From Candidatus Pacebacteria bacterium UBA6180 (GTDB lineage Bacteria; Patescibacteriota; Microgenomatia; UBA1400; PJMF01): a DNA stretch of 64,000 bases. The notes below the pieces were generated by a model. The model was not told where the DNA came from. It saw nothing but the letters and a program-made list of their open reading frames with translations, and ran no database searches. The position numbers were made by a program, and so were the translations under genes. Shown here piece after piece: positions 1 through 64,000 of the stretch; position 1 is the stretch's first letter, and each line of letters begins with the position of its first letter. The DNA lies in the NCBI GenBank assembly GCA_002422165.1, contig DITQ01000008.1, positions 125,082 to 189,081 of the forward strand, read 5' to 3'.

Positions 1-1394
1 GCGTAGGTGTAAAGCATGTAGGGCCCGGAGTTGCCTTGGAGGTTGAGAATTTCTTCCCAATCGAAATTGATGTTGAGGTCAGATTTGCGCTTAAGATCAT
101 TCCATTTGAGCGCGGCGATGCCGACTGCTTCTGCCACTGCCTCATCTTTGGTGAAAGCAAGAGCTTTTTCTTTGGCCTTGGCTAAAACTTCTTGCAGCCA
201 GATGACATTGCCCTTGCGGGTAGACATTTTGCCTTCCTTGAAGCGGTAGAGGCCGTGCTTGACGTGAACTCTCTGTCCCTTGCTGTACCATCCTAGCAGT
301 TCTTCTGCTCGGTAAAGCTGCTTGAAGTAAAAGGCTTGTTCAGCACCAACTTCGTTGATAACTAGTGGTGCACTGCCATCGGCGTTTTGGTAGCGAGTAT
401 TCTCTAGACGCCACTTATCTGTCGCCAAATCTCTGGTAGCATAGAGGGTACTGCCGTCTTTTTTGGCGATCATCAGGGGGCTTAGCTCGTCGTTTGGGTA
501 GAAAATTAGAATTGCGCCTTGCTCACCAGTTTTGGCTAAGCCCTTGGCTTGCAGTTCCTCGATCAATGGCGCCAACATCGGTTCGAAAAATGACTCTCCG
601 TAACCTCGACCGTTATTTTCGGTGAAACTCACTCCCAACTGTTGATAGATTTGCTCGAATTCCTTAAATGACCAGTCGATACATTTCTGCCAGAGGCGTA
701 GCGCTTCTTCGTCACCCTGTTCTAGCTTCTGGAACCACAGGCGTGCTTCATCCTCCAGAGAGAGGTCTGACTCGGCTTCCTGATGAAATTTAACGTAGAG
801 AGCGACTAGCTCCTTGACTGGATTGCTTGATTTAGCGATCTGCTCTTCATCGCCATATTTTTTGATAGCGACGATCTGTTTGCCAAACTGCGTCCCCCAA
901 TCTCCCAGATGGTTGTCACGAAAAACCTTATATCCACTGGCTTCGAGCAGGTTGGCGATGCTGTCGCCGATGATGGTCGAACGTAAATGGCCGACAGTAA
1001 AAGGTTTGGCGATGTTAGGTGAAGAATATTCGACGATAGCGCTTTTACCTTGACCGAGGTCGGTGAAAGTGGCAGTTTTTTCTCGAGTTAAGTTTTCTAG
1101 GCTCTGTAAAAAATACTTATCAGCTAGAGTCAGATTGATGAAACCTGGTCCAGCGATGTTCAATTCTTTGATTATCTTTTGCTGATCGTGAATTTTGATT
1201 TTGTCGATCAAGCTCTGAGCCAGATCTTTAGGAGAATGGAAGCTCTCGCTCAATTTAGCGTAGGCCAACATAGCTAAATTGGTCGACAAATCACCAAAGT
1301 CAGGATTGCTCGGTTTCTCGAGTTTGATCGGTTGATCGATCTCCAAGTCAGCGGCTGCCTGGGCCAAAATATCTAAAAGTGTCTGTTTTTGCAT
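1..1394 (-). CDS. argS: Arginyl-tRNA synthetase, partial (C-terminus runs off the window start)
   Basis: Manual minus-strand translation from ATG (comp. 1392-1394): MQKQTLLDILAQAAADLEIDQPIKLEKPSNPDFGDLSTNLAM..., HIGH-region-like PFTVGHLRSTIIGD, KMSTRKG (ArgRS KMSKS variant). Open with no stop to position 1; absent from the ORF track because it lacks a stop in the window. Confidence 0.8.
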   Translation of the reverse strand, partial: MQKQTLLDILAQAAADLEIDQPIKLEKPSNPDFGDLSTNLAMLAYAKLSESFHSPKDLAQSLIDKIKIHDQQKIIKELNIAGPGFINLTLADKYFLQSLENLTREKTATFTDLGQGKSAIVEYSSPNIAKPFTVGHLRSTIIGDSIANLLEASGYKVFRDNHLGDWGTQFGKQIVAIKKYGDEEQIAKSSNPVKELVALYVKFHQEAESDLSLEDEARLWFQKLEQGDEEALRLWQKCIDWSFKEFEQIYQQLGVSFTENNGRGYGESFFEPMLAPLIEELQAKGLAKTGEQGAILIFYPNDELSPLMIAKKDGSTLYATRDLATDKWRLENTRYQNADGSAPLVINEVGAEQAFYFKQLYRAEELLGWYSKGQRVHVKHGLYRFKEGKMSTRKGNVIWLQEVLAKAKEKALAFTKDEAVAEAVGIAALKWNDLKRKSDLNINFDWEEILNLQGNSGPYMLYTY

Positions 1395-1448
1395 GAGCTG
1401 TCTTAGATTCTAGCATAACTCGGGGATTAATTCGCTTCGACTAGATGA

Positions 1449-2972
1449 TTAAAGCTCAGCAGATTTGGGTAGAAAGATGAAAAATCTGCCCTCTCCGTCA
1501 CTACCATTGATAACCTGATTAGCTTGGTGCTCCCCCATGTCATCAAATTTACTGGCTACGACAATGGTGTGAGGTTTTTCTAAATCACTCTGATTAATTT
1601 GATCGGCAAAGAAAAAGAGGTTAAGAATGCCGCCATGGTAAGCAATCGGACTCAATTCAAAAGCAAATAAGGCGTAAATATAAGGGTGTTGATAGTCGCT
1701 AGTAAAAACTATTTGGTCAACTCCCGAGCGATCCATTTGCTTTAGGTAGTGAAAAGTTTCTAAGTAAGCATCGACAAAATCGTCACTACTGCGCAATGGG
1801 TAATCTTGATAATAATGACGCAAGTAAAAGCCGGTAATTAGCAAATAAGCACCAAGTACCAAGCTCGTAAATAGGGCTCGCTGACCATTGAGTGCTTGCC
1901 AAATGGCCCGAAAAGCCAAAACCACCCAGAGAATAATGCCTGGTAGAGCCAGTAAACTACGGTTACTACTTGCCAAGCCTTCGGAAATTACAGCCGGCAA
2001 GAAGCCTAAAACCGTCATTGCTAAGGCTAGGATGAACAAAGCTTTATCTTTGTGTCGCCAAAAAAGGTAGCAAATCATCAAGACAAGAGAAAGTGGCTCT
2101 AAGACACCGAAGCGACCGTCGCCGTGGCGAAAATTACCCAAGTTTTTGCCAAAAATTAGGAAGTCAAGCGACAAATAACTCAGGCTATTATTCAGAAAAA
2201 CAACTGAGGTTTCCAATAAGCCCTGATTAGTAGCAAAAATAGTTGAGCTGGCTCTGGTTAAACCTTGAGCAAACAAGGCATCGTGAATAAAAGGAGCCAA
2301 AAGCAATAAACCCCAAAATCCTGCCCAGATGAGTTGTGATAATCTCCCGCGCAGTAGAGGCCAGTAAGCAAAAAGCAAAAAAATAAACAGAAGCGGCGTA
2401 GTAACCTTACTACTGTGATAGGCATAAAAAGTTAGTGAAGCCAGAGAAACCGCCAAAAGTAAGTTGCCAATTTTCGCCAAGCGCAAATAGCGATAGAAAA
2501 AGTAAAGTGCAAAAAGTAACAAATTGAGCGCTAAGCCAGATTCGAAAGCCAAGCGGCTGTAATGTATGTGCCAAGGGGAGATCGCCAATAAGAATGCAGC
2601 TAAAAGCGCCCACTTATGACGGTGGCGATCGCGACTAAAGACCTCACCAAAGAGCAAATAAATCCCTAAAACTGCCAAGACACCGTGTACTGCAAAAGGC
2701 AAGCGCACCGCCCACAAATTCATCCCAAAAAGTGCGGTTGCTAAGCCACTCTGATAAATGGCCAACGGCGCCTTGTAATCGCCAAAGGAACGAAAACTCA
2801 CTGGCAATCTCTCTAGCCACTCATCGCGCCTGGTGTTAAAAATTGCAAAGCCATTGTAGCCGATGGCTGCCTCATCCCAAGCCATGCCCATAGGCACTTT
2901 GCCCAGCTGATAAAATCTTAGCCCACAAGCCAGCAATAAAACCAGGGCTAGAGGAATGATTTTTTTGAGCAT
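1449..2972 (-). CDS. GT-C fold membrane glycosyltransferase, PMT/ArnT-like (GT39/GT83-type, PMT_2-like)
   Basis: Multi-TM protein. N-terminal loop motif RFYQLG...WDEAAIGYNGFAI...RDEWLERLP...FGDYKAPL, i.e. the DE motif of polyprenyl-P-sugar dependent GT-C enzymes. Paralogous to 11694-13340, 13333-14877 and 14867-16540. Confidence 0.75.
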   Translation of the reverse strand: MLKKIIPLALVLLLACGLRFYQLGKVPMGMAWDEAAIGYNGFAIFNTRRDEWLERLPVSFRSFGDYKAPLAIYQSGLATALFGMNLWAVRLPFAVHGVLAVLGIYLLFGEVFSRDRHRHKWALLAAFLLAISPWHIHYSRLAFESGLALNLLLFALYFFYRYLRLAKIGNLLLAVSLASLTFYAYHSSKVTTPLLFIFLLFAYWPLLRGRLSQLIWAGFWGLLLLAPFIHDALFAQGLTRASSTIFATNQGLLETSVVFLNNSLSYLSLDFLIFGKNLGNFRHGDGRFGVLEPLSLVLMICYLFWRHKDKALFILALAMTVLGFLPAVISEGLASSNRSLLALPGIILWVVLAFRAIWQALNGQRALFTSLVLGAYLLITGFYLRHYYQDYPLRSSDDFVDAYLETFHYLKQMDRSGVDQIVFTSDYQHPYIYALFAFELSPIAYHGGILNLFFFADQINQSDLEKPHTIVVASKFDDMGEHQANQVINGSDGEGRFFIFLPKSAEL

Positions 2973-2988
2973 TTTTTGATTTGATTTC

Positions 2989-3852
2989 TCAACGCATCTT
3001 AATAAACCAATAAGGCTGCCAAAGTAAAAATGCTAGTTTCTGCCAAAAATTAGCATTTTTCCAAGTAAATTTTTTGGCATTGCGCCAACTAATCTCACGA
3101 ATTTTCTTCTCACCAAAAACACTCTGGTTGGTAGTTTCGTGATTGTGATCAACTTGAGCCCGAGGTTCAAATAAAACCAAGTAGCCTCTTTTTTTTGCTT
3201 GATAAGAAAGATCGATGTCTTCCCAGTAGGCTGGATAGTAGCGCTTGTCGAAGCCGCCAATTTCTTCAAAAAAAGACTTGCGAAACATGGCACTGCCACC
3301 GCTTGCCCAGGCAGTCTCACCAGCCGACATATCTTGGTGACGACTGTGCAAAAACATGCCACGCTCAAACCATAGTATATTGCGTCCACCAATCTCGCCC
3401 AGGTGGGTTTCGTGTTCGAGACAACCCACCGCAAAAACCCTCGGCTGTTCGAAGTTCAAGAGCAAAAATTTAAGACAATCTCGATGAGGAGCGACATCAT
3501 TGTTAATGAGAAAAACCAATTCGTTTCTAGCAATCTGGAACCCACGATTGGCCGAAGCGCCAAAGCGCTGATTTTCATGATTGATAAGTAGAATGACTTC
3601 AATTTTTTTGGAATTTTTTTGGTAGCTACCAAGGTAGTAATCAACTGCAAAATCTGCAAAAGGTTTTTGCTTGACTTTGAAATTTTGTTTAAACCAAGCT
3701 AAAGTGTCGTCTTCTGGGCCGCTAGCATCATCAATCACAATCAGCTCATCGCCATCACGCATGCAGTCAAAAACTGCTGCTAAATTCTTTTTGTAAAGGT
3801 GAACTCCTCGGTAGCTTGGAATGATGACTGAGACTTGGATTGAGTGAGACAT
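2989..3852 (-). CDS. Glycosyltransferase family 2
   Basis: VSVIIPSYRG...LIVIDDASGPEDDT with DxD-like region; typical GT-A/GT2 N-terminus. Confidence 0.7.
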   Translation of the reverse strand: MSHSIQVSVIIPSYRGVHLYKKNLAAVFDCMRDGDELIVIDDASGPEDDTLAWFKQNFKVKQKPFADFAVDYYLGSYQKNSKKIEVILLINHENQRFGASANRGFQIARNELVFLINNDVAPHRDCLKFLLLNFEQPRVFAVGCLEHETHLGEIGGRNILWFERGMFLHSRHQDMSAGETAWASGGSAMFRKSFFEEIGGFDKRYYPAYWEDIDLSYQAKKRGYLVLFEPRAQVDHNHETTNQSVFGEKKIREISWRNAKKFTWKNANFWQKLAFLLWQPYWFIKMR

Positions 3853-4953
3853 TTACTTGTCCAGCATGGTTAATAAAATTTTATTAAACTTGTCCTTGGA
3901 AAATTCTTGACTGCGAATTTTCACTTTTTGTGCCAAGGCTGTAAGCTTAGTTTTATTTTTGATCAAACCTAGAGTTTTGGCAAGACATGCGTCTTCCTCA
4001 TCCCACATGCAATCTTGTAATTTTGAACCTAAAATTTCTTTTTGACCACCTTTGTTAATCACCACTGGCACCACTCCTGCCGCCATGGCTTCCAGAGTAG
4101 AGATACCAAAATGCTCAGCTTTTTCTGGTTCGACATTCTCATCGATACCGTAGCCTGTAGCGTGCCAATAAATGCTTGCTCGCTGGTAATAATCAAGCAA
4201 GAGACCGCGATCAGCGTCATGAATTAGAGTAATTTTGAATTCACCAACTTGCGCCGCCACTTGATTAGCAAAATCTTGGTCCTCAGCTCTACCAATTAAA
4301 ATTAGCTCCCAGTTTTTCATGTCCTTTGGAGCAGTTTTAACTAATTTTTTAAAAAATTCCACAAGAACGTCCTGACGCTTGCTGTGCAGCTGACGAAAAA
4401 AGCGACCAACTGATAAAATCATTTGCTCTTTATGTGGTGGTTTTTCTAGGGGAGGCAGTTCCACATAGGGCTGGTGAACATAATCAATTTTGGTTCGCCA
4501 ATATTTTTCAATATAGTTCTTGGTGAAGTATGAGTTGGTATTTTTGACTGACCAATTAGCCAACTTGAGTTTTTCCAAGAAAGAAGATTTATCGAGAGGC
4601 AGCGGTACTTGGATGTGCAAAATATTTTTCTTGGCCAAAGAGAAAAAAAGGCTGCCATCGGTTTGATAATAAAGGCAATCAAATTGTCTAGTCCACAATA
4701 ATTTTTTTAAAAGATTGCTGCTTGTAAAAAGTGGCGTAGCGATAAACTCAATTCCCACCAAAGAACAGTCTAAAAACTGCTCATATTTACCTCTCATTTC
4801 TGTTGCCTCATCTAAACTTAGATCCTGAGTGTCACTAACTGCGATAAAAACCTGATGTCCTGCGGCAGCGGCTAGTCTGGCGCAGTCAAGCATGTATTTT
4901 TCACCACCCCCAGTATGCTTGGGCAAATAAGGTGAGTAAAAAGCAATTTTCAT
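3853..4953 (-). CDS. Glycosyltransferase family 4 (GT-B, retaining)
   Basis: C-terminal EX7E-type motif EHFGISTLEAMAAGVVPVVINKGGQKEIL. Confidence 0.75.
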   Translation of the reverse strand: MKIAFYSPYLPKHTGGGEKYMLDCARLAAAAGHQVFIAVSDTQDLSLDEATEMRGKYEQFLDCSLVGIEFIATPLFTSSNLLKKLLWTRQFDCLYYQTDGSLFFSLAKKNILHIQVPLPLDKSSFLEKLKLANWSVKNTNSYFTKNYIEKYWRTKIDYVHQPYVELPPLEKPPHKEQMILSVGRFFRQLHSKRQDVLVEFFKKLVKTAPKDMKNWELILIGRAEDQDFANQVAAQVGEFKITLIHDADRGLLLDYYQRASIYWHATGYGIDENVEPEKAEHFGISTLEAMAAGVVPVVINKGGQKEILGSKLQDCMWDEEDACLAKTLGLIKNKTKLTALAQKVKIRSQEFSKDKFNKILLTMLDK

Positions 4954-5774
4954 CTAAGCTTGCCTTCCTCGCGCCAAAGTTTCTTGATTGCTTGTTCTTC
5001 TTTTTCGTAACGCGCTTGGAGACTTGGTTTTTGTTGCAATTCCCAAACCTGAATGTAAACAATCATTCTATTCATGGCTTGCACTAGAGCTTCAATTAGA
5101 CCGGCCATGCCGTCTTTGTAGCCCTGATGTTTGAAGGCACGGCGATAAAACTCCATGACGCCTTTACGCAAAATTAGCGGCAAAGAAATTTTGCGCACTG
5201 TCGCTGCCTCTAAAGCTTTGGCTTCCTTAATCGTCCAATCAGCACTCTTGCGCAAATTATCCCGAGTGTTGCGGTGAGTTAGATGAAGCATTTTGTGCTG
5301 CAAACGCAATGCCTCACCAGTAAAAATAGGGCTTTCGTGAATTTCTCCTTGCCAACCAAGAAGTGCAGTTTTGTGAAATACTCTAGTTACTAAGTCATTT
5401 TGCCAATTACCATAAGCAAAGCGTTGCCCATAACAAACATTTTCGCGATTAATGGTCATTGCTCGAACGTCGTCTTGCTCTATATGCAACAGAATTTCTT
5501 TGGCTAGGGCTGGAGTAACTCGCTCATCAGCATCGATGTAAAAAAGCCAGTCAGTCTCGACTAATGAAGCAGCTTTCTCGCGCAATTTAGCAAAAGATTC
5601 ATGGCTAAAGCTGACCACTTTACAACCATAGTGTTCGGCAATTTTGCCAGTTCGGTCAGTTGAGCCAGTGTCAAGCACTATGATATTTTGACAGAAGCTT
5701 AAAGTATCTAAGCAGGCCTCCAACATCTGCCCTTCATTTTTAGCGATAATAACTGCACTTAAATTTGATTTCAT
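4950..5774 (-). CDS. Glycosyltransferase family 2
   Basis: AVIIAKNEGQMLEACLDTL...IIVLDTGSTDRT...FYIDADE (GT2 DxD). Confidence 0.7.
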   Translation of the reverse strand: MKSNLSAVIIAKNEGQMLEACLDTLSFCQNIIVLDTGSTDRTGKIAEHYGCKVVSFSHESFAKLREKAASLVETDWLFYIDADERVTPALAKEILLHIEQDDVRAMTINRENVCYGQRFAYGNWQNDLVTRVFHKTALLGWQGEIHESPIFTGEALRLQHKMLHLTHRNTRDNLRKSADWTIKEAKALEAATVRKISLPLILRKGVMEFYRRAFKHQGYKDGMAGLIEALVQAMNRMIVYIQVWELQQKPSLQARYEKEEQAIKKLWREEGKLR

Positions 5775-5786
5775 AATTTTAAAATT

Positions 5787-6710
5787 CTAGACTACCGCTT
5801 GCTTGCCCATTCTTCCGATAAAAACATCAATGACTGCCTTGCGCTCGCTACGACTACCACCCAGCAAACTATTAAGAGCCAATCGCAGTGCAGTTAATTT
5901 GTAGCGCCAAGGAGCATGACGCATAGCCAAAAAAATACGATTGCGGGTCTGATAATATTGCTGCAAGGTAGAGCCAGCTCCTCCAGACGAACGACCAATT
6001 TTATGGTAAACCACTGAGCTTGGACAATAAACTACTTTGAGCCCAGCCTCTTTTACTCTGAGACTAAAATCAACGTCTTCACTATAAAGAAAATAGCGGT
6101 CATCAAGACGACCCACTCGCTCAATCACCTCTCGACTAATCAGGGTGACACAACCAGTAGCATAGTCCGTCTCTATAATCTGGTCGAAGTGGCCACGATC
6201 TACTTCATCAATACCAATGTGATAAGAAAGTAGATTGGTCCAATCAACTTTACCGCCCACATACCAGAGAACTTTATGCCTCTCTGCTTCTTTATAGGAA
6301 TCATTAAAATATTCGAAACCACGGTGAAAATATATTTTTGGAGCAACAAGACCAATTTTTGGATCTTTCTTAGCTAAATTGTAGAGTTCTTGCAAAAATT
6401 CATTGTCCACGATCGTGTCAGAGTTGAGTAGCAAATAATAATCACTATCGTAAGTATCGATGGCGTGTTGAATGCCTAAATTGTTGCCACCAGAAAACCC
6501 CAAGTTACCGTCACTTAGCAGAAGTTCTACTTTGGGATTTTTTTGCAAAAAATCTTGACTAAATTTCAAAGTATCTTTAGAGCCGTTGTCAACCACAATG
6601 ATTTTGTAGTCAAAAGCAAAATGCTTAAGATCGGCCAAGGACTTGATCGCAGCCTTGGTCTCCTCTGGGGTATTGTAATTAACTATGATGATGGAAATAT
6701 GATTGGTCAT
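5787..6710 (-). CDS. Glycosyltransferase family 2 (rhamnosyltransferase-like)
   Basis: ISIIIVNYNTPEET...IIVVDNGSKD...LLNSDT...DDRYFLYSEDVDFSLR motifs. Confidence 0.7.
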   Translation of the reverse strand: MTNHISIIIVNYNTPEETKAAIKSLADLKHFAFDYKIIVVDNGSKDTLKFSQDFLQKNPKVELLLSDGNLGFSGGNNLGIQHAIDTYDSDYYLLLNSDTIVDNEFLQELYNLAKKDPKIGLVAPKIYFHRGFEYFNDSYKEAERHKVLWYVGGKVDWTNLLSYHIGIDEVDRGHFDQIIETDYATGCVTLISREVIERVGRLDDRYFLYSEDVDFSLRVKEAGLKVVYCPSSVVYHKIGRSSGGAGSTLQQYYQTRNRIFLAMRHAPWRYKLTALRLALNSLLGGSRSERKAVIDVFIGRMGKQAVV

Positions 6711-7630
6711 AATCTAAATTTTCTACGAAATGTAGCAAGCAACTTTCGCCAACCCTTGCTTTCTCGCGCCTCCAAATCTCTTACCCAATAGTTTAAATCT
6801 TTTTGGAAACGTCGCAAGTCGGCAAGAACCTTTTCTGGATGGCTAGTTTCCAGGGCAGCATCATTGCCCAGCAGGTCAAAAATTTTCATTTGCACAGTCA
6901 TCTGATAAGCAGCCTGCATAGCACTCATGTAAAAGCCGCGCGCACCATCCAGATAGCCTTGCTTCTGGAAAAATCTGCGCAAAAAATCATCGCTGAAAGC
7001 TTGCAGTAACGTGGAATTGCTAATAATGAAGTCTTTGGCCAAGATTTGGCTTTTCTGCTCTGCCTCAATGTCGGTGTAGCGATCAAAACGAGCCAAATAA
7101 TCCTTGGTGTCATCGTAATTGTGGTGCAAAATGGCCAATTCTTCTTCAGCTGGCAGAATTTCAGCTTCTTTTTTGGCGGCAATAATTGGTCGAGAGTGAA
7201 TGGCCTCTGACCAACTGACCAGCCCACGCTTGAAAAAACGCAGTTGATAATCTGGCCACCAACCTGTGTGTTGCATCCAATAGCCACTGACTATATTTTT
7301 GCGTGGTAGATAAAAAGCTTGAGATCCATCTAGTTTGGTCAGATCTTTTAGCTTGGTGGCCAGAGTGGGTGGAATTTCCTCATCGCCATCTAACACCAGG
7401 GTCCAGTCTTGCGTCGCTTTTTCTAGGGCAAAATTACGGACTGGCTCGACAAAACGGCTGTCTTGAGGATATTCATAAATTTTACTGCAATATTTTTTGG
7501 CTAATTTGACTGTCTCATCTGTGCTTTTGATGTCCACTAAAATTATTTCTTTAGCAAATTGTACGGACTCCAAAATACGAACAATGGTTTTCTTAGAATT
7601 CTTACTGATAACAACTACTGAAATAGACAT
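6707..7630 (-). CDS. Glycosyltransferase family 2
   Basis: MSISVVVISKNSKKTIVRILESV...ILVDIKSTDET...VLDGDEE. Start moved to the ATG at comp. 7628-7630 (M11 of the track ORF), which better fits the divergent neighbour. Confidence 0.65.
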   Translation of the reverse strand: MSISVVVISKNSKKTIVRILESVQFAKEIILVDIKSTDETVKLAKKYCSKIYEYPQDSRFVEPVRNFALEKATQDWTLVLDGDEEIPPTLATKLKDLTKLDGSQAFYLPRKNIVSGYWMQHTGWWPDYQLRFFKRGLVSWSEAIHSRPIIAAKKEAEILPAEEELAILHHNYDDTKDYLARFDRYTDIEAEQKSQILAKDFIISNSTLLQAFSDDFLRRFFQKQGYLDGARGFYMSAMQAAYQMTVQMKIFDLLGNDAALETSHPEKVLADLRRFQKDLNYWVRDLEARESKGWRKLLATFRRKFRL

Positions 7631-7639
7631 ATTAATAGT

Positions 7640-8386
7640 ATGATAGCAGTTGTCATGCAAAAACTTAAGTCTCTGTCTGTTTTCTTCCCTGTTTACAACG
7701 AAGAAGCAAATCTAGAAATTTTAATTGATCAAGCTGCTCGCATCATCCCTACTCTAGCTAAAAAATACGAATTGTTGATTGTCGACGATGGTAGTTTAGA
7801 TCAAAGTGCCACCATTGCCAAACGCCTATGTAAAAAATATTCTCAAGTGCACTTAATTTCACACCCTCAAAATTTGGGTTACGGAGAAGTGCTTAAAACT
7901 GGTATCAAAAAGGCACAATACCAATGGATTTTCTGGACTGACAGTGATTTGCAATTTGATCTAAACGAGTTAGCGCATTTCGTGAAAGCCAGTCAAAATT
8001 CTTCGGCGATGATCGGTTTTCGAAAGAAAAGGTCTGAGGGCTTACGAAGACAATTAAACGCCAGTCTTTTCAAAATTTACATCGACCTATTGTTTCGTTT
8101 GCACGTCAAAGATATTGATTGTGCCTTTAAATTAATTCGTGCTGATTTATTAAAATCTCTAAAACTCAATTCTGGCAGTGCCTTTACTAGTGCTGAGATT
8201 CTCTATCGACTCAAGAAAAAAGGTGTGAAATTCAAGCAAATTGGAGTCAACCACTACCCACGTCTCTACGGCCGAGCAACAGGCTCCAACTTCAAAGTTG
8301 TCATCAAGGCTTGCTACGAAGCACTGACTACATATTTAAATATCAAGCTCTCTTCTCTAAAATGGACTGAGGAAGCCAAAAAATGA
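7640..8386 (+). CDS. Dpm1/ArnC-like GT2 (polyprenyl-phosphate sugar synthase-like), soluble
   Basis: LSVFFPVYNEEANLEIL...LLIVDDGSLDQSATIAKRL...TDSDLQFD. Immediately upstream of, and overlapping, a GT-C gene. Alternative start at 7655. Confidence 0.7.
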   Translation: MIAVVMQKLKSLSVFFPVYNEEANLEILIDQAARIIPTLAKKYELLIVDDGSLDQSATIAKRLCKKYSQVHLISHPQNLGYGEVLKTGIKKAQYQWIFWTDSDLQFDLNELAHFVKASQNSSAMIGFRKKRSEGLRRQLNASLFKIYIDLLFRLHVKDIDCAFKLIRADLLKSLKLNSGSAFTSAEILYRLKKKGVKFKQIGVNHYPRLYGRATGSNFKVVIKACYEALTTYLNIKLSSLKWTEEAKK

Positions 8387-10119
8387 TACAGTTTTTCAAT
8401 CAACTTTCTGAGCTAGTCAAAACTTGGCTAATTTTTTGTATCTTGTTTTTGATTTTATTGGCCAGCAGTTATGCTTTGCTTCATCCTAGTTTTTTTCACC
8501 TACATGATTTTACCCACGCGGCGCGTATTGCCGAAATGGTTCGTGGCTTAGACGCTGGGCAATTACCAGTACGCTGGAGTGAGAACTTTGGTTATGGTTT
8601 TGGCATGCCTTTGTTCAACTTCTACGCTCCATTACCTTACTTTGTTGGAGCTTTGTTTTATAAAGTTGGCTTTTCCCTACTTGCTAGCATCAAATTGCTT
8701 TATTTATTAACAGGCGCCTTGACCATAATAAGTTCTTATTTGCTTGGTCGCCAACTTTTGGGACGACTAGGAGGTCTCGTTCTAGCTGCGGCCTACACCT
8801 TGGCGCCATATCGCGCCCTCAATTTGTTCGTCAGAGGTGCTCTAAGCGAAGCGCTTGCCATGTCTTTTCTACCAGTCGTACTTTGGGCAATCGTCGCTTT
8901 TAGCAAGAAGCAAGACAAAAAATATTTGTTCTTTTTGGTTTTGTCACTTTTTGGCATTATCTTGTCGCACAACCTAACAGCCTTGATTTTTATTCCGCTA
9001 GCGGCTTTGTTTACTTTTTTGTACTTATGGCGCTTAGATCGCTTAAAATTGCTCTGGCCAATCGCTGGTCAATTTATCTTGGCAGCGGCACTAAGTGCTT
9101 TTTACATGCTGCCAGCTTTATTGGAAAAAAATGACACCGTGATTGAGCGAATTTTTGCTGGTTATTTCCATTATTCTCACCACTTCCTCTACCTGCGACA
9201 GTTTTTTCAAGACAACTGGGCCTATGGTGGTTCAGGCTGGGGGCCAGGGGACGATGTTTCTTTTTTTCTTGGCTTTGGACAACTTAGCGGCTTATTGGTT
9301 TTGATGGTTTTATTGTTAGGCAAACTGAGACGAGGCCTGTTAACTCTCACTCGGCGCAAGGAGTTCTTTTTATTGGTAACCATTGGCTTAATGTTGATCT
9401 TTAGCTTACTAATGAGCACTTTCAAAACTCAATGGCTCTGGGATCGTGTCAGTTTGCTACAATTCATCCAGTTTCCTTGGAGGTTTTTGTCAGCTGCCTC
9501 GCTTTTTGTCGCCATATTAGTTGCCTTTAATTTTGCTTGGCTGCGTGGTTTTGGCAAACGCTTGATTTTAGCCTTGATCTTGCTGGTTTTGTTGTTTACT
9601 AACGCTCGTTATTTCCAACCAGAGAAGTACTTAGATAATGCCGCTGCTCTCTACTATGGTGAACCAGAGAGAATTCGAAATGAAATGAGCGAAATCTTAC
9701 CAGATTATATTCCGAAACAAATGCCTGAGGAAAAAGTTCTGCGAGAAAAAAATCAGGAACTACCAGCGCTTTGGTTAAATAATGAAATGTATACGAAAAA
9801 TGACGACGACAAATTAGAAATAATGCTTGATCGCGGTTTTGAAAAAATGGCCCTAATTGATTCTGGCCAAGAGCAAATCTTGAATTTCAAAGTCGCCTAT
9901 TTTCCTGGTTGGCAAGCTGAAGTTGATGGTCAAAGCCAGGAAATTTTAGTTAGTGAAAGCTTGGGTAACATTCAAGTGCGTGTGCCAAAGGGCGAACATA
10001 AAGTGGTAATTTATTTTAGTGAGCAGACGCCTGCTCGAATTTGGGGAGATGCTATTTCTCTCTTAGCCTTGTTGATCTGTTTTTATTACTTCGCTCCATT
10101 TGCCAAAAACAAAAAATAA
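8383..10119 (+). CDS. GT-C superfamily membrane protein, YfhO/PTPS-related-like (putative glycosyltransferase)
   Basis: About 13 TM segments. N-terminal motif HLHDFTHAARIAEMVRGLDAGQLPVRWSENFGYGFGMPLFNFYAPLPYF, shared with the 10052-11701 paralog. Confidence 0.55.
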   Translation: MIQFFNQLSELVKTWLIFCILFLILLASSYALLHPSFFHLHDFTHAARIAEMVRGLDAGQLPVRWSENFGYGFGMPLFNFYAPLPYFVGALFYKVGFSLLASIKLLYLLTGALTIISSYLLGRQLLGRLGGLVLAAAYTLAPYRALNLFVRGALSEALAMSFLPVVLWAIVAFSKKQDKKYLFFLVLSLFGIILSHNLTALIFIPLAALFTFLYLWRLDRLKLLWPIAGQFILAAALSAFYMLPALLEKNDTVIERIFAGYFHYSHHFLYLRQFFQDNWAYGGSGWGPGDDVSFFLGFGQLSGLLVLMVLLLGKLRRGLLTLTRRKEFFLLVTIGLMLIFSLLMSTFKTQWLWDRVSLLQFIQFPWRFLSAASLFVAILVAFNFAWLRGFGKRLILALILLVLLFTNARYFQPEKYLDNAAALYYGEPERIRNEMSEILPDYIPKQMPEEKVLREKNQELPALWLNNEMYTKNDDDKLEIMLDRGFEKMALIDSGQEQILNFKVAYFPGWQAEVDGQSQEILVSESLGNIQVRVPKGEHKVVIYFSEQTPARIWGDAISLLALLICFYYFAPFAKNKK

Positions 10120-11701
10120 AGCCGACTGCGCTGAAAGCGCTTAGGCAATTACCGAGCAGTCGCGGCCAAGTATTTTGAGTGAAGCGCGATTTAACTTGAT
10201 AGTCGCCAGCAGGCAAACTATAAGCCAAACGCCCAGCAATCATCTCGTCATCAATATAATTGACCTTTTGTCCATCAATTCTGGTCTCCCAACCAGGAAA
10301 AAAGGCTGTTGATTCGACAAGAATCGCTTCAGATTCTAAGTGAAGTTGATATTGGCGTTTGGTGCCGTAAAACTGTTCCAGGTAGACCTGGCCTTCGCCC
10401 TGGAGAATAAAAACTGGTTCTTCTTTTTCAGCAAAAAAAGCAAACTTGAAACTTTTGGGCATATTTTCTTGATTGACCGAAGTGGTGCCAGCATCAGCAT
10501 CAAAGTCAATCTGTTCTTGGTGACGAAAGTCGATGGGTCGCACTTGCCAAAATTGCCAAACTTGAAGCAGTAAAAGCAGGCTTAAAAATAATTTTCCAAC
10601 CGAACTCAAATTTTCAAAAATAAGTGCACTAAGTGGCAAAAGTGTAATTGCCAAAAATAAGGAAAGACGCCAAGGAAATTGAATGAAGTCAGCAAAGGGC
10701 ACTGTTTCATAAAGTATTTTGCTAAAAGGTAGTTGCGCTAACACCAAAATAAAGCTAGTAAGGAAAAAAACCAAATTCTGGCCTGGTTTACGTCTCAACA
10801 GATAAATAATACTGAGAAACAAAATTAGCAGTTGCAACCCACCAAGTCCCAAAGACATCGAGTCGACATTGCCCCAATAGGAGTAGCCGAATTCAATTGG
10901 CAAACGCAACAACTGATTAAGATTCGGGAAATGACGGTAATAATTCAAAGTTAAATCAACTTGATCTAGAGTAATTAAATTTTTCTCCACAATCGCTGGC
11001 AACCAGAACCACAAGGCCATAAAAAAGGCCCAAGCAAAAGAGAAAGCGAGCTTGCGCCAGGCTGTAAAATTCTTCGCAAAGTTGAAAATTGAGTAGAAAA
11101 GCAGCAAAATGCTGGCAAAAAAGGCCGCAATATTGTGAGCTAAGAAAAGCAGCAGTAAGCTCAAGGTCAAAGCAAAAAAATATCGACTCCAAAATACTTT
11201 TTCATTCTTAATCTTTTCTAGCAGGTAAAAGATCCAGGGTAAAATACCAATAGCCATGATTTCACCGATGTTGCCGCGAAAAATAATACTAGTCAAAATA
11301 TAAGGGTTAACTGCCAAAACTGTCAAAGCAAAAATTCTTGCAAGACGAGAAAAATTACGGCTGCGTAAAAAGAAATTGCTGCCAACTAAACCAAACAAAA
11401 CGCTCAGGGTCATGATGATTTTAAAGGCAATTTCGTAGTGAATATTAAGAATCGAAAAAGGCAGTGAGAAAATATTAGCCAAAGGATAATTGTAGTTAAA
11501 AACAGGGTAACCATAGCCATTAACTAAGTTAGGTGCCAGTCGCGGCGGCAGGTGCAATTCACGAACAGCAATTTTGTAATTGGCAAAACGCACCAAGTGG
11601 TTTTGACCATCGTGAGTGACTGGCACACCTTGGATCAGAAAGTGACGAGAGCTGATGGCAGCAAGAAAAAGGTAGAAAAAAACTCGCAAAATTTTAATCA
11701 T
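10052..11701 (-). CDS. GT-C superfamily membrane protein, YfhO/PTPS-related-like (paralog of 8383-10119)
   Basis: HDGQNHLVRFANYKIAVRELHLPPRLAPNLVNGYGYPVFNYNYPLANI; multi-TM. Its 3' end overlaps the convergent paralog by 68 nt. Confidence 0.55.
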   Translation of the reverse strand: MIKILRVFFYLFLAAISSRHFLIQGVPVTHDGQNHLVRFANYKIAVRELHLPPRLAPNLVNGYGYPVFNYNYPLANIFSLPFSILNIHYEIAFKIIMTLSVLFGLVGSNFFLRSRNFSRLARIFALTVLAVNPYILTSIIFRGNIGEIMAIGILPWIFYLLEKIKNEKVFWSRYFFALTLSLLLLFLAHNIAAFFASILLLFYSIFNFAKNFTAWRKLAFSFAWAFFMALWFWLPAIVEKNLITLDQVDLTLNYYRHFPNLNQLLRLPIEFGYSYWGNVDSMSLGLGGLQLLILFLSIIYLLRRKPGQNLVFFLTSFILVLAQLPFSKILYETVPFADFIQFPWRLSLFLAITLLPLSALIFENLSSVGKLFLSLLLLLQVWQFWQVRPIDFRHQEQIDFDADAGTTSVNQENMPKSFKFAFFAEKEEPVFILQGEGQVYLEQFYGTKRQYQLHLESEAILVESTAFFPGWETRIDGQKVNYIDDEMIAGRLAYSLPAGDYQVKSRFTQNTWPRLLGNCLSAFSAVGFIFCFWQMERSNKNRSTRLREK

Positions 11702-13340
11702 TTTTTTTCATTTGCCCTTCTTTGACCACCAGAATTAGACTTGGTTCGCCGTCTAAAAAATTAAATTCTTCAATTTTTTCGTAACCCTCTGGAATTTTTT
11801 CCTCATAATAAATAAATTTGGCAAGTTTTTTACCTACATCTTTATCATCCAATAAATAAGCAAACGGGTCTGGCAAACCAAAACTATTGACTGGGCTGTT
11901 GAGAAAAGCGTTCTTGAGTTCACGAGTCGACTCTAGCAATTCGGGAAATTGATAGTAAACAAAAATTCTGGGCAACCAATAGCGTTCGTCAATTTCAATT
12001 TTACTAAATTCTTGGTAGTGATCGCGCAGGTAGATTGCGACCTGGTTGTAGCTATAAAGCCAAGCAGCACTTGAGCGAGATTTATAATCAATGAAGTAAT
12101 CACTGTAATAAAAAATAGCATTGAGCGCAAAAATACCAATCACAATAAGTAGCAGAATTTTACCAGCTCGCAAATAGAATTCATTGAGTCCCCAAGCAAT
12201 TAAAATTGAGAAAGGAAGCAGCAAATAAATGGCTCGTGAGGCGTGCGGCACTTCATAAACCATCGCTGCTGGAATGGGAGACAGGAGCATTAAAGCTAGT
12301 AAAAACCAACTTAATTTGCTGCGCCAGTTAAGCACTAACAATAACGCTCCTAAATAGAAAAAAGGGGCTGTCACCAAGAATAATTCTCCTAAATAGCCAG
12401 AGTGTTGGCGAAGATTTGAGTCACCCCGTAGAAAAAGAAAGTCAACGCTAAAATGGGAACTCATGTTGACCAGAAAATCTCTAGTCACAAAAACGTAACG
12501 GTGATAAACCAAGCGCGCCAATAAACTAGAATTATATTTTTCTAAGTAGGCGCTTGATTCTTCAATCGCTTGGCGATGATGAATCAAATTATTGTTGTTG
12601 AGCCGATAATCTTGGCTGCGCGCATAATAGGGTGAGCGTAGCATCGGGATCATGCTGAGTACGAAAAATAACATTGCGGCAGCCAACCACAACTTGCGGT
12701 TTTTGATTTTATGCCAAAAAATCACGATTAAACTCGCGCATAGCAGCGGCACAATCAAGCGCAGTGAATAATAAGAGTAGACACTAATGCTGGCGAAAAC
12801 AGTGCTGACGAGAAAATACCAAGCTTGAGTGCGCACTGCGCGCAGGAAAAAAATTAGCGCCAACAGTAAAAACGCCACCGATAAGCTCGACTCGAGACCA
12901 ATACGACCAAAATGAACACTCCAGGGAGAAATTGCCAACATCAGTGCCGTCAAAAGCGGCATAAAGCGATAGCGCTTGAGTCTTGGCTCAAGTAAAAGCA
13001 ACTCTCGCACTAACATATAAATCAGATAGACACTCAAAATAGAAAAAATTGTCACTGGCAAGCGAATTGCAAAAGCATTCAAACCAAAAACTCTGACCGA
13101 CAAGCTGCTCAACCAAATCAAAACTGGTGCTTTGAAATCACCATAAGAACCAAGCACTGGTGCTAACCAGTGTTGGTTGTTCATATCTTTGCCAGTTTGA
13201 CTGATGCTGTAAGCATCTAAACCGATCGCTGCCTCGTCCCAGTAGAGACTGATGGGATTATTTCTGAGCTGCCAAAAGCGCAAAAAACTTGCCAGAAGTA
13301 AAATAACCAAGAGCAGTAAACCTTCAGTTTTTTTAGTCAT
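11694..13340 (-). CDS. GT-C membrane glycosyltransferase, PMT/ArnT-like paralog
   Basis: RFWQLRNNPISLYWDEAAIGLDAYSISQTGKDMNNQHWLAPV...YGDFKAPVLIWL. Start ATG comp. 13338-13340 overlaps the upstream stop (ATGACTAA). Confidence 0.75.
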   Translation of the reverse strand: MTKKTEGLLLLVILLLASFLRFWQLRNNPISLYWDEAAIGLDAYSISQTGKDMNNQHWLAPVLGSYGDFKAPVLIWLSSLSVRVFGLNAFAIRLPVTIFSILSVYLIYMLVRELLLLEPRLKRYRFMPLLTALMLAISPWSVHFGRIGLESSLSVAFLLLALIFFLRAVRTQAWYFLVSTVFASISVYSYYSLRLIVPLLCASLIVIFWHKIKNRKLWLAAAMLFFVLSMIPMLRSPYYARSQDYRLNNNNLIHHRQAIEESSAYLEKYNSSLLARLVYHRYVFVTRDFLVNMSSHFSVDFLFLRGDSNLRQHSGYLGELFLVTAPFFYLGALLLVLNWRSKLSWFLLALMLLSPIPAAMVYEVPHASRAIYLLLPFSILIAWGLNEFYLRAGKILLLIVIGIFALNAIFYYSDYFIDYKSRSSAAWLYSYNQVAIYLRDHYQEFSKIEIDERYWLPRIFVYYQFPELLESTRELKNAFLNSPVNSFGLPDPFAYLLDDKDVGKKLAKFIYYEEKIPEGYEKIEEFNFLDGEPSLILVVKEGQMKKND

Positions 13341-14877
13341 AAACTTGCAAGCCTAAACTTTGCGAAATAATAATTTTTTCTTCTGCTTGGAGATCCTCAA
13401 TTTCTTTGATGAAGTGATAGTTGAGTAATTTTTCACCATAATAAAAATTGATACTATCGGCATCCTGGTATTTCATGGTAGCAAAAAACTGCTCGGCAGG
13501 CACGCGCAAGTACCAGGCAGTTAAAATGTATTGATAGCCACCACCATCAATCACCGCCACTTTTTGCTCACTGTATTTGTTAACAGCTTCTCTCAAAAGC
13601 TGCGGGTATGCTACAAACAAAGATTCAGGCTGGTTGTCTGGATAAACCATAAAATAATGGCGATAATAAATCGTCGCTTCGAGCAGCAGCAATCCAACCA
13701 CGAGTAAAGAAATTACCTTACTCTGTTTGCTAAAAATTCGTGTAAGCTTGTCAAAAAATAAAGTAGCCAAACAAAGCAACATAAAAAAGAATAATAAACT
13801 CCTGGTCGCATGAGGACTATCGACCGTAACCACTGAAGGCGCTAGGGAGACAAGTAGTAGGTAGAGCCAAAGCAAATGTCTTTTAACCAGCTTGGCAGAT
13901 TGATCAAATAAGCGCACTACTAACTCGCCAAGAAAATCAATCAACATAAAAAGCGCCAAAAAGTAGGCACTGTAAAACAAGTGACCAAATCCAGCTAAAT
14001 TATGCCAAGGATGAGAACCACCATTTTTCACCAAAAAACTCAATGAGAAACTCTCTACTAGGTTAGTCCACATTAGTTTGGCGTAGAAAACATACTGGTT
14101 GCCCAGTAGCGCTTGCCACAAACCGTTGAAGCTCGCTCGGTACTGAGCGTATGCTAGCCAAGTACTTGAGTCATTAAAAATCGTAATGCCACTTTTTTGG
14201 CTCGCTAAAGAAAAAAAATTAATCGCTCCCCAGACAAAAATTGCCAAGATGAGCAAGCTTGGCCACAGCCATTTTTTGTAATTTTTGACTCCCTGATCAT
14301 AAATTAATGCAGGCAAAAGGAGTGGTAAAAGCAGCAAAGGGGTGTTGTAAGTCAAAACAGCGATCAATAAACATAATGAAGCAAGCAAAACTTGGCGTTT
14401 ATTACGAAATAATAAATACAAACCGAACACAAAAAATAACAAAGCGAAGTTGGCTTCGAAAGCACTGCGTGAGTAAAAAAAGAATACTGGACTAATTGCT
14501 GCCAGAAAGGCCATTAGCAAGGCGCTGTTTGCTTTGACCCTCAAAACATCTCTGGCAAAGAAAAAAACCAAAACAACCAGCATCACCCCTGCTAAAGCAG
14601 AAGGTAAGCGTACTAAAAAATCACTTGGCTGGAAAAAGCTAAAAAGTACTGCTAATAAATATGGATAACCTGGTAATTTGTAGTCGCCAAAAGATTTCAA
14701 GGTTAGTGGCCAGGCAACTTGCCATTCATCTTGCCTGGTTTCTGCTAAAAGATAAGCATTGTAAGCCAAAGCCGCTTCATCTCTATTGAGAATAGCTGGC
14801 AGCTGCTCTAGGCGGAAAAAGCGCAAAGCAAAGGCTAAAAAAATAATCGTCAATAATAAGAGCGACTTAGTTTTCAT
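13333..14877 (-). CDS. GT-C membrane glycosyltransferase, PMT/ArnT-like paralog
   Basis: LRFFRLEQLPAILNRDEAALAYNAYLLAETRQDEWQVAWPL...FGDYKLPGY. Start moved to the ATG at comp. 14875-14877, which has a GGAG SD 5 nt upstream; the track start at 14910 is TTG. Confidence 0.7.
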   Translation of the reverse strand: MKTKSLLLLTIIFLAFALRFFRLEQLPAILNRDEAALAYNAYLLAETRQDEWQVAWPLTLKSFGDYKLPGYPYLLAVLFSFFQPSDFLVRLPSALAGVMLVVLVFFFARDVLRVKANSALLMAFLAAISPVFFFYSRSAFEANFALLFFVFGLYLLFRNKRQVLLASLCLLIAVLTYNTPLLLLPLLLPALIYDQGVKNYKKWLWPSLLILAIFVWGAINFFSLASQKSGITIFNDSSTWLAYAQYRASFNGLWQALLGNQYVFYAKLMWTNLVESFSLSFLVKNGGSHPWHNLAGFGHLFYSAYFLALFMLIDFLGELVVRLFDQSAKLVKRHLLWLYLLLVSLAPSVVTVDSPHATRSLLFFFMLLCLATLFFDKLTRIFSKQSKVISLLVVGLLLLEATIYYRHYFMVYPDNQPESLFVAYPQLLREAVNKYSEQKVAVIDGGGYQYILTAWYLRVPAEQFFATMKYQDADSINFYYGEKLLNYHFIKEIEDLQAEEKIIISQSLGLQVYD

Positions 14878-16540
14878 AAAAACTCCAAACTTCACCTTCT
14901 GTCTGATCAATTAATTTTAAAGCTTGCTGATTAAAATTGGCAGCGCGAAACTCTGGCGAGCTGATAAGCAGAATGGACTTGGATAAATCCAGCTCGTCTG
15001 CCTGATCGATGAAGCTAATTTTACCGAAATTGAGAAATTCACCTTGGTCTTTACGAGCTGTCTCATTCGCGGTTTGCACTAAACGTGGCTCGACTTGTGC
15101 ATAATAAAAATAGTACATCGCTGGCCGGCCTTGTTCGCGGGTAATGTAGATTTGCTCGTAATTGGCCTCTCTATCAAGCAGCTTGCCGACCATTTCTTCA
15201 TAACCAAATTGCCATTCGTGGCGGTATTTTTTCGGATAGATAAAAATCAGCTGGTAGAAAAAAGTTGCAAAAAAAACAAGGTAAGCCAAAGTTAGCACGG
15301 TGTTGAGGATTTTTGGCGTCATCTTCAGCTTGCAAAGCTCCACCAACTGCCACCAGGCAAAACTAAGTAAAACAATAAAAACTGGCCAAGCGGTGAGCGT
15401 TCGCAGAGCATGTGGCGTAGCCTTAGTAAAAGCTGCCGGCAAAATACCTAGTAGCAAAAAAGCAAACAATAACAAGCTAATTTTGCGGCGCTGACGCAGT
15501 AAAAAGTAGCCAGCAAAAATAAATAGCAACAGGTCTAAATAGTAAAAGTTGCCAAAGGTTTGGATGCTATGACGAGGATTATTATCGCCACTAACAAACA
15601 GGTAATTATAGCTAAAATGACTAGCGAAGTTCAAAATAGCCTCACGAGCAAAAAAAACATAACGGTGAAAAAAAGCACGAGCCAGCCAAGTGTTTTTATA
15701 AGCAGCACGCCACTCATTGCTTTCTTCGATTAAATTTAAATCATTGAAAATGCTAGTCTCAGCAATCCGTTGTTGACCACTTTGACCAAGTAGAGATATG
15801 GTGACTGGATAAATCATGATCAGCCCAAGTATCGCTGCAAGTAATAAGGCACGCCAGTTAAATTGATGTGATATTTTTTTGACCGTCAACCGATGATAAA
15901 CAAAATAGGCAGCCATCACGCTCAAGCCCAGTAGCGGCGCAGTCAAGCGGGCGCTGTGATAAGCATAGGTTGATAAAGTTAATAGCAAAGTTGCTAAAAT
16001 TAGCCACTTACTGCGATTGCTTTTGATAAAAAATAAGCCAAAAATAAAACCCCATAGGATTAGAGCGCTGGCCAAAACGCTTTCCCAGGCACTGCGAGAA
16101 AATACAAGCAACCAAGGCGAAATCGTTCCCAAAAATAAACTGCTATGAAACACAAAATTAGCCGCTTGCTTATCTTTTGGCCGATAAAAATGCAAAAATA
16201 AAAAGCGACTCAAAACCGCTGTGCCCAAAATTAAAGCTAGCGAAGCCAAAATAGTCGGCAAGCGCACCGCCAATAAATTCAGACCAAAGATTTTGATGAA
16301 AGGCACTGCCGCATAAAAATACAGGCTAGGCTTGTGATCGCCAAAAGATTCAAAAGAACTAAGCGGCAAAAAATTACCATGGTGATCTCTCCCCGTCAGA
16401 GTGATGTTGTAGGCATCATAGCCCAAGGCCACCTCCTCCCAATAAGGGCTGGGTGGAGAAATCATCAAAGCATAGAACCTGGAAAAAATTGCTAAAAATA
16501 ACAAGAGAGGCAATAAAGCAAACTTGACAGCTAGTTTCAT
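14867..16540 (-). CDS. GT-C membrane glycosyltransferase, PMT/ArnT-like paralog
   Basis: SRFYALMISPPSPYWEEVALGYDAYNITLTGRDHHGNFLPL...FGDHKPSLY. ATGA overlap with the upstream flippase gene. Confidence 0.75.
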   Translation of the reverse strand: MKLAVKFALLPLLLFLAIFSRFYALMISPPSPYWEEVALGYDAYNITLTGRDHHGNFLPLSSFESFGDHKPSLYFYAAVPFIKIFGLNLLAVRLPTILASLALILGTAVLSRFLFLHFYRPKDKQAANFVFHSSLFLGTISPWLLVFSRSAWESVLASALILWGFIFGLFFIKSNRSKWLILATLLLTLSTYAYHSARLTAPLLGLSVMAAYFVYHRLTVKKISHQFNWRALLLAAILGLIMIYPVTISLLGQSGQQRIAETSIFNDLNLIEESNEWRAAYKNTWLARAFFHRYVFFAREAILNFASHFSYNYLFVSGDNNPRHSIQTFGNFYYLDLLLFIFAGYFLLRQRRKISLLLFAFLLLGILPAAFTKATPHALRTLTAWPVFIVLLSFAWWQLVELCKLKMTPKILNTVLTLAYLVFFATFFYQLIFIYPKKYRHEWQFGYEEMVGKLLDREANYEQIYITREQGRPAMYYFYYAQVEPRLVQTANETARKDQGEFLNFGKISFIDQADELDLSKSILLISSPEFRAANFNQQALKLIDQTEGEVWSFYEN

Positions 16541-17985
16541 AAATTTCGTCGCAAACTTCTAATTTCTGCTGCAAATCTCTTACCCGAAATTGCCAAAAAT
16601 ATAGTCGCATATAGAGCAAAACTCGCCACGCCGCCCAAAAAGAAATAGTTAAAACTAAGACTCCACCACTTCAGGCCTAGCATTCCAAAGCCAGCCATCA
16701 AACCACTAGCTACAAGCTGTGCCCAGACGTTTCTCATGATTTGCACGGGCACATATTTTTTGATCAAAATGACTGAAAGCACAGAAGTCCAAGAAATCAG
16801 GAAGGCGGCGATGGCTACGCCGTTGAAAGCAAAACGATAAACAAGCAAAGGAGTTAACAACCAAGTCAAAGTCGTCCAAAAAATCATCAGCTTGAGAGTT
16901 TGGTTGATTTTACCAATAGCGTTTAGACTATTGACTAGGGGTGTCGAAATTGCCGACCATGCGATACTTAGCGAAAACAAGACGAAACTAAACAAAGCTG
17001 GTTGCCACTTAGCGTAGCGTGGCACCAATTCCGTCAGAGGATAAACGAAAACGCTCATTCCCACCAAAGTGGGGAAAATAAATAAGGCGATAAAATAAAT
17101 CGATTTCTCGATGGCTTTTTTGAGTAAATCTGGGTGGTTTTGCAAGCGCGAAAAAGTTGGAAAAGTAATCGCCATGACGTTTTGCACCGTCAGATTATAT
17201 GGATACATTGACCAATTTTTGGCCCACTGCATGTAACCAAAATCACGTAAGGGCAAAAAAGCTCCTAGTAACAAGAAATATAACTGGTCTTTGATCCGCG
17301 CCAATAGATCATTGAGTTGAAATTTGATTCCAAAACCAATTAAGCCACGAAGTGAATTCATGGTGATTTTCAAACGAGGCAACCATGGTTGAATCACTTG
17401 AATAACGATGATGCCAATAATTGAGCGGGCTAAAATTGCGTAAACATAAGAAACGATGCCAAAACCATGCCAAGCCATGAAAATCAAAATGCCGTGAAAG
17501 ACCAACTGTTCAAAAATTTGTGGCAAAACCAATTTATTAAAGTCTAAACGGCGCTCTAAAATGATCGAGGAAACAGTTTTAAAAGTAGCTAGGGGAAAAG
17601 AAATACCTAATGCTAGCAACACCCAGATTCCCTGTTCACCTAGTTTGTTTTGTAAAGCATCGATACGACTCAAACCTAAAATTAGCAAAAATAACAAACA
17701 AGCCAAGAGAAACTGAACACTAAAGGCAGTTTTATGATCGTCCTCGCTTGGCTCATTTTTCTTCTGAATCAGCGCTGCTGCCAAACCAATATCAGAGAAG
17801 AAGACCAGCAAAGCAATAATCTGAGTGACAATGCCAAAAATTCCAAACTCTTCTGGCGAGAAAAAAGCGCTCAAAACGAAAGCCGAAGCCAAGCCAATTC
17901 CCTGGATCAAGATTGTGCGTAAGAAGAAAGAGAAAACACCCCTAACGGATTTGCGTTTGATTTGATCAACTTCTAGGGTTTGCAT
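16537..17985 (-). CDS. Polysaccharide/oligosaccharide flippase, Wzx-like (MOP superfamily)
   Basis: 482 aa, about 12-14 TM helices, typical Wzx-like composition. First gene of the minus-strand GT-C operon. Confidence 0.6.
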   Translation of the reverse strand: MQTLEVDQIKRKSVRGVFSFFLRTILIQGIGLASAFVLSAFFSPEEFGIFGIVTQIIALLVFFSDIGLAAALIQKKNEPSEDDHKTAFSVQFLLACLLFLLILGLSRIDALQNKLGEQGIWVLLALGISFPLATFKTVSSIILERRLDFNKLVLPQIFEQLVFHGILIFMAWHGFGIVSYVYAILARSIIGIIVIQVIQPWLPRLKITMNSLRGLIGFGIKFQLNDLLARIKDQLYFLLLGAFLPLRDFGYMQWAKNWSMYPYNLTVQNVMAITFPTFSRLQNHPDLLKKAIEKSIYFIALFIFPTLVGMSVFVYPLTELVPRYAKWQPALFSFVLFSLSIAWSAISTPLVNSLNAIGKINQTLKLMIFWTTLTWLLTPLLVYRFAFNGVAIAAFLISWTSVLSVILIKKYVPVQIMRNVWAQLVASGLMAGFGMLGLKWWSLSFNYFFLGGVASFALYATIFLAISGKRFAAEIRSLRRNL

Positions 17986-18018
17986 GAGTCCTGCTCATTC
18001 TAGTCGACTTTTTTCGCT

Positions 18019-18047
18019 TTGAAAATAAGCGCCTTTTCCAATATACT
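18019..18047 (+). promoter_or_regulatory. Sigma70-like promoter TTGAAA-17nt-TATACT for the LCP gene
   Basis: TTGAAA at 18019-18024 and TATACT at 18042-18047. The predicted TSS near 18054 lies inside the GGAGG that abuts the ATG at 18057, implying a near-leaderless transcript. Confidence 0.45.
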
Positions 18048-18056
18048 GCGAGGAGG

Positions 18057-19166
18057 ATGAATAAAGACCTCTTAGTCACTCTTGAATACAAGAAGCCTAG
18101 TGGTTTTTGGCGCTTCTTTCTATGGACTTTGGCCATACTCTTTTTGACCGCAATTAGCCTGGTGATTTACCTATATGTCCAGAGCAATAAACTTGTCAAG
18201 GGTTTTACCGCTGGAGCAGAAATCAGTCGCGAAGAATTTTTTGATCAAAGCAATCAGTTTCTAACTGCTTTGCAGAGTCATTACCAAGAAGTTGGCGAGT
18301 TGCCAGAGAAATACAACTTTTTGATTCTCGGCACAGACAAGCTCAGTGGTCGCGAAGGTGATCCCGAGTTGACCGATAGCATAATGCTGCTGCAACTTGA
18401 CTTTGAAGCTGGAGAAATCAAAACTCTATCACTGCCTCGCGACCTATATAACGATGACTACCAAACTAAAATCAACGCTCTATATTTCTATGGTTTAGAA
18501 AAATATCCTGATGAGCCGGGAAAGTTTCCGAGAGAAGTACTTACTGAGATGACAGACCTTAAATTTGATTACACTCTGGTCATCAGTATTGAAGACCTGG
18601 AAAAATTAATTGCCTTGGTTGGCGATATCGAGCTAGATGTGCCGACTGCTTTTACTGATCCAAGTTTTCCCATTCCTGGAGTGGACGTTCACACCGTGCG
18701 TGATCCAAAGCTACTATATGAAGAAATTAGCTTCGAGACTGGGCTTCAAACTATGGATAGCGCGACTGCGCTCAAATACATGCGTAGTCGCTACAGCGAA
18801 GGTGATGAAGGCACTGATTTGGCTCGCTCCGCTCGCCAGCAGCTCGTCCTAGAAGCTTTGGCTTCAAAACTAATAAAAGCTCAAGATCCATTTCTCTTTG
18901 GTCAACTTTACCGCTTCTACCTCGACAGATTCTCTAAATTTTTGCCAGCAGAGGAAATTGCTAAGTTGCTCAGCGTCTACTTGAACTATGTCGAGAGGAA
19001 TCAAGCTACCGAATTGACTTTTGTCAAACACCAGTTGCCGATCTACCCTACGGATGACAACGGTGTCATTTATAATCCTCCATTCTGGCAGAGTAGACAG
19101 CAGTGGATTTATCAGATCAAAGATCAACAAACCTTTAAAGAAAGCCTAGATGCTGTTTTCAACTAA
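18057..19166 (+). CDS. LytR-CpsA-Psr (LCP) family cell-wall glycopolymer phosphotransferase
   Basis: N-terminal TM then LCP core FLILGTDKLSGREGDPELTDSIMLLQLDFEAGEIKTLSLPRDLY...ALKYMRSRY. Confidence 0.8.
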   Translation: MNKDLLVTLEYKKPSGFWRFFLWTLAILFLTAISLVIYLYVQSNKLVKGFTAGAEISREEFFDQSNQFLTALQSHYQEVGELPEKYNFLILGTDKLSGREGDPELTDSIMLLQLDFEAGEIKTLSLPRDLYNDDYQTKINALYFYGLEKYPDEPGKFPREVLTEMTDLKFDYTLVISIEDLEKLIALVGDIELDVPTAFTDPSFPIPGVDVHTVRDPKLLYEEISFETGLQTMDSATALKYMRSRYSEGDEGTDLARSARQQLVLEALASKLIKAQDPFLFGQLYRFYLDRFSKFLPAEEIAKLLSVYLNYVERNQATELTFVKHQLPIYPTDDNGVIYNPPFWQSRQQWIYQIKDQQTFKESLDAVFN

Positions 19167-19182
19167 AAATCTATTTCGCCTT

Positions 19183-19317
19183 ATGTTACTGTTAATTATT
19201 GTCTTGGCCTTGGCTGCCGGCTATTACCAATCAGCGCTAGAGGTGGAACAACGCAAAAATAAATATTTACGAAATCAGATCGAAATCTTAAGCAAGCAAG
19301 AAACAACGAAAATCTAA
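19183..19317 (+). CDS. Small (44 aa) single-TM protein with C-terminal coiled-coil-like region (hypothetical)
   Basis: ATG at 19183: MLLLIIVLALAAGYYQSALEVEQRKNKYLRNQIEILSKQETTKI*. Fills the LCP-rmlB gap. No clear SD. Below the track size cut-off. Confidence 0.3.
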   Translation: MLLLIIVLALAAGYYQSALEVEQRKNKYLRNQIEILSKQETTKI

Positions 19318-19321
19318 ACAT

Positions 19322-20344
19322 ATGTCGCAAAAAACTCTCCTCGTCACTGGCGGCGCTGGCTTCATCGGCTCCAATTTCATTCGCCATTATTTGCAAGCTC
19401 ACCCAGAAGATAAAATTATCAATCTAGACCTTTTGACTTACGCAGGCAACCTAAGCACTCTGACAGAAGTTGCCAACAATCCTAATTACCGCTTCGTCCA
19501 GGGAGACATTTGCGACCCACAAACTGTCGATCAGCTGATGGCTGAAATTGATACAGTTGTTCACTTCGCTGCCGAAACACACGTGGATCGCTCGATTATG
19601 GAACCAGCGGTTTTCTTACAAACCAACGTCATTGGCACCCAAGTTTTGCTTGATGGTGCTTTGCGCCACAAGATTAAACGCTTCCACCACATCTCCACTG
19701 ACGAGGTTTTTGGCGCTTTGCCACTTGATTCAGCTACAAAATTCACTGAGGACACTCCCTATAATCCACACAGTCCATACTCTGCTTCCAAAGCTGCTTC
19801 CGACCACCTAGTACGAGCTTACGGCGACACCTATGGTTTACCCTACACCCTCAGCAACTGCTCCAATAACTATGGCGAATATCATTTTCCTGAAAAAATG
19901 ATTCCCTTAGCGATCACCAATCTCATCGATGACCAAAAAGTCCCAGTCTATGGTGATGGCCTGTACGTTCGTGACTGGCTTTATGTACAAGATCACGCTC
20001 GCGGCATTGACCTCGTCTTGAGAGATGGAGAGATTGGTAAAACCTACCTTTTCGGCGGTCTCTACAAAGACATCAATAACTTGGAACTAGTCAAAATGAT
20101 TCTCTCCATCATGGGTAAAGACGAGAGCCATATCGAACATGTTTTGGATAGACCTGGCCACGATCGACGCTACAGTGTTGATTTTTCGAAAACCAGTCAA
20201 GCACTTGGTTGGCAGCCAAGCCTGGATTTAGAGGAAGGTTTGCGTAGAACCATTTCCTGGTATCAGGCTAACCAAGCTTGGTGGCGACCACTCAAGGAGA
20301 AAAATCAAGCCTACTTCACCAAGCAATACCAAGAAAGAAAGTAA
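19322..20344 (+). CDS. rfbB: dTDP-glucose 4,6-dehydratase
   Basis: LLVTGGAGFIGSNFIRHY...YSASKAASDHLVRAY (SDR YxxxK), typical RmlB length and motifs. Confidence 0.85.
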   Translation: MSQKTLLVTGGAGFIGSNFIRHYLQAHPEDKIINLDLLTYAGNLSTLTEVANNPNYRFVQGDICDPQTVDQLMAEIDTVVHFAAETHVDRSIMEPAVFLQTNVIGTQVLLDGALRHKIKRFHHISTDEVFGALPLDSATKFTEDTPYNPHSPYSASKAASDHLVRAYGDTYGLPYTLSNCSNNYGEYHFPEKMIPLAITNLIDDQKVPVYGDGLYVRDWLYVQDHARGIDLVLRDGEIGKTYLFGGLYKDINNLELVKMILSIMGKDESHIEHVLDRPGHDRRYSVDFSKTSQALGWQPSLDLEEGLRRTISWYQANQAWWRPLKEKNQAYFTKQYQERK

Positions 20345-20347
20345 AAA

Positions 20348-21226
20348 ATGAGCAAAATTCCCCTACTTGGCACAGGCCTCAACGGTTTGGTTGGTTCGAA
20401 ATTTGTAGCTGATTTTGGCGACATTTATGATTTTACCAATCTCGACTTGCGTCACTCTCAACAACCGACAGATATCACAAACCAACAGCAGGTTTATACA
20501 GCTCTAAACAACTCCAGTGCCAAATTTGTCGTTCACATGGCTGCTTACACCGACGTCACTGGCGCCTTTCAACAAACCGGAGACCAAACTGCACCATGCT
20601 ACCAAATCAACGTTAAGGGCACAGAAAATTTGGTCAGAGCCTGCAACGCAACTGACAAGCACCTAATCCATCTCTCCACCGCCTATGTTTTTGATGGCGA
20701 GAAAAAGGAAGCTTATAAAGAAACCGATTCAACCAATCCAATCGAGTGGTATGGTCAAACTAAAGCCCTGGCTGAAGAAGTAGTGATGAAAGATGCAAAA
20801 ACTTGGACCATCTTGCGTATCGACCAACCTTTCCGCAACGACATTTTTCCTAAAGTTGACACTCTGCACCGCATCATCGAGGGTATGCGCAGTGATCAAC
20901 TCCATCCACAGTTCACTGACCACCATTTCGGACCCACCTATATCAATGATTTCGTCAAAATTATTGATCTCGTCATTCGCCAACGCATGATTGGCCTCTA
21001 TCATGCTTCTTCTGGGGAGTCTTGGACTGACTACGAGTTTGCCAAAGCCGTCAATAACATTTTACAGCTTGATTTTGAAGTTCGGCGGGGTTCACTTGCT
21101 AAGTATTTGAAAACAAGTCGCCGGCCCTATCAAAAGAACACGGCTTTAAACATCGACAAGCTCAAAAAGTTTTTAGATTTCAAACCAAGATCTATCAAAC
21201 AAGCAATTGGTGAAACTATTCTTTAG
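20348..21226 (+). CDS. rmlD: dTDP-4-dehydrorhamnose reductase (RmlD family)
   Basis: HLSTAYVFDG, YGQTKALAEE and a 292-aa size fit the RmlD family; adjacent to rmlB. Confidence 0.65.
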   Translation: MSKIPLLGTGLNGLVGSKFVADFGDIYDFTNLDLRHSQQPTDITNQQQVYTALNNSSAKFVVHMAAYTDVTGAFQQTGDQTAPCYQINVKGTENLVRACNATDKHLIHLSTAYVFDGEKKEAYKETDSTNPIEWYGQTKALAEEVVMKDAKTWTILRIDQPFRNDIFPKVDTLHRIIEGMRSDQLHPQFTDHHFGPTYINDFVKIIDLVIRQRMIGLYHASSGESWTDYEFAKAVNNILQLDFEVRRGSLAKYLKTSRRPYQKNTALNIDKLKKFLDFKPRSIKQAIGETIL

Positions 21227-21244
21227 TGATAGAATCTAAATATT

Positions 21245-21433
21245 ATGATTGAAAAACTACCAGAAGAAGATGTTATTGCCAACATAACTAGAAGAATGAG
21301 TGTTGAAGGTGCTGATTACTTGGAAAAAGAACGCAAGCGATTGAAAGAGCTGAAGGAAAAAGGAGTTGAGATTCCAGTAGAGATCATCGAAGCTGTTGGT
21401 GATTTAGAACCAGAGAATTCAATGGAAAAATAG
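21245..21433 (+). CDS. Hypothetical small acidic protein (62 aa)
   Basis: Coding-like composition, fills the otherwise empty gap between rmlD and convergent trmD. No SD and no recognisable motif. Confidence 0.35.
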   Translation: MIEKLPEEDVIANITRRMSVEGADYLEKERKRLKELKEKGVEIPVEIIEAVGDLEPENSMEK

Positions 21434-21441
21434 CTCTTATC

Positions 21442-22083
21442 TTATTTTCCACTTCTCCATTTTTTAATTTTCTCGTGATCCCCAGACAATAGCACTTCCG
21501 GCACTTCCCAACCACGATAAACAGCTGGCTTGGTGAATTGTGGATGAGCTAATTTGCCAGGAAAATTGTGCGATTCATCTTGATTGCTGGCTTCATTGCC
21601 AAGAACCCCAGGCAACAAGCGCGTCACTGCGTCAGCCATCACTATGGCTGCCGCCTCGCCGCCAGTCAACACGTAATCGCCGACTCGCACTTCAGCATCC
21701 ACTAAGTGTAGGGCAACTCGCTCATCGACCCCTTCATAGTGACCACAGATTATGGTCAGTTCTTGCAGTTTAGCTAAATGCTGAGCTCCTTTTTGAGTAA
21801 ACATTTCGCCTTTGGCTGAAGTTAGAATGATTTGCCTATCAACTTGGCCTTTGGCTACTCCCAAAGATACCAGAGCGCGGTCAATTGGCTCGACCATCAT
21901 CACCATCCCTGGTCCGCCGCCAAAAGGGCGCTGATCAGTGGTTTGGTGCTTATCAGTGGTGAAGTCACGCAAATTCAGCACACGAAATTCAACTAACTCC
22001 TTGGCCACGGCGCGTTTGAGAATAGAAGTTTGCAAAGGTGTCGTGAAAAAATCTGGAAAGATGGTCAAAAAATTAATTTTCAT
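21442..22083 (-). CDS. trmD: tRNA (guanine37-N1)-methyltransferase
   Basis: MKINFLTIFPDFF...FTTDKHQTTDQRPFGGGPGMVM. Start moved to the ATG at comp. 22081-22083; the longer track ORF would overlap ugd. Confidence 0.85.
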   Translation of the reverse strand: MKINFLTIFPDFFTTPLQTSILKRAVAKELVEFRVLNLRDFTTDKHQTTDQRPFGGGPGMVMMVEPIDRALVSLGVAKGQVDRQIILTSAKGEMFTQKGAQHLAKLQELTIICGHYEGVDERVALHLVDAEVRVGDYVLTGGEAAAIVMADAVTRLLPGVLGNEASNQDESHNFPGKLAHPQFTKPAVYRGWEVPEVLLSGDHEKIKKWRSGK

Positions 22084-22131
22084 AAAATCGTGATGGTTTT
22101 TCCTTAGCAATGTGGTTATTATACTAGACAT

Positions 22132-23412
22132 ATGAACGTAACTGTTATTGGGACTGGTTTTGTGGGAGTAGTGTCGGCAGCGGTTTATGCTTCCCTTGGT
22201 CACCAAGTGATCGGACTAGACGTCGACGAGAATAAAATCAAAATGCTTAAGCAAGGCCAAGTGCCATTTTATGAACCAGATTTGCAGGAACTTCTTCTCG
22301 AACAGCAAAAAACCAGCCAATTGGAATTCACCACTTCATACGAAGAAGCTATTGGCGAAGCAGAGATTATCATTGTCGCTGTTGGCACCCCTTCGGCTCC
22401 TGACGAAACCGCAGACTTGCGCTACGTTCTGGCGAGCAGCGATTCGATGGCGCCTTACCTTCAAGAAAATGTTATCGTTGCTATCAAGTCGACAGTGCCG
22501 CCGGGCACTCTCGAAAAAGTCACTCAAACTATCAAGAAGAAAACTCAAGTCAAATTCTATGGGGCTTCTTTACCTGAATTTTTACGTGAAGGTTCGGCCG
22601 TCCATGATACTCTCCACCCCGATCGAATTGTCATAGGTGCAGAAGATAATTTTGTTTTCGAGAAACTTGAAAAGCTACATGTCAAACTTAAAGCTTCAAT
22701 AGTACGTTGTAGCATCCCTTCCGCCCAAATGGCCAAATACACCGCCAATGCTTATTTGGCGACTCGAATCACTTTCATTAACGAAATTGCCAACCTCTGC
22801 GAGAAAAATGGCGCCAACATCGATGAAATAATTCAAGCCATCGGTTATGACAAACGCATCGGGCCTCACTACTGGTACCCAGGTCTTGGTTATGGTGGCT
22901 CTTGTTTCCCTAAAGACGTCAAGGAGTTAGCTGCCTATTCACGCAGCGTTGGCGAGGATGGCAACTTACTCAACCGTATTAATGAGATCAATAAAGCCCG
23001 CATTTTTCGTTTGCTAGACAGGTTTGAGCAAGAAACCGGTGGCTTCGAAAGCAAAACTATCGCTCTGCTTGGCTTAGCTTTTAAACCCAACACCGATGAT
23101 ATGCGCGAAGCCCCCTCTACCAAGATTATTCCTTACCTTAGCAAACAAGGTGCTAAAATCCAAAGCTATGACCCCATGGCTAAATACCAAAATTCAGATG
23201 GTGACCGACATACACAAGTTGCGACTATCGAAACAGCCTGTGCCGGTGCCGACATTATTATGGCAGTGGTAGAGTGGCCTGATATTGTCAACTTTGATTT
23301 CTCGACTGTCAAAACCGAGCAGACTCAATTTTTCATCGATACACGCAACCAATTCTCTGCTAGCAAAATCGAGTCTTCAGGCTATAAATATTTAGGTGTT
23401 GGAAAAAAATAA
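22132..23412 (+). CDS. ugd: UDP-glucose 6-dehydrogenase
   Basis: MNVTVIGTGFVGVVSAAVYASLGHQVIGLDVDENKI...GGSCFPKD (catalytic Cys region), UDPG/GDP-Man dehydrogenase family. Confidence 0.85.
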   Translation: MNVTVIGTGFVGVVSAAVYASLGHQVIGLDVDENKIKMLKQGQVPFYEPDLQELLLEQQKTSQLEFTTSYEEAIGEAEIIIVAVGTPSAPDETADLRYVLASSDSMAPYLQENVIVAIKSTVPPGTLEKVTQTIKKKTQVKFYGASLPEFLREGSAVHDTLHPDRIVIGAEDNFVFEKLEKLHVKLKASIVRCSIPSAQMAKYTANAYLATRITFINEIANLCEKNGANIDEIIQAIGYDKRIGPHYWYPGLGYGGSCFPKDVKELAAYSRSVGEDGNLLNRINEINKARIFRLLDRFEQETGGFESKTIALLGLAFKPNTDDMREAPSTKIIPYLSKQGAKIQSYDPMAKYQNSDGDRHTQVATIETACAGADIIMAVVEWPDIVNFDFSTVKTEQTQFFIDTRNQFSASKIESSGYKYLGVGKK

Positions 23413-24351
23413 ATGGCAAGAATTTTGATTACTGGTGGAACTGGCTTCGTTGCCTCTCATTTAGTTGAAGCGCTCCACAAGCGCGGTGAAGAAGACATTC
23501 ACCTCACCGCTTACAGAGATGAAGGAGAATTCGTCAAGCAATTTGTCAAAACCAAAAATATCCATCAATTAAATTTAGCTGACAAACAAGCCACTCTGGA
23601 TCTCATCCAAAAAATTCAACCAGATCAAATTTATCATTTAGCTTCGCTAGCCAGCGTTGGTGATAGTTTTGAAAAACAAAGTTTCGTACTTGAAATGAAT
23701 ATTGCCTTGCAAGTCAATTTGCTGGAGGCCATCAAACTTCACGTTCCAAAAACTAAACTCCTGCACATCAGCACTGCTTTGATTTATGCCAAAAGCAACC
23801 AGCCTCTCAATGAGCTGGCTACTGTGGGACCAGACAACCCTTACGCTTTGTCTAAATTCACTCAAGATTTGTTGACTCAAATTTTTAGTCAAAAAGAGAA
23901 CTTGCAAGCAGTCATCGCTCGCCCTTTTAATCACATTGGCGAACGACAAACCCTAGGTTTCGTCGTCGCTGATTGGGCCGCAGCAATTGCTCGCATTGAG
24001 CGAGGTGAACAGGAATCTTTACCAGTCGGCAACCTAAGCAGTGTTAGAGATTTCACTGATGTCAAAGATATGGTGCAGGCCTATATTTTGCTAATGGAAA
24101 AAGGCTTGCAAGGAGAAATTTATAATATTGGTTCTGGCCAAGGCGTAAAAATTCAAGAAATTTTAGATTTGCTCTGCTCCCTAGCGCAGAAGCCTATTGA
24201 AGTGATTGCTGATCCACAAAAAATTCGTCCGATTGACCTTCCTTCTCTTGTTTGCGACAATGAAAAGATCATGACACTTGGCTGGCAGCCAAAACATCAA
24301 TTAAAAGCTACTTTAGCAAGAATTTTAGAATACTGGAGAGAAAATCTATGA
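23413..24351 (+). CDS. rmd: GDP-4-dehydro-6-deoxy-D-mannose reductase (Rmd-like SDR), predicts GDP-D-rhamnose
   Basis: [14 protein letters not shown]..., [28 protein letters not shown]; these match Pseudomonas Rmd motifs ([11 protein letters not shown] / VSRDFLDVQD / YNVCSGQ). Directly upstream of gmd. Confidence 0.7.
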
Positions 24352-25325
24352 AAAAAGCATTTATCACCGGCATCACTGGCCAGGATGGTTCTTACTTGGC
24401 AGAATTACTTTTAAATAAGGGCTACAAAGTCTACGGCTTGACCAGACGCACCAGCACCCAAAATTTCGACCGCATCAAAGATATCATTCACAACCCCAAT
24501 CTAGAGTTAATTTCTGGAGATCTAATCGACCAGCATTCATTAACTTTTGCTCTCCAAGATATTCAGCCTGACGAAATTTATAACCTAGCCGCCCAATCTT
24601 TCGTCAAAGCTTCCTGGGAACAACCAGTTTTGACCGGAGAATTCACTGCCATCGGTGTCACCAGAGTTTTAGAAGCAATGCGCTTAGCTTGTCCTAAAGC
24701 CAAGTTTTACCAGGCTAGCTCAAGCGAAATGTTTGGCAAAGTGCGCGAAGTACCTCAAACTGAAGAAACCCCCTTTTACCCTCGCTCTCCCTATGGTGTG
24801 GCCAAGGTTTATGGTCACTGGATCACCGTCAATTATCGCGAATCATATGATATGTTCGCCGTCTCTGGTATTCTTTTCAATCATGAGTCGCCGCGCCGAG
24901 GACTCGAGTTCGTCACTCGTAAAATTAGCAATGCCGTCGCTCGCATCAAACTTGGCAAACAGAAATTTGTAGAGCTAGGTAATCTCGATGCCAAACGCGA
25001 CTGGGGCTATGCCAAAGACTATGTCGAGGCGATGTGGCTAATGTTGCAGCAAGATCGCGCTGATGATTACGTAGTGGCCACTGGCGAAACTCACAGCGTA
25101 CGCGAGTTTTTGGAAATCGCCTGCAAAGCAGTTAGCTTAGGCAACTACGAAGATTACTTCAGACATAATAAAAAATATGATCGCCCCGCCGAAGTTGATT
25201 TACTTATTGGCGATCCAACTAAAGCCAAAAAAGACTTAGGCTGGCAACCATCTGTCAGCTTTGAGGAATTAGTAACCTTGATGGTAGAAAAAGATCTGGA
25301 ATTCGAAAGTAAAAATCCCAATTAG
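24348..25325 (+). CDS. gmd: GDP-mannose 4,6-dehydratase
   Basis: [35 protein letters not shown]...[10 protein letters not shown]. Canonical Gmd N-terminus and Y-x3-K. Confidence 0.9.
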
Positions 25326-25335
25326 AAATCACTTC

Positions 25336-26535
25336 ATGAAAATTGCCGTTGTCATCATTCCGACTTACAATGAAAAAGGGAATATTGTCAAAACTATCGA
25401 GGCTTTGGCAGTAGTTTTTCAAAAAATTAAAAATTACCAAATGAAAGTTTTGGTAGTTGATGACAGTTCGCCAGATGGCACAGCAGAAGTGGTTCGTCAG
25501 TTGCAAAAAAAGTTTAAATTTTTAGAATTGTTGGTCAATTCAAAAAAATCTGGTTTAGGCGGAGCCTACCTAAGCGGCATGAAGCAAGCCTTTGGTAAAA
25601 TCAGGGCTGATCTTGTTTTTGAGTTCGACGCCGACCTATCCCACGACCCAGCCAAAATTCCTGATTTTCTAAGCAAAATCGATGAAGGTAATGACTTCGT
25701 GCTTGGCTCACGCTATATAGCTGGCGGCTCTATTCCAGAAAATTGGGCTCTGCATCGTAAATTTTTAAGCATTTTTGGTAACTTATTTATCAATTTTTTG
25801 ATGTTAGACTTCTCCCTGCGAGACTGGACGACTGGCTTTCGCGCTATCAAGAAAAAAGTCTACTTGGCAGTAGAAGCGGAGCTTCACAGCGAACGGTTCT
25901 CTGGCTATACTTTTCAAATTGGCTTCTTACATAAAGCGCTGCGTAAAGGTTTTAAAATTGCTGAAGTACCCTTTGCCTTCAAAGACCGCGTGGTCGGCAA
26001 ATCAAAAATTGGCCCGGAATACATCAAAAATACTATGCTTTACCTTATTAGAGTCAGAGTTAAAGAGCTATTAGCTATGCGCATAATCCGTTTTGCAATG
26101 GTGGGTGCTTTTGGAGCTATAGTTCAACTTGTAGCGTTACAATTGTGGCGCATTATTTTTGCAACCGAAAAAACCTTTGTTATTGCCAACTTTCTCTCGA
26201 TAGAGACTGCTGTTATTTCCAACTTCATCTGGAGCAACTTCTGGACTTTCAAGGACCGCAAGCTCAAGGCAAGTCAAATTCCCTTAAGCTTCATCACCTT
26301 CAATCTCTCCAGCGCTGGTTCGATTTTGATTCAAAGCGTAATTGCCTACGTAACTGCTCACACGGTTGGTTTGGTGCCATTATTCGTGGTGCCAACCATC
26401 AACTACACGGTTGACACGGGAGTCGTTTCAGCCATCATCGGTATTTTGATTGGCATGTTTTGGAACTTTTTTGCTTACAATACTTTTATTTGGAAGAAGA
26501 AAAAAGTTGATGAAAAATCGCCTGTCACAAATTAA
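25336..26535 (+). CDS. Polyprenyl-phosphate mannose/hexose synthase (Dpm1/Ppm1-like GT2) fused to a C-terminal GtrA-like 4-TM domain
   Basis: VVIIPTYNEKGNIVKTIEAL...VLVVDDSSPDGTAEVV...EFDADLSHDP, then RFAMVGAFGAIVQLVALQ... four TM helices (GtrA-like, as in archaeal DPMS). Confidence 0.75.
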   Translation: MKIAVVIIPTYNEKGNIVKTIEALAVVFQKIKNYQMKVLVVDDSSPDGTAEVVRQLQKKFKFLELLVNSKKSGLGGAYLSGMKQAFGKIRADLVFEFDADLSHDPAKIPDFLSKIDEGNDFVLGSRYIAGGSIPENWALHRKFLSIFGNLFINFLMLDFSLRDWTTGFRAIKKKVYLAVEAELHSERFSGYTFQIGFLHKALRKGFKIAEVPFAFKDRVVGKSKIGPEYIKNTMLYLIRVRVKELLAMRIIRFAMVGAFGAIVQLVALQLWRIIFATEKTFVIANFLSIETAVISNFIWSNFWTFKDRKLKASQIPLSFITFNLSSAGSILIQSVIAYVTAHTVGLVPLFVVPTINYTVDTGVVSAIIGILIGMFWNFFAYNTFIWKKKKVDEKSPVTN

Positions 26536-28063
26536 GTTTGAGCAAATTTTTTTAGTGCTAATTTTATTAGCAGCTATTTTTTTACGTTTTTATAATCTAC
26601 GCGATTCTCTAATGTTTCAGGGTGATCAGGGCAGAGATGCGCTAGTGGTCTCACAAATTTTCAAAGATTTAGATCCAGTTTTCATCGGACCGGTCACTAG
26701 CATTGGCAACATGTATCTAGGACCTTTTTATTATTATTTTATGCTTCCATTTTTGATGCTAAGTTATCCTGATCCGATGGGACCGGTTTTTGCGGTAGCC
26801 GCGCTTGGAGTTATCACAGTTTGGCTGCTATTTAAGGTTACTCGACAAATTTTCGGCATTAAAACTGCCTATCTAGCAACTTTTTTCTTCACTTTCTCTG
26901 CGGCAGCAGTTAACCTAAGTCGCTTCAGTTGGAATCCCAATATTGCTCCATTTTTCAGTTTGCTGATGTTTTATTTCACTTATTTAGCTTGGCAAAAAAA
27001 CAGCAAATACTGGCTAGCCGCCGCCATATGTTTTAGCTTGCTCATCCAATTGCATTACGTCACTCTTTTATCTTTTTCTGGACCAGCAATAATTCTATTA
27101 ATTCAATTAGTCGAAAAATACAAACTTACTCCAAAAAAATTCTTCATCAATCAAAAAAAATTGTTTGGCCATCTTGCTCTTTCGATAATAATTTTTCTAG
27201 TTTCCCTAGCTCCACTAGTTTTATTTGACTTCAAACATGACTTTATAAATGCTCGTTCCTTTAGCACAATCGTTGTCAAAGAAGATAGTTTCAACTTAGA
27301 GAAAAAAGCTAGAAAAGCTGGCTTTGGCACTTTGCAGAAATATTTTACACTTGACCTCAAAGATCGTGCTTCACAAGTTTTATTTGAACCAAGCTTTGGT
27401 GTTCACACTGCCAACCACCCACTACTTTTTATTACTGTCGGCTTAACACTTTTTTACCTACTCAAAACCAAAGTTCGTCTCAAAAAAGGCGAGATAGTTT
27501 TACTTGCCTATTTAGTCCCAGGCATTATCGGCGTCAGCCTATACCAACACCAAATCTACGAACATTACATTGCCTACCTCTTTCCTTTTATTTATCTTTT
27601 TTACGCTTTATTTTTTAGCAAAATCCGAAGTAGGTGGTTGCTAACCATTTGTTTATTACCTTTCGTAGTTTTTTTCATAATTAATAACGCCGGTCGATAT
27701 TGGCTTCAAGACAATAGCTGGACTATTGACGATATGCGCCATACTAGCGAAGCTATATTCGAAAGGGTCAAGGAAGGCGAGAAATATAATATAGTTTTGC
27801 TATCTGAATCTCGTGATCTCTACGGTATGAACTATCGCTATTTCCTGCATACCATGAGACAAGCTCCGGTAAAAATGGAGGATCACCTCTTGGCCAAAAA
27901 ACTTTTCATCATCAACGAAGAAAAAGTTGCCGATGACGTAGTTAGCTTACCCATTTACGAAATCATTGTCTTCAGAGGTAAATATGTCAGTGAAATTTTT
28001 CAAATAGAAAATGGCCCAGAAATTACTGTTTTAACTCGCTATAATGAACAGTCGTCACTATGA
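26510..28063 (+). CDS. Putative GT-C fold membrane glycosyltransferase
   Basis: LRFYNLRDSLMFQGDQGRDALVVSQIF... acidic loop-1 motif after TM1, about 12 TM helices. Start taken at ATG 26510 (M21 of the track ORF). Confidence 0.5.
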   Translation: MKNRLSQIKFEQIFLVLILLAAIFLRFYNLRDSLMFQGDQGRDALVVSQIFKDLDPVFIGPVTSIGNMYLGPFYYYFMLPFLMLSYPDPMGPVFAVAALGVITVWLLFKVTRQIFGIKTAYLATFFFTFSAAAVNLSRFSWNPNIAPFFSLLMFYFTYLAWQKNSKYWLAAAICFSLLIQLHYVTLLSFSGPAIILLIQLVEKYKLTPKKFFINQKKLFGHLALSIIIFLVSLAPLVLFDFKHDFINARSFSTIVVKEDSFNLEKKARKAGFGTLQKYFTLDLKDRASQVLFEPSFGVHTANHPLLFITVGLTLFYLLKTKVRLKKGEIVLLAYLVPGIIGVSLYQHQIYEHYIAYLFPFIYLFYALFFSKIRSRWLLTICLLPFVVFFIINNAGRYWLQDNSWTIDDMRHTSEAIFERVKEGEKYNIVLLSESRDLYGMNYRYFLHTMRQAPVKMEDHLLAKKLFIINEEKVADDVVSLPIYEIIVFRGKYVSEIFQIENGPEITVLTRYNEQSSL

Positions 28064-28815
28064 AAACCTATCTTTCAGTCATTTTGCCCTCTTACAATGA
28101 AAGTAAAAACATTGCTCGCGGTGTTTTGACAGAAGTCTACCAATTTTTGCTCGACTACGAGAGATCTTGGGAGTTAGTACTATCTGACGATGGAAGCAGT
28201 GATGACACTCCAAAAAAACTGCAAGAATTTGCCAAGCAGGACTCTCGCATCAAAGTCATTCTCAATCCTCATCGTGGCAAGGGCCCAACAGTCAAGGCTG
28301 GCATGCTTAAAGCAGAAGGCAGCTGGCGACTTTTTACTGATTTCGACCAATCTACTCCTCTTCGAGAAATTCGCAAACTCCTCAAACATACCTCTTCTCA
28401 TGAGGTGATCATTGGTTCTAGAGAGATAGTTGGCGCCAAACGGGAAAAAGAGCCATTTTATCGCCACCTGATGGGTCGAGGCTTCAATCTAGTTGTACAG
28501 CTTTTGGCTGTTCAAGGCACTCAAGACACCCAGTGTGGCTTCAAGCTGTTTTCTGCAACGGCAAGTGAAAAATTATTTGGCAATTTACACATTTACTCAG
28601 GAAAAAGCGAACGCCAAGACGCTTTTACTGGCGCTTTTGACGTCGAGCTGCTTTACTTAGCCAAAAAATACCACTTCAGCGTCAAAGAAGTCCCCATCCT
28701 CTGGAAACACTTCGCTACTGATCGAGTCAACCCCTTGCGAGATTCTTTTTTGATGTTTGCCGATATTTTGCGTATCAAGCTAGCAGACTTGCGTGGCAAA
28801 TATCCTAAGAGCTAG
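28060..28815 (+). CDS. Dpm1/ArnC-like GT2 (polyprenyl-phosphate sugar synthase-like), soluble
   Basis: LSVILPSYNESKNIARGV...LSDDGSSDDTPKKL...TDFDQSTP. Confidence 0.7.
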   Translation: MKTYLSVILPSYNESKNIARGVLTEVYQFLLDYERSWELVLSDDGSSDDTPKKLQEFAKQDSRIKVILNPHRGKGPTVKAGMLKAEGSWRLFTDFDQSTPLREIRKLLKHTSSHEVIIGSREIVGAKREKEPFYRHLMGRGFNLVVQLLAVQGTQDTQCGFKLFSATASEKLFGNLHIYSGKSERQDAFTGAFDVELLYLAKKYHFSVKEVPILWKHFATDRVNPLRDSFLMFADILRIKLADLRGKYPKS

Positions 28816-28834
28816 GTGGCGATATAAATGCAAA

Positions 28835-30019
28835 ATGAAAAAAGCCTTATTATTTAGTTATTTTGCTCTTTTTCTAATTTTTGCTGTTTTTTCTTTCGTA
28901 TTAACTGACCCTAATTTATTTTTACTCAAAGCCGACTGGTTCGTTAATTTTCAACTCTATCTCTGGCAAAATTTCCTCCCTCTGCAAACCTGGCGCACTG
29001 GGTTTTTTGTGGTTTTAGTGCTGCTGCTTTTTTGCAATTACATCCTCATCATTAAAAATTGGCCAAAATTAGAGTTGAATAGTCGCCGCGATTTTTGGCT
29101 GTTTCTAGCAGCTCTTAGTTTGCCACTAATTTTGTCTTATAACGCCCTTTCTTACGATCTTTTTAATTATATCTTCAACGCCAAGATGGTCATTGAGTTT
29201 GGTGCTAATCCGCACCTTAGAACTGCCTTGGAGTTTGCCGATGAGCCAATGTTGCGCTTCATGAACAATGTTCACACCGTGGCTCCATACGGTTATGGTT
29301 GGACAGGCTTGTCGCTTTTGCCTTACGCTCTTGCTGGCAGTAAATTTTTGGCTGCCTTCTTCTCTTTTAAGTTGTTTGCTTTGCTGTCTCTGTTGCTTTG
29401 TTTACTGATTAGTGAAAAACTTTTCACCAAGGTTAACTATCGCCAATTGGCCTTGTTTTTTCTAAATCCTTTAGTTCTAATCGAGGTGCTCAGCAGCGCC
29501 CATAACGATTTGTGGATGCTGTCGCCAGCCCTAGGGGCGCTCTACCTGGCAAGTAATTTTGAAAATAAAAAAACAACTAAGCTTTTATTAATTGTCCTGC
29601 TCCTTGGCATTTCTATTTCGATCAAATTCGCCACCATCCTACTACTTCCTTTTATTTTGTACTTGCTTTTGCAAAGCAAATTGCCCAAAATTCCCTACTT
29701 TTACGACTTGATGAGCTTAGCGATGTTTGCGCCACTCTTGACTGAGAGATCAAAACATTTTTTGCCCTGGTATTTACTCTGGGCTTTAATTTTTCTGCCT
29801 TGGCTCAAGAGTAGTCTCTGGCGACAGTTGCTGCTTGTCTTTTCGCTAAGTGCGCTGCTGCGCTACGTGCCTTGGATTTATTATTTGCCGTGGATGAGCT
29901 TTCATCTGGATACGAGCAATTTATTAGCCTATCAAAAAAGCGTTACCTGGCTAATTCCTGCTTTCTTCCTCTTGTCCAAAGGCCTGCTTGTCTTGTTTAA
30001 TAGAAGTCGTGCAAAATAA
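28835..30019 (+). CDS. Integral membrane protein, putative GT-C glycosyltransferase (DUF2029/GT87-like features)
   Basis: Multi-TM. ...ILSYNALSYDLFNYIFNAKMVIEFGANPH...HNDLWM. Start ambiguous: GTG at 28793 or ATG at 28835. Confidence 0.4.
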   Translation: MKKALLFSYFALFLIFAVFSFVLTDPNLFLLKADWFVNFQLYLWQNFLPLQTWRTGFFVVLVLLLFCNYILIIKNWPKLELNSRRDFWLFLAALSLPLILSYNALSYDLFNYIFNAKMVIEFGANPHLRTALEFADEPMLRFMNNVHTVAPYGYGWTGLSLLPYALAGSKFLAAFFSFKLFALLSLLLCLLISEKLFTKVNYRQLALFFLNPLVLIEVLSSAHNDLWMLSPALGALYLASNFENKKTTKLLLIVLLLGISISIKFATILLLPFILYLLLQSKLPKIPYFYDLMSLAMFAPLLTERSKHFLPWYLLWALIFLPWLKSSLWRQLLLVFSLSALLRYVPWIYYLPWMSFHLDTSNLLAYQKSVTWLIPAFFLLSKGLLVLFNRSRAK

Positions 30020-31484
30020 ATCTATTTTTTTCTTTTTGCTTTTACTCGGCCTCTACTTTGGGTTACATTTATTTCGTCTGACTGCTCTTCCAGTTTTCGC
30101 TGATGAGGCCATTTACATTCGTTGGAGTCAATTAATCATTGATGATTTTGATCGCTATTTGTTTTATCCCATGAACGATGGTAAAACTCCGCTTTTGATG
30201 TGGCTAAGCGTCCCACTGCTGCGCTTGATTGACAATCAATTGCTGGCTGCTCGCTTGGTCTCTGTACTTCTTGGGGCTGTCAGCGTTTCTTTCATTTTTT
30301 TGTTACTTCGTGAATTTAAACAAAAGCAGGCCGCTTGGTGGGGGATGTTTTTGACCATCATTGCTCCTTTTACTTTTTTCTACCACCGCCTTGCTTTGAC
30401 TGATTCCTTACTTTTATGTAATTTGATTGTCGCTTATTATTTCACCGTCAAAACTGTGCAGGGTAAAAACTGGCTAACAATTTTTGGATTAGCTTTGTTT
30501 TTTTTCCTCGCCGTCATGAGTAAAACTCCAGCTTTGCTGTTTATTCCAGTTTTTTACTTCACGATTTTTTTGACTCCAAAATTGACTTGGCGAGTACTAC
30601 TGCGACAATTTTTGCTCATTAGTTTTGGTTTAGGCTTAGCACTTTTGACTTTTTACAGCTTTAGGGTAATACCGCTTTTCACTCAGCTTTTTGCCGTTGG
30701 TGGTAATTTTCTCCAAGATCGAGAAACAATTTTATCGGCTGCTATTTGGCCAGTAGTCTGGCGCAATGGCAATTTTTTTCTCGAACAGTTAATGATTTAT
30801 TTAGGACCGATTATTTTAATTTTGGCCCTACCACTTTTCACCAAAACTAGACGTTTGCAACTGATTTTGTTTCTTTCAGCTATTTTATTTCTACTCCCCC
30901 TCATTCTCATGGGTAAAATCATCTACCCTCGATACATTCTGCCCAGTAGTTTTTTGCTGCTTAGTTCCGCAGCAATTTCACTAACTCACTTACGCTTCCA
31001 CAAGTTTTGGCGCGCGCTGCTTTTAGCTCTAATTCTTTGGCCTAGCCTGATGTTTATCCAAACCTCTTATTTCAAAGTCGACCAACTTCCGCTAAGTACA
31101 GCCGACCGTGAACAATTCTTTGAAGAATGGTCTTCAGGCCAAGGCATCAAGGAAGCTAGTGATTTAATTATTGAGCTCGCTAGAAACCAAAAAGTAGCTG
31201 TTGCCACCGAGGGTTATTTTGGCACTTTACCTGACGGGATTTTGCTTAACTTGCACAACAAAGACGTCAGTAATATTTATGTAGAAGGCATTGGCCAACC
31301 AGTGAGAGAAATTCCCAAAGAATTTGTTCGGAGAGCGGAAGATTTTGACCTCAAATTATTAGTCGTTAATTCACATCGTATGAAAATAGAACTCCCATCC
31401 TCACAGTTGCTTAGAAGCTACTGTCGACCCAATCAAGCTCCTTGCTTGCAGATTTGGCAGTTAAACGAAGAAAATTTTAAGTAA
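29988..31484 (+). CDS. GT-C membrane glycosyltransferase, ArnT/PMT-like
   Basis: LHLFRLTALPVFADEAIYIRWSQ... (DE motif), multi-TM, 498 aa. Confidence 0.7.
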   Translation: MSCLIEVVQNKSIFFFLLLLGLYFGLHLFRLTALPVFADEAIYIRWSQLIIDDFDRYLFYPMNDGKTPLLMWLSVPLLRLIDNQLLAARLVSVLLGAVSVSFIFLLLREFKQKQAAWWGMFLTIIAPFTFFYHRLALTDSLLLCNLIVAYYFTVKTVQGKNWLTIFGLALFFFLAVMSKTPALLFIPVFYFTIFLTPKLTWRVLLRQFLLISFGLGLALLTFYSFRVIPLFTQLFAVGGNFLQDRETILSAAIWPVVWRNGNFFLEQLMIYLGPIILILALPLFTKTRRLQLILFLSAILFLLPLILMGKIIYPRYILPSSFLLLSSAAISLTHLRFHKFWRALLLALILWPSLMFIQTSYFKVDQLPLSTADREQFFEEWSSGQGIKEASDLIIELARNQKVAVATEGYFGTLPDGILLNLHNKDVSNIYVEGIGQPVREIPKEFVRRAEDFDLKLLVVNSHRMKIELPSSQLLRSYCRPNQAPCLQIWQLNEENFK

Positions 31485-31513
31485 ATTTTAAGTTGAAGAC
31501 TTAATATCTGTCT

Positions 31514-31942
31514 GTGACAGATGTTTTCTTACTGACTCAAGCTATAGAAGAAGTGATTGACCAGATGAAATCGGCCAATCAACAATTAATTTTAATAAAT
31601 AAAATTAACTTTCCAGCAGAAATGAAACTACAAGGCAAGAAAAAAATCTTTACACAATTTTTCTATGAGCTACTTTGCAAAGCTGAACTTTCTTATCAAG
31701 AAACAGTTTCCAATAAAATTATTTTACTCACCAGCAAATTTGAAACTGACCAAAAATTGTCGATTAGTATTACTGACGGAGGTCATCTAAACAAACCATA
31801 CTCGCTTCGAGATGTAAATCTAAATGACCGCCTAGCAAGCGTCATAATTGCACTAAAAAATGAATTTTCTGGTAAATTAGAAATCATCAGTCGCAATAGC
31901 AAAGGTAAAACCATCAAATGTCTTTTGCCCTTAAATCAATAA
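31514..31942 (+). CDS. Hypothetical protein with degenerate histidine-kinase-like ATPase (HATPase_c-like) features
   Basis: 142 aa. ...FFYELLCKAEL (N-box-like, but without Asn), SISITDGGHL (G1-like), ...GKTIKCLLPL (C-terminal HK-like). No DHp/His domain. Start is GTG at 31514; other in-frame starts are possible. Confidence 0.35.
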   Translation: MTDVFLLTQAIEEVIDQMKSANQQLILINKINFPAEMKLQGKKKIFTQFFYELLCKAELSYQETVSNKIILLTSKFETDQKLSISITDGGHLNKPYSLRDVNLNDRLASVIIALKNEFSGKLEIISRNSKGKTIKCLLPLNQ

Positions 31943-32588
31943 ATTTGTAGCCACGATTTTTGTAAGTTAAGATTTGAAAATCTTCCGCTGGTAATTTAGA
32001 ACGAATTCTCCTGATGTAGACACTAATGGTTTTTTTAATTGGCAGAACTTCCCTATAACCCCAAACATAACTGGCAATTGTCTCATAAGAAATAACCATG
32101 TTTTGGTGCCTGATCAAGCACTCTAGAATTTTAAGCTCTTGAGGACGTAGTTGTAAATTTGCCTGCGCAGAAAAATTATTTTCTCTAAGTAAGAATTGGT
32201 TATTTTCTAAAAAGTCTTGGTTGCCTAGTTTGCGCATGCGTAGTAAATTATTAATTTTTAACAACAATTCACCAAAGTGTAGCGGCTTAGCCAGAAAATC
32301 ATCAGCCAACTTAAGTGTCTCAATCCTCTCTGCTAAAGATTTGTGGCGACTAATCACTAGGGTCCGAAGAAACAAATGTCGTTCTTTAATTTTTTCCAAT
32401 AAATCTAGACTACTGCCATCTGCTAATTTTCGCTCAGCAACCAACAAATCAAAGCTGTCTTTTTTAAGCAATTCTTCAGCCCTAGTAAGCGACTGGACAC
32501 AATTCACCAAATGACCTCTTTTTTCCAATAACGTCCTTAGAGAAGACATTACAAAATAATCATGGTCTAGAATTAAGATTTTTTGCAT
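31914..32588 (-). CDS. OmpR/PhoB-family response regulator (REC + winged-helix) with Glu at the phospho-acceptor position
   Basis: ILILDHDYF..., DLLVAERKLADGSS (aligns with DLILLDWMLPGGSG of PhoB, so D->E), LAKPL (conserved Lys). C-terminal ISYETIASYVWGY...VYIRRIRSKL...GYKF (trans_reg_C). Confidence 0.75.
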   Translation of the reverse strand: MQKILILDHDYFVMSSLRTLLEKRGHLVNCVQSLTRAEELLKKDSFDLLVAERKLADGSSLDLLEKIKERHLFLRTLVISRHKSLAERIETLKLADDFLAKPLHFGELLLKINNLLRMRKLGNQDFLENNQFLLRENNFSAQANLQLRPQELKILECLIRHQNMVISYETIASYVWGYREVLPIKKTISVYIRRIRSKLPAEDFQILTYKNRGYKFIDLRAKDI

Positions 32589-32662
32589 TGTGTTGACCTC
32601 ATGTCACCAAAAAACTCTTTTTGTTATATAATCGAAACATAAAATAATCTTAAAATTTAGAC

Positions 32663-32733
32663 TCCCGGGTAGTGAAATGGCATCACCACTGACTCTGAAT
32701 CAGTTATTCTAGGTTCGAATCCTAGCCCGGGAT
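32663..32733 (+). tRNA. tRNA-Gln (anticodon CUG)
   Basis: Manual fold: acceptor TCCCGGG/CCCGGGA, D-arm GTGA-AATGGCA-TCAC, anticodon arm ACTGA-CTCTGAA-TCAGT (U33, anticodon CTG, A37), T-arm CTAGG-TTCGAAT-CCTAG, discriminator T. CCA is not encoded. Confidence 0.8.
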
Positions 32734-32743
32734 CAATCAATTT

Positions 32744-32992
32744 ATGACAAACAACGAAAATTTGGAAAAAGAAATCCACCAACTAAACAAAACTATCCTC
32801 AAACTTGATAAACGTCACAATCTAACTAATTCGCTACTTAGAGGAATTTTTTATGGACTAGGCTCTGTCATTGGTGCTACTATGGTATTCGCTTTGCTAG
32901 CTTACTTATTGCGAAATATAGAATTGATTCCTGTCATCGGGTCTTGGACTGCACAGCTCATAGAACACGTTAATAGTGTCTCTAGCAAATAA
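32744..32992 (+). CDS. Small membrane protein (hypothetical)
   Basis: 82 aa with an N-terminal coiled-coil-like region and one TM helix (GIFYGLGSVIGATMVFALLAYLL). Confidence 0.4.
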   Translation: MTNNENLEKEIHQLNKTILKLDKRHNLTNSLLRGIFYGLGSVIGATMVFALLAYLLRNIELIPVIGSWTAQLIEHVNSVSSK

Positions 32993-33006
32993 CCCCAATT
33001 TTTTAG

Positions 33007-33720
33007 TTGGAAATCCTACCAGAAATTCTATATAATTTTTCTGTGATTCAATTAATCAAAAAAAACGCTCAAGTCTTTTCATATCTCATCGGCATTGATC
33101 TGGCCATTGTTTTATTACATCTTTTTCTAGCCAGAAACTGGACCTTTTTTCATCTAGATCATGAGTTAAATTTACCTACTTTTTGGCAATCTGGAAAATT
33201 AATTTTGTTTGGCAGTTTATATTTTTTGACCAGCTTCACCAAAAGATTTGGCAAAGAACTTAGATCATTCATCTTACCACTTGCTATTTTCACCACTTTT
33301 TTAGGCTTAGATGAGTTGCTACAAATTCACGAGAATATTTACCGTATCTTTGAATTTTTACCTTGGTTACACCCCAGTAAAATTGTTGATGCTTCCATGA
33401 AACTTGGTTACAGATCTTCACTATGGATTCTCTACTATCTCCCTTTCATCTTTTTGTTTGTCTTTTGGAGTGGCTATTGGCTGCGTTACTTCCAAGACAG
33501 AATTAAGAGCAATTTTTGGATTATCTTGGTCAGCAGTTTTTCTCTGTTGACCATTTTAGTTATGGAGGTCATGAGTTCAACCGGCACTTACAGCGACAAC
33601 ACTTATTTCATCATGGTTACCATCGAAGAAAGCGCCGAAATGTTGCTTGGCTCCACTCTGGTTTTAGTCGGACTCAAGGTTCTTGACCGAGCTATTTCGC
33701 AAAAAACAAAAAATCGCTAA
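33007..33720 (+). CDS. Integral membrane protein (hypothetical)
   Basis: 237 aa with about 6 TM helices; no recognised motif. Confidence 0.45.
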   Translation: MEILPEILYNFSVIQLIKKNAQVFSYLIGIDLAIVLLHLFLARNWTFFHLDHELNLPTFWQSGKLILFGSLYFLTSFTKRFGKELRSFILPLAIFTTFLGLDELLQIHENIYRIFEFLPWLHPSKIVDASMKLGYRSSLWILYYLPFIFLFVFWSGYWLRYFQDRIKSNFWIILVSSFSLLTILVMEVMSSTGTYSDNTYFIMVTIEESAEMLLGSTLVLVGLKVLDRAISQKTKNR

Positions 33721-33769
33721 TTCTCTATATCATTTGTGCTTACCACACTGACTATGTTAAGATATTTTT

Positions 33770-34294
33770 ATGCTTAATCTTTCCCCGGTGCTTAAGCACC
33801 CCACCTTTCAAAAATTAGATCAAGAGTTGGAGGCAGTTTTTGCCAACGCACCGCATTTGCCGAAAAAGGTTGTTGACGTTTTGGTCAAAATTGCCCCTTA
33901 TATGATGTTGGTTTCTGGTTTGTTTATGATTACTGGCGGTTTACAAAGTATTTTTGGCGCTAATAGCTTCTACCGTATGATGGATTTATGGATGAACACT
34001 CCTCCTTTTTACTTTTATCTAATCGGCTTGCTACAAATTGTCGCCGGCGCACTTTCCATCATAGCCTACCAACCTCTCAGGTCTCGCTTACTAGAAGGTT
34101 GGCAAATTATGTTTATTTTAACCTGGCTCAGCCTGCTAATGAATTTAGTCAGCGTGGGCTTTTTTAGAGACGGCCTTTTTGGCTTACTGCTAAGCCTACT
34201 GCTTAGCCTATACTTGATTTATGAACTCAGACCCGCCTATGTGGGAGCCGATAAACTCAAAAAAGTCCAAACACTAAAAAGAAAAAAGAAATGA
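33770..34294 (+). CDS. Integral membrane protein (hypothetical)
   Basis: 174 aa with about 4 TM helices and a Lys-rich C-terminus. Confidence 0.45.
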   Translation: MLNLSPVLKHPTFQKLDQELEAVFANAPHLPKKVVDVLVKIAPYMMLVSGLFMITGGLQSIFGANSFYRMMDLWMNTPPFYFYLIGLLQIVAGALSIIAYQPLRSRLLEGWQIMFILTWLSLLMNLVSVGFFRDGLFGLLLSLLLSLYLIYELRPAYVGADKLKKVQTLKRKKK

Positions 34295-35361
34295 CTTATC
34301 AGGAAATTGTTGATTTGCTTGGCAGCGATGCTTCTTATTTATTAAAGCATCGCTGCCAGTTATTGCCCAAAGAATTAATTCACTTTCCCAAAGGCGATCA
34401 CGTGGAGCAAGTTTTTGCCAATTCTGATCGCAGCGAAAAAGTCTTGCAAAACCTCTCCAGACTCTATGGTCACGGCAGGTTAGCCAACACTGGCTATCTT
34501 TCAATCTTACCAGTAGATCAAGACATCGAACACAATGCCAATTATTCTTTCTATAAAAACCCTATCTACTTCGATCCTGAGAACGTGGTTAAGTTGGCCA
34601 TGGAAGCAGCCTGCAATGGCGTCGCTTCGACCTTGGGAGCGCTCGGACTGGTCAGCAAGAAATACGCCGATAAAATCCCTTTCATCGTCAAAATCAATCA
34701 CAACGAGCTCCTGACTTATCCAAATAAATGGAATCAGGTACTTTTTGCCTCAGTCAGGCAAGCAGCCGAGATGGGTGCCGTCGCCGTCGGTGCGACCATA
34801 TACTTCGGCTCAACTGACTCTAGTCGCCAAATTACTGAAATCGCTCACGCCTTCGAAGAAGCACATCGACTGGGACTAGCTACTATCCTCTGGTGTTATC
34901 CGCGCAATAGCGCTTGGCAGGAAAAAGACATCAATTATGAAAGTGCTGCTGACGTCACCTCTTATGCTAATCGCTTGGGAGTAACCATCGAAGCTGACAT
35001 CATCAAGCAAAAATTACCTGAAAATGACGGGGCGATGCTTAAGTTTAAATTTGGCAAATATAGTAAAGAAATGTACGAGTCGCTTAGTACCGAAAACCCC
35101 ATCGACCTAGTACGTCTGCAAGTTGTCAATTGCTACGCGGGCAAAATCAGCCTGATTAATTCTGGGGGCGAAAGCAATTCCTCTGGTGATTTTGAGGCTG
35201 ACCTACGTGAAGCTATCAAAACTGCTGTCATCAATAAACGTGGTGGAGGTAGCGGTCTAATTATGGGTCGCAAAGCTTTTAAGAGACCGATGAATGAAGG
35301 CGTTAAAATTATTCAGGCTGTCCAAGACGTTTATTTGACAGAACATATTGATTTAGCTTAA
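34291..35361 (+). CDS. fbaB: Fructose-bisphosphate aldolase class I (FbaB/DhnA type)
   Basis: DASYLLKHRCQLLP..., GYLSILPVDQDIEHNANYSF, NPIDLVRLQV, VINKRGGGSGLIMGRKAFKRPM. Near-colinear with E. coli FbaB. Confidence 0.85.
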   Translation: MTYQEIVDLLGSDASYLLKHRCQLLPKELIHFPKGDHVEQVFANSDRSEKVLQNLSRLYGHGRLANTGYLSILPVDQDIEHNANYSFYKNPIYFDPENVVKLAMEAACNGVASTLGALGLVSKKYADKIPFIVKINHNELLTYPNKWNQVLFASVRQAAEMGAVAVGATIYFGSTDSSRQITEIAHAFEEAHRLGLATILWCYPRNSAWQEKDINYESAADVTSYANRLGVTIEADIIKQKLPENDGAMLKFKFGKYSKEMYESLSTENPIDLVRLQVVNCYAGKISLINSGGESNSSGDFEADLREAIKTAVINKRGGGSGLIMGRKAFKRPMNEGVKIIQAVQDVYLTEHIDLA

Positions 35362-35944
35362 AAAGAGCCTGGCGACGATGAGAAATGGTGTTTTTGAAAT
35401 CTGCTCCTAACTCTGCAAAAGTTTTGTCCTGGCCCTCAGGAATAAAAATCGGATCATAACCGAAGCCTTCTAGTTTGTTGCCTCGTGGCTGCTTAGCAAT
35501 CTGACCCTGAATTTCTCCTTCGAAAAATTGCTTGTCTGAAGTTTTTGGATCGAAAAAACAAATCACACTATAAAATCTAGCTCGGCGATCAACTTTTTCT
35601 TCTAGCAGCTTCAACAAAGCCAAATTTCTCTCTGCAGGCGTACCGGTAAACCAACGGTTGGAATTGACCGAGGGGAAACCATCTAGAGCGGTCACCTCCA
35701 GTCCAGAGTCATCAGCAATGGTTGCCAAGCCAGTCAGGTTGGCATAGGCCTGGGCCTTAAGCCAAGCGTTTTCCCGAAAAGTTTTGCCGTCCTCGACAAC
35801 GTCGAAATCACTCGGAATGACAATACTCAGCTCAGCCAACTTAGCCTGATCCGCGACGCTCACTAATTCCACCCCACTATCCTGGAGAATGGCTAGGATT
35901 TCCCTGATTTTACCCTGGTTGGCGCTAGCGATAAATAAGCGCAT
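35309..35944 (-). CDS. rdgB: Non-canonical purine NTP pyrophosphatase (RdgB/Ham1)
   Basis: IASANQGKIREI, DDSGLEVTALDGFPSV, FGYDPIFIP, ISHRRQAL. 3' end overlaps convergent fbaB by 53 nt. Confidence 0.85.
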   Translation of the reverse strand: MRLFIASANQGKIREILAILQDSGVELVSVADQAKLAELSIVIPSDFDVVEDGKTFRENAWLKAQAYANLTGLATIADDSGLEVTALDGFPSVNSNRWFTGTPAERNLALLKLLEEKVDRRARFYSVICFFDPKTSDKQFFEGEIQGQIAKQPRGNKLEGFGYDPIFIPEGQDKTFAELGADFKNTISHRRQALFKLNQYVLSNKRLGQPE

Positions 35945-35958
35945 GAAGGTTGATTAAA

Positions 35959-36237
35959 TTATTTACCCAGCAAAGAGCCGAGACCACCAGTCATGCTCTG
36001 CAATTTTTTGGCTGCCACTTCCTGTGATTTCTTGATGGCTTCATTGAGGGTTTTGACTAGTTCCTCACTATGAATGCCTTGGACAGAGACATCTTTAATC
36101 TCTTGGCCTCCAGTAATTTTGACGATGATATCACCGCGCTCGACGACAATCTCCTCCGCCGCCAGATCCTGCTGCATCTGTTTGGCCTGCTTGCGCAATT
36201 TATTAAGATCTCCTAGTTGATTCATGAAACCTGCCAT
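35959..36237 (-). CDS. ybaB: Nucleoid-associated protein YbaB/EbfC
   Basis: MAGFMNQLGDLNKLRKQAKQMQQDLAAEEIVVERGDIIVKITGGQEIKDVSV; directly downstream of dnaX as in most bacteria. Confidence 0.85.
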   Translation of the reverse strand: MAGFMNQLGDLNKLRKQAKQMQQDLAAEEIVVERGDIIVKITGGQEIKDVSVQGIHSEELVKTLNEAIKKSQEVAAKKLQSMTGGLGSLLGK

Positions 36238-36266
36238 ATGTCTTCCTTTCCTATTTTTATAGTAAT

Positions 36267-37769
36267 CTATAACAAAGAATCTCGGGCTGCAAGCACCAAG
36301 TCAGTTTCTGCGACTGCTGATGATGGTGCTTGTTCTTGCAAAACAAAATCAAAGTTTAAATTCGTTCCTAACAAATCCAAAGCCACCCGACGCAGGAGGT
36401 CTTTATTTTTGTTTTGTTCGAGCTGCTCTTTGTGAAATGAATAATAGACTGAAATTTGGGCTTTTTCCTGGCTGAGACTGTCTAGGCGGCAAGATTTAAG
36501 TAGGGTGTGCAAGGAAAAGTTTTCACCTGCAAAAGCTTTAACGATTTTTTGCCAAGTCTCTTTAAGGTCAGTGGCTGAAGATGCTGGATCTAGGTCAATT
36601 TTTTTTTTCGCTGCAGGCTTGATAGTGGGAGCTGTTGATTTTGAACTTGATTTCTGTGACTCTGCTGCTTTTGGCTTGTCTTTGGTAGGCGGATTTTTTT
36701 TAGACCTAGTAATAATTTCCAATAACTTGAGTTCGAGAACCAGAAAAGGAATCGGGCTGTCCTGATTGAGGTCGGCACTTAAAGCCTCACGAATGAAAAA
36801 TTGATCCACCGCTGCTTCATAAGTTGGCGCTCCTTTAACCACGCCTAGGTTAAGTAACAAATCGCTATGCAGAAACTGCAAGAAATCCTTGTAAAAATCT
36901 CGCTGGTTGTAATTATTCTCCCGCAATTCTAGGAAAACGCTGGCTAGAGCAGCTTCGTCCTTTTGCATCACCAAGTCAATCAATTTTTTGATGTAGTGAG
37001 CCGTGTCGGTTGCCAAGAGATCTTTGATACTCTCCAGATCTAGTTTGCCACTCTGACAAGCCATCTCCAGAATTTTGACCCCGTCACGAAAACTACCTTC
37101 AGCTCGCAGGGCAATTTTAGACAGATCAGTTGGCTCAAATTTGATTTGCTCAGCCAGCAGCACGCGCTCTAGAGCCTGCTTAATCTCCTCATCACTAGCT
37201 TTGCGAAAATTCACCACGCTACAGCGAGAAACGATGGTCGCCGGAATCTTATGTAGCTCCGTAGTAGCCAAAATAAAAACTACGTGCGCCGGTGGTTCTT
37301 CCAGAATTTTCAAAAGGGCGTTAAAAGCCTCCGTGGTCAGCATATGGACCTCGTCCAAAATGTAGACGGTCATTTTGCCCTCAGTCGGTGGTAAGTTGAT
37401 CCGCTCCTTGAGCAAGCGAATATCGTCGATGCGCCGATTCGAGGCGGCGTCAAGCTCTTGGACGATGAAGGAGTGACCCTCGTAAACGCGACGAGCAAAA
37501 TCGCTCTTGGTGTCTGGCTCCGCGAAAACCAGTTTGGCGGGTGCGGCTTTTTGGAAAAAAAGGTGGTCAACAAGCGCAGCGTTGGCCGGATCATTAAGCA
37601 TCGCTCCCAGAATTCTCGAGGCAGAAGTTTTACCCGTGCCCCGAGGACCAGCGAAGAGCAGCGACTGGGGAACTTTGCCGCTTTGCATCATCTGCTGCAG
37701 GGTTTCCCTGACGGAAGTGATGTTGAGATCAGCGATTTGTTTGGGGCGATAGAGACGGTACCAAGCCAT
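36267..37769 (-). CDS. dnaX: DNA polymerase III subunit gamma/tau
   Basis: YRPKQIADLNITSVRETL...LLFAGPRGTGKTSASRILGAMLN (Walker A), SRC box-like TIVSRCSV. Confidence 0.9.
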   Translation of the reverse strand: MAWYRLYRPKQIADLNITSVRETLQQMMQSGKVPQSLLFAGPRGTGKTSASRILGAMLNDPANAALVDHLFFQKAAPAKLVFAEPDTKSDFARRVYEGHSFIVQELDAASNRRIDDIRLLKERINLPPTEGKMTVYILDEVHMLTTEAFNALLKILEEPPAHVVFILATTELHKIPATIVSRCSVVNFRKASDEEIKQALERVLLAEQIKFEPTDLSKIALRAEGSFRDGVKILEMACQSGKLDLESIKDLLATDTAHYIKKLIDLVMQKDEAALASVFLELRENNYNQRDFYKDFLQFLHSDLLLNLGVVKGAPTYEAAVDQFFIREALSADLNQDSPIPFLVLELKLLEIITRSKKNPPTKDKPKAAESQKSSSKSTAPTIKPAAKKKIDLDPASSATDLKETWQKIVKAFAGENFSLHTLLKSCRLDSLSQEKAQISVYYSFHKEQLEQNKNKDLLRRVALDLLGTNLNFDFVLQEQAPSSAVAETDLVLAARDSLL

Positions 37770-37908
37770 AGGTTGAGTTTACCATTAAAACAGAAGTTGC
37801 GCTTATTTACTTACGCCTAGATTTCAGTTTTTGTCGAATTGACTTCTAGAGGGAGTAAAGTAGAATCTCTCCTTAAAGTTCCTAAATAATGCCTGAGAAA
37901 GGCAAAAA

Positions 37909-38265
37909 ATGCCAAAAGAAGCTAGAATAGCCATTATCGAGGATCATAAAGATTATCTTCAAGTTATTGAAGAATTTCTTCAGGAGAACGGTCACATAAT
38001 TGTAAAAATAGCAACAACTTTCCCAGATGCATTGCTTTTAGCTAAGAATTTAAAAAGATTGAAAGTGAGTATTGTCATACTAGACGGAAATCTCACTCCA
38101 GGCAAAATTGACGGTAAAGAAGGTCAGCTTATATTAACAGCTATTAGAAAATACGCTCCACATATTAAAGTAATTGGAATTAGTTCTGTGAAATTTGAAG
38201 GCGTCGATCTAGACCTATTAAAAAGAAATATAAAAACAATTGGAGAAGCTGTTAACAACCTTTAA
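37909..38265 (+). CDS. Stand-alone response-regulator receiver domain protein (CheY-like)
   Basis: 118 aa: IAIIEDHKDY...VSIVILDGNLTPG...VIGISS. Receiver-like, with no output domain. Confidence 0.6.
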   Translation: MPKEARIAIIEDHKDYLQVIEEFLQENGHIIVKIATTFPDALLLAKNLKRLKVSIVILDGNLTPGKIDGKEGQLILTAIRKYAPHIKVIGISSVKFEGVDLDLLKRNIKTIGEAVNNL

Positions 38266-38279
38266 TAACTTATTATAAC

Positions 38280-38675
38280 CTAATGATCATCGTGATGATA
38301 ACCAAGTAAGTGCAGGAGTGCGTGTTCCACGTAGAAGCAAATCTGGTCGTCGACCATTTTTCCGAAGCGCTTGGCTGTTTTGACTGCTTCAGGAAAGCTA
38401 ATAATAATGTCGCCTAGGTGACTGAGTACTCCTTCTGGTAAGGGCATATCTTGCAGTTGGCCTCGATCGTGCTGGGGAAAAGACAAGACGTCAGTCGGCC
38501 CTTGGTGCTTGAGGTGCTGCTCGTTGAGAGTGGTGATTTTTCTGGCCCCGACGATGGAAACGTCCACTTGGACGTTGTCAAGTTTGTGCTCCTTCAGAAC
38601 TCGTTCGACGGTGGCTTTAATTTGCCGTCGACTAACTGGGTAGCGCGAACCGATGAATAAATTAGTTTTGATCAT
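38280..38675 (-). CDS. ybeY: rRNA maturation endoribonuclease YbeY
   Basis: VEHALLHLLGYHHDD (HxxxHxxGxxH zinc motif); about 131 aa. Confidence 0.85.
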   Translation of the reverse strand: MIKTNLFIGSRYPVSRRQIKATVERVLKEHKLDNVQVDVSIVGARKITTLNEQHLKHQGPTDVLSFPQHDRGQLQDMPLPEGVLSHLGDIIISFPEAVKTAKRFGKMVDDQICFYVEHALLHLLGYHHDDH

Positions 38676-39456
38676 GAGAGCTTATTTTAGCAAAATCCAA
38701 AGAAATTGGACCAAGCGGAATTTGGTCTTGCTCGTCATCGACGAAAAGCAACATCACCTTGCCTTTGCTGGCAGGACTCCAAATTTTACCTTCCCGAATC
38801 ACCTCTGGGGAACCGCCAAACTGCTTCTTGACCCACATCGCTGGACCAGCATCAGCGACGACACCCACGACCGCCATTTGTTCGGCTGGATTGATGACGA
38901 TCATTTTGCGAAACTTATACCAGGGCTTAAGCTGCGGATGCTGACTGCTCCAGTCTGGTAGATACATCAGCTGCACTGCAAAATAATACTTCTCTCGCAT
39001 GATTGACTGTTCGGTCAACTGACCATTTTCCGTAAACCAACCAAAAGCTCCACGATTGGGAGCGATGCCTGCTTCCTGGTAGACGTCGTGCTGAATGAGT
39101 TCGTCTCCTGGAAAACGCAACAGATGCTGTTCAGCACCCATGATACCAATGCTGTGATTGAGACGATTGCCTTCAAGCTCAGCTCGCACTTTGAAGCCCA
39201 AGATTTCTGAGAGCTGCTGCTCCAGATAGAGTTCAGTCTCACGCTCCAGATGACCAGCCGGAGAATTAACATGAGCGTTTAACTTGGCCATGATTTCTTG
39301 GTGCTCGGTTTCAGAGATGTCCAGGGCAAGCTCACGAGTTTTTTCATCTAAAACGACGTTCTGCTGGTTATTGCTGGGAGTTGGACTTGTCATCACCACC
39401 TGGCCAGCCATTGCTAGGCCCGCCAAAAATTGCTGGGGTTTGTTTTGGGCAGTCAT
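38662..39456 (-). CDS. Hypothetical protein
   Basis: 264 aa, no recognised motif; sits between gltX and ybeY in a tightly packed minus-strand operon. Confidence 0.5.
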   Translation of the reverse strand: MTAQNKPQQFLAGLAMAGQVVMTSPTPSNNQQNVVLDEKTRELALDISETEHQEIMAKLNAHVNSPAGHLERETELYLEQQLSEILGFKVRAELEGNRLNHSIGIMGAEQHLLRFPGDELIQHDVYQEAGIAPNRGAFGWFTENGQLTEQSIMREKYYFAVQLMYLPDWSSQHPQLKPWYKFRKMIVINPAEQMAVVGVVADAGPAMWVKKQFGGSPEVIREGKIWSPASKGKVMLLFVDDEQDQIPLGPISLDFAKISSHDQN

Positions 39457-39472
39457 ATATTTACTTTTGCAT

Positions 39473-40909
39473 TTATTCTAACTTAGCCAGGGCTTCTTCC
39501 AGACGAGCAATCAATAAATCTCGACCAAGCACTTCCATGGTCTCGAAAAGGGGTGGTGTAGCCTTTTCACCAGTGGCTGCCAGGCGCAACATCATAAAAT
39601 ACTGGCCGCGGTGCCAATTTTCCTGTTCTTGAAGCTGGCGAATTGATGACTCGAGTTGTTGGGTGGACCACTCGCTGATTTTTGCCAGCGCTTCAGTAGT
39701 AGCTCTAAGCTGTGTTTTGACCAAAGCAGCATCAGCTTTTTTGAGTAGTAGAGCACTATCGTAAGCGATTGGCAAGTAAAAAAACTTAGTCAATTCACTA
39801 AAATCAGCCAGAGTCACCAGGCGCTCGTGAATTAAGGGTAAAATGGCCGGTAATTTTTCGACAGGGAAATCAGCTGGGATAAAAGGCTGAAGACGTTCCT
39901 GCAGCTCTTCACTAGACAACTTACGGATATAGACGCCATTGAGCCAATTGAGCTTAACCAGATCGAAAGCAACACTATTGCTACTCAAATCACTGGGTTC
40001 AAATTCTTGAATATATTCCTCTAGAGAGATCACTTCTTCCTGATCTTTTTTTGCCCAACCAAGAATCATGAAAAAATTAAGCATCGCTTCTGGTAGATAG
40101 CCACGATCTAAAAATGACCCTGCTGAAACCATGCCTTTGCGTTTGCTCATCTTACCCTTGCCATCAGGGTTAAGAAAGACTGGAATATGAGCGAAAACCG
40201 GCTTGGGCCAGCCAAAAGCCTGGTAAAGCAGTACGTGCTTGGGAGTGGAACTAATCCACTCTTCGCCCCGCATGATGTGGCTTATTTTCATCAAGTAATC
40301 ATCAATTACCACCGCCAAATGATAGGTCGGGTAGCCATCTGACTTAAGCAAAACTTGATCATCAATCAAATTGGAATTGAAGCTAATTTCCCCTCGCAAC
40401 AGATCAATAAAAGAAATTTCCTGATCTTCTGGAACTTTGAGGCGAATGACATAAGATTCTCCAGCAGCAATTTTAGCTTGTGCTTGTTCTGGCGATAAAT
40501 GGCGACAATGACGATCGTAACGCGGTGCTTGTTTGGCGGCAATTTGTTGCTCTTTGACTTCTGCCAGGCGTTCCTTGGAACAAAAACAGTAGTAAGCCTG
40601 GCTATTACCAATCAGGGTTTGCACTTCACGCTGATAGATCGCCAAGCGCTCTGACTGGATGTAGGGCCCATAGGAGCCATCTTTGCCCGGCCCCTCATCC
40701 CAATCCAAGCCATAGCGACGGATGATCTCCTGAATTGCCGCCACACCTCCCTCAACTTCTCTTTCTTTGTCGGTGTCCTCGATGCGCAAGATAAATTGCC
40801 CACCATGCTTTTTGGCATAGGCGTAGTTCTTGAGTAAAGTGGCCATGCTACCAACATGCATTTCGCCGGTTGGACTAGGGGCCATTCTGGTTCTGACGAT
40901 ATTATTCAT
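39473..40909 (-). CDS. gltX: Glutamyl-tRNA synthetase
   Basis: RMAPSPTGEMHVGSMATLL (HIGH), ...GKGKMSKRKG (KMSKS), 478 aa. Confidence 0.9.
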   Translation of the reverse strand: MNNIVRTRMAPSPTGEMHVGSMATLLKNYAYAKKHGGQFILRIEDTDKEREVEGGVAAIQEIIRRYGLDWDEGPGKDGSYGPYIQSERLAIYQREVQTLIGNSQAYYCFCSKERLAEVKEQQIAAKQAPRYDRHCRHLSPEQAQAKIAAGESYVIRLKVPEDQEISFIDLLRGEISFNSNLIDDQVLLKSDGYPTYHLAVVIDDYLMKISHIMRGEEWISSTPKHVLLYQAFGWPKPVFAHIPVFLNPDGKGKMSKRKGMVSAGSFLDRGYLPEAMLNFFMILGWAKKDQEEVISLEEYIQEFEPSDLSSNSVAFDLVKLNWLNGVYIRKLSSEELQERLQPFIPADFPVEKLPAILPLIHERLVTLADFSELTKFFYLPIAYDSALLLKKADAALVKTQLRATTEALAKISEWSTQQLESSIRQLQEQENWHRGQYFMMLRLAATGEKATPPLFETMEVLGRDLLIARLEEALAKLE

Positions 40910-40931
40910 GGTAGATATTCTAGCATCATTT

Positions 40932-42026
40932 CTATCTGGTGGCTGACCGACTCAAGTAATTTGGATCAATCGCTGGCACCATGGCGAAAAAATTATTGTC
41001 ACCCTTGAAAACATAAATGGGTTGCAAATATTTTTGCTCTTCAAAGCTATCATAGTAAGCCAATTCAAACTCTCGCACCACTGCCTCCTGAAGATTCTCG
41101 CCGCCAATCACATAAGCTTCGCCTGACTGAACTAAATTCCAGGCCGAGCGAGCACTCCGCAGAGGATAAGTTTCGAAATTTAAATAATCCACCCGACGAT
41201 AATAATAATTCATCTCAACAATCGAATTATTTCCAGAAAAAGCCGCGCTCAGCTTGGCTGAAATAATGCCTCGCTGCGGATCGCTGGTATAAACTTTGTA
41301 AACCTGATCAATAGGGCTGCGGTTGAGGTCAATTTGCAAAAAATTGGCGTCAGAGAGCGAAAAAGCAGTCTTGAGTTCCCCACCAATAGAGCGTAAAAAG
41401 GTCACTTGACCAGAGCCAGTGGCAATATCTGCCTCCAGTAAGCTGCCTGTTCCAGCAAACTTCCTAACTCGGTCGATAGCTTCAAACTCTTCTGGCAAAC
41501 GCCCACTAGTCGTCAACAGGTCTGGCCTAGAAAGAAAATTACTCTCCATCGAAAAAGTGAAGTCAACTGCACTAATTTCGAAGCTCATGTCGAGCGGGGT
41601 GTTTTTGGTGAAGCGATAAGTTTGATCGGCAATCAGCTCTGGCGCAAAAATAAAACCGTAGTTGGAAGCAATTTGTTTAACCCGATCATCAGCCAATAAA
41701 TTAGCGCTTGATTTGGTAACCAAGAAAACCTTGGCTCGATCAGTAACTTCGCGAATGCCAAAGGGCATCTCTAGAGTGTAAGAAGCTGGCTTATCAGCTT
41801 CATCTTGAGGAGGAAATTGCAAATTTGGCAAAATACCAAAGCCAACCGTTGGTGGCGGAGGCGGCTCAGGATGAGTGGCCTTCCAATAAGCAACAAAAGC
41901 ATTGAGTAAAACTCGACCAACCATCAAAAACACCAAAAAAGCCAAGCCATATCTCACTAGCATCCGTCCAGCATAATTGATGTTAGTTAGATTGGGTCCA
42001 GAAGAGTTGGTTGCTTGGCTCGGCAT
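40932..42026 (-). CDS. Membrane-anchored extracytoplasmic protein (hypothetical)
   Basis: N-terminal TM (LAFLVFLMVGRVLLNAFVAYW), then EPPPPPT and about 300 aa of extracellular domain. Confidence 0.5.
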   Translation of the reverse strand: MPSQATNSSGPNLTNINYAGRMLVRYGLAFLVFLMVGRVLLNAFVAYWKATHPEPPPPPTVGFGILPNLQFPPQDEADKPASYTLEMPFGIREVTDRAKVFLVTKSSANLLADDRVKQIASNYGFIFAPELIADQTYRFTKNTPLDMSFEISAVDFTFSMESNFLSRPDLLTTSGRLPEEFEAIDRVRKFAGTGSLLEADIATGSGQVTFLRSIGGELKTAFSLSDANFLQIDLNRSPIDQVYKVYTSDPQRGIISAKLSAAFSGNNSIVEMNYYYRRVDYLNFETYPLRSARSAWNLVQSGEAYVIGGENLQEAVVREFELAYYDSFEEQKYLQPIYVFKGDNNFFAMVPAIDPNYLSRSATR

Positions 42027-42028
42027 AG

Positions 42029-43021
42029 CTAGTCGTTATTGTACTCGTTTTCCTGTAGTTTTTGCCACTCGTAATTGTTAAAAATCCAAGCCAACAACTT
42101 ACTAGTATCGAGATAACGATCTTGACTATTCATTAGGCTAATTAAAATCTGCTGACCCTCTCTCTCGACAAGAGTAATCAGAACTTCACCAGCCAACTCG
42201 GTTGTGCCTGTCTTGACACCTCTCACTCCGCGAATTCTACCAAGCAGCTGATTGGTGTTGTACAAATCATAAGTCCAACCCTGATCTGGATTGGCAATCC
42301 GCTTGTATGGTGTGGCTACTAATTCTCGAAGGTAAGGTTGTTTGAGCAACTCTCGAGCGATAAGATTGAGTTCTCGAGCGGTGCTAAGCTGACCATCCTC
42401 ATCCAGTCCGGCTGGATTGCTAAAATGAGTCTCCACTAAACCTAGCTGCTGCGCCTTTTGATTCATAGCTGCAACAAAACCAGTCGAACCGGTAGGGTAA
42501 TTGTTGGCCAAAACGTAGGCACTGTCGTTGGCCGAATTAATTAGTAAAGCAGCCAAGAGATCAGCGGTCGTAATTTGCTGACCAGGATCTAGAGACAGCT
42601 TGGTGCCAAGAGTGGTAGCGGCCTCGCTAGCAACTAATAATGCTTGATTTAAATCAAAAGTATCTATAGCCACCAAAGCAGTCATCATTTTGCTAGTTGA
42701 GGCGGGATAAAGCCCCTGGTCGGCGTTTTTCTCGTAGAGCAAAGTCATTGAAGTCAAGTCAACGACGTAAGCAGCGGTAGCACTAATTTCTAGAGTTTGC
42801 TCCGTCAAACCTGAAGCGCGCAAAATGGGCAATTCCTCAATTGTTGCCAATTCCAACTCATAACTCAATATCTGCTGCTGTGGGTAGAAAAAAAACAAAT
42901 AGAAAGAAACAAAGAGCGAAACAAACAGCAATAAAACAAGAATAAAATTAAATTTTTTCACTAATTCATTGTAACAAAAATCTCTTAGGCTAGTTGCATA
43001 ATTTTGGAAGTTTGACCACAA
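42029..43021 (-). CDS. D-alanyl-D-alanine carboxypeptidase (peptidase S11, PBP5-like)
   Basis: N-terminal TM; SxxK active-site motif in YPASTSKMMTALVAID; ...SANDSAYVLAN (SxN). Confidence 0.8.
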   Translation of the reverse strand: MWSNFQNYATSLRDFCYNELVKKFNFILVLLLFVSLFVSFYLFFFYPQQQILSYELELATIEELPILRASGLTEQTLEISATAAYVVDLTSMTLLYEKNADQGLYPASTSKMMTALVAIDTFDLNQALLVASEAATTLGTKLSLDPGQQITTADLLAALLINSANDSAYVLANNYPTGSTGFVAAMNQKAQQLGLVETHFSNPAGLDEDGQLSTARELNLIARELLKQPYLRELVATPYKRIANPDQGWTYDLYNTNQLLGRIRGVRGVKTGTTELAGEVLITLVEREGQQILISLMNSQDRYLDTSKLLAWIFNNYEWQKLQENEYNND

Positions 43022-43650
43022 ACAACTACCAAGTCTTCTTTTTGAAAAATTAAGCTCTTATCTGGATTAGTGATAATTTCCTTGCCTCTTTTAATAGCTG
43101 CCAACATCAAATCATGTTTCTTAAAAACTTCTATTTCAGCCACTTGCTTCCCCAGCCAAGATTCTAAAACCACCAATTCGACAAAGCGAAAATCTGGAGT
43201 CAATTCCAAAGAATCAATGACTTTGTTGGAATATAGGCTAAGCGCAACTTTTCTTCCCATTTCTCGCTCAACCGTCACTACCCAATCGGCACCAATTTTT
43301 TGCAAAATTTTCTCATGCAAATCATCAGCTGCCTTGGACACTACATATTTGGCTCCCAATTCTTTAAGTAAAGTGGTTATTAAAACACTAGATTCAATAT
43401 CGTGTCCAATGGCCACCACCACCGCATCAAAATGAGCTAAGCCTAAAGATTCCAAAAAATCTTCATCGTGAATGTTGCCTGCCATGGCCTCAGTGACATC
43501 CTCGCTAATCTTGCTGACTTTTTCAAAATCTTCATCGACAGCCACCACTTCACAATCCATTTTCATCATGTTTCTAGCGAAGCTGGAACCAAAACGTCCC
43601 AGACCAATCACTAGAAAAGACTTCTTTTTTAAAGTTTTTTTTACAAACAT
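42985..43650 (-). CDS. trkA: Potassium uptake protein TrkA/KtrA (RCK NAD-binding domain)
   Basis: FLVIGLGRFGSSFARNMMKMDCEVVAVDEDFEKV (GxGxxG Rossmann). Confidence 0.85.
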   Translation of the reverse strand: MFVKKTLKKKSFLVIGLGRFGSSFARNMMKMDCEVVAVDEDFEKVSKISEDVTEAMAGNIHDEDFLESLGLAHFDAVVVAIGHDIESSVLITTLLKELGAKYVVSKAADDLHEKILQKIGADWVVTVEREMGRKVALSLYSNKVIDSLELTPDFRFVELVVLESWLGKQVAEIEVFKKHDLMLAAIKRGKEIITNPDKSLIFQKEDLVVVCGQTSKIMQLA

Positions 43651-44981
43651 ATGTCTGCTTTCGGATATTTTTTAATTACATTGTGCCTTTTAGTATAAAA
43701 GATTAAACCATAAAGCAACACATAGAGACCAACTCGACCCATAAACATAAGGAAAATCAGCACTATTTTACCCAAAATTGATAAATCAGCTGTCAAGCCC
43801 ATGGACAACCCAACTGTTCCCATGGCAGAAACTGCTTCAAATAAAGCGTTTAAAAAAGGAGGATTATCAAAAATCTCCAAAGCTATCAAACCAACAATGA
43901 TCAATAAAAAACTAATTGCAGCCAAACTTAATCCTCTAAAAGCTGTTTTAAGGTCAATATTCTTTTTCATCACTTGCAAGGATAAATCCCCCCTTATCGT
44001 GCCCCACAACATCAAAAAAAGCACTAAGGCCACGGTCACCTTGATACCCCCAGCTGTAGAAGCTGGCGAACCACCAATAAACATCAGGCCCATTAAAACT
44101 GTTAAGGACGGCTTGCTCATAGTCGATAGATCATAAACACTAAAACCTGCTGTTCTGGCACTAACGCTGTGAAAAATTGACTCACGCAAATGCGAAACTT
44201 GATTCGTCATCGCAAGTCGATTGCTACTTTCTAAAAACCAAAAAGCTAAAGCGCCTAAAATTATAAGTAAAATGTTTGCAATTAGCACCACCCGACTGTG
44301 AAAAGATATTTGATGAGTTGACCTTTTTTTAATTTTTTCCAGTAAATCGAGCCAAACTGGAAAACCCAGCCCGCCCAAAACAATTAAAAACATCACTATT
44401 TCCAAAGCAAAACCAATTCCAAGTAAAGGCTCCGCACTAGTGCCAAGCCCAAAAATATCAAAGCCAGCATTCGCAAAAGCTGAAACAGCGTGAAAGATAC
44501 CGTGCCAAAGTGAGAAATTGAAGTCAAATCCGTGCAGCAAAAAATTGAGAGTTAATAGCGACGCTCCAAAAAATTCAATCAAAAAAACATAGCGCACTAC
44601 TATTTTTAGCACTTTGACTACTTCGCCTTTATTGCCAAAACCTAAGTTATCTCCGAGTAACATTCGGTCAGCATAATAAAAACGTTGTCCCAATAAATAG
44701 GCTATGTATCCACCTATTGTTACAACTCCTAATGCTCCTGTCTGAATCAACAATAAAATCACTAGTTGACCAAAAAATGACCAGTGACTACCGGTTTCCA
44801 CCACAGCCAAACCAGTTACAAACAAAGCAGAAGCGCTGGTAAAAAGAGCATCGATGAAAGTGGTGTTAAAACCTGCCTGAGTCGCCCATGGCTGACTAAG
44901 CAAAAAAGCTCCCAAAAGCATGGTCAACAAAAATGCCAAAATAACTAGTAAAAAAGGATTAATCCTCTTATTTTTTACCAT
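43641..44981 (-). CDS. trkH: Potassium transporter TrkH/KtrB
   Basis: 446 aa polytopic protein with repeated TxGxxG-like pore loops (FVTGLAVVETG, TVGLSMG). Confidence 0.8.
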   Translation of the reverse strand: MVKNKRINPFLLVILAFLLTMLLGAFLLSQPWATQAGFNTTFIDALFTSASALFVTGLAVVETGSHWSFFGQLVILLLIQTGALGVVTIGGYIAYLLGQRFYYADRMLLGDNLGFGNKGEVVKVLKIVVRYVFLIEFFGASLLTLNFLLHGFDFNFSLWHGIFHAVSAFANAGFDIFGLGTSAEPLLGIGFALEIVMFLIVLGGLGFPVWLDLLEKIKKRSTHQISFHSRVVLIANILLIILGALAFWFLESSNRLAMTNQVSHLRESIFHSVSARTAGFSVYDLSTMSKPSLTVLMGLMFIGGSPASTAGGIKVTVALVLFLMLWGTIRGDLSLQVMKKNIDLKTAFRGLSLAAISFLLIIVGLIALEIFDNPPFLNALFEAVSAMGTVGLSMGLTADLSILGKIVLIFLMFMGRVGLYVLLYGLIFYTKRHNVIKKYPKADICL

Positions 44982-44987
44982 ACCAAA

Positions 44988-46385
44988 TTAAGCAACCTTG
45001 ATCCCCAATTCTTTGAGCTGTTCTACACTAACTTCGCTGGGCGCCTCCATAATGGAGGTGTGACCAGTCGAATTCATCGGAAAAGCAATTGTTTCCTTGA
45101 GAGAAGTTTCGCCAGCAAGCAACATCACTAGACGATCAAGTCCGAGAGCAATGCCTCCGTGGGGCGGAGTACCAAGCTTGAAAGCCTCTAGCATGTGGCC
45201 TATGCTTGCTTCGATTTCCTGGTCAGAGTAACCCATAATTTTAAATGTTTGCTTGAGCACTTCTGGTTCGTGAGCGCGGATGCTGCCACCGCCAGCTTCG
45301 TAGCCATTGCAGACCAGATCGTACTGAGCGGTAATAATCTTGTCGATGTTCTCGCCAGCTAGATGGTCAGCAAGTGACTCATCGATGGGGCGGGAAAAAG
45401 GGTTGTGAGTGAAGGTCCAGCCACTCTTACCGTCGCGCACTTCGGCAATGTCTTTTTTATCGACTTTTTTGAAAAATGGAAAACGCACTACCCAAGCGAA
45501 AGCGAGCACGCCAGCTGCTTTCTCTTCTTGCGAGCGCAGGTCGAACTTGTCGGCGCCGTGCTGGGCGATGGCATCTTCATAATTGATGACGGGGAAATTT
45601 TCTTGCTGGAGCTGGCCACCAACTTTCTTGACCGCGTTTTTGACGATTTCTTCGACGTGCGCCATCAGTTCCTCCTGAGTGACGAAGCTCATCTCGAGAT
45701 CAAGCTGAGTAAATTCAAAACCGCGATCAGCTCGCAGATCTTCGTCTCGGATACAACGAGCAAACTGATAGTAATTCTCTACACCAGCAGTCATCAAGAG
45801 CTGCTTATACTGCTGCGGACTCTGCGGCAGGGCATAAAATTTACCCGGGTTGAAACGCGAAGGGACGATGAAGTCCCGAGCGCCTTCCTTGGTGGACTTG
45901 GTCAACATCGGAGTTTCGACTTCGGTGAAATCTTTTTTTTCGAGCTGTTCACGCAGCGCCTGATAAAACTTGGAGCGCAGACGCACAATTTTTTGCATCC
46001 GTTCTCGACGCAAGTCGAGGTAGCGATACTTGAGACGCATTTCCTCGTTGACCTCGCGGCCGTCGCCTTCCACGAGAATCGGTAGCTCGGCTGACTTATT
46101 GAGGATTTGGTAGCTTTCGACAAAAATTTCGATGCTGCCAGTTGGTAAATTGGGGTTGACGGATTTCTCTTGGCGCTGATTAATGACACCAATCAACTCG
46201 ACCACTGACTCAGTGCTTAAGTCGCTCAACTTGCCTTGGATGCCCACTGCTTGAATTTTACCAGTGCGGTCACGCAGGTCGATAAAAGTGACCTTGCCGT
46301 GATCCCTTTTGGAATCAACCCAGCCACAGAGGCGGACGGTTTGGCCAATTTGCGCTAGAGTGTCGAGGACGAGAGTGCGGTGCAT
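44988..46385 (-). CDS. aspS: Aspartyl-tRNA synthetase, short form lacking the bacterial GAD insertion
   Basis: Class II: RYLDLR, FYALPQSPQQYKQLLM (AspRS QSPQ motif), FRDEDLRADR, TPPHGGIALGLDRLVMLL; 465 aa. Confidence 0.85.
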   Translation of the reverse strand: MHRTLVLDTLAQIGQTVRLCGWVDSKRDHGKVTFIDLRDRTGKIQAVGIQGKLSDLSTESVVELIGVINQRQEKSVNPNLPTGSIEIFVESYQILNKSAELPILVEGDGREVNEEMRLKYRYLDLRRERMQKIVRLRSKFYQALREQLEKKDFTEVETPMLTKSTKEGARDFIVPSRFNPGKFYALPQSPQQYKQLLMTAGVENYYQFARCIRDEDLRADRGFEFTQLDLEMSFVTQEELMAHVEEIVKNAVKKVGGQLQQENFPVINYEDAIAQHGADKFDLRSQEEKAAGVLAFAWVVRFPFFKKVDKKDIAEVRDGKSGWTFTHNPFSRPIDESLADHLAGENIDKIITAQYDLVCNGYEAGGGSIRAHEPEVLKQTFKIMGYSDQEIEASIGHMLEAFKLGTPPHGGIALGLDRLVMLLAGETSLKETIAFPMNSTGHTSIMEAPSEVSVEQLKELGIKVA

Positions 46386-46396
46386 AGATGAGGAAT

Positions 46397-46402
46397 ATTA
46401 TA
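46397..46402 (-). promoter_or_regulatory. Perfect TATAAT -10 hexamer 11 nt upstream of the aspS ATG (minus strand)
   Basis: Minus-strand reading cccTTATAATattcctcatctATG. No SD between it and the start, implying a near-leaderless aspS mRNA. Confidence 0.35.
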
Positions 46403-46478
46403 AGGGAGAAGGTGGGGAAAAGGTAGAGGAGGTGGGGAAAGATTCACCCCGACCCTTACGGGTCGGGGGGGTTGGAGG

Positions 46479-46583
46479 CTATCGGGGGCGATCAGGGCAT
46501 TTGCTTGACTTGTGGTCTCCCCCACAATGAATGCAAACACTTTCACACACCCAAATGACCAAACTTAAAATTAAGTTTTTCAT
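46479..46583 (-). CDS. Small Cys-rich peptide (34 aa), hypothetical
   Basis: Minus strand AAAGGAGGcctaaaaATG: strong SD with a 7-nt spacer. Peptide MKNLILSLVIWVCESVCIHCGGDHKSSKCPDRPR*. Followed by a perfect 9-bp GC hairpin with a GTAA loop. Below the track size cut-off. Confidence 0.45.
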   Translation of the reverse strand: MKNLILSLVIWVCESVCIHCGGDHKSSKCPDRPR

Positions 46584-46744
46584 TTTTAGGCCTCCTTTCT
46601 TTAGGATGTCCTTCCTTGCGGAAGAAACTCCCCTCGAGTACTGAAGCGCAGGCGCCTCAGCCCCTGGGGGGATTCCTCAATCTTCGAAATTCAAAATCTG
46701 AAGAATCCACCCTGGAGAAAAAACCTTTTTAATGTGCCCTAAAA

Positions 46745-46790
46745 CAAAAAATCCCGCTTATCTAGGCGGGGTTTAGTTTTTTTTGCTTTT
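46745..46790. terminator. Bidirectional intrinsic terminator-like hairpin (CCCGC-ttatctag-GCGGG) flanked by an A-run and a T-run
   Basis: Stem 46752-46756 / 46765-46769. T-rich tract tttagttttttttgcttttttct follows on the plus strand; an A-run upstream gives a U-tract on the minus strand. Confidence 0.55.
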
Positions 46791-47148
46791 TTCTGTTACG
46801 CAACTACAACACCCCGCAAATCCTTGCGCAAAAAGGCGACAATAAATCTGAGGTGATAATTACTTGATAGCATGGGGTTTATTATAAGAAACACTCATAA
46901 TATTGCAAGTCGCAATTTTTGCATGTGTTAGCTTACTCTTCATCTTGCCCTGATTTTTTCTTTTGCGCTATCTCATCTTTTTCTCTACGTTTCATGTGGC
47001 AACGACTATCGTGGGGCTTGAGAGATTTAATATATAGTCAATAAACTATCCTCATCTCCAGAATAAAGATTTCTAAGCTCATCAGGAATCATCCTCTCAG
47101 CCTCAACAGCGCTAGGAGTAGACCATCTTTTTTCCACATACTAAGATC

Positions 47149-47176
47149 AAAAAACCCGCCTCTCTTTGGACGGGTG
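47149..47176. terminator. Terminator-like hairpin (CCCGCC...GACGGG) with flanking A-run and T-rich tract
   Basis: Folds best on the minus-strand RNA (CCCGUC-caaagaga-GGCGGG + UUUUUU). On the plus strand there is one C.A mismatch followed by a U-rich tract. Confidence 0.45.
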
Positions 47177-47240
47177 TTCCTATTTGTGTTTGTTTAATTT
47201 ATATTTTTACAACCAATTTCGCACCAGCTGTTTTTTGCTT

Positions 47241-47269
47241 TGCAAAAAGCAGAGAGCAGAAATATAATC
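47241..47269 (+). promoter_or_regulatory. Sigma70-like promoter TTGCAA-17nt-TATAAT for the hydrolase gene
   Basis: TTGCAA at 47241-47246 and TATAAT at 47264-47269. Predicted TSS near 47276, ATG at 47283, no SD, so a short-leader mRNA. Confidence 0.55.
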
Positions 47270-47282
47270 AGCCTAGCAAAAA

Positions 47283-48389
47283 ATGCTCAAATTATTTCTC
47301 TCTATTTTTATTTTAATCTCTATCAGTAGTTTGTCTTTCGTCCTTGGTCATTTTTATGACAAACTAGCCAAGCTACCAACTACACCTCATTTTTTTCAAG
47401 TGCAACCCACTCCCAAACCGCTGCCCTTGCTTGCTTACACGATTGAAAAGCTGAGTCAACAAGAAGTCAAGGCCACTTCCCCCCTCCAAGTCGAAAAACT
47501 TCTCAATCACGACCCTATCGCCAACCTCTACACTTTGCTTTTTACCTACCAAAGCCAGGGAAAACAAATTTCTGGCGCCCTCAACCTCCAGTTGGATGAG
47601 GCGACTACTGCCAGCCCAAGCGCCATGCCTGTCATTCTCATGTTGCGCGGCTATGCGCCTCTCGAAGTTTACTATTCAGGCATAGGCACCAAAAGCGCCG
47701 CTAGTGTTTTCGCTCAGGCAGGCTACGTCACTCTGGCGCCAGATTTCCTAGGCTACGGCGAGAGCGATCCTGAGCCAGACGATACCTGGGAAGCACGCTT
47801 TATCAAGCCTCTTAATATTCTGGATTTGCTGGCCACGCTACAAAAATTCCCCATTCTCGATCTAAGCAAAATCGAGGAGTCTCCCCTCAAATCAATTTCC
47901 CTAGACCCTGCGCACCTCGGTGTTTGGGCCCACAGCAATGGTGGCCAAATTGCAGTCACCACTCTGGAGATTCTTGGCCAAAATCTACCCACCACCCTCT
48001 GGGCGCCAGTTTTGGCGCCTTTTCCTTATTCGATTCTCTACTTCAGTGATGAATATGAGGACGAGGGCAAAGAAACTCGCAAGTATGTGGCGCTGTTTGA
48101 AGCCGACTATGATGTCTTCGATTTCTCTCTGACTCGCCACCTTGATCGCTTGCATGGACCCATCCAAATTCACCACGGCGGTCGCGATGACGCTGCCTTA
48201 CTTAGTTGGAGCGAAGAGTTTTTGGCCAAAGTCGATTTGGAAAATCAGCGCCGAGCGACAGCGAGCGCCTTGACGGAGGAATTGGAAATCAAGCTGTATC
48301 GTTACCCAAGCGCCGACCATAATTTGCAACCCAATTGGAATGAAGCGATTCAGAGAGATTTGGGGTTTTTTGCGGAAAATCTTAACTAA
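47283..48389 (+). CDS. Secreted alpha/beta-hydrolase fold protein (putative esterase/peptidase)
   Basis: Signal-peptide-like N-terminus; GYVTLAPDFLGYGES; nucleophile-elbow-like WAHSNGGQIAV; C-terminal ...HHGGRDD... acid/His region. Confidence 0.6.
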   Translation: MLKLFLSIFILISISSLSFVLGHFYDKLAKLPTTPHFFQVQPTPKPLPLLAYTIEKLSQQEVKATSPLQVEKLLNHDPIANLYTLLFTYQSQGKQISGALNLQLDEATTASPSAMPVILMLRGYAPLEVYYSGIGTKSAASVFAQAGYVTLAPDFLGYGESDPEPDDTWEARFIKPLNILDLLATLQKFPILDLSKIEESPLKSISLDPAHLGVWAHSNGGQIAVTTLEILGQNLPTTLWAPVLAPFPYSILYFSDEYEDEGKETRKYVALFEADYDVFDFSLTRHLDRLHGPIQIHHGGRDDAALLSWSEEFLAKVDLENQRRATASALTEELEIKLYRYPSADHNLQPNWNEAIQRDLGFFAENLN

Positions 48390-49525
48390 CCCTTCAAAAG
48401 CTTCGGCTTCTCGCCATCGTCCAACAGCTCCACCGAGCTGCCGCGATATTGTTCGATTTTGGCAATTCTTTTTTCCATTTGTTTCTTGCGGGTGCCAGTC
48501 AGAGTATCGTAATTCTTTTGCAAACTCTCGATGCTGCGACCAAATTTGGCAAATTCTTCGTCGAAGCGCAACCATTCAGTCGCGAATGCGTCAATCTGCT
48601 TGATCACTTCTTTGATCTTCTTACCAACCATAAAATTGCGGTAACTCTCCATGACGGTGCGAGCCACTATCAGGAAGCTAAAAGGCGAACAGATAATAAC
48701 CTTTTTTGCCAAGGCCTCATCGATAATGTCAGGAAATTTCTGATTGATGAAGGAGAAAAGCGCCTCGTTGGGAACAAACATAATCGCGTAGTCAAGAGTA
48801 TCGTTTTCTGGTGAAATATATTCGGCCACTTTGTCAACTTTTGCCTTGAGATCTCGCTTGAACTGTTGGACGTGAACTTGCTTATCACTCTGGCTTTCAG
48901 CGACGGACATTTTTTGAACTTCCTGGTAGGGGAACTTGACATCGACCGGCACCACGCGTTTGTCTGGCAGAAGCAAAGTGATGTCCGGCTTCATCACCGA
49001 GTCACCCAACTTGGCCTGGCGCAAATAATGAATCCCCTCTTGCAAACCATTGGCTTGCAGCAAGTCTTCAATGATCCGCTCGCCCCAAGCTCCACGAGTC
49101 TGATTGTTAGAGAGCACTTTCGCCAAGGCCTCGGTGGACACCTTCAGCTCCTTGGTTAGCTGGCGGTGTTCTTCGACAGCGGTACTGACTTTGCTAATTT
49201 TATCGATCTGGTCTTTCTCGATGTTGCGAATTTCCTGCTGTTGCTCGTTCATTTCAGAGCGCAGTTCCTTGATCATTTTTTCCATCATTGCCTGTTTGTT
49301 AGCCAAATCATTCTTGATGACATCTTTCTCAGAAGACAAGGCCTGCTTGCTCTGCTCGACGAGCTTATTGGCAGTCATCCCAAACACCTTGTGTACCATG
49401 TTTTCTAGTTCCACCTCGTCTGCGACAGAGTCTTTGTTTTCCAAAAGTTTCTTGATCGCTAGATAAAAAATCACCAGGGCGGCAATCAACAACAAAAATA
49501 ACAAAAAAAGAGTGGCGTTGGACAT
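48386..49525 (-). CDS. rmuC: DNA recombination protein RmuC
   Basis: N-terminal TM, long coiled-coil, then C-terminal RmuC core ...DYAIMFVPNEALFSF...VIICSPFSFLIVARTV. Confidence 0.75.
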   Translation of the reverse strand: MSNATLFLLFLLLIAALVIFYLAIKKLLENKDSVADEVELENMVHKVFGMTANKLVEQSKQALSSEKDVIKNDLANKQAMMEKMIKELRSEMNEQQQEIRNIEKDQIDKISKVSTAVEEHRQLTKELKVSTEALAKVLSNNQTRGAWGERIIEDLLQANGLQEGIHYLRQAKLGDSVMKPDITLLLPDKRVVPVDVKFPYQEVQKMSVAESQSDKQVHVQQFKRDLKAKVDKVAEYISPENDTLDYAIMFVPNEALFSFINQKFPDIIDEALAKKVIICSPFSFLIVARTVMESYRNFMVGKKIKEVIKQIDAFATEWLRFDEEFAKFGRSIESLQKNYDTLTGTRKKQMEKRIAKIEQYRGSSVELLDDGEKPKLLKG

Positions 49526-49547
49526 ATGAGTCTACTATACTGGAGAA

Positions 49548-50042
49548 ATGGACAAGATCCAAGCCAAATCGAGACTCAAAAAGCCACTCAACAAGCCTCC
49601 AGCTCCCAATCCTACCCCTGCGCCCTCTAGGCTGGCAAAGCTGATCAAACCTCCAAGGAAGGTCAAGGAACAAAATAAGCGCCTGCAAGCTTACGGTCGC
49701 TACATTATTTGCCTCGTCATCGCCATGATGTCTTACTACGGGCTATTTTTCCTGATGAGTCAAGTTTATCCTAGCCAAATTCAACATTTTCTATGGACCA
49801 ACAGCTATTTGCCTTTCTTTACCTTGCTCTTCGTTGGTAATTTTTTCTTGCTAACTTTTTTGTTTTTGGATAAAAAAATCGGCTTCTACTTGGCAATCTG
49901 GCTCAATTTGGTCATTTATTTAAAAATTAGCCAGGTCAGGTTAGACTTTTACAGCCTAGGGTTACTGCTTTTACTAGCTGCGATTTTGCTTTTACCAGAT
50001 ATAATAAGAAATTATGCCAACAACTCAAACAACAAAAGATAG
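49548..50042 (+). CDS. Membrane protein with basic, Pro-rich N-terminus (hypothetical)
   Basis: SD ctGGAGaaATG. N-terminal KKPLNKPPAPNPTPAPSRL, then about 4 TM helices. Overlaps the metG start by 29 nt. Confidence 0.5.
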   Translation: MDKIQAKSRLKKPLNKPPAPNPTPAPSRLAKLIKPPRKVKEQNKRLQAYGRYIICLVIAMMSYYGLFFLMSQVYPSQIQHFLWTNSYLPFFTLLFVGNFFLLTFLFLDKKIGFYLAIWLNLVIYLKISQVRLDFYSLGLLLLLAAILLLPDIIRNYANNSNNKR

Positions 50043-51468
50043 CTTTTACCTCACTACCACTTTGCCCTACGTCAACGCTGCACCACACATTGGATTCGCC
50101 TTGGAAATCATCGAGGCGGACGTGATCGCTCGCCACCAGAGAGAAATTCTCGGCACAGAAGTCATTTTTAACACTGGTACCGACGAACATGGTCAAAAAA
50201 TTTGGGAAAAGGCGGTTGAGCGAGGCTTGGAGCCTCAAGTTTATTGTGATAGGTGGGCGGCTAAATTCTCAGAACTCAAGGAGATGCTTAATTTGAGTTT
50301 TGACCACTTCATTCGCACCACTGATGACAAGCACGTCGCTGCTGCCCAAGAATTCTGGCGCCGCTGCGACAAAAATGGAGACATTTACAAAGCCAAATAT
50401 CAAATTAAATATTGCGTCGGCTGCGAATTAGCCAAGACTGAAAGCGAGTTGGCTGAGGGACGCTGTCCACTACACCCCAAGCAAGAAATCGAGTTGCGCG
50501 AGGAAGAAAATTACTTTTTTCGCTTTAGCAAATACCAAGACAAATTACTTGAACTTTACGAACAAAACCCGAATTTTGTCAAACCCAAGCATCGCTTGCG
50601 AGAAATTCAGGCTTTTGTCACTGCAGGCCTCGAGGATTTCAGCATCTCACGCCTAAAGAGTAAAATGCCTTGGGGCATCGCTGTGCCTGACGACAACAAA
50701 CATGTCATGTATGTTTGGTTCGACGCTCTGGTCAACTACATTTCTACACTAGATTGGCCGCAGGATCAGGCCAAGTTTGAACGCTTCTGGCCAGGCATAC
50801 AACTAGCTGGCAAAGACAACTTGCGCCAACAATCAGCCATGTGGCAAGCAATGCTGCTCTCCGCTCAGCTGCCACCAAGCAAACAAATCCTTATCAACGG
50901 TTTTATTGGTGTCGATGGCCAGAAAATGAGCAAGTCGCTTGGCAACGTCATTAGTCCTCAACAACTAATAGAGCGCTATGGCATTGATGCCGCTCGCTAT
51001 CTACTAATCAATTTGGGCACTTTTGGTGAAGACATGGATGTAAGCTTTGAGAAATTAGATATCAATTACAACGCTGCACTAGCCAACGGTCTTGGCAACC
51101 TCTGTTCACGGGTCGCCAAAATGGCTGAACAGGTCGACTTGAGTGCTTCGACCAAAAAACCCGCAGCCCCAGAGCAATATTTAAGCTTGATGAAAAATTT
51201 CCAGCTCAATGAAACACTGAATTTTGTGTTAGAACAAATTGGCGAGACAGATAAATTCCTCGCAGAGCACAAACCTTGGCAAAAGGAAGAGCAAGAGAAA
51301 AAACAAATTCTAGCGAAAGCAGTCGAAAAAATTAAAGTAATTGCTTTGATGTTGCAGCCTTTCATGCCCACAACTGCTATCATCATCAACAAGCATTTTA
51401 CTGGCCAAATCCAAGCTTTTGCTGCTGGCCTTTTCCCGAGAATTGAAGCCGCCAAAACCAGTAAATAA
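50014..51468 (+). CDS. metG: Methionyl-tRNA synthetase (short form)
   Basis: FYLTTTLPYVNAAPHIGFALE (HIGH-type), CxxC...C zinc knuckle (CVGCE...CP), KMSKSLGN. Confidence 0.9.
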   Translation: MPTTQTTKDSFYLTTTLPYVNAAPHIGFALEIIEADVIARHQREILGTEVIFNTGTDEHGQKIWEKAVERGLEPQVYCDRWAAKFSELKEMLNLSFDHFIRTTDDKHVAAAQEFWRRCDKNGDIYKAKYQIKYCVGCELAKTESELAEGRCPLHPKQEIELREEENYFFRFSKYQDKLLELYEQNPNFVKPKHRLREIQAFVTAGLEDFSISRLKSKMPWGIAVPDDNKHVMYVWFDALVNYISTLDWPQDQAKFERFWPGIQLAGKDNLRQQSAMWQAMLLSAQLPPSKQILINGFIGVDGQKMSKSLGNVISPQQLIERYGIDAARYLLINLGTFGEDMDVSFEKLDINYNAALANGLGNLCSRVAKMAEQVDLSASTKKPAAPEQYLSLMKNFQLNETLNFVLEQIGETDKFLAEHKPWQKEEQEKKQILAKAVEKIKVIALMLQPFMPTTAIIINKHFTGQIQAFAAGLFPRIEAAKTSK

Positions 51469-51474
51469 CCTGCC

Positions 51475-52281
51475 ATGCAACTTTTTGACACTCATTGCCA
51501 CTATAATCTCGAGCCTCTGCTCGCAAATTGGCAGAAACTTTGGGGTGATAGTCAACAAGCAGGAATAAATCGAAGTTTAATTGTCGGAACCACTTTGGCT
51601 AGCAGCCAATTAGCTGTCGAGCAAGCCTCAAGCGACGAGCGGCTTTACGCCTCCTTAGGCATTCACCCAGGCCATGTAGATCAAGCTGCTGATCTGGAGC
51701 AAGCAGTGAGTGAACTTAAAAAAATGGCAGCGAATAAACAAGTAATCGCCTTCGGCGAGGTAGGCTTGGATTATTATCATTTGTCAAATAATCTAGACCA
51801 GCAAGCAATTAAAATCGAACAAAAACACCTTTTCCTCGCCATGATTAATTTGGCTAAAGAAGCTAATTTGCCACTCATTTTACATGTCCGCGATCGAGGT
51901 GAAGCAGCCTATTTTGAAACCTTAGAGCTTTTGGAGAAGCATTGGTCCTTCGAGCAAGCAATAATTTTTCACTGCGTTTCTGGCCCTCTTGAATACGTGC
52001 GTCGTGCTCTGGCGATGAAAAATAGCTATTTTGGCTTCGATGGCAACTTGACTTTCAAAAACGCACATTACCAGCGAGAAATTTTCGAGCTGGTGCAACA
52101 AGCCGATTCCCGCAAAATTCTACTCGAGACCGATGCGCCTTACTTGGCTCCTGAGCCTTACCGTGGACAAGTCTGCGAACCTGCGATGATTACTTCAACC
52201 GCTAATTTTGCAGGACAAAAATTAGGTTTAGACTTAAACCTAACCTACCAAAATTCGCTGCGCGCCTTTGGCCTTTTATAG
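51475..52281 (+). CDS. tatD: TatD-family metal-dependent DNase/hydrolase
   Basis: MQLFDTHCHYN..., ...GEVGLDYY..., LPLILHVRD, ...ETDAPYL. Confidence 0.85.
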   Translation: MQLFDTHCHYNLEPLLANWQKLWGDSQQAGINRSLIVGTTLASSQLAVEQASSDERLYASLGIHPGHVDQAADLEQAVSELKKMAANKQVIAFGEVGLDYYHLSNNLDQQAIKIEQKHLFLAMINLAKEANLPLILHVRDRGEAAYFETLELLEKHWSFEQAIIFHCVSGPLEYVRRALAMKNSYFGFDGNLTFKNAHYQREIFELVQQADSRKILLETDAPYLAPEPYRGQVCEPAMITSTANFAGQKLGLDLNLTYQNSLRAFGLL

Positions 52282-52303
52282 AGTTATAGGATAAAATACA
52301 ACG

Positions 52304-53800
52304 ATGGTCAGAAATTACTTTCGCCGCCACCCCATCCGCACCAGAAGAGCTTTGGAGATTTTGCCTGGCGCCTTTTCCTGGTTTTTGATCCTTTTTCCGA
52401 TCTGGGGCTCCTTCGTAATTCCACAAGCCGTCGCCTACTACGTGATTATTTTCGCCGTTTATTGGCTGTACCGCTCATTGATGCTGACTTTTTTCGCCAC
52501 TATCTCGCACTTCAAAATTCGCGCTTTCAGCAAATATGATCACATTCCTGAACTCAAGGCGCGTTTCAAGGACAAGTGGGACCAAATTCACCACATCATC
52601 GTTATTCCGACTTACCAAGAACCAGTCGCAACGTTAGAAAGAACGCTGGAAGGCCTAAGCAAGCAAACTTTTCCAAAAAGCAATCTTCACATCATGCTCT
52701 CTTTCGAAGAACGAGAAGGGGCAGTGGTTGATGAAAAAGCCAAGGTATTGCTCAAAAAATTTGGCAGAGTCTTTGGCCACCTCTGGGTCAGCAAACACCC
52801 CGACGTCGTCGGCGAGATCAAAGGTAAATCTTCCAACACTTGCTATGGCGCCAAAGCTGCCAAAGCGCTTTTAGTTGACCAAGAAGGGATGCCAATCGAA
52901 AACATCACCATCACCAGTGAAGATGCGGACGCCATTTTTCACCCCCACTATTTTTCTTACCTGACCCACTCTTTCCTAACTAGCGAAAAGCCTTACAACC
53001 GCAGCTGGCAGGGCGGAATTAGTTTCTACAACAATATCTGGCGCGTGCCTGCGCCGATTCGCGTCTTGGCTGCCATTCAATCAGTAATGCAGATTTACAT
53101 TTTGTCACGCAAAGATCGCCTGATTAATTTTTCAACTTACTCGACTACCCTCAAGCATGTCGACGAAATTGGCTACTGGGACACCGACGTTATTCCTGAG
53201 GATTACCGGCTTTTCTTCAAATCTTACTTCGCCAAAAAAGGCGACTTCGAGGTCGAGCCGATTTATCTACCCATCTACGCTGATGCTGTTCAGGCCGATG
53301 GTTTCTGGCGCACAATGCACAACCAATATGAACAAATCAAGCGCTGGGCCTGGGGAGTTAGTGACGACGCCTACATCATTCGCCAGTATGTCTTGACTGA
53401 AGGTTTGCCTTTTTGGGATAAAACTATTCGCGTCCTTAAGGTTATAGAAGACCATTTCCTCTGGCCAGTCAACTGGTTTGCGGTAACCGTTTCTGCCATG
53501 TTGCCCCCCCTGCTCAATGATGAATTCAACCGCACTATCATCGGTAAAACTTTGCCTCAAGTCACCTCCACTTTATTGACCTTGTCGCTGATCGCTATGC
53601 TGACCATCTTCATTATTGATTCAAGCAATCGCCCCGCGCACCACAACAAGCGCGGTTTCTTTTCCTACCTAATGCAGCCGCTTGAATTCATTTTAATACC
53701 GGTGATTGGCTTTTTCTTCTCTGCCTTACCAGGCATTGACGCTCACACTCGGCTGATGCTTGGTAAATACATGGAGTACAAGGTAACGGAAAAAGTCTAA
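52304..53800 (+). CDS. Processive membrane GT2 glycan synthase (cellulose/chitin/hyaluronan-synthase-like)
   Basis: N-terminal TM helices; IIVIPTYQEPVATLERTL; ITSEDADAIF (DxD); QIKRWAWG (QxxRW); C-terminal TM bundle. Confidence 0.7.
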   Translation: MVRNYFRRHPIRTRRALEILPGAFSWFLILFPIWGSFVIPQAVAYYVIIFAVYWLYRSLMLTFFATISHFKIRAFSKYDHIPELKARFKDKWDQIHHIIVIPTYQEPVATLERTLEGLSKQTFPKSNLHIMLSFEEREGAVVDEKAKVLLKKFGRVFGHLWVSKHPDVVGEIKGKSSNTCYGAKAAKALLVDQEGMPIENITITSEDADAIFHPHYFSYLTHSFLTSEKPYNRSWQGGISFYNNIWRVPAPIRVLAAIQSVMQIYILSRKDRLINFSTYSTTLKHVDEIGYWDTDVIPEDYRLFFKSYFAKKGDFEVEPIYLPIYADAVQADGFWRTMHNQYEQIKRWAWGVSDDAYIIRQYVLTEGLPFWDKTIRVLKVIEDHFLWPVNWFAVTVSAMLPPLLNDEFNRTIIGKTLPQVTSTLLTLSLIAMLTIFIIDSSNRPAHHNKRGFFSYLMQPLEFILIPVIGFFFSALPGIDAHTRLMLGKYMEYKVTEKV

Positions 53801-53840
53801 AGACTTGCTTTTATTGCCGCCATCCCGCTAAAATGAAGTC

Positions 53841-55427
53841 ATGAAATTCATCGAACTGCTCAAACGTGCCGACCGCTATTTCGACCGCCAGACACCAATT
53901 CTGGTTTTGTTTTTGCTTATTTTGGCTTTGCGCTTGCCTAATTTTTTCGAACCTTACTGGTACGGCGATGAAGCCATCTACCTGACATTAGGCACTGCTT
54001 TGCGTGAGGGTGGCGCGCTTTACACCACCATTATCGATCACAAGACTCCTCTCATTTATTATTTGGCGATGGTACCTAATCAGTTTTACTTCCGCTTGCT
54101 CAACTTAGTTTGGATGTTGGTAACCACCGCCTTGTTTTTCAAATTTGCCAAAACTTTGTTTAAGAAAACTATTTGGGCCTGGTTGGCAACTTTGGTCATG
54201 GTGCTTTTGACCACCTTGCCGTGGCTGGAGGGTCATATTCCCAATGGGGAATTGTTTGTCATGGGTTTTGTCATGGCAGGGGCCATTTTGTTTACCAAAA
54301 GCGATGTTTGGAAACTATTTTTTAACACCAAAAAAACTACCTTTGTTCGTAATTCGCGCCAAAAAGAAATTTGCTATCTTCTAAGCGCTGGCGCTTTCAT
54401 GGGACTGGGCATTTTGACCAAAGTCCCGGCCATCTTGGACGTGGCTGCTTTTCTAGCTATTTTCTGGCTCATTTTGGCTGGCCAGTTTTTCAACCCTCAA
54501 ACCAAGGCTAAAGAGTTAGGGCAAACTTTTACTTGGTTGCTCAAAAGAGGCTTGATTTTTATGACTGGCTTGCTGCTGCCATTGCTCGCTTCAGTAGTCT
54601 ACTTCGTCGCTGTTGGTAGTGGCCAAGACTACCTAGATTATGGTTTGCTCTACAACTTTCGCTACAGTCAGTCTTGGTCGCTCGATCTAGGCAATGAACT
54701 GCTTAATTTCGCTTTTAGCATGCCGGGCAAAACCATCATCTTGCTGATAGTAGTGATGCTCATCACCCTGAACGTGCGCAAGCTTAAGAAAAGAACTCAA
54801 TTTATCTGCCTCTATTTCCTCTTCACTCTCTATTCTGTGTTGTTGTCTAGCAGACCTTACCCGCACTACTTCATCCAGATGGTGCCAGCTTTGGCTTTGT
54901 TACTTATTGATTTACTGCAAAACTGGAAAGAAGTTAAAGGAACTGCTCTCAAAATCGGCTTAATCGCTGTAACTGCCTATGTAATGCTTAGCCTGGGTTT
55001 TAAACCATATTCAACTGGAGAATATTATAAGAAATTTTGGCAATTTGCCACTTTGAAAATTACCCAAGAAGAATATGAAAACTCCTTCGACAGCAATGTC
55101 AAAGACAACCGTGAAGTCAGCAGGCTTATTCATGAGATGGGGGTCAAGAAAATTTTCATCTGGGGAACCAATCCTCTCCTTTATGCACAAAGCAAAACTG
55201 TACCCACCTCGCGCTTCACTGTTGCTTTTCACATCAAGGACTTCGATGATCAGGCTAGAACTTTTTCTCAGATCGAACGCGAAGAGCCAAAATTAATCGT
55301 CGTCATGAAAAACGAGCGCGACAGCTTCCCGCAACTAGAGGCTTATCTTAGTAAGTATTATCTGCCCAATACCCAGTTTGATAGAATGGTCTTATATCTA
55401 AGACAAGAACTACCTGAGATAAAATAA
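53841..55427 (+). CDS. GT-C membrane glycosyltransferase, ArnT/PMT-like
   Basis: LRLPNFFEPYWYGDEAIYLTLGTAL...DHKTPLIYY (DE motif), about 12 TM helices. Confidence 0.7.
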   Translation: MKFIELLKRADRYFDRQTPILVLFLLILALRLPNFFEPYWYGDEAIYLTLGTALREGGALYTTIIDHKTPLIYYLAMVPNQFYFRLLNLVWMLVTTALFFKFAKTLFKKTIWAWLATLVMVLLTTLPWLEGHIPNGELFVMGFVMAGAILFTKSDVWKLFFNTKKTTFVRNSRQKEICYLLSAGAFMGLGILTKVPAILDVAAFLAIFWLILAGQFFNPQTKAKELGQTFTWLLKRGLIFMTGLLLPLLASVVYFVAVGSGQDYLDYGLLYNFRYSQSWSLDLGNELLNFAFSMPGKTIILLIVVMLITLNVRKLKKRTQFICLYFLFTLYSVLLSSRPYPHYFIQMVPALALLLIDLLQNWKEVKGTALKIGLIAVTAYVMLSLGFKPYSTGEYYKKFWQFATLKITQEEYENSFDSNVKDNREVSRLIHEMGVKKIFIWGTNPLLYAQSKTVPTSRFTVAFHIKDFDDQARTFSQIEREEPKLIVVMKNERDSFPQLEAYLSKYYLPNTQFDRMVLYLRQELPEIK

Positions 55428-55430
55428 AAC

Positions 55431-55811
55431 ATGGAGCTAACTTTTCGAAGTGAAACCAAAACCAAAAACTGGCGCTATCTGCTTTTTTTACCCAAAGAGC
55501 TGCGACCATTAGGAGTCTTGACTCTTGGAATTAGCTTGATCATGTTGTTGATCAGCTTAGCTTTTTACTTTCCCTTGCAGAATCAAGTCCCGCTTTTTTA
55601 TTCACTGCCGAGCGATCAGCAGCTAGTTGATAAAAAATTCCTTTTTATCCTGCCAACTTTATCTATCCTCATCAATTTTTTTCACATGCTGATCATCAAG
55701 TTCAATAAAGAAATTCATGAATATGTATTAAAAATGTTCGTGCATCTAACTTTCCTGCTGCAAATTTTGCTTTTGGCGATTCTGCTTAGAATCATTATAA
55801 TAGTTACCTAA
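55431..55811 (+). CDS. Small integral membrane protein (hypothetical; about 4 TM)
   Basis: 126 aa, hydrophobic; sits between the GT-C and phosphotransferase genes. Confidence 0.45.
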   Translation: MELTFRSETKTKNWRYLLFLPKELRPLGVLTLGISLIMLLISLAFYFPLQNQVPLFYSLPSDQQLVDKKFLFILPTLSILINFFHMLIIKFNKEIHEYVLKMFVHLTFLLQILLLAILLRIIIIVT

Positions 55812-56869
55812 TGTGGTCCTTTACTTTGAGTTTCTTTTTGGCGGTGTTGCTTGCTCCACTCGTGATTTATTTCTATCGTAAAAACGCTTGGCTGGATGAC
55901 CCAGAAGTCAACCTTCACGCCAAAAAAACTCATCGTGAAGCCGTGCCGCGCGGTGGAGGAATAGTCATTTTTTTGGCTACTTTCCTAGCAGCAGCCATGC
56001 TGCTAGATTTTGACAAATATTTGTTGGCGATTTTTCTTGGCGCCTCTATTTTGACTTTTGTTGGCCTGCTTGACGATATCCTTGATCTCAATCCATATTT
56101 TCGCCTATTCACCGGTCTTTTTGCTGCCTTGATCGTAGTTGGCGCCGGCATCGGCATCGCCTACGTCAGCAATCCTTTTGGTCCTGGAGTCATTCACCTC
56201 GATCAACCGCGTCTTTACTTCGAGTTGTTTGGGACTGATCATTCTATCTGGCTACTCTCAAGTTTGTTTGCCATTTTTTTCATCGTTTGGAACATGAACA
56301 TCATCAACTGGGCCAAGGGTGTCGATGGCCAGCTACCTGGTTTTGTGGCCGTTTCCTGTCTTTTTATTGCCATTTTGGCGGGCCGTTTCGTCGATGCGCC
56401 GACACAGTTTAATGTCGCTAATTTAGCTCTGATCGTCAGCGGCGCTTTTGCAGGCTTACTAGTCTGGAATTTCTACCCACAGCGTATTATGCCTGGCTAT
56501 GGAGCGGGCTCTCTGGCGGGCTTTTTCTTGAGTGTCTTGGCAATTCTCTCTGGAGCCAAGGTCGCCACTATGCTGATGGTGCTGGCGGTGCCGACTGCAG
56601 ACGGTTTGTTTACCATCTTGCGGCGCTTGCTAGCCGGCAAATCACCTTTTTGGGGCGACCGCGGCCACTTGCACCACAAGCTGATGGACTACTACGGCTG
56701 GGGCAAGCGCCGCATCGCCATCTTTTATATCCTAAGCAGCACTGCTCTTGGAGGACTCTCACTTTTACTTGACAGCACTGGCAAACTCATTGCCATCATC
56801 ACCACCACTGTCATTGTCTTTGCTTTTTTGATATATACTAAGCTTGCTAGCAACAATAAATCAAAATGA
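55811..56869 (+). CDS. Polyprenyl-phosphate N-acetylhexosamine-1-phosphate transferase (WecA/TagO/MraY family)
   Basis: DDPEVNLHAKKTHREAVPRGGGI (compare WecA DKPNYRKRHQG.IPLVGG), NMNIINWAKGVDGQLPG (compare NAFNMVDGIDGL), 352 aa with about 10 TM helices. Confidence 0.75.
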   Translation: MWSFTLSFFLAVLLAPLVIYFYRKNAWLDDPEVNLHAKKTHREAVPRGGGIVIFLATFLAAAMLLDFDKYLLAIFLGASILTFVGLLDDILDLNPYFRLFTGLFAALIVVGAGIGIAYVSNPFGPGVIHLDQPRLYFELFGTDHSIWLLSSLFAIFFIVWNMNIINWAKGVDGQLPGFVAVSCLFIAILAGRFVDAPTQFNVANLALIVSGAFAGLLVWNFYPQRIMPGYGAGSLAGFFLSVLAILSGAKVATMLMVLAVPTADGLFTILRRLLAGKSPFWGDRGHLHHKLMDYYGWGKRRIAIFYILSSTALGGLSLLLDSTGKLIAIITTTVIVFAFLIYTKLASNNKSK

Positions 56870-57816
56870 ACAATCCGCTCTGGCTACTCATCAAATCTGC
56901 CCGCCCCAAGCAGTGGCTAAAAAATTTTGCCCTTTACGCTGCGCTAGTTTTTTCTGGCTTTTTCTTCTATCAGGAGGCTGGGCAAGCACCTTATTTCGTG
57001 ATCGTCACCTACGCTTTTTTGATTTTTTGTGTCCTGACTTCAAGTATTTACTTAATCAATGATCTGATCGATATCGAATCGGACCGCAAACACCCTTTCA
57101 AGAAAAACCGCCCTTTGGCCGCTGGCAGTTTGCCCGTACCCATCGCCGTTTTTAGCGTGGTCACTGGCTTGGCGATAGTTTTTTTTCTGTCTCTGAATTT
57201 GCCGGTTTTCTTCAAAATCTTAGCTTTTGCTTACTTCATCTTGCAAATTCTCTACTCGACCCATCTTAAAAATTATGCCATTTTTGACATTGTGGCCATT
57301 GCCCTAGGCTTCTTGATCCGCGTCTACGCCGGTGCAGTAGTGGTCAATTTGCACATGAACGTCTGGTTTTTGCTAACGGTGGTATCTGTGTCGCTCTTCA
57401 TGGCTGTGGGCAAGCGGCAAAGTGAACGCACCTTGCTTAGCAGTAGCCACGTCGAGTTTGCCCGCAAGAGCCTCGATCGTTATAGTCCGCGCCTGCTCGA
57501 CCAGTATACTTCGATGTTCGCCACCTCGACTTGGCTAACTTACGCCATTTTCACCTTCCAAAGCTATACTGGTAGCGTTAACTTACTCTACGAGAAATTT
57601 CCCGAGCTCTACTTCATCTTGCCAAAAACTCTCCAGTCACAAAAGCTACTGATGCTGACTTTGCCCTTCGTAATTGTCGGGGTGATGCGCTATTTGCAGC
57701 TGATTTATGAAGAAAATAAAGGCGAGGCTCCAGAGGATGTCCTACTCAAGGATCGAACTTTGCTAACCACGGTCTTTCTGTGGTTTGCGGCAGTGATTTT
57801 TGTAATATATGCTTGA
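56866..57816 (+). CDS. UbiA-family prenyltransferase, decaprenyl-phosphate phosphoribosyltransferase (DPPR synthase)-like
   Basis: RPKQWLKNFALY..., YLINDLIDIESDRKHPFKKNRPLAAG (NDxxDxxxDR plus K..RP.AAG), about 8 TM helices. Confidence 0.6.
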   Translation: MNNPLWLLIKSARPKQWLKNFALYAALVFSGFFFYQEAGQAPYFVIVTYAFLIFCVLTSSIYLINDLIDIESDRKHPFKKNRPLAAGSLPVPIAVFSVVTGLAIVFFLSLNLPVFFKILAFAYFILQILYSTHLKNYAIFDIVAIALGFLIRVYAGAVVVNLHMNVWFLLTVVSVSLFMAVGKRQSERTLLSSSHVEFARKSLDRYSPRLLDQYTSMFATSTWLTYAIFTFQSYTGSVNLLYEKFPELYFILPKTLQSQKLLMLTLPFVIVGVMRYLQLIYEENKGEAPEDVLLKDRTLLTTVFLWFAAVIFVIYA

Positions 57817-58105
57817 AGAAAATAATTTGTTTCACTCAAGATCACGTTCGACTGAAATTAAAGCTTTCCTCAATTAACGATCTTCTTCTCACTCGATGAA
57901 GTCGCTGTCTATAATCAACTCAACAGTTAATCTTACAGTTCAGCTCCTTCAACGGACTTGAGAGAAACAAATTTTTTCTAAGAATCAGTAAATCAAACGG
58001 GTCGGAATTTAGACAAATTGCTGCCAAATTAATTAAAATCTGCTTCTCCAACAGACTTTATTGGAGTGTATTTTTACCTATTTTTTCACTTAGGCAAATT
58101 GTTCT

Positions 58106-59047
58106 CTAATGATCAAGCAACCAATGTTCCACATCCAAGGCGGCCTGGGTGCCCATGCCGGCGGAAACAATGGCTTGGCGGTAACGGTGGTCAGCAACGT
58201 CGCCAGCGGCGAAAACGCCTTCGACTGAGGTTTGGGTGGAATAAATGTCGTGAGACAAGAGTTCGATATAGCCTGCTTTGTCCAGATTCAGCTGGTCGAC
58301 AAACAAACTAGTATTAGGCTTGTGACCGATAGCGAGAAAAACGCCCTCTGCCGACAACTCTCGGACTTGACCATTTTCTTCTACTTTGATGCCAGTAATA
58401 TTCTTGCCGTCGCCAAGAACTTCTCGAAGTTGAGTGTTCCACATTATTTTGACATTGGGATTATTTAAAATGCGTTCCTGCATGATTTTACTAGCCCTGA
58501 AAGCGTCGCCGCGGTGAATAATAGTCACTTGCTTGGTGAATTTGGTCAAAGCCATAGTGTCTTCCATGGCAGAGTCGCCACCACCAATGACGTAGACGTT
58601 TTTATCGACATAAAAAGCAGCGTCACAAACTGCACAAGTGCTGACGCCGCGACCAAAATACTCCTTCTCACCAGGCACACCCAGCATGATGCTGCTGGCA
58701 CCACTAGCGATGATCAGGGCATCTGCCTCGTAGGCCGCTTCGTTTTTTTCTGGATCAGCATTCCAAAGTTTAAAAGGCCGCTGACTCAAATCCACCTTAG
58801 TGATGTGCTCGTACTTAAGCTCTGTACCGAAGCGAGTGGCTTGCTTCTGCATGTCCATCATCAGGGCTGGACCTGCTTTGCCCTCAGGAAAACCAGGGAA
58901 ATTCTCGATGTCGCTGGTGTACATCAGTTGCCCACCAATTTCCAAGCCCGCAAACAGAGTCGTCTGGATGCGCGCCCGAGAAGTGTAAATGGCGGCGGTC
59001 AGTCCAGCTGGACCAGAACCAATAATGGCGAGTTTAAGTTTTTGCAT
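58106..59047 (-). CDS. trxB: Thioredoxin reductase
   Basis: LAIIGSGPAGLTAAIY..., CAVCD redox centre (STCAVCDAAF), GGGDSAMEDT (NADPH GxGxxA). Confidence 0.9.
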   Translation of the reverse strand: MQKLKLAIIGSGPAGLTAAIYTSRARIQTTLFAGLEIGGQLMYTSDIENFPGFPEGKAGPALMMDMQKQATRFGTELKYEHITKVDLSQRPFKLWNADPEKNEAAYEADALIIASGASSIMLGVPGEKEYFGRGVSTCAVCDAAFYVDKNVYVIGGGDSAMEDTMALTKFTKQVTIIHRGDAFRASKIMQERILNNPNVKIMWNTQLREVLGDGKNITGIKVEENGQVRELSAEGVFLAIGHKPNTSLFVDQLNLDKAGYIELLSHDIYSTQTSVEGVFAAGDVADHRYRQAIVSAGMGTQAALDVEHWLLDH

Positions 59048-59072
59048 AATTTGATTTTACTCTAGATTTGGT

Positions 59073-59396
59073 TTAGGCCAAAGCTTTATCAACCATGGCT
59101 TTGAGGCCATCTGGGCCAGGGTAGCCAACTTGACGGTCGACTTCTTGACCATCTTTGAAAACCACGAAAGTGGGAATGCTCATCACCCCATACTTCATGG
59201 CTGGCTCGCGAGCTTGATCGACGTCAACTTTGACAATGCTGGCTTTGCCTTCATAGTCTCCTGCCATCTGATCGACGACCGGCGCTGACATCTGACAAGG
59301 ACCACACCAGACCGCAAAAAAGTCGACCAAAACGACCCCCTTGGCTTCTTCGACCTGCTTAGCAAAATTTTCACTAGTTAAATGTACTGCTGACAT
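59073..59396 (-). CDS. trxA: Thioredoxin
   Basis: WCGPCQ active site; 107 aa. Confidence 0.9.
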   Translation of the reverse strand: MSAVHLTSENFAKQVEEAKGVVLVDFFAVWCGPCQMSAPVVDQMAGDYEGKASIVKVDVDQAREPAMKYGVMSIPTFVVFKDGQEVDRQVGYPGPDGLKAMVDKALA

Positions 59397-59432
59397 TTTT
59401 ATCTTTCTTTAGACCAACTTCTGGCCCATAAT

Positions 59433-59678
59433 TTAATAACGCAAGAGCTCTTTGAGGACTAAGTTGAGTTGAGCGCGGTTTTCATCTTTAGAACAGACGC
59501 CCGCTTCACCAGTCAAAATATCCCGAGCCACCGTGCCGACAGAGTTGCGAACTGCAGCCAACTGTCGAGCAATCTCGACGCAGGGTCGCTTTTCTTCATA
59601 CATCTTGATGATGCCATCCACTTGCCCGCGAATGCGGTTGAGGGAAGCGACAACTGGATCTTTTTTGAGGCCTTGCAT
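59433..59678 (-). CDS. CsoR/RcnR/CstR-family transcriptional repressor (two-Cys, no His: CstR-like thiol/persulfide-sensor type)
   Basis: LNRIRGQVDGIIKMYEEKRPCVEIARQLAAVRNSV...GEAGVC. CsoR-family RxxGQxxGI...C...C spacing, with Glu where CsoR has the metal-ligand His. Confidence 0.65.
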   Translation of the reverse strand: MQGLKKDPVVASLNRIRGQVDGIIKMYEEKRPCVEIARQLAAVRNSVGTVARDILTGEAGVCSKDENRAQLNLVLKELLRY

Positions 59679-59703
59679 AATTAGTATTTAATAATTTTTC
59701 TAT

Positions 59704-59731
59704 AATATACCCTATGGGGGTATGTTGACAA
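59704..59731 (-). promoter_or_regulatory. Sigma70-like promoter (TTGTCA-16nt-TATATT) with an embedded CsoR-type operator palindrome ATACCC-N5-GGGTAT
   Basis: Minus strand TTGTCAacataccccCATAGGGTATATTatag. Palindrome ATACCCtatggGGGTAT at plus 59707-59723 lies between -35 and -10. It resembles the B. subtilis CsoR box TACCCTACGGGGGTA as I recall it. Confidence 0.6.
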
Positions 59732-59741
59732 GGGGCAAATT

Positions 59742-61562
59742 CTAGCCAAGTTTCTTGATTATTGCCTGTTTCTGGACAATTTCAGTCAAAAGCTGATCAA
59801 GGCGAGCTTCTTCCTCACTACTTCGCTCAAGACTGCTATCTAGCTTGCTAATCTCTTCGTTTATACTAGCAATTTCCCGTCGCAAAGCTTCTTTTTTGAT
59901 CATGGTCAGGGTGGTGAGCCATTCTTTTTCCAGATCTTGATCTTTGGCATTTTTTTCGTACTCAGGATTAAGCAGAGCATCCATTAGGGCTTTCTTGAGG
60001 TCTTCAGCCAAGGCGCTGGAGAAGCTTTGCAAACTAAATTTACCTTTGACTAAGAGGAGGCGCTCGATGATTTGCTTGAAACCCAGACTGGAAAAGTTAA
60101 AATCGCTCAGCGTACCAGCTCGCTCCTGAATTTTATCTGGTTCGAAACTAAACAGCAAAAAGAGCAAATATTCTTCGTTACGCTGCTGGTAAGTTTTGAG
60201 AGTGGGCTTACTGGCTGAAACTTCTTCTGGAGTGGTGGAAGTTGCAGCACCAGCCTTAATTTGTCCAAATTTGCTGATATCGGCCTTAAGCAGCGACTCC
60301 TTGACGTTGAGGGCGACAGACAGTTTTTGCAGGTAAAATTCTTTCTCGACGCTATGCTCAATTCCCTCAAGAATGGGAGCTAAATAGTTGATGATTTTGC
60401 GCTTGCCCTCGGCAGTCTTGGGGTCGAAAGCGTCCAGAGCGTGATTAATCAGAAATTCGTAAACCGACACCGCCCCTTCGACGGCTTGACGCCAGACTTT
60501 GGGCTGCTCTCGAGCCAGTTCGTCGGGGTCTTTGATCTTATCCGCCTCAGCTAGCAAAGTCGAGTGCTTGAGGTCAATGACTTTGAGATCGATACCCTTG
60601 GCGCGAACGATATCGATAGCGCGCTCAGTAGCTTTGACCCCAGCAGCATCCGCATCAAGAGCCAGGATGATGGTTTGTACCACTCTGGAGAGTAAATTAA
60701 CCTGGTCAACAGTCAGAGCCGAGCCCTTGATCGCCACCACGTGGTTGACGTGGGCCTGGGCAGAAGAAATCATGTCAAACTCGCCCTCGACCACCACCAC
60801 TTGTTCCTTCTTCTTGATCTCACGAAAAAGCTCGCTGTAACCGTAAAGCATCTTGGACTTGTGATAAAGCGAAGTTTCCGGCGAATTGATATACTTGGCT
60901 TCCTTGGGTGATTGACTGAGGAGACGACCAGAAAAACCAACCACCTGACCACGGTGGTTTTTGAGGGGAAAAATCAAGCGCTCGCGAAAACGATCGTAAT
61001 AGCCACCATTGCGACCTTTGATAATCAGGCCAGTTTTCTCGATCAGTTCCAGCGGATATTTTTTCTTATGGTGCAGGTACTTGAGCAACGAATCCCAAGC
61101 GTTGGTGGCGAAGCCCAGCTGAAAAAGCTTGATCGACTCGCTGGTAGTACCCCGCTGTTTAAGGTAATCACGGCCAACCTGGCCAACCTGGTGCTCCATT
61201 AGTAAGAAGTGGTAATACTCCTTGGCTAAACTAAGAATTTCCAGGAGCTTCTCTCGCTCCTCGTCCTCGCCGCTTCTTTGAAAATCCTGGAGAGTGATGC
61301 CTGAGCGATCAGCCAGACTCTTAAGTGCTTCGTAGAAAGTCACGCCCTCGAAGTTCTGTAGGAAGTCCAAGACATCACCGTTAGCGCCACAGCCAAAACA
61401 GCGGTAACGCTGCAGGGAAGGATTGACGAAAAAAGAGGGTGTTTTCTCCGAGTGAAAAGGGCAACAAGCCTTGTAATTGAGGCCACCGACATCGAGCTTG
61501 ATGCGCTCGCCAATCACCTCGACGATGTTGTTGGCTTCTTTGACGGTGCGTATTTGCGACAT
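59742..61562 (-). CDS. dnaG: DNA primase
   Basis: Zinc ribbon CCPFHSEKTPSFFVNPSLQRYRCFGCGANGDVLDFL; TOPRIM region (VVVVEGEFD...LALDADAAG). Confidence 0.9.
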   Translation of the reverse strand: MSQIRTVKEANNIVEVIGERIKLDVGGLNYKACCPFHSEKTPSFFVNPSLQRYRCFGCGANGDVLDFLQNFEGVTFYEALKSLADRSGITLQDFQRSGEDEEREKLLEILSLAKEYYHFLLMEHQVGQVGRDYLKQRGTTSESIKLFQLGFATNAWDSLLKYLHHKKKYPLELIEKTGLIIKGRNGGYYDRFRERLIFPLKNHRGQVVGFSGRLLSQSPKEAKYINSPETSLYHKSKMLYGYSELFREIKKKEQVVVVEGEFDMISSAQAHVNHVVAIKGSALTVDQVNLLSRVVQTIILALDADAAGVKATERAIDIVRAKGIDLKVIDLKHSTLLAEADKIKDPDELAREQPKVWRQAVEGAVSVYEFLINHALDAFDPKTAEGKRKIINYLAPILEGIEHSVEKEFYLQKLSVALNVKESLLKADISKFGQIKAGAATSTTPEEVSASKPTLKTYQQRNEEYLLFLLFSFEPDKIQERAGTLSDFNFSSLGFKQIIERLLLVKGKFSLQSFSSALAEDLKKALMDALLNPEYEKNAKDQDLEKEWLTTLTMIKKEALRREIASINEEISKLDSSLERSSEEEARLDQLLTEIVQKQAIIKKLG

Positions 61563-61915
61563 AATTTGCGTAGAGAGACATGACGCGATCTGCGATCAGA
61601 CGCCCCAGATGGGGCGAACTGGCCCAATCTCTCAAGGGAGTTATCTCATTTTTCGAAGGAAAAAGCAAGGTAGGGCGCAGGGGTTTGGGAGAAAAGTAGT
61701 ATGTGTAAAATTTGCACCAGTTGTTTCCAAAATGGAAAATACATAAAAACCCAGCTAGAAAGAGCTTTGATCACCTAAATAATTAACGCATTTTATGACA
61801 AATTATTTAGTAAACTAAAATAGCCGTGAAAAACTATTCTAACCTGGTGAATATTGATCCGTTTATAATGTTTGAAAATTAGGAGAAATAACCAATTAAA
61901 TATGGTCTATCTTTT

Positions 61916-62983
61916 TCACGACTTTTTCACTAAAGAGACAAGCAATCGCTCATATTTTTTTGCTGTCTGTTTCCAGAGATATTTTCCCAAAATTCTTTCC
62001 TTAAGCTTACTACTCATCATCTTTGCTTTATCTTGATTTCTCAACAAACTCTCAATGCCAGCTTTAACACTTTCATCCGTCGGTTCAACTAATAAACCTG
62101 AAACACCATCTTTAATTATTTCTCTAGTGCCTCCCACATTTGTCGCCACTACTGCACAGGAAGCCAAACCAGCTTCTAGCAAAATTGTTGGCAAACCCTC
62201 GTGATGAGTTGATGGGTGTACAAAAATTGTCGTTTGCTGCAATAAATCCATAACTCGCTGATGTGAAACTCCACCAACTCGCTCAAAAACGACTTCTTTA
62301 TAAAGTGGCTTGAGTTCTTTAGCAACTTGATCAAAAAAACTCGCTCCCTTGGCAGCAATGTTTCGACCAATAAATCTAACGCTAATTTTGGAATTTTTAG
62401 GTTTTTTGTCGATCAACAAAGACTCGCTGACACTATTTGTAATTACCGCTATTTTTCCAGCATTGCCAATTTGCTTAATCCAAAAATCTTTAGTAGCCTG
62501 ACTGACTACGGTAATTTGATCATAAACTTTACTAAGCAAAGGCATTAACAATAAATCAATTAACTTGGCAATCAATTTGACTACTGCATTTTTGTGTTGT
62601 GGGTGACTAGCGCAGTGATCTGTCAAAATTGACTTAGCACCCAAATATTTGGCTGCCAAAAAACCCCACCAGGCTGTGTCAAAAAAACGCGTGTGAGCAT
62701 TCACCAAATCATATTGATTGGCCTTTAGTTTTTTAAGCAGCTGGTAAAGCTCGAGATAGTTGGGCAAGGCAAATTGACCTGGCAAAATCTCCCAACACCC
62801 CACTCGGTAGATGTTAAAACCTCGGTAGCGCTCAAGTTTTGAGCTTTGGTTGGTGTTGTAAGTCAAGACATCTACATTTACATTCTTGTTTTGTCTCATC
62901 AATTCGCCATACAACTCTTCGATATAGCGCTCACTTCCTCCAAGGTGCGGGTGGAAATATGGAGTTAAGACTAAGATTTTCAT
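61916..62983 (-). CDS. Glycosyltransferase family 4 (GT-B)
   Basis: HEGLPTILLEAGLASCAVVATNVGGTREII (EX7E), N-terminal MKILVLTPYFHPHLGG. Confidence 0.75.
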   Translation of the reverse strand: MKILVLTPYFHPHLGGSERYIEELYGELMRQNKNVNVDVLTYNTNQSSKLERYRGFNIYRVGCWEILPGQFALPNYLELYQLLKKLKANQYDLVNAHTRFFDTAWWGFLAAKYLGAKSILTDHCASHPQHKNAVVKLIAKLIDLLLMPLLSKVYDQITVVSQATKDFWIKQIGNAGKIAVITNSVSESLLIDKKPKNSKISVRFIGRNIAAKGASFFDQVAKELKPLYKEVVFERVGGVSHQRVMDLLQQTTIFVHPSTHHEGLPTILLEAGLASCAVVATNVGGTREIIKDGVSGLLVEPTDESVKAGIESLLRNQDKAKMMSSKLKERILGKYLWKQTAKKYERLLVSLVKKS

Positions 62984-63735
62984 GCCCCCACCTCTCTGCT
63001 AAGTTTCCAAGATTTATTTGCGCTAGCGAAAAGAGCTGACCATAAGGTTTGTAGTCGGTAAGTCAAAATAAACCACAAATGCTCTAAGCCCGTCAGCACC
63101 AATTTTTGTTTACTCTGGCCAAATTCGCGTTCGTAATGATGAATGTGAAACTCATCCAAAGCAAGATCTTGATTTAAAGCTGCAGCTAGTTTGATTTCTG
63201 GCGAGAGATTCCAACCGCCTTGCTTTAAATGTAATTTGCCAAGCGCAGGCTTTCTAATCACCCACATACCACTGAGTATATCGCTTAGCGCTCTGCCATA
63301 TAAGAGTCTGACTTCACTGTTGAGCACCCAAACTCCAGCCTGGCGCCAAAGCGAAATCGCTTGTCCATCAACTAGAGGAAAGCGACTACACAAAACCATG
63401 TCGAGGCAATTTTTCTGCAAAAATTTTACTGCCTCTGCGACTTGGTCGAGTGGATAAGTGCCATCGCCATCCAAAGTCACAATGATTTCATGCGTGGCTG
63501 CTTTCATTCCCTTCACTAGCGAATAACCGTAGCCAATGCCTAATTTATCGACTCTAGGCTCTTTAATGACTCGTGCGCCAGCTTTTTTAGCTACCAATGC
63601 TGTTTTGTCAGTTGACTGATTGTCAACAACGATAACTTCAGCGGCTATTTGGAGGGCACGTTGAACTAAATGGCCGATGCCCTCTGCTTCATTGCGGCAA
63701 GGAATGATCAAAGAGATGTTGAGTTTATTTTTCAT
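62980..63735 (-). CDS. Dpm1/ArnC-like GT2 (polyprenyl-phosphate sugar synthase-like)
   Basis: MKNKLNISLIIPCRNEAEGIGHLVQRAL...VIVVDNQSTDKTALVAKKAGARV...TLDGDGTYP. Start moved to the ATG at comp. 63733-63735; it overlaps the upstream gene's stop by 11 nt. Confidence 0.7.
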   Translation of the reverse strand: MKNKLNISLIIPCRNEAEGIGHLVQRALQIAAEVIVVDNQSTDKTALVAKKAGARVIKEPRVDKLGIGYGYSLVKGMKAATHEIIVTLDGDGTYPLDQVAEAVKFLQKNCLDMVLCSRFPLVDGQAISLWRQAGVWVLNSEVRLLYGRALSDILSGMWVIRKPALGKLHLKQGGWNLSPEIKLAAALNQDLALDEFHIHHYEREFGQSKQKLVLTGLEHLWFILTYRLQTLWSALFASANKSWKLSREVGA

Positions 63736-64000
63736 CTTGCACCTCCCAAATAGCCATTGCTCCATTCTGATAAACCAGCTTTAGGCCATCTCTCTGGCTG
63801 ATCTGCCTGATCAACTCTCCATCTGTAAGCGACAAAATAACTGGCGACCACACGTTATAAGCAAATGATTGCCACGCTTCATCGTTGGCGCGAGCCCAAG
63901 CCATACTACGGCCAGAAACGACTAGAAGTTGCGCTTCGCTGTCACCAAGATCAGTCAATTCTCTGGCTGCTGCGGCTATTTTGCTAGCATTTCTCGAGTA
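63725..64000 (-). CDS. C-terminal fragment of an upstream gene (possibly another GT-C-like membrane protein), partial at the window edge
   Basis: ...LLVVSGRSMAWARANDEAWQSFAYNVWSPVILSLTDGELIRQ...AIWEVQDEK*. The reading frame is open to the window end. The tail resembles the C-termini of the PMT-like paralogs (e.g. ...GEVWSFYEN). Confidence 0.35.
   Translation of the reverse strand, partial: YSRNASKIAAAARELTDLGDSEAQLLVVSGRSMAWARANDEAWQSFAYNVWSPVILSLTDGELIRQISQRDGLKLVYQNGAMAIWEVQDEK

What the first reader, a model, noticed from the sequence alone, without database searches (positions are those of the whole stretch)
1449..57816. Exceptional concentration of polyprenyl-phosphate-sugar-dependent (GT-C) glycosylation machinery: at least 10 GT-C enzymes, 5 Dpm1/ArnC-like synthases, flippase, LCP ligase
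Ten or more GT-C integral-membrane glycosyltransferases occur within 57 kb (1449-2972, 8383-11701 x2, 11694-16540 x3, 26510-28063, 28835-30019, 29988-31484, 53841-55427), possibly an 11th at 63725-64000. Each plus-strand GT-C gene or pair sits directly downstream of a Dpm1/ArnC-like GT2: 7640-8386 before 8383; 25336-26535 before 26510; 28060-28815 before 28835 and 29988. A fifth Dpm1-like gene (62980-63735) lies next to the partial GT-C-like fragment at 63725. This is the ArnC/ArnT or Ppm1/Pmt logic (cytoplasmic lipid-linked sugar donor plus periplasmic/extracytoplasmic transferase) repeated at least four times. The same window also holds Wzx, LCP, WecA-like, a processive GT2, GT4s and four nucleotide-sugar enzymes. 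The acceptor (protein O-glycosylation as in PMT, or a wall glycopolymer as in LCP/WecA) cannot be read from sequence. A locus this redundant for extracytoplasmic glycosyl transfer is not a described standard pathway.
Basis: partly seen in the sequence, partly recalled or inferred. Interest (0 to 1): 0.8.

Follow-up and report, generated by a model that had tools for sequence, protein, structure and literature searches.

The report
Clustered lipid-linked sugar transferases, CPR bacterium
A tiny-genome "candidate phyla radiation" bacterium devotes about a quarter of this 64-kb stretch to ten membrane enzymes that add sugars outside the cell, each set next to the enzyme that makes its lipid-linked sugar donor. 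The mechanism is a known kind, but its density, and its conservation across the lineage, point to an undescribed surface glycan.

Summary
The core observation holds. All ten proposed GT-C membrane glycosyltransferases are supported:
- six by Pfam scores above cutoff;
- two by clear paralogy;
- two by AlphaFold models that match only GT-C structures.

Four, not five, GT2 genes are polyprenyl-phosphate sugar synthases (ArnC/GtrB/DPMS-like). Three of them sit directly upstream of verified GT-C genes. The "11th GT-C" is unverified.

The span is not one locus. It holds four modules separated by housekeeping genes.

The organism is a Microgenomates (Patescibacteria/CPR) bacterium. The nearest genome carries the NCBI label "TM6", which misleads.

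The core operon DPMS-like, PMT_2, GT2, MptA_B, PMT_2 is strictly conserved. In 44 of 46 metagenomic loci with enough flank, the three upstream genes are in place.

The logic matches the published "multi-component transmembrane glycosylation systems" and the mycobacterial arabinan/mannan toolkit. The claim that this is "not a described pathway" therefore fails.

Most likely these genes assemble and decorate an LCP-anchored wall glycopolymer outside the cell. The acceptor is unproven.

Verdict: new members of a known kind, at unusual density. Interest is moderate.

The parts
1449..2972 (-). GT-C no. 1, family A (PMT_2/ArnT-like), WDEAAI motif after TM1
   Evidence: PMT_2 44.6 bits against a cutoff of 26.1. 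8 TM peaks. Motif.
2989..7630 (-). Five cytoplasmic Leloir GTs: GT2 2989-3852, GT4 3853-4953, GT2 4950-5774, GT2 5787-6710 (rhamnosyltransferase-like), GT2 6707-7630
   Evidence: Pfam. TIGR01556 partial hit for 5787. 6707 is closest to GmaR/SunS, not to ArnC/DPMS. No TM helices.
7655..8386 (+). Polyprenyl-phosphate sugar synthase-like GT2 (a), no TM helix; 4-nt overlap with the next gene
   Evidence: Best PDB matches are ArnC 9bhc at 2e-15, GtrB and DPMS. DSD and D..AF motifs. Below all NCBIfam equivalog cutoffs.
8383..10119 (+). GT-C no. 2, family B (PTPS_related/YfhO-like)
   Evidence: PTPS_related 41.6 bits against a cutoff of 26.4; YfhO C-terminal hit. 10 TM peaks. 46% ortholog in CP011212.
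10052..11701 (-). GT-C no. 3, family B paralog
   Evidence: PTPS_related 25.7 bits, just under cutoff. BLASTP 3.5e-27 over the full length to 8383.
11694..13340 (-). GT-C no. 4, family A
   Evidence: PMT_2 51.3 bits. WDEAAI motif.
13333..14877 (-). GT-C no. 5, family A
   Evidence: PMT_2 38.3 bits. RDEAAL motif. Gene call of 514 aa.
14867..16540 (-). GT-C no. 6, family A (no Pfam hit)
   Evidence: BLASTP 5e-45 to 11694 and 3e-30 to 1449. WEEVAL motif. Aligned in A1.
16537..17985 (-). MOP/Wzx-type flippase, first gene of the minus-strand operon Wzx, C6, C5, C4, C3 (4-11 nt overlaps)
   Evidence: Polysacc_synt_3 173 bits. MOP flippase hits below cutoff.
18057..19166 (+). LCP (LytR-CpsA-Psr) glycopolymer-to-peptidoglycan ligase
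   Evidence: Pfam 84.6 bits. TIGR00350 66.9 bits against a cutoff of 62.3.
19322..21226 (+). RmlB (dTDP-glucose 4,6-dehydratase) and an RmlD-like reductase
   Evidence: TIGR01181 467 bits against a cutoff of 365. rmlD 146 bits, below the cutoff of 224.
22132..25325 (+). NDP-sugar dehydrogenase (Ugd-like), GDP-6-deoxy-D-lyxo-4-hexulose reductase (Rmd)-like, GDP-mannose 4,6-dehydratase
   Evidence: TIGR03026 433 bits; gmd 452 bits against a cutoff of 415. Rmd structure 2pk3 at 1.8e-50.
25336..26535 (+). DPMS-type polyprenyl-phosphate sugar synthase (b): GT2 fused to a 4-TM GtrA/DPMS domain
   Evidence: P. furiosus Dol-P-Man synthase 5mlz at 4e-40 over residues 1-339. Pfam GT2 plus GtrA_DPMS_TM. 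DAD and D..TGFR motifs.
26510..28063 (+). GT-C no. 7 (PMT_2, variant GDQGRD loop)
   Evidence: PMT_2 37.3 bits. Ortholog in 57 metagenome loci.
28060..28815 (+). Polyprenyl-phosphate sugar synthase-like GT2 (c), no TM helix
   Evidence: NCBIfam best hits are PgfS, TuaG and ArnC, all below cutoff. BLASTP 2e-21 to 7640. DFD and D..CGFK motifs.
28835..30019 (+). GT-C no. 8, MptA_B family (GT-C-B-like; conserved DxFNY loop)
29988..31484 (+). GT-C no. 9 (PMT_2, ADEAIY motif)
   Evidence: PMT_2 43.9 bits. Immediately downstream of the MptA_B gene in 35 of 54 loci.
31914..32588 (-). OmpR-type response regulator, conserved neighbour of the core module
   Evidence: Pfam. Found in 33 metagenome loci next to C9.
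52304..53800 (+). Membrane-embedded GT2 (2+2 TM), synthase-like
   Evidence: Glyco_trans_2_3 26.0 bits, just under the cutoff of 27. 4 TM peaks. Conserved position in L010 and L091.
53841..55427 (+). GT-C no. 10 (no HMM hit; GDEAIY motif)
   Evidence: AF2 pLDDT 90.9. Foldseek top 10 all GT-C, but with weak E-values (3e-3 to 0.1). Some homologs carry PF02366 PMT or are named ArnT family.
55431..55811 (+). Conserved 126-aa, 3-TM protein of unknown role (possible helper of a TM-less synthase, or a flippase)
   Evidence: Same position in L010 (38% identity) and L091. No Pfam hit. Not GtrA-like by hhalign.
55811..56869 (+). WecA/MraY-family polyprenyl-phosphate sugar-1-phosphate transferase
   Evidence: Glycos_transf_4 75 bits. 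TIGR02380 68 bits, below cutoff.
56866..57816 (+).
   Evidence: NF008978 208.9 bits against a cutoff of 207. M. tuberculosis enzyme 8j8j at 4e-36, with the NDxxDxxxD motif aligned.
61916..62983 (-). GT4 glycosyltransferase
   Evidence: Pfam Glycos_transf_1 plus Glyco_transf_4.
62980..63735 (-). Polyprenyl-phosphate sugar synthase-like GT2 (d), no TM helix
   Evidence: AglJ model 106 bits; Dol-P hexose transferase and PpgS hits. DPMS 5mlz at 1.6e-9 and ArnC at 1e-8.
63725..64000 (-). C-terminal 91 codons of a 612-aa polytopic membrane protein that overlaps the start of GT2 (d); GT-C status unverified
   Evidence: Full gene at L006 8173-10011, 10 TM peaks. No Pfam hit. 23 homologs only. hhalign against the four GT-C families is not significant.

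Best explanation
**What it is.** The window is a chromosomal segment of a Microgenomates (Patescibacteria/CPR) bacterium. It carries at least four multi-component transmembrane glycosylation systems, plus a polyprenyl-phosphoribose branch.

**Cytoplasmic face (inferred).**
- Four GT2 enzymes of the ArnC/GtrB/DPMS type load single sugars from nucleotide sugars onto polyprenyl phosphate. One of them is a full archaeal-type Dol-P-Man synthase homolog. It lies directly behind the GDP-D-rhamnose genes GMD and Rmd.
- A UbiA-type enzyme loads phosphoribose from PRPP.
- A WecA-like enzyme and a set of Leloir GT2/GT4 enzymes build a polyprenyl-diphosphate-linked primer or backbone.

**Transfer across the membrane (inferred).** The lipid-linked intermediates are flipped by the Wzx-type MOP protein, possibly by the fused GtrA/DPMS membrane domain, and possibly by small membrane proteins.

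**Outer face (inferred).**
- Ten GT-C enzymes of at least five sequence families transfer the sugars one at a time onto the growing glycan.
- An LCP ligase attaches that glycan to peptidoglycan.

**Shown here.** The protein families, the folds, the motifs, the gene order and its conservation.

**Inferred.** The donors, the flipping step, the acceptor, and the assumption that all ten enzymes serve the same polymer.
For: - **Acidic D/E-E motif** directly after TM1 in six of them.
- **Four GT2 genes** are closest to ArnC, GtrB and DPMS and carry the catalytic motifs.
- **Tight packing:** overlaps or short gaps in 7655-8386 / 8383; in 25336 / 26510 / 28060 / 28835 / 29988; and in the minus-strand operon Wzx, C6, C5, C4, C3 (coordinates).
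- **DPPR-synthase homolog** scores above the NCBIfam equivalog cutoff and matches PDB 8j8j at 4e-36.
- **GMD and Rmd** lie directly upstream of the DPMS-like gene.
- **LCP, Wzx, the WecA-like gene and RmlB** sit in the same modules.
- **Module II order** is kept in 44 of 46 (upstream genes) and 35 of 54 (downstream gene) metagenomic loci, at 34-75% identity and GC of 28-50%.
- **Module III order** is kept in L010 and L091.
- **Published scheme:** a TM-less GT-A, a small 3-TM helper, a Wzx flippase and a GT-C, acting on LCP-attached rhamnose polysaccharides (PMC8035078). The pentofuranose variant is also published (PMC11127046).
Against: - No biochemical data exist for any of these proteins or for the organism's wall.
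- All four synthase-like GT2 genes score far below every NCBIfam equivalog cutoff, so no sugar can be assigned.
- Three of them lack the membrane anchor typical of GtrB and ArnC.
- No stand-alone GtrA-type flippase was found. The conserved 126-aa protein is not GtrA-like.
- No DprE1/E2 epimerase and no DPPR phosphatase lie within the window or within about 10 kb past its high-coordinate end. Only about 1.6 kb could be seen before its start.
- The LCP gene lies in module I, while the conserved modules II and III could serve a different acceptor.
- PMT_2, PMT and MptA_B families also include protein and lipoglycan glycosyltransferases.
Confidence: 0.6

Rival explanations
1. Most of the GT-C enzymes are protein O-glycosyltransferases, like Pmt in actinobacteria or PgfM/GtrB-dependent systems in streptococci. 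They would decorate Ser/Thr-rich regions of surface proteins, pilins, lipoproteins or an S-layer, rather than a wall polysaccharide.
For: - The family names are PMT_2 and PMT.
- The best NCBIfam hit for two synthases is PgfS, the synthase of a streptococcal protein-glycosylation system (PMC12041528, listed).
- The Wzx protein has a weak hit to an O-glycosylation flippase model.
- A sortase and a lipoprotein-like protein with Thr/Pro-rich ends lie a few kb beyond the window end.
Against: - PMT_2 is a broad family. It includes ArnT and the wall-polymer enzymes GacL, GtlB and CsdD/F (PMC8035078).
- The PgfS and Wzx hits are far below their cutoffs.
- LCP, WecA-like, RmlB/D and five Leloir GT genes in the same modules point to a polymer.
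- No PMT_4TMC or MIR domains occur in the window's proteins.
Confidence: 0.2
2. The conserved core module (DPMS-like, PMT_2, GT2, MptA_B, PMT_2) builds a membrane-anchored lipoglycan. This would resemble lipomannan/LAM made by MptA/MptB/PimE in Corynebacteriales, or glycosylated LTA made by YfhO/GtlB. It would be independent of the LCP-linked polymer.
For: - C8 is in the MptA_B family and resembles PimE, ALG3 and PIG-M structurally.
- The synthase is a Dol-P-Man synthase homolog.
- Family B is YfhO/PTPS_related.
- The module is a strictly conserved core trait rather than a variable antigen locus.
- It is separated from the LCP gene by trmD and the Rml genes.
Against: - No PimA/PimB-type genes, inositol-related genes or LtaS-type genes occur in the window.
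- GMD and Rmd upstream suggest a deoxyhexose rather than mannose.
- Fold similarity among GT-C-B enzymes does not fix the acceptor.
Confidence: 0.15
3. This is an ordinary cytoplasmic EPS/O-antigen-type cluster. The GT2 genes would be ordinary Leloir transferases, and the large membrane proteins would be polymerases, ligases or transporters rather than GT-C glycosyltransferases.
For: - Wzx, Rml genes, GT2 and GT4 genes are typical of such clusters.
- Region 1-17 kb differs in gene content from the closest genome, as O-antigen loci do.
- The 612-aa protein at the window end has no GT-C signature.
Against: - No Wzy_C or O-antigen ligase hits, and no transporter hits, for any of the ten proteins.
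- GT-C HMM hits, motifs and structural matches support all ten.
- The four GT2 genes specifically resemble ArnC, GtrB and DPMS and carry their motifs. The other five GT2 genes do not.
Confidence: 0.03

Closest known systems
Multi-component (three-component) transmembrane glycosylation systems of Gram-positive wall polymers: GacI/GacJ/GacK/GacL of S. pyogenes, CsbB/GtcA/YfhO, GtlA/GtlB, and L. lactis CsdAB/CD/EF (PMC8035078)
   Same: - A GT-A synthase makes a C55-P-sugar, a flippase (GtrA- or Wzx-type) moves it, and a PMT_2 or YfhO-type GT-C acts outside the cell.
- The synthase and GT-C genes are adjacent.
- A TM-less synthase and a Wzx flippase match the GAC variant.
- The acceptor polymer is LCP-attached and Rml genes are nearby.
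- Several pairs per genome are known (three in B. subtilis, three in L. lactis).
   Different: - Here ten GT-C enzymes of at least five families lie within 57 kb of a CPR genome. Near-complete contigs of related CPR genomes are only about 0.75-1.1 Mb.
- Five GT-C genes have no adjacent synthase: four in one operon behind Wzx (C3-C6), plus C1, which stands alone.
- No stand-alone GtrA was found.
- One synthase is of the archaeal DPMS architecture.
- None of the proteins reaches an equivalog cutoff for a characterised enzyme.
Mycobacterial/corynebacterial arabinogalactan and LM/LAM machinery: WecA, UbiA (Rv3806c) DPPR synthase, Ppm1, Emb/Aft/Mpt/PimE GT-Cs, Lcp1. The gene layout is from my own knowledge; the structures are 8j8j, 9dm7 and 6x0o.
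   Same: - The enzyme toolkit is the same: a WecA-type primer enzyme, a DPPR-synthase homolog (4e-36 to 8j8j), a polyprenyl-P-hexose synthase, many GT-C enzymes including an MptA_B-family member, and an LCP ligase.
- The GT-C genes are clustered.
- Much of the assembly is inferred to be extracytoplasmic.
   Different: - No DprE1/E2, Rv3807c-type phosphatase, Glf/GlfT or Emb-type CBM domains were found in the window or in the flanks that could be seen (about 1.6 kb before its start, about 10 kb past its end).
- The GT-C enzymes are small (394-578 aa) and only remotely related to the mycobacterial ones.
- The organism is a CPR bacterium, not an actinobacterium.
Pentofuranose three-component systems (Citrobacter youngae O1/O2: PPPRS-PRP, MATE flippase, GT136 GT-C; PMC11127046)
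   Same: A UbiA-type polyprenyl phosphoribosyltransferase is encoded two genes from a GT-C (C10). A MOP-superfamily flippase lies in the same region.
   Different: - No fused or adjacent phosphoribose phosphatase, and no epimerase.
- The flippase gene is 39 kb away.
- GT136 membership of C10 was not tested.
- The module also contains a WecA-like enzyme and a membrane GT2.
ArnC/ArnT lipid A aminoarabinose pathway and GtrA/B/C O-antigen glucosylation
   Same: ArnC is the top solved relative of GT2 (a). The GT-C enzymes are ArnT-like PMT_2 proteins. A Ugd gene is present.
   Different: No ArnA, ArnB or ArnD homologs were seen among the genes scanned in the window. No GtrA gene. Scores are far below the ArnC equivalog cutoff (72 against 529 bits). 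From my own knowledge, not tested here, CPR bacteria are thought to lack LPS, so there would be no lipid A to modify.

Membership tests
GT-C fold glycosyltransferases | Polytopic integral membrane protein (about 7-13 TM helices) | tested here: met
   7-10 hydropathy peaks in all ten proteins. The AF2 models of C8 and C10 are helical bundles.
GT-C fold glycosyltransferases | Acidic (DxD, DE or modified) motif in the first extracytoplasmic loop after TM1 | tested here: met
   W/R/G/A-D/E-E directly after TM1 in C1, C4, C5, C6, C9 and C10. Variants: GDQGRD in C7, DxFNY in C8, HDF/HDG in C2 and C3. The outside location of the loop is inferred from hydropathy only.
GT-C fold glycosyltransferases | Significant match to a GT-C clan HMM (PMT_2, PTPS_related/YfhO, MptA_B) | tested here: met
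   - Above cutoff for six.
- MptA_B precomputed for C8.
- C3 is 0.7 bit under cutoff, and C6 is supported only through paralogy.
- C10 is supported only through homologs that carry PF02366.
GT-C fold glycosyltransferases | Three-dimensional GT-C fold | tested here: met
- C10: Foldseek top 10 all GT-C, probability 0.99-1.0, E-values 3e-3 to 0.1.
GT-C fold glycosyltransferases | Uses a polyprenyl-phosphate-linked sugar donor on the outer face of the membrane | not testable with these tools
   Inferred from adjacency to synthase-like GT2 genes.
Polyprenyl-phosphate glycosyltransferases (DPMS/GtrB/ArnC type GT2) | GT-A domain with DxD, whose closest characterised relatives are DPMS, GtrB or ArnC across the whole catalytic domain | tested here: met
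   - 7640: ArnC 2e-15 over residues 9-233.
- 25336: DPMS 4e-40 over residues 1-339.
- 62980: DPMS 1.6e-9 over residues 14-234.
- 28060: through NCBIfam hits to PgfS and ArnC, and BLASTP 2e-21 to 7640.
- Motifs.
Polyprenyl-phosphate glycosyltransferases (DPMS/GtrB/ArnC type GT2) | C-terminal transmembrane anchor | tested here: not met
   Only 25336 has TM helices (the GtrA_DPMS_TM domain). 7640, 28060 and 62980 have none. From my own knowledge, TM-less members exist (GacI with GacJ, mycobacterial Ppm1 and PpgS, eukaryotic DPM1), so this does not exclude the function.
Polyprenyl-phosphate glycosyltransferases (DPMS/GtrB/ArnC type GT2) | Score above an equivalog cutoff that would fix the sugar | tested here: not met
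   All NCBIfam hits are far below cutoff, for example ArnC 72 against 529, PgfS 71 against 500, AglJ 106 against 325.
Three-/multi-component transmembrane glycosylation system | Synthase gene adjacent to a GT-C gene | tested here: met
   Three times within the window with verified GT-C genes, and once with an unverified partner (coordinates).
Three-/multi-component transmembrane glycosylation system | Dedicated flippase (GtrA- or Wzx/MATE-type) | tested here: inconclusive
   - One MOP/Wzx gene and one fused GtrA/DPMS TM domain.
- No stand-alone GtrA.
- The 126-aa ORF is not GtrA-like (hhalign probability 0.2%).
Polyprenyl-phosphoribose (DPPR) pathway / pentofuranose systems | UbiA-type polyprenyl-phosphate phosphoribosyltransferase | tested here: met
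   NF008978 208.9 bits against a cutoff of 207. 8j8j at 4e-36 with the NDxxDxxxD motif aligned.
Polyprenyl-phosphoribose (DPPR) pathway / pentofuranose systems | Phosphoribose phosphatase and, for arabinose or xylose, an epimerase (DprE1/E2 or ORF13-type) | tested here: not met
   None was recognised among genes of the window, about 10 kb past its high-coordinate end, or about 1.6 kb before its start. The rest of the 236-kb contig could not be read.
LCP-dependent wall glycopolymer pathway | LCP domain protein plus a polyprenyl-phosphate sugar-1-phosphate transferase | tested here: met
   LCP above the TIGR00350 cutoff. Glycos_transf_4 75 bits. The WecA equivalog cutoff is not reached.

The most novel reading that the evidence does not exclude
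Microgenomates, and perhaps wider Patescibacteria, possess a lineage-defining envelope glycan that is probably essential. It would be assembled largely outside the cell from polyprenyl-phosphate sugars, in the manner of mycobacterial arabinan/mannan but evolved independently.

Its conserved parts would be:
- a core operon: GMD, Rmd, DPMS-like synthase, PMT_2, GT2, MptA_B, PMT_2;
- a WecA, DPPR-synthase and GT-C module.

These imply polyprenyl-P-D-rhamnose (or mannose) and polyprenyl-P-ribofuranose donors.

The variable GT-C array next to Wzx would diversify the surface for host or phage recognition. The orphan 612-aa membrane protein coupled to a synthase would be a new GT-C-like family.
Probability: 0.25. 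Interest if true: 0.7.

Novelty: new member of a known kind. Interest (0 to 1): 0.45.

Why it matters
Patescibacteria are usually described as stripped of polysaccharide and envelope biosynthesis (for example PMC7137472). Their surface chemistry, which must mediate their episymbiotic attachment, is essentially unknown. I found no paper in the searchable library that deals with GT-C enzymes in this group.

This window shows that a Microgenomates genome spends about half of a 64-kb region on glycan assembly, and about a quarter on GT-C enzymes alone. It also shows that a five-gene synthase/GT-C operon is conserved across many related metagenomic genomes.

That yields concrete, testable targets for the nature of the CPR cell surface:
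- a DPMS-like enzyme behind GDP-D-rhamnose genes;
- a DPPR-synthase homolog;
- an MptA_B-type transferase.

It also extends the known range of multi-component glycosylation systems. It does not reveal a new mechanism.

Tried and rejected
1. **Dependentiae (TM6) origin.** The closest genome, CP011212, is titled "candidate division TM6". I read the TM6 literature on a degenerate envelope. PMC7143001 places CP011212 in Microgenomates order UBA1400, and homologs are labelled Woesebacteria, Pacebacteria and Patescibacteria. The TM6 reading is dropped.
2. **A fifth Dpm1-like GT2.** Genes 6707, 4950, 5787 and 2989 were compared. Gene 6707 is GmaR/SunS-like, and none has the D..GF motif.
3. **An 11th GT-C.** The 612-aa protein has no Pfam hit, only 23 homologs, and no significant hhalign match to the four GT-C alignments (best probability 13%). 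It is left unverified.
4. **The 126-aa ORF as a GtrA flippase.** hhalign probability is 0.2%.
5. **Sequence searches of GT-C families against the PDB.** These gave nothing useful, so fold comparison was needed.
7. **Exact cluster look-up for organism names.** It returned no names.
8. **Promoter and terminator scan of 1-20 kb.** Not informative.
9. **The first look-up of 62980-63765.** It failed because the annotated start is 63735.
10. **Not used.** The one search of protein representatives, because its output carries no annotation or taxonomy and would not have changed the verdict.

Full report
**Observation**

The window (GC about 42%) is densely coded.

Ten large ORFs are polytopic membrane proteins with 7-10 hydropathy peaks. 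The evidence for each as a GT-C enzyme is as follows.

- Pfam places five in PMT_2 above the gathering score: 1449, 11694, 13333, 26450/26510 and 29988.
- Pfam places one in PTPS_related, with a YfhO-type C-terminus: 8383.
- 10052 falls 0.7 bit short of the PTPS_related cutoff, but is a full-length paralog of 8383 (3.5e-27).
- 14867 has no HMM hit, but is a paralog of 11694 (5e-45) and of 1449 (3e-30), and aligns throughout.
- 28835-30019 and 53841-55427 were uncertain, so I modelled them from alignments of database homologs. The models have pLDDT of 92.3 and 90.9.
  - For 53841, the ten best Foldseek matches are all GT-C, with probability 0.99-1.0. Their E-values are only 3e-3 to 0.1 and their TM-scores 0.2-0.5, so the support is weaker than for 28835. 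Some homologs carry PF02366 (PMT) or are named ArnT-family.
- Six of the ten carry a D/E-E motif immediately after the first TM helix, the GT-C hallmark.

So "at least 10 GT-C enzymes" stands. Together they occupy 15.6 kb, or 24% of the window.

**Synthases**

Four GT2 genes are specifically of the polyprenyl-phosphate glycosyltransferase type.

- 7655-8386: best solved relatives are ArnC (2e-15), GtrB and DPMS, aligned over the whole catalytic domain.
- 25336-26535: a strong homolog of the Pyrococcus Dol-P-Man synthase, including its four-helix membrane domain (5mlz, 4e-40, residues 1-339; Pfam GT2 plus GtrA_DPMS_TM).
- 28060-28815: best NCBIfam hits are PgfS, TuaG and ArnC, and it is 2e-21 to 7640.
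- 62980-63735: matches AglJ, Dol-P-hexose transferase, PpgS and DPMS.

All four have DxD. Three have the D..GF acceptor-loop motif, and 62980 has D..GM in its place. The other five GT2 genes lack both features. Gene 6707 is closest to GmaR and SunS.

I therefore count four synthases, not five. All scores are far below equivalog cutoffs, so no sugar can be assigned. Three of the four lack TM helices.

- 56866-57816 is a decaprenyl-phosphate phosphoribosyltransferase homolog. It scores 208.9 bits on NF008978 against a cutoff of 207. It matches the M. tuberculosis enzyme 8j8j at 4e-36, with the catalytic NDxxDxxxD motif aligned.
- 23413-24351 is a GDP-6-deoxy-D-lyxo-4-hexulose reductase (Rmd) homolog (2pk3, 1.8e-50).
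- 24348-25325 is GMD above its equivalog cutoff.
- GDP-D-rhamnose synthesis is therefore encoded directly upstream of the DPMS-like synthase.
- With RmlB, an RmlD-like gene and a Ugd-like dehydrogenase, there are five nucleotide-sugar enzymes.

**Layout**

The span is not one locus. It breaks into four modules.

- **Module I (1.4-19.2 kb).**
  - C1, followed by five Leloir GT genes.
  - Synthase (a) then C2 on the plus strand.
  - A minus-strand operon of Wzx, C6, C5, C4 and C3, with overlaps of 4-11 nt.
  - The divergently transcribed LCP gene.
- **Module II (19.3-31.5 kb).**
  - RmlB and RmlD, with trmD on the opposite strand.
  - Then Ugd, Rmd and GMD.
  - Then DPMS-like, C7, synthase (c), C8 and C9, all overlapping or within 19 nt.
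  - Then a response regulator.
- **31.9-52.3 kb.** Housekeeping genes: tRNA-Gln, DeoC, Ham1, DnaX, YbeY, GluRS, an S11 peptidase, TrkAH, AsnS/AspS, RmuC, MetRS and TatD.
- **Module III (52.3-57.8 kb).** A membrane GT2, C10, a 126-aa 3-TM protein, the WecA-like gene and the DPPR synthase.
- **Module IV (61.9 kb to beyond the window end).** A GT4, synthase (d), and a 612-aa polytopic protein of which only the tail lies in the window.

The 612-aa protein has no Pfam hit and only 23 homologs in 5.8 billion proteins. It has no significant profile similarity to the four GT-C families of the window. The "11th GT-C" is unverified.

**Organism**

The same genes occur on a 236-kb ENA metagenome contig and on JGI contigs.

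The nearest species representative is CP011212, an 853-kb complete genome. It is syntenic from Wzx to C8 at 60-92% amino-acid identity. Its NCBI title says "candidate division TM6". PMC7143001 lists it as Microgenomates order UBA1400, family PJMF01. Homologs of C8 and C10 are labelled Pacebacteria, Woesebacteria and Patescibacteria.

The window therefore comes from a CPR bacterium with a genome of roughly 0.75-1.1 Mb, judged from the contig lengths of relatives.

**Conservation**

A scan of metagenome contigs with the C8 family found 203 relatives. I analysed the best 80 loci.

- In 44 of 46 loci with enough upstream sequence, DPMS-like, C7 and synthase (c) lie immediately upstream.
- In 35 of 54 loci, C9 lies immediately downstream.
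- Rmd and GMD, and usually Ugd and trmD, precede them. A response regulator follows.
- Identities run from 34 to 75% for C8, and GC from 28 to 50%.

Module III keeps its order (GT2, C10, small protein, WecA, UbiA) in two relatives at 47% and 57% identity. One of these adds a PMT gene after UbiA.

By contrast, the block between C2 and Wzx differs in content between the window and CP011212. That genome also holds five large polytopic proteins there, but only two are clear orthologs.

So there are conserved core modules plus a variable GT-C array.

**Mechanism**

The arrangement matches the published multi-component transmembrane glycosylation scheme. In that scheme a GT-A synthase makes a C55-P-sugar, a GtrA- or Wzx-type flippase moves it, and a PMT_2 or YfhO-type GT-C transfers the sugar to a wall polymer outside the cell. 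One described variant has a TM-less synthase, a small 3-TM helper, a Wzx flippase and an LCP-attached rhamnose polysaccharide (PMC8035078).

The DPPR-synthase branch matches the pentofuranose three-component systems and mycobacterial arabinan synthesis (PMC11127046).

My best reading (confidence 0.6):

- WecA-like and Leloir GT enzymes build a lipid-linked primer or backbone.
- The four synthases and the DPPR synthase supply single-sugar lipid donors.
- The ten GT-C enzymes extend and decorate the glycan outside the cell.
- LCP anchors it to peptidoglycan.

Families, folds, motifs, order and conservation are shown. Donors, flipping and acceptor are inferred.

The rivals are not exclusive, because ten enzymes could serve several acceptors:

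- protein O-glycosylation (0.2), supported by PMT naming, PgfS-like hits, and a nearby sortase and Thr/Pro-rich lipoprotein;
- a lipoglycan, supported by the MptA_B family and the DPMS-like synthase (0.15);
- an ordinary cytoplasmic EPS cluster, which is essentially excluded (0.03).

**Comparison and novelty**

The closest systems are the Gram-positive multi-component systems and the mycobacterial AG/LAM toolkit.

The differences are:

- the density (ten GT-C enzymes of at least five families in 57 kb of a reduced genome);
- five GT-C genes with no adjacent synthase, four of them in one operon behind Wzx;
- an archaeal-type DPMS;
- no stand-alone GtrA;
- no DprE1/E2 or phosphatase near the DPPR synthase;
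- the CPR host.

From my own knowledge, the M. tuberculosis AG cluster has about six GT-C genes in about 35 kb. The density here is therefore high but not of a different kind.

Literature searches found no treatment of GT-C systems in Patescibacteria. General accounts describe reduced polysaccharide metabolism in the group.

I class this as new members of a known kind. It points to an uncharacterised, conserved CPR envelope glycan.

**Verdict**

- Observation: partly confirmed. The core is confirmed. The counts are corrected to four synthases, five nucleotide-sugar enzymes and ten GT-C genes, with the 11th unverified. The region is not a single locus.
- Interpretation: partly supported.
- Interest: 0.45.

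Noticed in passing
L003 (CP011212.1, 449860-470966): The NCBI record title calls this complete 853-kb genome "candidate division TM6". A published analysis places it in Microgenomates order UBA1400, family PJMF01, and its genes are 60-92% identical and syntenic to the window. The public label would mislead taxonomic reading of this window.
   Followed up: yes
window 63725-64000 (minus strand); full gene L006 8173-10011: A 612-aa protein with about 10 TM helices and a C-terminal soluble domain overlaps the start of a polyprenyl-P-sugar synthase-like GT2. It has only 23 homologs, no Pfam family, and conserved NWDxYQHQ and SDTFGFNSYPP loops. It could be an undescribed GT-C-like or polymerase-like family.
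   Followed up: partly
window 55431-55811 (+): A 126-aa, 3-TM protein sits in a conserved position between the GT-C 53841 and the WecA-like gene, in the window and in two distant relatives (L010, L091). It has no family and is not GtrA-like. It could be a GacJ-like helper of a TM-less synthase, or a small flippase.
   Followed up: partly
L006 3208-4083 and 5963-6940 (about 3-7 kb beyond the window end): A sortase gene, and a 325-aa lipoprotein-like protein with a signal peptide, a Cys, and Thr/Pro-rich stretches at both ends. In other bacteria this kind of sequence is O-glycosylated by PMT-type enzymes.
   Followed up: no
window 46386-47282: An ORF-poor gap of about 0.9 kb lies between divergent genes (AsnS/AspS-type tRNA ligase and an alpha/beta-hydrolase-like protein). 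It holds a strong GC hairpin followed by a U-run at about 46745-46790. No Rfam family reaches threshold; only sub-threshold leader or terminator-like hits appear. The fold z-score is -2.1.
   Followed up: partly
window 31514-32588; L008 12800-14094; L009 12912-14301: An OmpR-type response regulator follows the core GT-C operon in 33 metagenomic loci. Relatives have an HATPase_c gene between C9 and the regulator. The window has only a 142-aa ORF there, with no Pfam hit, so the kinase may be degraded or divergent.
   Followed up: partly
window 21442-22206 (-): The housekeeping gene trmD sits on the opposite strand inside the sugar-nucleotide/GT-C module. It keeps that position in most related loci, which is an oddly stable interruption of the operon.
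   Followed up: partly
window 32744-32992 (+), 33007-34294 (+): A DUF5665 protein and two small 4-TM proteins without any family lie just after tRNA-Gln, between the glycosylation module and DeoC. Their function is unknown.
   Followed up: no

Follow-up and report, generated by a model that had tools for sequence, protein, structure and literature searches.

The locus raises the question of what a Microgenomates-type (Patescibacteria/CPR) bacterium would make with several related GT-C glycosyltransferases encoded one after another behind a flippase. In the 64,000-nucleotide stretch of Candidatus Pacebacteria bacterium UBA6180 DNA analysed here (the window), a Wzx-type flippase gene, three PMT/ArnT-like paralogs (A, B and C) and a different GT-C gene (PTPS1) form one minus-strand run, and the coordinates, homology and overlaps given for this tandem array in a preliminary description of the sequence were confirmed (Table 1). 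Our reading, to which we give a probability of about 55%, is that the run is an operon of extracytoplasmic glycan assembly or decoration, its most likely role being to build or decorate a wall-linked glycopolymer step by step. We know of no experimental data on the surface glycans of Patescibacteria, although epibionts among them live by surface contact.

Table 1. Features of the array and its surroundings (positions in the window)
Feature	Position	Strand	Remarks
GT-C paralog D	1449-2972	-	507 aa; fourth copy; last gene of adjacent minus-strand GT operon
Five soluble Leloir-type GTs (GT2, GT4, GT2, GT2, GT2)	2989-7660	-	Upstream of D; Pfam Glycos_transf_2, Glycos_transf_1
Short GT2	7640-8386	+	248 aa; Glycos_transf_2 E 1e-27; 4-nt overlap with PTPS2
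PTPS2, second PTPS-related/YfhO-like GT-C	8383-10119	+	578 aa; convergent on array
PTPS1, PTPS-related/YfhO-like GT-C	10052-11701	-	549 aa; last operon gene
GT-C paralog C	11694-13340	-	548 aa; PMT_2/ArnT-like
GT-C paralog B	13333-14877	-	514 aa counted from ATG at 14877; PMT_2/ArnT-like
GT-C paralog A	14867-16540	-	557 aa; PMT_2/ArnT-like
Wzx-type MOP flippase	16537-17985	-	482 aa; first operon gene
Divergent intergenic region, flippase operon and LCP gene	17986-18056	.	71 bp
LCP (LytR-CpsA-Psr) glycopolymer-to-peptidoglycan ligase	18057-19166	+	Pfam LytR_cpsA_psr E 1e-23
Nucleotide-sugar block	19322-25325	+	RmlB, RmlD-like, nucleotide-sugar dehydrogenase, SDR epimerase/dehydratase, GDP-mannose 4,6-dehydratase
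GT2 fused to GtrA/DPMS TM domain	25336-26535	+	Pfam
PMT_2 E	26450-28063	+	Pfam
GT2	28060-28815	+	Pfam; candidate polyprenyl-phosphate-sugar synthase
PMT_2-like F	28793-30019	+	Weakly PMT_2: 21.7 bits, under 26.1 cut-off
PMT_2 G	29988-31484	+	Pfam

Paralogs A, B and C are each full-length; the mechanical ORF of B reaches back to a TTG at 14910, and the ATG at 14877 is backed by orthologs. Stops and starts, read directly, overlap by 4-11 nt at every junction of the run: ATGA at 16537-16540 between the flippase and A, ATGACTAA at 13333-13340 between B and C, ATGATTAA at 11694-11701 between C and PTPS1, and an 11-nt overlap of A and B (14867-14877) that had gone unlisted in the preliminary description. 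The five genes form a compact, overlapping run that is almost certainly co-transcribed. The overlaps had also been taken as a sign of stoichiometric co-expression, but such overlaps are usual for same-strand neighbours across the window (4950/4953, 6707/6710, 8383/8386, 24348/24351, 28060/28063, 56866/56869) and therefore show operon packing without being specific evidence for stoichiometry. The intergenic region ahead of the flippase carries promoter-like hexamers (consensus matches only) on both strands, minus at 18025-17997 and plus at 18019-18047, and probably holds promoters in both directions.

Paralogs A-D were compared by BLAST with SEG masking and composition-based statistics. The alignments among A, C and D hold under these settings, and the resemblance is one of homology and not of transmembrane composition: A and C are 29% identical over 493 aa (E 4e-35), A and D 29% over 538 aa (E 3e-18 to 1e-26), and C and D 29% over 460 aa (E 2e-21 to 2e-35). 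B is the most diverged, with 24% identity to C over 447 aa (E 6e-6) and 40% to D over ~130 N-terminal aa (E 2e-11 to 2e-22); the four are mutually 24-31% identical. The Pfam PMT_2 cut-off (PF13231, 26.1 bits) is passed by B (38.3 bits, E 2e-9), C (51.3 bits) and D (44.6 bits, E 2e-11). Paralog A gave no match whatever in the Pfam search, and is placed in the family because of its BLAST similarity to C and because it keeps all the motif residues (R21, P29, E35-E36, D52, D68, K70, R93, E150 and R369, C numbering). A search for frameshifts and internal stops in the copies found none, in line with the earlier view that they are not pseudogenes, and no DNA-level repeats were found.

The first-loop signature previously described for the paralogs is essentially as given, the small exceptions being RDE in place of WDE in B, WEE in A and SYGDFK in C. 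The first extracytoplasmic loop, which follows TM1, holds the pair D/E35-E36, invariant throughout A-D and the 25 orthologs, and E36 is invariant across a 66-sequence family alignment; we take these acidic residues to be catalytic by analogy with PMT, ArnT and PglB. None of the four orthogroups and no single ortholog has lost them or D52, D68, K70, R93, E150 and R369. K70, the Lys conserved ahead of TM2, lines up with the KPP motif of ArnT, an UndP-binding enzyme. Pointers to the donor class are this alignment, the invariant R93 and R369, and the adjoining GT2 synthase-like genes. A polyprenyl-phosphate-linked sugar would be the donor used by A-D. At positions otherwise conserved family-wide, each orthogroup shows fixed replacements of its own, as in B (W140V, Y188L, R194L, D307G and deletion of the R246 column), and conservation of the C-terminal soluble domains from one paralog to another is poor. 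For these two reasons we prefer diverged acceptor or linkage specificities as the best reading of what sets A-D apart, which fits one of the two roles initially suggested for the copies, namely different acceptor specificities.

The paralogs had been thought to stem from a lineage-specific duplication. A-D instead fall into four old orthogroups: six related genomes carry 1:1 syntenic orthologs at 47-68% identity (those of A, B and C being present in four of the six), compared with 24-31% between paralogs; the duplications are ancient. Syntenic orthologs of A are 47-59% identical, those of B 53-62%, and those of D, whose position is kept, 49-63%, and a Beckwithbacteria genome has orthologs of A, B and C at ~31-42% identity. 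The A-B-C-PTPS1 order is fixed in the four genomes having the complete array, and four (L006) or five (L003) PMT_2-like genes lie between the Wzx and PTPS1 genes in relatives. Levybacteria and one further lineage have longer GT-C arrays that also include a Wzx gene. An arrangement of this kind is nothing unusual, and metagenomic genomes commonly contain arrays like it or longer ones.

The AF2 models of C and PTPS1 have structural matches only to GT-C enzymes and show a GT-C fold, which for C is the multi-pass membrane fold expected of the PMT_2 branch, a family that holds more than 7,700 clusters. The matches are equally near to protein-modifying (AglB/STT3, Pmt4) and lipid- or glycan-modifying GT-Cs (ArnT, ALG12), and include AftA, AftB, AftD and EmbA. 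ArnT is the sole solved structure reached by sequence profile (E 0.002) and has the best TM-score (0.56). Assignment of the paralogs as ArnT (GT83) equivalogs was rejected (NF009784 cut-off 567 bits; C scores 24; A, B and D have no match), as was assignment of A-D to PMT (GT39), PF02366 and MIR domains being without a match at E <= 0.01, although some distant homologs do have a precomputed PF02366 match.

PTPS1 falls just short of Pfam PTPS_related (PF10131; E 5e-6, 25.7 bits, cut-off 26.4), many of its orthologs have a precomputed match to this family, and its AF2 model (pLDDT 92.2) confirms a GT-C fold, with Foldseek matches to STT3 (1.3e-5), AftD (2.4e-5), AglB, ArnT and Pmt4. The predicted C-terminus is a beta-sandwich (430-507) followed by a terminal TM helix (512-548). 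Its 3' end overlaps by 68 bp that of PTPS2, which passes PF10131 with 41.6 bits and is 24-26% identical to PTPS1 (E 1e-9 to 4e-16). Neither reaches the YfhO cut-off (PF09586, 28.5 bits), PTPS2 having 24.2 bits over its C-terminal 50 aa only. Orthologs of PTPS2 (48-59% identity) keep the convergent position, and those of the overlapping short GT2 are 66-75% identical. The closest NCBIfam models to this GT2 are ArnC, PgfS, PpgS and Dol-P-hexose transferase, all far under cut-offs; the GT2 neighbours as a group resemble ArnC, PgfS and Dol-P-hexose synthases, again far from the curated cut-offs. The short GT2 is a candidate polyprenyl-phosphate-sugar synthase.

The flippase has ~10 hydrophobic segments and matches Pfam Polysacc_synt_3 (E 9e-51) and Polysacc_synt (E 1e-22), but is far under the cut-offs of the NCBIfam MOP flippase, O-glycosylation Wzx and TuaB models; its orthologs are 64-74% identical in five relatives (L003, L005, L006, L010, L011). 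The LCP gene passes TIGR00350 (66.9 bits, cut-off 62.3), and every relative keeps its divergent orientation to the flippase. Both belong to a ~30-kb island (1449-31484) of cell-surface sugar-polymer type, with an arginyl-tRNA-synthetase-like ORF beyond D as its edge, which contains at least nine GT-C genes, three polyprenyl-phosphate-sugar-synthase-like GT2s, six cytoplasmic GTs, the LCP ligase and nucleotide-sugar genes. The parts holding most functional information, the PTPS2/GT2 pair, the PMT_2 genes at 26450-31484 and the LCP ligase, were absent from the preliminary description.

Synteny of the soluble GT block upstream of D is kept in five relatives (L003, L006, L007, L010, L011), and one of its ORFs (5787-6710) weakly matches rhamnosyltransferase model TIGR01556 (86 bits, cut-off 200). 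Among the nucleotide-sugar genes, RmlB (dTDP-glucose 4,6-dehydratase; 466.8 bits, cut-off 365.1), gmd (452, cut-off 415) and the NDP-sugar dehydrogenase (432.7, cut-off 189.8) pass their NCBIfam models, and rmlD (145.6) is under its cut-off of 224; a TrmD gene lies inside this block on the opposite strand. In a second GT-C block (25336-31484) PMT_2 genes are interleaved with GT2s, and its members E, F and G have no BLAST similarity to A-D. Candidate donor synthases number three for nine GT-C genes. No Wzy-type polymerase was recognised within the island, and the sole priming phosphoglycosyltransferase found (55811-56869) is ~38 kb off. Beside it, ~39 kb from the array, is a UbiA-type decaprenyl-phosphate phosphoribosyltransferase homolog (PPPRS-like, 56866-57816), a narrow pass of NF008978 (208.9 bits, cut-off 207). 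A mycobacterial-type arabinan pathway (DPPR synthase plus DprE1/DprE2) was considered and rejected, no DprE1/DprE2-like genes being found among window ORFs of >=150 aa.

In the scheme that we propose, an oligosaccharide would first be assembled on the cytoplasmic side by the soluble GT2/GT4 enzymes (2989-7660), with a polyprenyl (di)phosphate as carrier, and the GT2s at 7640-8386, 25336-26535 and 28060-28815 would supply polyprenyl-phosphate-monosaccharide donors. The Wzx-type flippase and the GtrA-type domain would move lipid-linked sugars to the outer face of the membrane, where each GT-C (A, B, C and PTPS1 of the operon, and D, PTPS2, E, F and G elsewhere in the island) may add one polyprenyl-phosphate-derived sugar, with the acceptor position or the linkage formed differing from enzyme to enzyme as the glycan grows. 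Finally, the LCP enzyme, whose gene is transcribed divergently, would join the glycan to peptidoglycan. A Wzx-type flippase could carry either an oligosaccharide-PP-lipid or a monosaccharide-P-lipid.

The GT-C paralogs might instead be protein O-glycosyltransferases of the bacterial PMT, TfpW or PgfM type, transferring polyprenyl-phosphate sugars to different secreted or surface proteins such as pilins, S-layer proteins or disordered Ser/Thr-rich regions. We consider this rather unlikely, as no window protein matches PF02366 at E <= 0.01, MIR domains are absent, the PgfS model gives 52-71 bits where its cut-off is 500, and the neighbours (LCP ligase, Leloir GTs, rhamnose/deoxyhexose genes) are those of a typical wall polysaccharide locus. 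Modification of a membrane lipid or glycolipid in the manner of ArnT, for example with a charged sugar on a lipid anchor, is very improbable in spite of the profile and TM-score matches to ArnT, the 'ArnT-like' label given to homologs by JGI and the fact that ArnC is the best NCBIfam similarity of the short GT2. The ArnT equivalog score is 24 bits against 567 and that of ArnC 72 against 529, ArnA/B/D homologs are absent from the window beyond generic SDRs, and four to nine paralogs far exceed the need of lipid decoration. To our knowledge Patescibacteria lack lipid A, which also counts against it.

The overlapping junctions and the fixed A-B-C-PTPS1 order would suit an obligatory hetero-oligomer of co-translated paralogs, one machine with some subunits as scaffolds, and the structural matches include the paralog pairs EmbA-EmbB (7bvf) and Pmt1-Pmt2 (6p25). 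This seems unlikely to us: no copy lacks any of the loop-1 residues for catalysis and phosphate binding, so that none has the look of an inactive scaffold, the varying number of PMT_2-like copies (four in L006, five in L003) argues against a fixed stoichiometric complex, and overlapping junctions are general in this genome.

The locus offers a parts list that is concrete, conserved and to all appearances complete, made up of flippase, GT-Cs, lipid-sugar synthases, LCP enzyme and nucleotide-sugar genes. The four defined GT-C orthogroups with their group-specific substitutions could direct work on expression, structure and specificity, and the locus could guide comparative surveys of strain-to-strain GT-C copy number. 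A more speculative and quite doubtful extension is that ~1-Mb Microgenomates-type CPR genomes run a ~30-kb actinobacteria-like extracytoplasmic line, in which a dozen GT-Cs build, and do not merely decorate, a wall-anchored heteropolysaccharide from polyprenyl-phosphate sugars, including a ribofuranose-type donor from the UbiA-family enzyme. If true, the variable number of GT-Cs behind the flippase (3, 4 or 5) could give strain-specific surface glycans with a part in host attachment or phage evasion.

Mycobacteria offer a close parallel to the tandem paralogs, embCAB being an operon of three paralogous GT-Cs with different acceptors. Many GT-Cs (Emb, Aft/Mpt) share one or two polyprenyl-phosphate donors in mycobacterial arabinogalactan and LAM synthesis, and the wall-linked heteropolysaccharide is built outside the membrane and then attached by an LCP enzyme. 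The array shares with this set the tandem GT-C paralogs, and a UbiA-type homolog is present in the window. ArnT of C. metallidurans (5ezm/5f15) has a similar size (~550 aa), GT-C(A) architecture and small C-terminal soluble domain, but identity is 10-11% and the lipid A pathway context is missing here.

Multi-component transmembrane glycosylation of Gram-positive wall polymers combines a GT-A synthase, a GtrA- or Wzx-type flippase and a PMT_2- or YfhO-type GT-C, as in GacI/GacJ/GacK/GacL of S. pyogenes, CsbB/GtcA/YfhO, lactococcal CsdAB/CD/EF with CflA, and B. anthracis GtsABC (PMC8035078). In composition, the island has the co-located GT2 synthase-like, flippase and GT-C parts by which such systems are defined in that work. 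GacK is also Wzx-type, the loci likewise have LCP and rhamnose genes, and the short GT2 with PTPS2 repeats the gene-pair arrangement of CsbB/YfhO. The Gram-positive systems have one GT-C per synthase, whereas the island has four GT-Cs behind the flippase and nine for three synthases; no island protein reaches the curated cut-off of any named member, and the host here is CPR. Three-component pentofuranose systems, which carry out post-polymerisation glycosylation, consist of a PPPRS, a MOP-superfamily flippase and a C-terminally beta-rich GT136 GT-C (Kelly et al. 2024, PMC11127046). Their flippase is MATE-type and that of the array Wzx-type, and the PPPRS-like gene here lies away from the array, but a MOP-superfamily flippase, a beta-rich C-terminal GT-C domain and a PPPRS-like UbiA enzyme are common to both. 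Tandem GT-C paralogs (embCAB) and Wzx/GT2/GT-C glycosylation systems being already established, the locus adds no new principle; the array is a real and conserved, but common and uncharacterised, variant of a known extra-membrane route of glycan building.

The ORF table and the alignments confirm an array of three PMT_2/ArnT-like GT-C paralogs (A, B and C) with a GT-C of another kind (PTPS1) and a flippase, together with a fourth paralog (D) lying apart. The flippase, A, B, C and PTPS1 form an uninterrupted run on the minus strand, and every junction, read directly, is an overlap: ATGA at 16537-16540 (flippase/A), 11 nt at 14867-14877 (A/B), ATGACTAA at 13333-13340 (B/C) and ATGATTAA at 11694-11701 (C/PTPS1). 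The preliminary description, which lists all of these except the A/B overlap, took the stop/start overlaps to be consistent with stoichiometric co-expression. The overlaps stand, but same-strand neighbours elsewhere in the window usually overlap too, so they support an operon and give no specific support for stoichiometric co-expression. Scans for promoter-like sites (48 vs 32 expected) and terminator-like sites (26 vs 20 expected) were uninformative. None of the flippase, A-D or PTPS1 reaches the cut-off of a curated NCBIfam model, the ArnT equivalog scoring 24 bits vs 567.

Features of the glycan island and of the distant phosphoglycosyltransferase locus
Feature	Coordinates	Strand	Remarks
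D plus five soluble GT2/GT4 genes	1449-7660	-	
D, distant copy	1449-2972	-	passes PMT_2 gathering score (Pfam)
Short GT2	7640-8386	+	overlaps PTPS2; pair convergent on array
PTPS2, second PTPS-related GT-C	8383-10119	+	
PTPS1	10052-11701	-	549 aa; PTPS_related 25.7 bits vs 26.4 cut-off
C	11694-13340	-	548 aa; passes PMT_2 gathering score (Pfam)
B	13333-14877	-	514 aa from ATG; passes PMT_2 gathering score (Pfam)
A	14867-16540	-	557 aa; without any Pfam match
Wzx-type flippase	16537-17985	-	MOP protein; Polysacc_synt_3 E 9e-51
LCP ligase	18057-19166	+	divergent from flippase; passes TIGR00350
RmlB, RmlD-like gene, nucleotide-sugar dehydrogenase, SDR, GDP-mannose 4,6-dehydratase			in island
TrmD, tRNA (m1G37) methyltransferase	~21442-22206	-	213 aa in source contig gene call; PF01746 match
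GT2 fused to GtrA/DPMS TM domain	25336-26535	+	
Three more PMT_2-type genes	26450-31484	+	interleaved with another GT2
Membrane GT2	52304-53800		upstream of WecA/MraY-UbiA pair
ORF	53841-55427		528 aa; without Pfam match
WecA/MraY-family gene	55811-56869	+	
UbiA-family gene	56866-57816	+	

The start of B differs by source (514 aa from ATG 14877 in JGI/ENA, 520 aa in NCBI/Logan), and its mechanical ORF (13333-14910) extends to a TTG at 14910. The ATG is favoured because the orthologs are 512 aa. The plus-strand AT skew is strongly positive (0.16-0.25) over the GT-C/flippase block at 10001-18000 and about 0 elsewhere; the probable cause is that the minus-strand genes there encode membrane proteins, whose hydrophobic residues use T-rich codons.

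Under SEG masking with composition-based statistics, alignments among A, C and D extend over 460-540 residues at ~29% identity (E 3e-18 to 4e-35). B has drifted further: it is 40% identical to D across ~130 N-terminal residues (E 2e-11 to 2e-22) and 24% identical to C across 447 residues (E 6e-6). The four-way alignment has 42 invariant columns and 26-31% identity to A. The loop-1 signature described earlier is borne out overall, apart from small departures: B has RDE, A has WEE and C has SYGDFK. That it is a compositional, TM-driven artefact can be rejected, as the full-length alignments hold under these settings and the motif residues are kept across orthologs. Pseudogenisation is rejected as well: every ORF is intact, as are the orthologs, and catalytic residues have been retained, in agreement with the earlier report of no frameshifts.

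The window sits within a 236.7-kb metagenomic contig whose nearest named relatives are Candidatus Microgenomatus sp., Pacebacteria UBA1364 and a 'Parcubacteria group' MAG, with Beckwithbacteria more distant. In related loci (L003, L005, L006, L007, L010 and L011), each array gene covered by the locus is matched one-to-one by an ortholog, with gene order conserved. Ortholog identities are 47-59% for A, 53-62% for B, 60-68% for C, 53-64% for PTPS1, 48-59% for PTPS2 and 49-63% for D. In a neighbour-joining tree the genes fall into four old orthogroups, three of which (A, B and C) include genes of Beckwithbacteria RBG_13_42_9 as well. The synteny and the tree indicate that the paralogs are old, and the 'lineage-specific duplication' of the preliminary description does not survive. 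Recent tandem duplication or gene conversion is rejected on the same tree, and because no DNA-level repeat exceeds 31 nt. Gene content between the flippase and A varies: there are two additional GT-C genes in L003 (3545-6828), one in L006 (5170-6876), and in L005 (4699-6597) a 632-aa gene that is unrelated and runs on the opposite strand. The A ortholog of L005 is 497 aa from its first ATG and may be truncated N-terminally. Three loci (L007, L009 and L011) come from public MAG records titled 'uncultured Pseudomonadales bacterium', yet they carry a clearly Microgenomates-type locus with the same synteny and orthologs 51-67% identical; the titles are probably a taxonomic mislabel.

In C numbering, P29, E36, D52, D68, K70, R93, E150, G318 and R369 are invariant in the family alignment, and R21, P29, D/E35, E36, D52, D68, K70, R93, P139, R146, E150 and R369 are kept in all four orthogroups and all their orthologs. 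From these residues, none of A-D looks inactive. The orthogroups also have fixed replacements of their own at positions conserved elsewhere in the family: D35E in A; W140V, Y188L, R194L, R281K/Q and D307G in B, which lacks the R246 column; and R194K, GD306-307 to (K/E)N and PH365-366 to (A/S)S in D. The C-terminal ~100 residues are weakly conserved among the paralogs. An active site that is kept, combined with changes at other positions that are particular to each group, is the pattern that different acceptor or linkage specificities would be expected to leave. The earlier interpretation, sequential additions to one glycan or different acceptor specificities following duplication, is supported in part.

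The AF2 model of C (66-sequence alignment; pLDDT 94.5, pTM 0.93) gave Foldseek matches consistent with GT-C, ArnT having the top TM-score (0.56/0.57). C lies at about equal distance from its GT-C fold matches and therefore stands for a separate family in the GT-C(A) class. Among solved structures the sequence profile finds ArnT only (E 0.002 over 65 residues); the alignment places K70, from the conserved GDxKxP motif, on the ArnT KPP motif, which immediately precedes TM2. In ArnT, the lysine of this motif binds undecaprenyl phosphate. The PTPS family matched no solved structure at the sequence level. The PTPS1 model (pLDDT 92.2) has a C-terminal beta-sandwich followed by a final TM helix, and its fold matches (STT3, AftD, AglB, ArnT and Pmt4) identify it as a GT-C too. 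Profile-profile comparison of the PMT_2-like and PTPS-like families gave a weak link (E 0.006, probability 6.5%), so their relationship is one of fold only.

The array belongs to a ~30 kb glycan island bounded by an arginyl-tRNA-synthetase-like ORF on one side and a response regulator and tRNA-Gln on the other. The closest matches of its three membrane-proximal GT2s are ArnC, PgfS, PpgS and Dol-P-hexose synthases, at scores far under the curated cut-offs. No Wzy-type polymerase was recognised in the island. PTPS1 and PTPS2, which lie on opposite strands, overlap by 68 bp at their 3' ends (10052-10119), no terminator separating the two, and a convergent overlap (47-80 bp) also occurs in L003, L005, L006, L010 and L011. 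The trmD gene lies on the opposite strand amid the nucleotide-sugar block. The sole phosphoglycosyltransferase found, of the WecA/MraY family, is ~38 kb away. Its gene shares 4 nt with a UbiA-family gene whose product scores just above the NCBIfam cut-off for decaprenyl-phosphate phosphoribosyltransferase (208.9 bits vs 207). This pair could be a source of a polyprenyl-phosphate pentofuranose donor for the GT-Cs. The 528-aa ORF upstream of the pair has an 'IDHKTP' motif weakly resembling that of GT-Cs; the hhalign hint being slight (E 0.0017), this ORF was not counted as a tenth GT-C.

Arrays of this kind are not very unusual. The C-family profile matches 7,789 clusters (50% identity) at E <= 1e-30 and 18,124 at E <= 1e-10. 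Eight GT-C genes, along with GT2 genes and a Wzx gene, lie on a contig of Levybacteria; seven form an adjacent, co-directional run (MptA_B, PMT_2, YfhO, three PMT_2, PTPS_related), and the remaining one, again PTPS_related, follows ~3 kb downstream of the run. On another metagenomic contig, co-directional neighbours include at least five PMT_2 genes, accompanied by a Mannosyl_trans2 and a Wzx gene. One Microgenomates genome has 29 glycosyltransferase genes (PMC7143001). No paper on arrays of this kind emerged from our literature search on CPR/Patescibacteria with GT-C, GT39, PMT_2 or ArnT. The locus is a new, uncharacterised example of an already known type of system, of modest interest alone and a useful, well-defined entry point to CPR surface glycobiology.

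We favour, with a probability of about 0.55, a reading by analogy in which A, B, C and PTPS1 would each add one sugar at the membrane's outer face, every enzyme serving its own position on a glycan that the LCP ligase would in the end join to peptidoglycan. The paralogs might instead O-glycosylate proteins, although we consider this unlikely; the fold matches do not separate acceptor classes. Somewhat less probable still is a hetero-oligomeric machine like EmbA-EmbB or Pmt1-Pmt2, which is compatible with the favoured reading. Lipid modification of the ArnT type appears very improbable.

The proposal of stepwise sugar addition at the outer face draws on two likenesses. Viewed on a larger scale, the island resembles the way mycobacteria employ many GT-Cs with shared polyprenyl-phosphate donors. 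In its parts list, the island matches the multi-component transmembrane glycosylation systems of Gram-positive wall polymers, which combine a lipid-sugar synthase of GT-A type with a flippase (GtrA- or Wzx-type) and a GT-C of the PMT_2 or YfhO type (PMC8035078).

What the first reader, a model, noticed from the sequence alone, without database searches (positions are those of the whole stretch)
22132..25325. ugd-rmd-gmd operon predicts UDP-glucuronate plus the rare sugar GDP-D-rhamnose; an rmlB-rmlD pair without rmlA/rmlC nearby
24348-25325 is a canonical Gmd. The preceding 23413-24351 matches Rmd-specific motifs ([28 protein letters not shown]) rather than GDP-fucose synthase, which predicts GDP-D-rhamnose. 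D-rhamnose is known mainly from Pseudomonas A-band O-antigen and some S-layer glycans. Ugd (22132-23412) adds UDP-GlcA. Upstream, rmlB and rmlD (19322-21226) stand without the thymidylyltransferase and 3,5-epimerase genes in this window. If the missing steps are not elsewhere, L-rhamnose synthesis is incomplete or uses non-orthologous enzymes. Together these define unusual deoxyhexose donors for the GT arsenal.
Basis: partly seen in the sequence, partly recalled or inferred. Interest (0 to 1): 0.6.

Follow-up and report, generated by a model that had tools for sequence, protein, structure and literature searches.

The report
Conserved CPR cell-envelope sugar gene cluster
An uncultured ultra-small bacterium (Microgenomatia, candidate phyla radiation) carries ordinary genes for UDP-glucuronate, GDP-D-rhamnose and most of dTDP-L-rhamnose synthesis inside a cell-envelope sugar gene cluster found across its lineage, and the epimerase gene missing here lies at a distant site in close relatives rather than being absent from the lineage.

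Summary
The genes are real and sit at the stated coordinates. Gmd (24348-25325) passes its curated model. Ugd (22132-23412) is a nucleotide-sugar dehydrogenase closest to UDP-glucose dehydrogenases. The middle gene (23413-24351) is closest by a wide margin to the two experimentally characterised Rmd enzymes. It carries the quoted motifs, lacks the dehydratase glutamate, and overlaps gmd by 4 bases.

The three genes start a tightly packed eight-gene unit (22132-31484). It continues with a DPMS-type GDP-sugar:polyprenyl-phosphate glycosyltransferase, a second GT2 and three GT-C transferases.

The window comes from a Microgenomatia (Patescibacteria/CPR) contig. The order Wzx | LCP-rmlB-rmlD | trmD | ugd-rmd-gmd-DPMS-GT-C recurs in dozens of species-level genomes. 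In all 46 loci where rmd is seen, gmd follows directly, and the DPMS-like gene follows gmd wherever the contig continues.

The "incomplete L-rhamnose pathway" idea is not supported. An rmlC-like gene adjoins rmlB/rmlD in 25 of 68 related loci. In at least four close relatives it sits alone at a conserved distant site. rmlA was not found near the cluster in any genome examined and remains unresolved.

Verdict: a new member of a known kind. The product's C4 stereochemistry is untested.

The parts
16537..17985 (-). Wzx/MOP-family flippase, divergent from the LCP gene
   Evidence: Pfam Polysacc_synt_3 at 8.9e-51. NCBIfam MOP flippase 100.6 bits, below its cut-off. Same position in related loci.
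18057..19166 (+). LCP (LytR-CpsA-Psr) glycopolymer-to-peptidoglycan transferase
   Evidence: TIGR00350 66.9 bits against a cut-off of 62.3; PF03816 at 1e-23.
19322..20344 (+). RmlB, dTDP-glucose 4,6-dehydratase
   Evidence: TIGR01181 466.8 bits against a cut-off of 365.1. STDEVFG and YSASK motifs present. Adjacent to the RmlD-like gene in 68 of 68 related loci.
20348..21226 (+). Divergent RmlD-family 4-ketoreductase (probable dTDP-4-dehydrorhamnose reductase)
   Evidence: TIGR01214 aligned over positions 5-281 of 285, but 145.6 bits against a cut-off of 224.05. Best solved relatives are RmlDs, 4wpg at 6.4e-22. GLNGLVG, STAYVFDG and YGQTK are invariant in the family. An RmlC-like gene adjoins it in 25 of 68 related loci.
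21442..22083 (-). trmD (tRNA m1G37 methyltransferase). A housekeeping gene embedded between the two sugar operons, not part of the pathway.
   Evidence: PF01746 at 3.4e-53. Start codon read from the sequence. Present at this position in 63 of 65 related loci.
22132..23412 (+). Ugd, nucleotide-sugar 6-dehydrogenase, most likely UDP-glucose 6-dehydrogenase
   Evidence: TIGR03026 432.7 bits. Best solved relatives are UDP-Glc dehydrogenases at 299-311 bits, against GDP-mannose dehydrogenase at 203. GGSCFPKD motif present.
23413..24351 (+). Rmd-like GDP-4-keto-6-deoxy-D-mannose 4-reductase
   Evidence: Best solved relatives are Rmd 2pk3 (175.5 bits) and Rmd 6x3b (146.6 bits). The family profile gives 269 and 183 bits against 168 or less for non-Rmd chains. 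GGTGF, IST and YALSK motifs present; no dehydratase Glu. The start codon directly follows the ugd stop, and the gene overlaps gmd by 4 nt.
24348..25325 (+). Gmd, GDP-mannose 4,6-dehydratase
   Evidence: TIGR01472 452 bits against a cut-off of 415. 1rpn 417.6 bits. SSSE and YGVAK catalytic motifs present.
25336..26535 (+). DPMS-type GT2 fused to a GtrA-like membrane domain: GDP-sugar:polyprenyl-phosphate glycosyltransferase
   Evidence: PF00535 plus PF04138. Best solved relative is P. furiosus Dol-P-Man synthase 5mlz at 4.2e-40, 141 bits, across both domains; ArnC scores only 50. All guanine, DXD, acceptor-phosphate and A-loop residues of PfDPMS that were checked are invariant in 48 orthologues, except Tyr10 (47 of 48).
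26510..28063 (+). GT-C glycosyltransferase (PMT_2 family)
   Evidence: PF13231 at 4.1e-9. Gene call of 517 aa.
28060..28815 (+). Second GT2 of the DPMS/ArnC/GtrB type, without a membrane domain
   Evidence: PF00535 at 2.9e-21. Best solved relative 5mlz at 51.9 bits, then ArnC.
28835..30019 (+). GT-C glycosyltransferase of the MptA/MptB family
   Evidence: PF26314 hit precomputed on the 394-aa gene call. Weak PMT_2 match.
29988..31484 (+). GT-C glycosyltransferase (PMT_2 family), last gene of the packed unit
   Evidence: PF13231 at 3.8e-11. Conserved position in relatives.

Best explanation
The flagged region holds the first three genes of an eight-gene, tightly packed plus-strand unit (22132-31484). 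This unit belongs to a cell-envelope glycopolymer locus conserved in Microgenomatia (Patescibacteria/CPR).

Proposed reactions:
- Gmd dehydrates GDP-mannose to GDP-4-keto-6-deoxy-D-mannose.
- The translationally coupled Rmd-like reductase reduces the 4-keto group with NAD(P)H, giving GDP-D-rhamnose.
- Ugd oxidises UDP-glucose to UDP-glucuronate.
- The next gene is a DPMS-type enzyme. It loads a GDP-activated sugar (mannose, or possibly D-rhamnose) onto polyprenyl phosphate. The downstream GT-C enzymes use that lipid-linked sugar outside the membrane.
- Upstream, across trmD on the opposite strand, LCP-rmlB-rmlD supplies two of the four dTDP-L-rhamnose enzymes and the ligase that attaches the polymer to peptidoglycan. 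The 3,5-epimerase rmlC is encoded elsewhere in the genome. All nucleotidyltransferases are also encoded elsewhere.

Shown: gene identities at family level, conserved gene order, relocation of rmlC in relatives.
Inferred: the C4 stereochemistry of the Rmd product, the sugar carried by the DPMS-like enzyme, the final polymer, and the presence of rmlC and rmlA in this particular genome.
For: - Family assignments with curated cut-offs.
- Rmd candidate: its two best solved relatives are both characterised Rmds. The family profile scores 269 bits (2pk3) and 183 bits (6x3b), against 168 bits or less for every non-Rmd chain.
- It shares the RPFNHIG and VGNLxxxRDFTDV motifs with the Rmds. It lacks the S-x-E glutamate present in Gmd, RmlB and the heptose dehydratase.
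- Gene junctions: TAA|ATG between ugd and rmd, and an ATGA overlap between rmd and gmd.
- In all 46 of 80 species-level loci where rmd is seen, gmd follows (median gap 9 nt). The DPMS-like gene follows gmd unless the contig ends.
- The whole gene order is conserved at 39-92% protein identity.
- The DPMS-like enzyme matches PfDPMS across both domains. Guanine-binding Asp39, Gly68 and Leu69 are invariant (residue roles from PMC5526996).
- RmlC-like genes (PF00908, TIGR01221 80-92 bits) adjoin rmlB/rmlD in 25 of 68 loci. They keep His63, Lys73 and Tyr133.
- In the window's clade rmlC sits between pepM29 and a UvrD/AddA-like helicase. On contig DBRQ01000009.1 this is about 120 kb from the cluster. 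Exact copies are also recorded on contigs the size of CP011212.1 and JAHIUB010000002.1.
Against: - No NCBIfam model names the Rmd candidate. Its best NCBIfam hits are all below their cut-offs.
- In a neighbour-joining tree the CPR clade is monophyletic (99%). It falls in the GDP-sugar SDR group (68%), but its link to the two characterised Rmds is unresolved (29-30% bootstrap).
- Identity to the Rmds is only about 35%.
- Sequence cannot fix C4 stereochemistry.
- The RmlD-like and RmlC-like proteins both score below their equivalog cut-offs.
- The window organism's own rmlC was not located. No rmlA, manC, manB or galU was seen in the window or in about 1.4 Mb of related loci.
- No promoter or terminator signal delimits the unit.
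Confidence: 0.7

Rival explanations
1. The Rmd-like enzyme reduces GDP-4-keto-6-deoxy-D-mannose with the opposite facial selectivity. It would then make GDP-6-deoxy-D-talose, as in Aggregatibacter actinomycetemcomitans serotype a, rather than GDP-D-rhamnose.
For: The substrate and the gmd coupling would be the same. Sequence similarity of about 35% to the Rmds does not fix stereochemistry. The tree does not resolve a clade with the characterised Rmds.
Against: Both experimentally characterised Rmds are the top hits, with a margin of about 100 bits for the family profile over non-Rmd chains in the case of 2pk3. JGI's annotation names the homologues Rmd. No talose synthase sequence was available for comparison.
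Confidence: 0.1
2. 23413-24351 is an NDP-sugar 4-epimerase acting on the product of the upstream Ugd (UDP-GlcA to UDP-GalA), not a reductase acting on the Gmd product.
For: It lies directly after ugd. It has the generic extended-SDR fold with an S/T-Y-K triad. NCBI names some homologues 'NAD-dependent epimerase/dehydratase family protein'.
Against: UDP-GlcA 4-epimerase 6zl6 scores only 75 bits (97 bits against the family profile), compared with 175 and 269 bits for Rmd 2pk3. GalE TIGR01179 scores 125 bits against a cut-off of 262.3. The gene overlaps gmd, not ugd. Locus L075 keeps rmd-gmd without ugd. No locus has rmd without gmd.
Confidence: 0.06
3. One reading: the rmlB-rmlD pair works without RmlC. 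Either the RmlD-like protein is a bifunctional 3,5-epimerase/4-reductase (NRS/ER or UGER type), or it reduces dTDP-4-keto-6-deoxy-D-glucose directly to a 6-deoxy-D-hexose such as D-quinovose or D-fucose.
For: No rmlC in the window. The RmlD-like protein scores below the RmlD equivalog cut-off. It forms a tight CPR-specific subfamily. rmlB and the rmlD-like gene are 3 nt apart here and overlap in L006.
Against: The same RmlD-like subfamily has an RmlC-like gene between or beside rmlB and rmlD in 25 of 68 loci. Close relatives that lack rmlC at the locus keep it elsewhere on the same chromosome. The RmlC-like proteins keep catalytic His, Lys and Tyr. No NRS/ER-type chain appeared among the solved relatives.
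Confidence: 0.08

Closest known systems
Gmd-Rmd GDP-D-rhamnose pathway of Pseudomonas aeruginosa (common polysaccharide antigen) and Aneurinibacillus thermoaerophilus (S-layer glycan)
   Same: A short-form Gmd, with P. aeruginosa GMD 1rpn as best solved relative (417.6 bits), is paired with an Rmd-type extended SDR. That SDR carries the RPFNHIG and VGNLxxxRDFTDV motifs and sits next to glycosyltransferases.
   Different: Only about 35% identity to either characterised Rmd. The gene order is rmd before gmd with a 4-nt overlap. The host is a Gram-positive-like CPR bacterium, and the pair is coupled to a DPMS-type enzyme and GT-C transferases. The A. thermoaerophilus Rmd keeps a Glu at the dehydratase position, while the CPR clade has Ala, Leu or similar there.
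Rhamnose-rich cell-wall polysaccharide loci of streptococci and lactococci, with three-component extracytoplasmic glycosylation (GT2 polyprenyl-P-sugar synthase, GtrA-like flippase, GT-C)
   Same: Both have dTDP-L-rhamnose genes, an LCP ligase, a Wzx-type flippase, a GT2 that charges polyprenyl phosphate, and GT-C enzymes that decorate the polymer outside the membrane.
   Different: Here the GT2 and the GtrA-like domain are fused as in archaeal type-III DPMS. The donor is a GDP-sugar rather than a UDP-sugar. rmlA and rmlC are not in the locus. A D-rhamnose branch is present.
Corynebacteriales polyprenyl-phospho-mannose system (Ppm1 with MptA/MptB) for lipomannan
   Same: A GDP-sugar:polyprenyl-phosphate transferase is followed by GT-C enzymes, one of them in the MptA/B family (PF26314). 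A decaprenyl-phosphate phosphoribosyltransferase homologue also lies in the window.
   Different: No lipoglycan anchor genes were recognised. The synthase has the archaeal DPMS architecture. The linkage to gmd-rmd and ugd has no counterpart in the mycobacterial system.
Pyrococcus furiosus dolichyl-phosphate mannose synthase (PDB 5mlz)
   Same: The match covers the catalytic and transmembrane domains (141 bits). Glu12, Asp39, Gly68, Leu69, the DAD motif, His94, Arg117, Arg131, Ser135, Arg202 and Lys208 are invariant in 48 CPR orthologues.
   Different: Gln93Ser and Phe177Tyr are fixed in all 48, and Lys178Thr in 47 of 48. From memory, human DPM1 also has DADLSH and G-Y-V at these positions. If so, the differences need not mean a different sugar.

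Membership tests
[quoted passage not shown] | Extended SDR with an N-terminal GxxGxxG Rossmann motif and an S/T-Y-K catalytic triad | tested here: met
   GGTGF at aa 8, IST at aa 118-120, YALSK at aa 144.
[quoted passage not shown] | Closer to experimentally characterised Rmds than to any other characterised SDR | tested here: met
   2pk3 175.5 bits and 6x3b 146.6 bits, against 113 bits or less for all other chains. With the family profile: 269 and 183 bits against 168 or less. Fcl, Gmd, GalE and RmlD models are all far below their cut-offs.
[quoted passage not shown] | Forms a clade with characterised Rmds in a phylogeny | tested here: inconclusive
   In the NJ tree the CPR clade has 99% support and the GDP-sugar SDR group 68%. 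The branching among Rmds, Gmds and the CPR clade has only 29-30% support.
[quoted passage not shown] | Genetically coupled to a Gmd that supplies the 4-keto substrate | tested here: met
   4-nt ATGA overlap with gmd. Gmd follows Rmd in 46 of 46 related loci.
[quoted passage not shown] | Product is GDP-D-rhamnose (equatorial 4-OH), not GDP-6-deoxy-D-talose | not testable with these tools
   Needs an enzyme assay with NMR or HPLC. No talose synthase sequence was available for comparison.
Gmd (GDP-mannose 4,6-dehydratase) | Passes the curated equivalog model and keeps the S/T-x-E plus YxxxK catalytic residues | tested here: met
   TIGR01472 452 bits against a cut-off of 415. SSSE at aa 124 and YGVAK at aa 149.
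UDP-glucose 6-dehydrogenase (Ugd) | Three-domain UDPG_MGDP dehydrogenase with a catalytic Cys, closest to UDP-Glc-specific enzymes | tested here: met
   PF03721, PF00984 and PF03720. GGSCFPKD motif. UDP-Glc dehydrogenases score 299-311 bits against 203 for GDP-Man dehydrogenase. The specific equivalog models (TuaD, AglM, PRK15057) are below their cut-offs, so substrate is inferred at family level.
RmlD (dTDP-4-dehydrorhamnose reductase) | Passes the curated equivalog model TIGR01214 | tested here: not met
   145.6 bits against a cut-off of 224.05, although aligned over positions 5-281 of 285.
RmlD (dTDP-4-dehydrorhamnose reductase) | RmlD-type motifs (STxYVFDG, YGxTK) and genomic association with rmlB and rmlC | tested here: met
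   STAYVFDG and YGQTK are invariant in 14 family members. rmlB is adjacent in 68 of 68 loci and an rmlC-like gene in 25 of 68.
Complete dTDP-L-rhamnose pathway (rmlABCD) | All four enzymes are encoded in the genome | tested here: inconclusive
   rmlB and a divergent rmlD are present. rmlC is absent from the window but present at a remote site in at least four clade relatives. rmlA was not found in the window or in 92 loci. The rest of this genome could not be read.
DPMS-type polyprenyl-phosphate glycosyltransferase | GT2 catalytic domain with a DAD motif, guanine-binding Asp, acceptor-phosphate Arg/Ser/Arg and A-loop Arg/Lys, joined to a GtrA/DPMS membrane domain | tested here: met
   5mlz at 4.2e-40 over query residues 1-339. 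These residues are invariant in 48 orthologues. PF00535 plus PF04138. The identity of the sugar was not tested.

The most novel reading that the evidence does not exclude
The DPMS-type enzyme that follows rmd-gmd in every related locus where the contig continues may take GDP-D-rhamnose (6-deoxy-mannose) rather than GDP-mannose. It would then make polyprenyl-phospho-D-rhamnose, a lipid-linked D-rhamnose donor not known to me from any organism. The downstream GT-C enzymes would use it to build or decorate a D-rhamnan outside the membrane. This would parallel the way mycobacteria use polyprenyl-phospho-mannose and decaprenyl-phospho-arabinose. [quoted passage not shown]
Probability: 0.15. Interest if true: 0.6.

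Novelty: new member of a known kind. Interest (0 to 1): 0.3.

Why it matters
Almost nothing is known experimentally about the cell envelopes of CPR/Patescibacteria, which are thought to live attached to other microbes.

A locus conserved across many Microgenomatia species predicts that their envelope polymer contains D-rhamnose, L-rhamnose and glucuronate. It also predicts that the polymer is assembled partly from polyprenyl-phosphate sugars by GT-C enzymes. That gives concrete targets for glycan analysis, lectin or antibody probes, and enzyme assays.

The result also corrects two points:
- A genome survey (bioRxiv 10.1101/854612) concluded that the GDP-D-rhamnose pathway is confined to Pseudomonas and Aneurinibacillus, and that only Pseudomonas has both rhamnose pathways.
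- NCBI names several of these Rmd-like proteins 'GDP-mannose 4,6-dehydratase', although they lack the dehydratase glutamate.

None of this changes known enzymology.

Tried and rejected
- Extending the contig beyond the window. Look-ups of the first and last window genes returned only short JGI contigs (about 5.5 kb further on the left, with ArgRS, a GT2, a GT4 and unknowns; nothing useful on the right) or nothing at all.
- Locating the window organism's own rmlC. An exact RmlC-like protein (P0285) lies in the same ENA assembly (ERZ27315062) on another contig. It is identical to the copy in MAG UBA6188, whose own cluster is only about 70% identical to the window, so it probably belongs to a co-occurring relative. 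P0282 came from a different sample.
- A remnant of rmlC in the 155-bp LCP-rmlB gap: no similarity found.
- Promoter and terminator scan: no enrichment over shuffled sequence, and no clear operon boundary.
- Viral contigs: no close relative of the Rmd-like gene. The best viral hits reach 34% identity or less. The published listing of rmd/gmd among Patescibacteriota phage genes (PMC12911398) could therefore not be linked to this clade.
- Reading sugar specificity from the DPMS-like pocket. Gln93Ser and Phe177Tyr are fixed and Lys178Thr nearly so. From memory, human DPM1 has similar residues, so I rejected this as evidence for a non-mannose donor.
- The idea that the RmlD-like protein is a bifunctional epimerase/reductase, dropped after RmlC-like genes turned up in relatives.
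- A Biopython bootstrap run timed out and was redone with my own code.
- Searches were input errors or a paper not held.


Full report
**What is at the coordinates.**
- Curated NCBIfam models identify 19322-20344 as dTDP-glucose 4,6-dehydratase (TIGR01181, 466.8 bits against a cut-off of 365.1).
- They identify 24348-25325 as GDP-mannose 4,6-dehydratase (TIGR01472, 452 against 415).
- They identify 22132-23412 as a nucleotide-sugar dehydrogenase (TIGR03026, 432.7 against 189.8).
- The 'rmlD' ORF aligns to TIGR01214 over almost its whole length but scores 145.6 against a cut-off of 224.05.
- A minus-strand trmD separates the two groups. Reading the sequence puts its start at 22083, leaving a 48-bp divergent gap before ugd.
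- The ugd stop codon is immediately followed by the rmd ATG. rmd and gmd overlap in ATGA.

**Identity of 23413-24351.**
No NCBIfam model reaches its cut-off. The Fcl model gives 75.8 bits (cut-off 500), Gmd 93.3 (415), GalE 125 (262.3) and RmlD 46.3 (224.05).

Against all solved structures the two best hits are the characterised reductases. Aneurinibacillus thermoaerophilus Rmd (2pk3) scores 175.5 bits at 1.8e-50, and Pseudomonas Rmd (6x3b) scores 146.6 bits. The next is a GDP-heptose dehydratase at 113 bits. Gmds score about 93 or less, and Fcl is not in the top 60. A profile of 12 CPR homologues widens the gap: 269 and 183 bits, against 168 (7us5), 133 (4lw8), 129 or less (Gmd), 122 or less (GalE) and 97 (UDP-GlcA 4-epimerase).

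They align with RTFNHIGPGQ / RPFNHIGPGQ and VGNLEAVRDFTDVRD / VGDIDVSRDFLDVQD of the two Rmds. The Rossmann motif and the S/T-Y-K triad are intact. The glutamate two residues after the catalytic Ser/Thr is present in Gmd, RmlB and the heptose dehydratase. In the CPR clade it is replaced by Ala, Leu or similar. The protein is therefore not a second dehydratase, although NCBI names some homologues that way.

I built a neighbour-joining tree with 300 bootstraps, using sequences transcribed from the alignments plus an E. coli Fcl that I recalled and validated against 1bsv. The CPR clade is monophyletic (99%). It falls inside a GDP-sugar SDR group (68%), away from Fcl, GalE, RmlB and RmlD. The tree does not resolve its relation to the two Rmds (29-30%). 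Positive clade membership with Rmd is unresolved.

**Gmd and Ugd.**
The best solved relative of Gmd is the P. aeruginosa enzyme of the D-rhamnose pathway (1rpn, 417.6 bits). Ugd is closest to bacterial UDP-glucose dehydrogenases (299-311 bits), against 203 bits for GDP-mannose dehydrogenase. It has the GGSCFPKD catalytic motif.

**The unit is larger than reported.**
Genes continue on the plus strand with gaps of 20 bases or less, or overlaps, up to 31484.
- 25336-26535 is a GT2 fused to a GtrA/DPMS membrane domain.
- 26510-28063 is a PMT_2 GT-C.
- 28060-28815 is a second GT2.
- 28835-30019 is an MptA/B-family GT-C.
- 29988-31484 is another PMT_2 GT-C.

The GT2-GtrA fusion matches Pyrococcus furiosus dolichyl-phosphate mannose synthase across both domains (5mlz, 4.2e-40, 141 bits). 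ArnC scores only 50 bits. In 48 CPR orthologues, PfDPMS's guanine-binding Asp39, Gly68 and Leu69, the DAD motif, His94, the acceptor-phosphate residues Arg117, Arg131 and Ser135, and the A-loop residues Arg202 and Lys208 are invariant. Gln93Ser and Phe177Tyr are fixed, and Lys178Thr is present in 47 of 48 (residue roles from PMC5526996). The enzyme is therefore predicted to move a GDP-activated sugar onto polyprenyl phosphate.

The rest of the window holds at least eight GT-C-type genes, several GT2 and GT4 genes, a Wzx flippase and an LCP ligase.

**Source organism and conservation.**
The exact Rmd protein lies on a 236,744-bp ENA metagenome contig. Homologues at 48-89% identity come from Pacebacteria, Woesebacteria and other Patescibacteria. 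[quoted passage not shown]

A scan of one genome per GTDB species with an RmlD-like alignment found 402 related stretches, of which 80 loci were fetched. tblastn with the window's proteins shows the order Wzx(-) LCP rmlB rmlD trmD(-) ugd rmd gmd DPMS-like GT-C GT2 GT-C GT-C in most of them.
- rmlB adjoins the RmlD-like gene in 68 of 68 loci with enough upstream sequence.
- trmD follows in 63 of 65 loci.
- ugd, rmd, gmd and the DPMS-like gene are present in 45, 44, 44 and 44 of the 65 loci with at least 5 kb downstream.
- Across all 80 loci, rmd never occurs without gmd (46 of 46, median gap 9 nt). The DPMS-like gene follows gmd except where a contig ends.

The module is therefore gained or lost as a block.

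**The 'missing' rmlC and rmlA.**
An RmlC-like cupin of about 200 aa lies between LCP and rmlB, or between rmlB and the RmlD-like gene, in 25 of 68 loci. It has PF00908 and TIGR01221 at 80-92 bits, below the 155.75 cut-off. His63, Lys73 and Tyr133 are invariant in 29 sequences, using S. enterica numbering from a recalled sequence. This places the RmlD-like subfamily in genuine rmlB-rmlC-rmlD contexts.

The window and its closest relatives (RmlD-like identity 69-73%) lack rmlC at the locus. A protein search with a clade RmlC found copies elsewhere.
- In MAG UBA1364 it lies at about 3.7-4.3 kb of contig DBRQ01000009.1. The cluster lies at 125-146 kb of the same contig.
- The same context, rpoD - map - pepM29 | rmlC | UvrD/AddA-like helicase - dus, recurs in UBA6188 and in several metagenome assemblies.
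- Members of the same 90% protein cluster are recorded on contigs of 853,053 bp and 751,110 bp. These sizes match the complete genome CP011212.1 and JAHIUB010000002.1, which carry the cluster without rmlC.

So rmlC was relocated, not lost, in this clade. I could not locate it in the window's own genome.

S. enterica RmlA, a recalled sequence validated against 1iim at 654 bits, found nothing at E of 1 or less in the window or in 92 loci. None of the nucleotidyltransferases needed for UDP-Glc, GDP-Man or dTDP-Glc is in the window. The absence of rmlA from the locus therefore matches the layout of all three branches and is not in itself remarkable. A freshwater CPR survey reports dTDP-L-rhamnose production as conserved in Microgenomatia (PMC9166423).

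**Most likely mechanism.**
- GDP-mannose is dehydrated by Gmd and reduced by the Rmd-like enzyme to GDP-D-rhamnose.
- Ugd supplies UDP-GlcA.
- RmlB, a remote RmlC and the divergent RmlD supply dTDP-L-rhamnose, or possibly its 4-epimer.
- Cytoplasmic GT2/GT4 enzymes build a lipid-linked glycan. Wzx flips it and LCP attaches it to peptidoglycan.
- The DPMS-type enzyme charges polyprenyl phosphate with mannose or D-rhamnose for the GT-C enzymes acting outside the membrane.

Only the family assignments and the gene order are shown. The sugars transferred and the polymer are inferred.

**Comparison with the literature, and novelty.**
A preprint survey of complete genomes found the GDP-D-rhamnose pathway only in Pseudomonas and Aneurinibacillus, and both rhamnose pathways only in Pseudomonas (10.1101/854612). 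Burkholderia bceM/bceN is a further predicted case (PMC3584063). The only paper found that links D-rhamnose genes with Patescibacteria lists rmlB, rmlD, gmd and rmd among phage-borne genes (PMC12911398). I found no description of this conserved module.

It is a new member of a known pathway in a poorly known lineage, and automated pipelines already label it. Interest is modest, at 0.3. The more novel possibility is a polyprenyl-phospho-D-rhamnose donor. It rests only on the co-occurrence of rmd-gmd with the DPMS-like gene, and I rate it at about 0.15.

Noticed in passing
window 55811-57816 (+): A WecA/MraY-family phosphotransferase (55811-56869; TIGR02380 68 bits, below its cut-off) is followed by a UbiA-family protein (56866-57816). 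The latter passes the model for decaprenyl-phosphate phosphoribosyltransferase (NF008978, 208.9 bits against a cut-off of 207), the first enzyme of the mycobacterial decaprenyl-phospho-arabinose route. This suggests another polyprenyl-phosphate sugar donor in this CPR genome.
   Followed up: no
window 1449-16540 and 26510-31484: The window holds at least eight GT-C-type membrane glycosyltransferases. Five are PMT_2, one is MptA/B-family and two are PTPS_related. A 557-aa ORF (14867-16540) has no Pfam hit; in relative L006 the first gene beyond the Wzx flippase, the same position, carries PMT/PMT_2 hits. This is an unusually high density for a small genome.
   Followed up: partly
window 21442-22083 (-); loci L005-L086: The housekeeping gene trmD is wedged on the opposite strand between rmlD and ugd. 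It keeps this position in 63 of 65 related species-level loci. Why a tRNA methyltransferase gene stays locked inside a glycan locus is unexplained.
   Followed up: partly
L088 10001-10609; L090 6001-6609; L093 5001-5609; L094 4001-4609: In the window's clade the lone rmlC always sits between a peptidase M29 gene and a UvrD/AddA-like helicase, whose 3' end it overlaps by about 30 nt. rpoD and map lie upstream and dus lies beyond the helicase. This points to a single relocation event in the clade's ancestor.
   Followed up: yes
proteins P0020, P0021, P0070, P0085, P0095 (homologues of window 23413-24351): NCBI names these Rmd-like proteins 'GDP-mannose 4,6-dehydratase'. The family lacks the dehydratase glutamate and scores 93 bits against a cut-off of 415 on the Gmd model. 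This is probably a propagated misannotation.
   Followed up: partly
loci L011, L012, L013, L019, L045, L069 and many others (record titles): Many contigs that carry this CPR-type cluster are titled 'uncultured Pseudomonadales bacterium'. Others are titled 'candidate division TM6', 'Vitreimonas sp.', 'Limisphaerales' or 'Methylococcaceae'. CP011212.1 is titled TM6, while its proteins are labelled Pacebacteria. The record titles look unreliable, or the contigs are mis-binned.
   Followed up: no
window 19183-19317 and 21245-21433 (+): Two small ORFs were called by the source annotation: 44 aa between LCP and rmlB, and 62 aa after the rmlD-like gene (coordinates read from the sequence). Relatives have ORFs of 56 and 77 aa in the first position. 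No similarity to rmlC was found there.
   Followed up: partly
window 7640-8386 (+) and 28060-28815 (+): Two further short GT2 proteins of the ArnC/DPMS/GtrB type lack membrane domains. Together with the DPMS-like fusion, the window may encode three different polyprenyl-phosphate sugar synthases.
   Followed up: no
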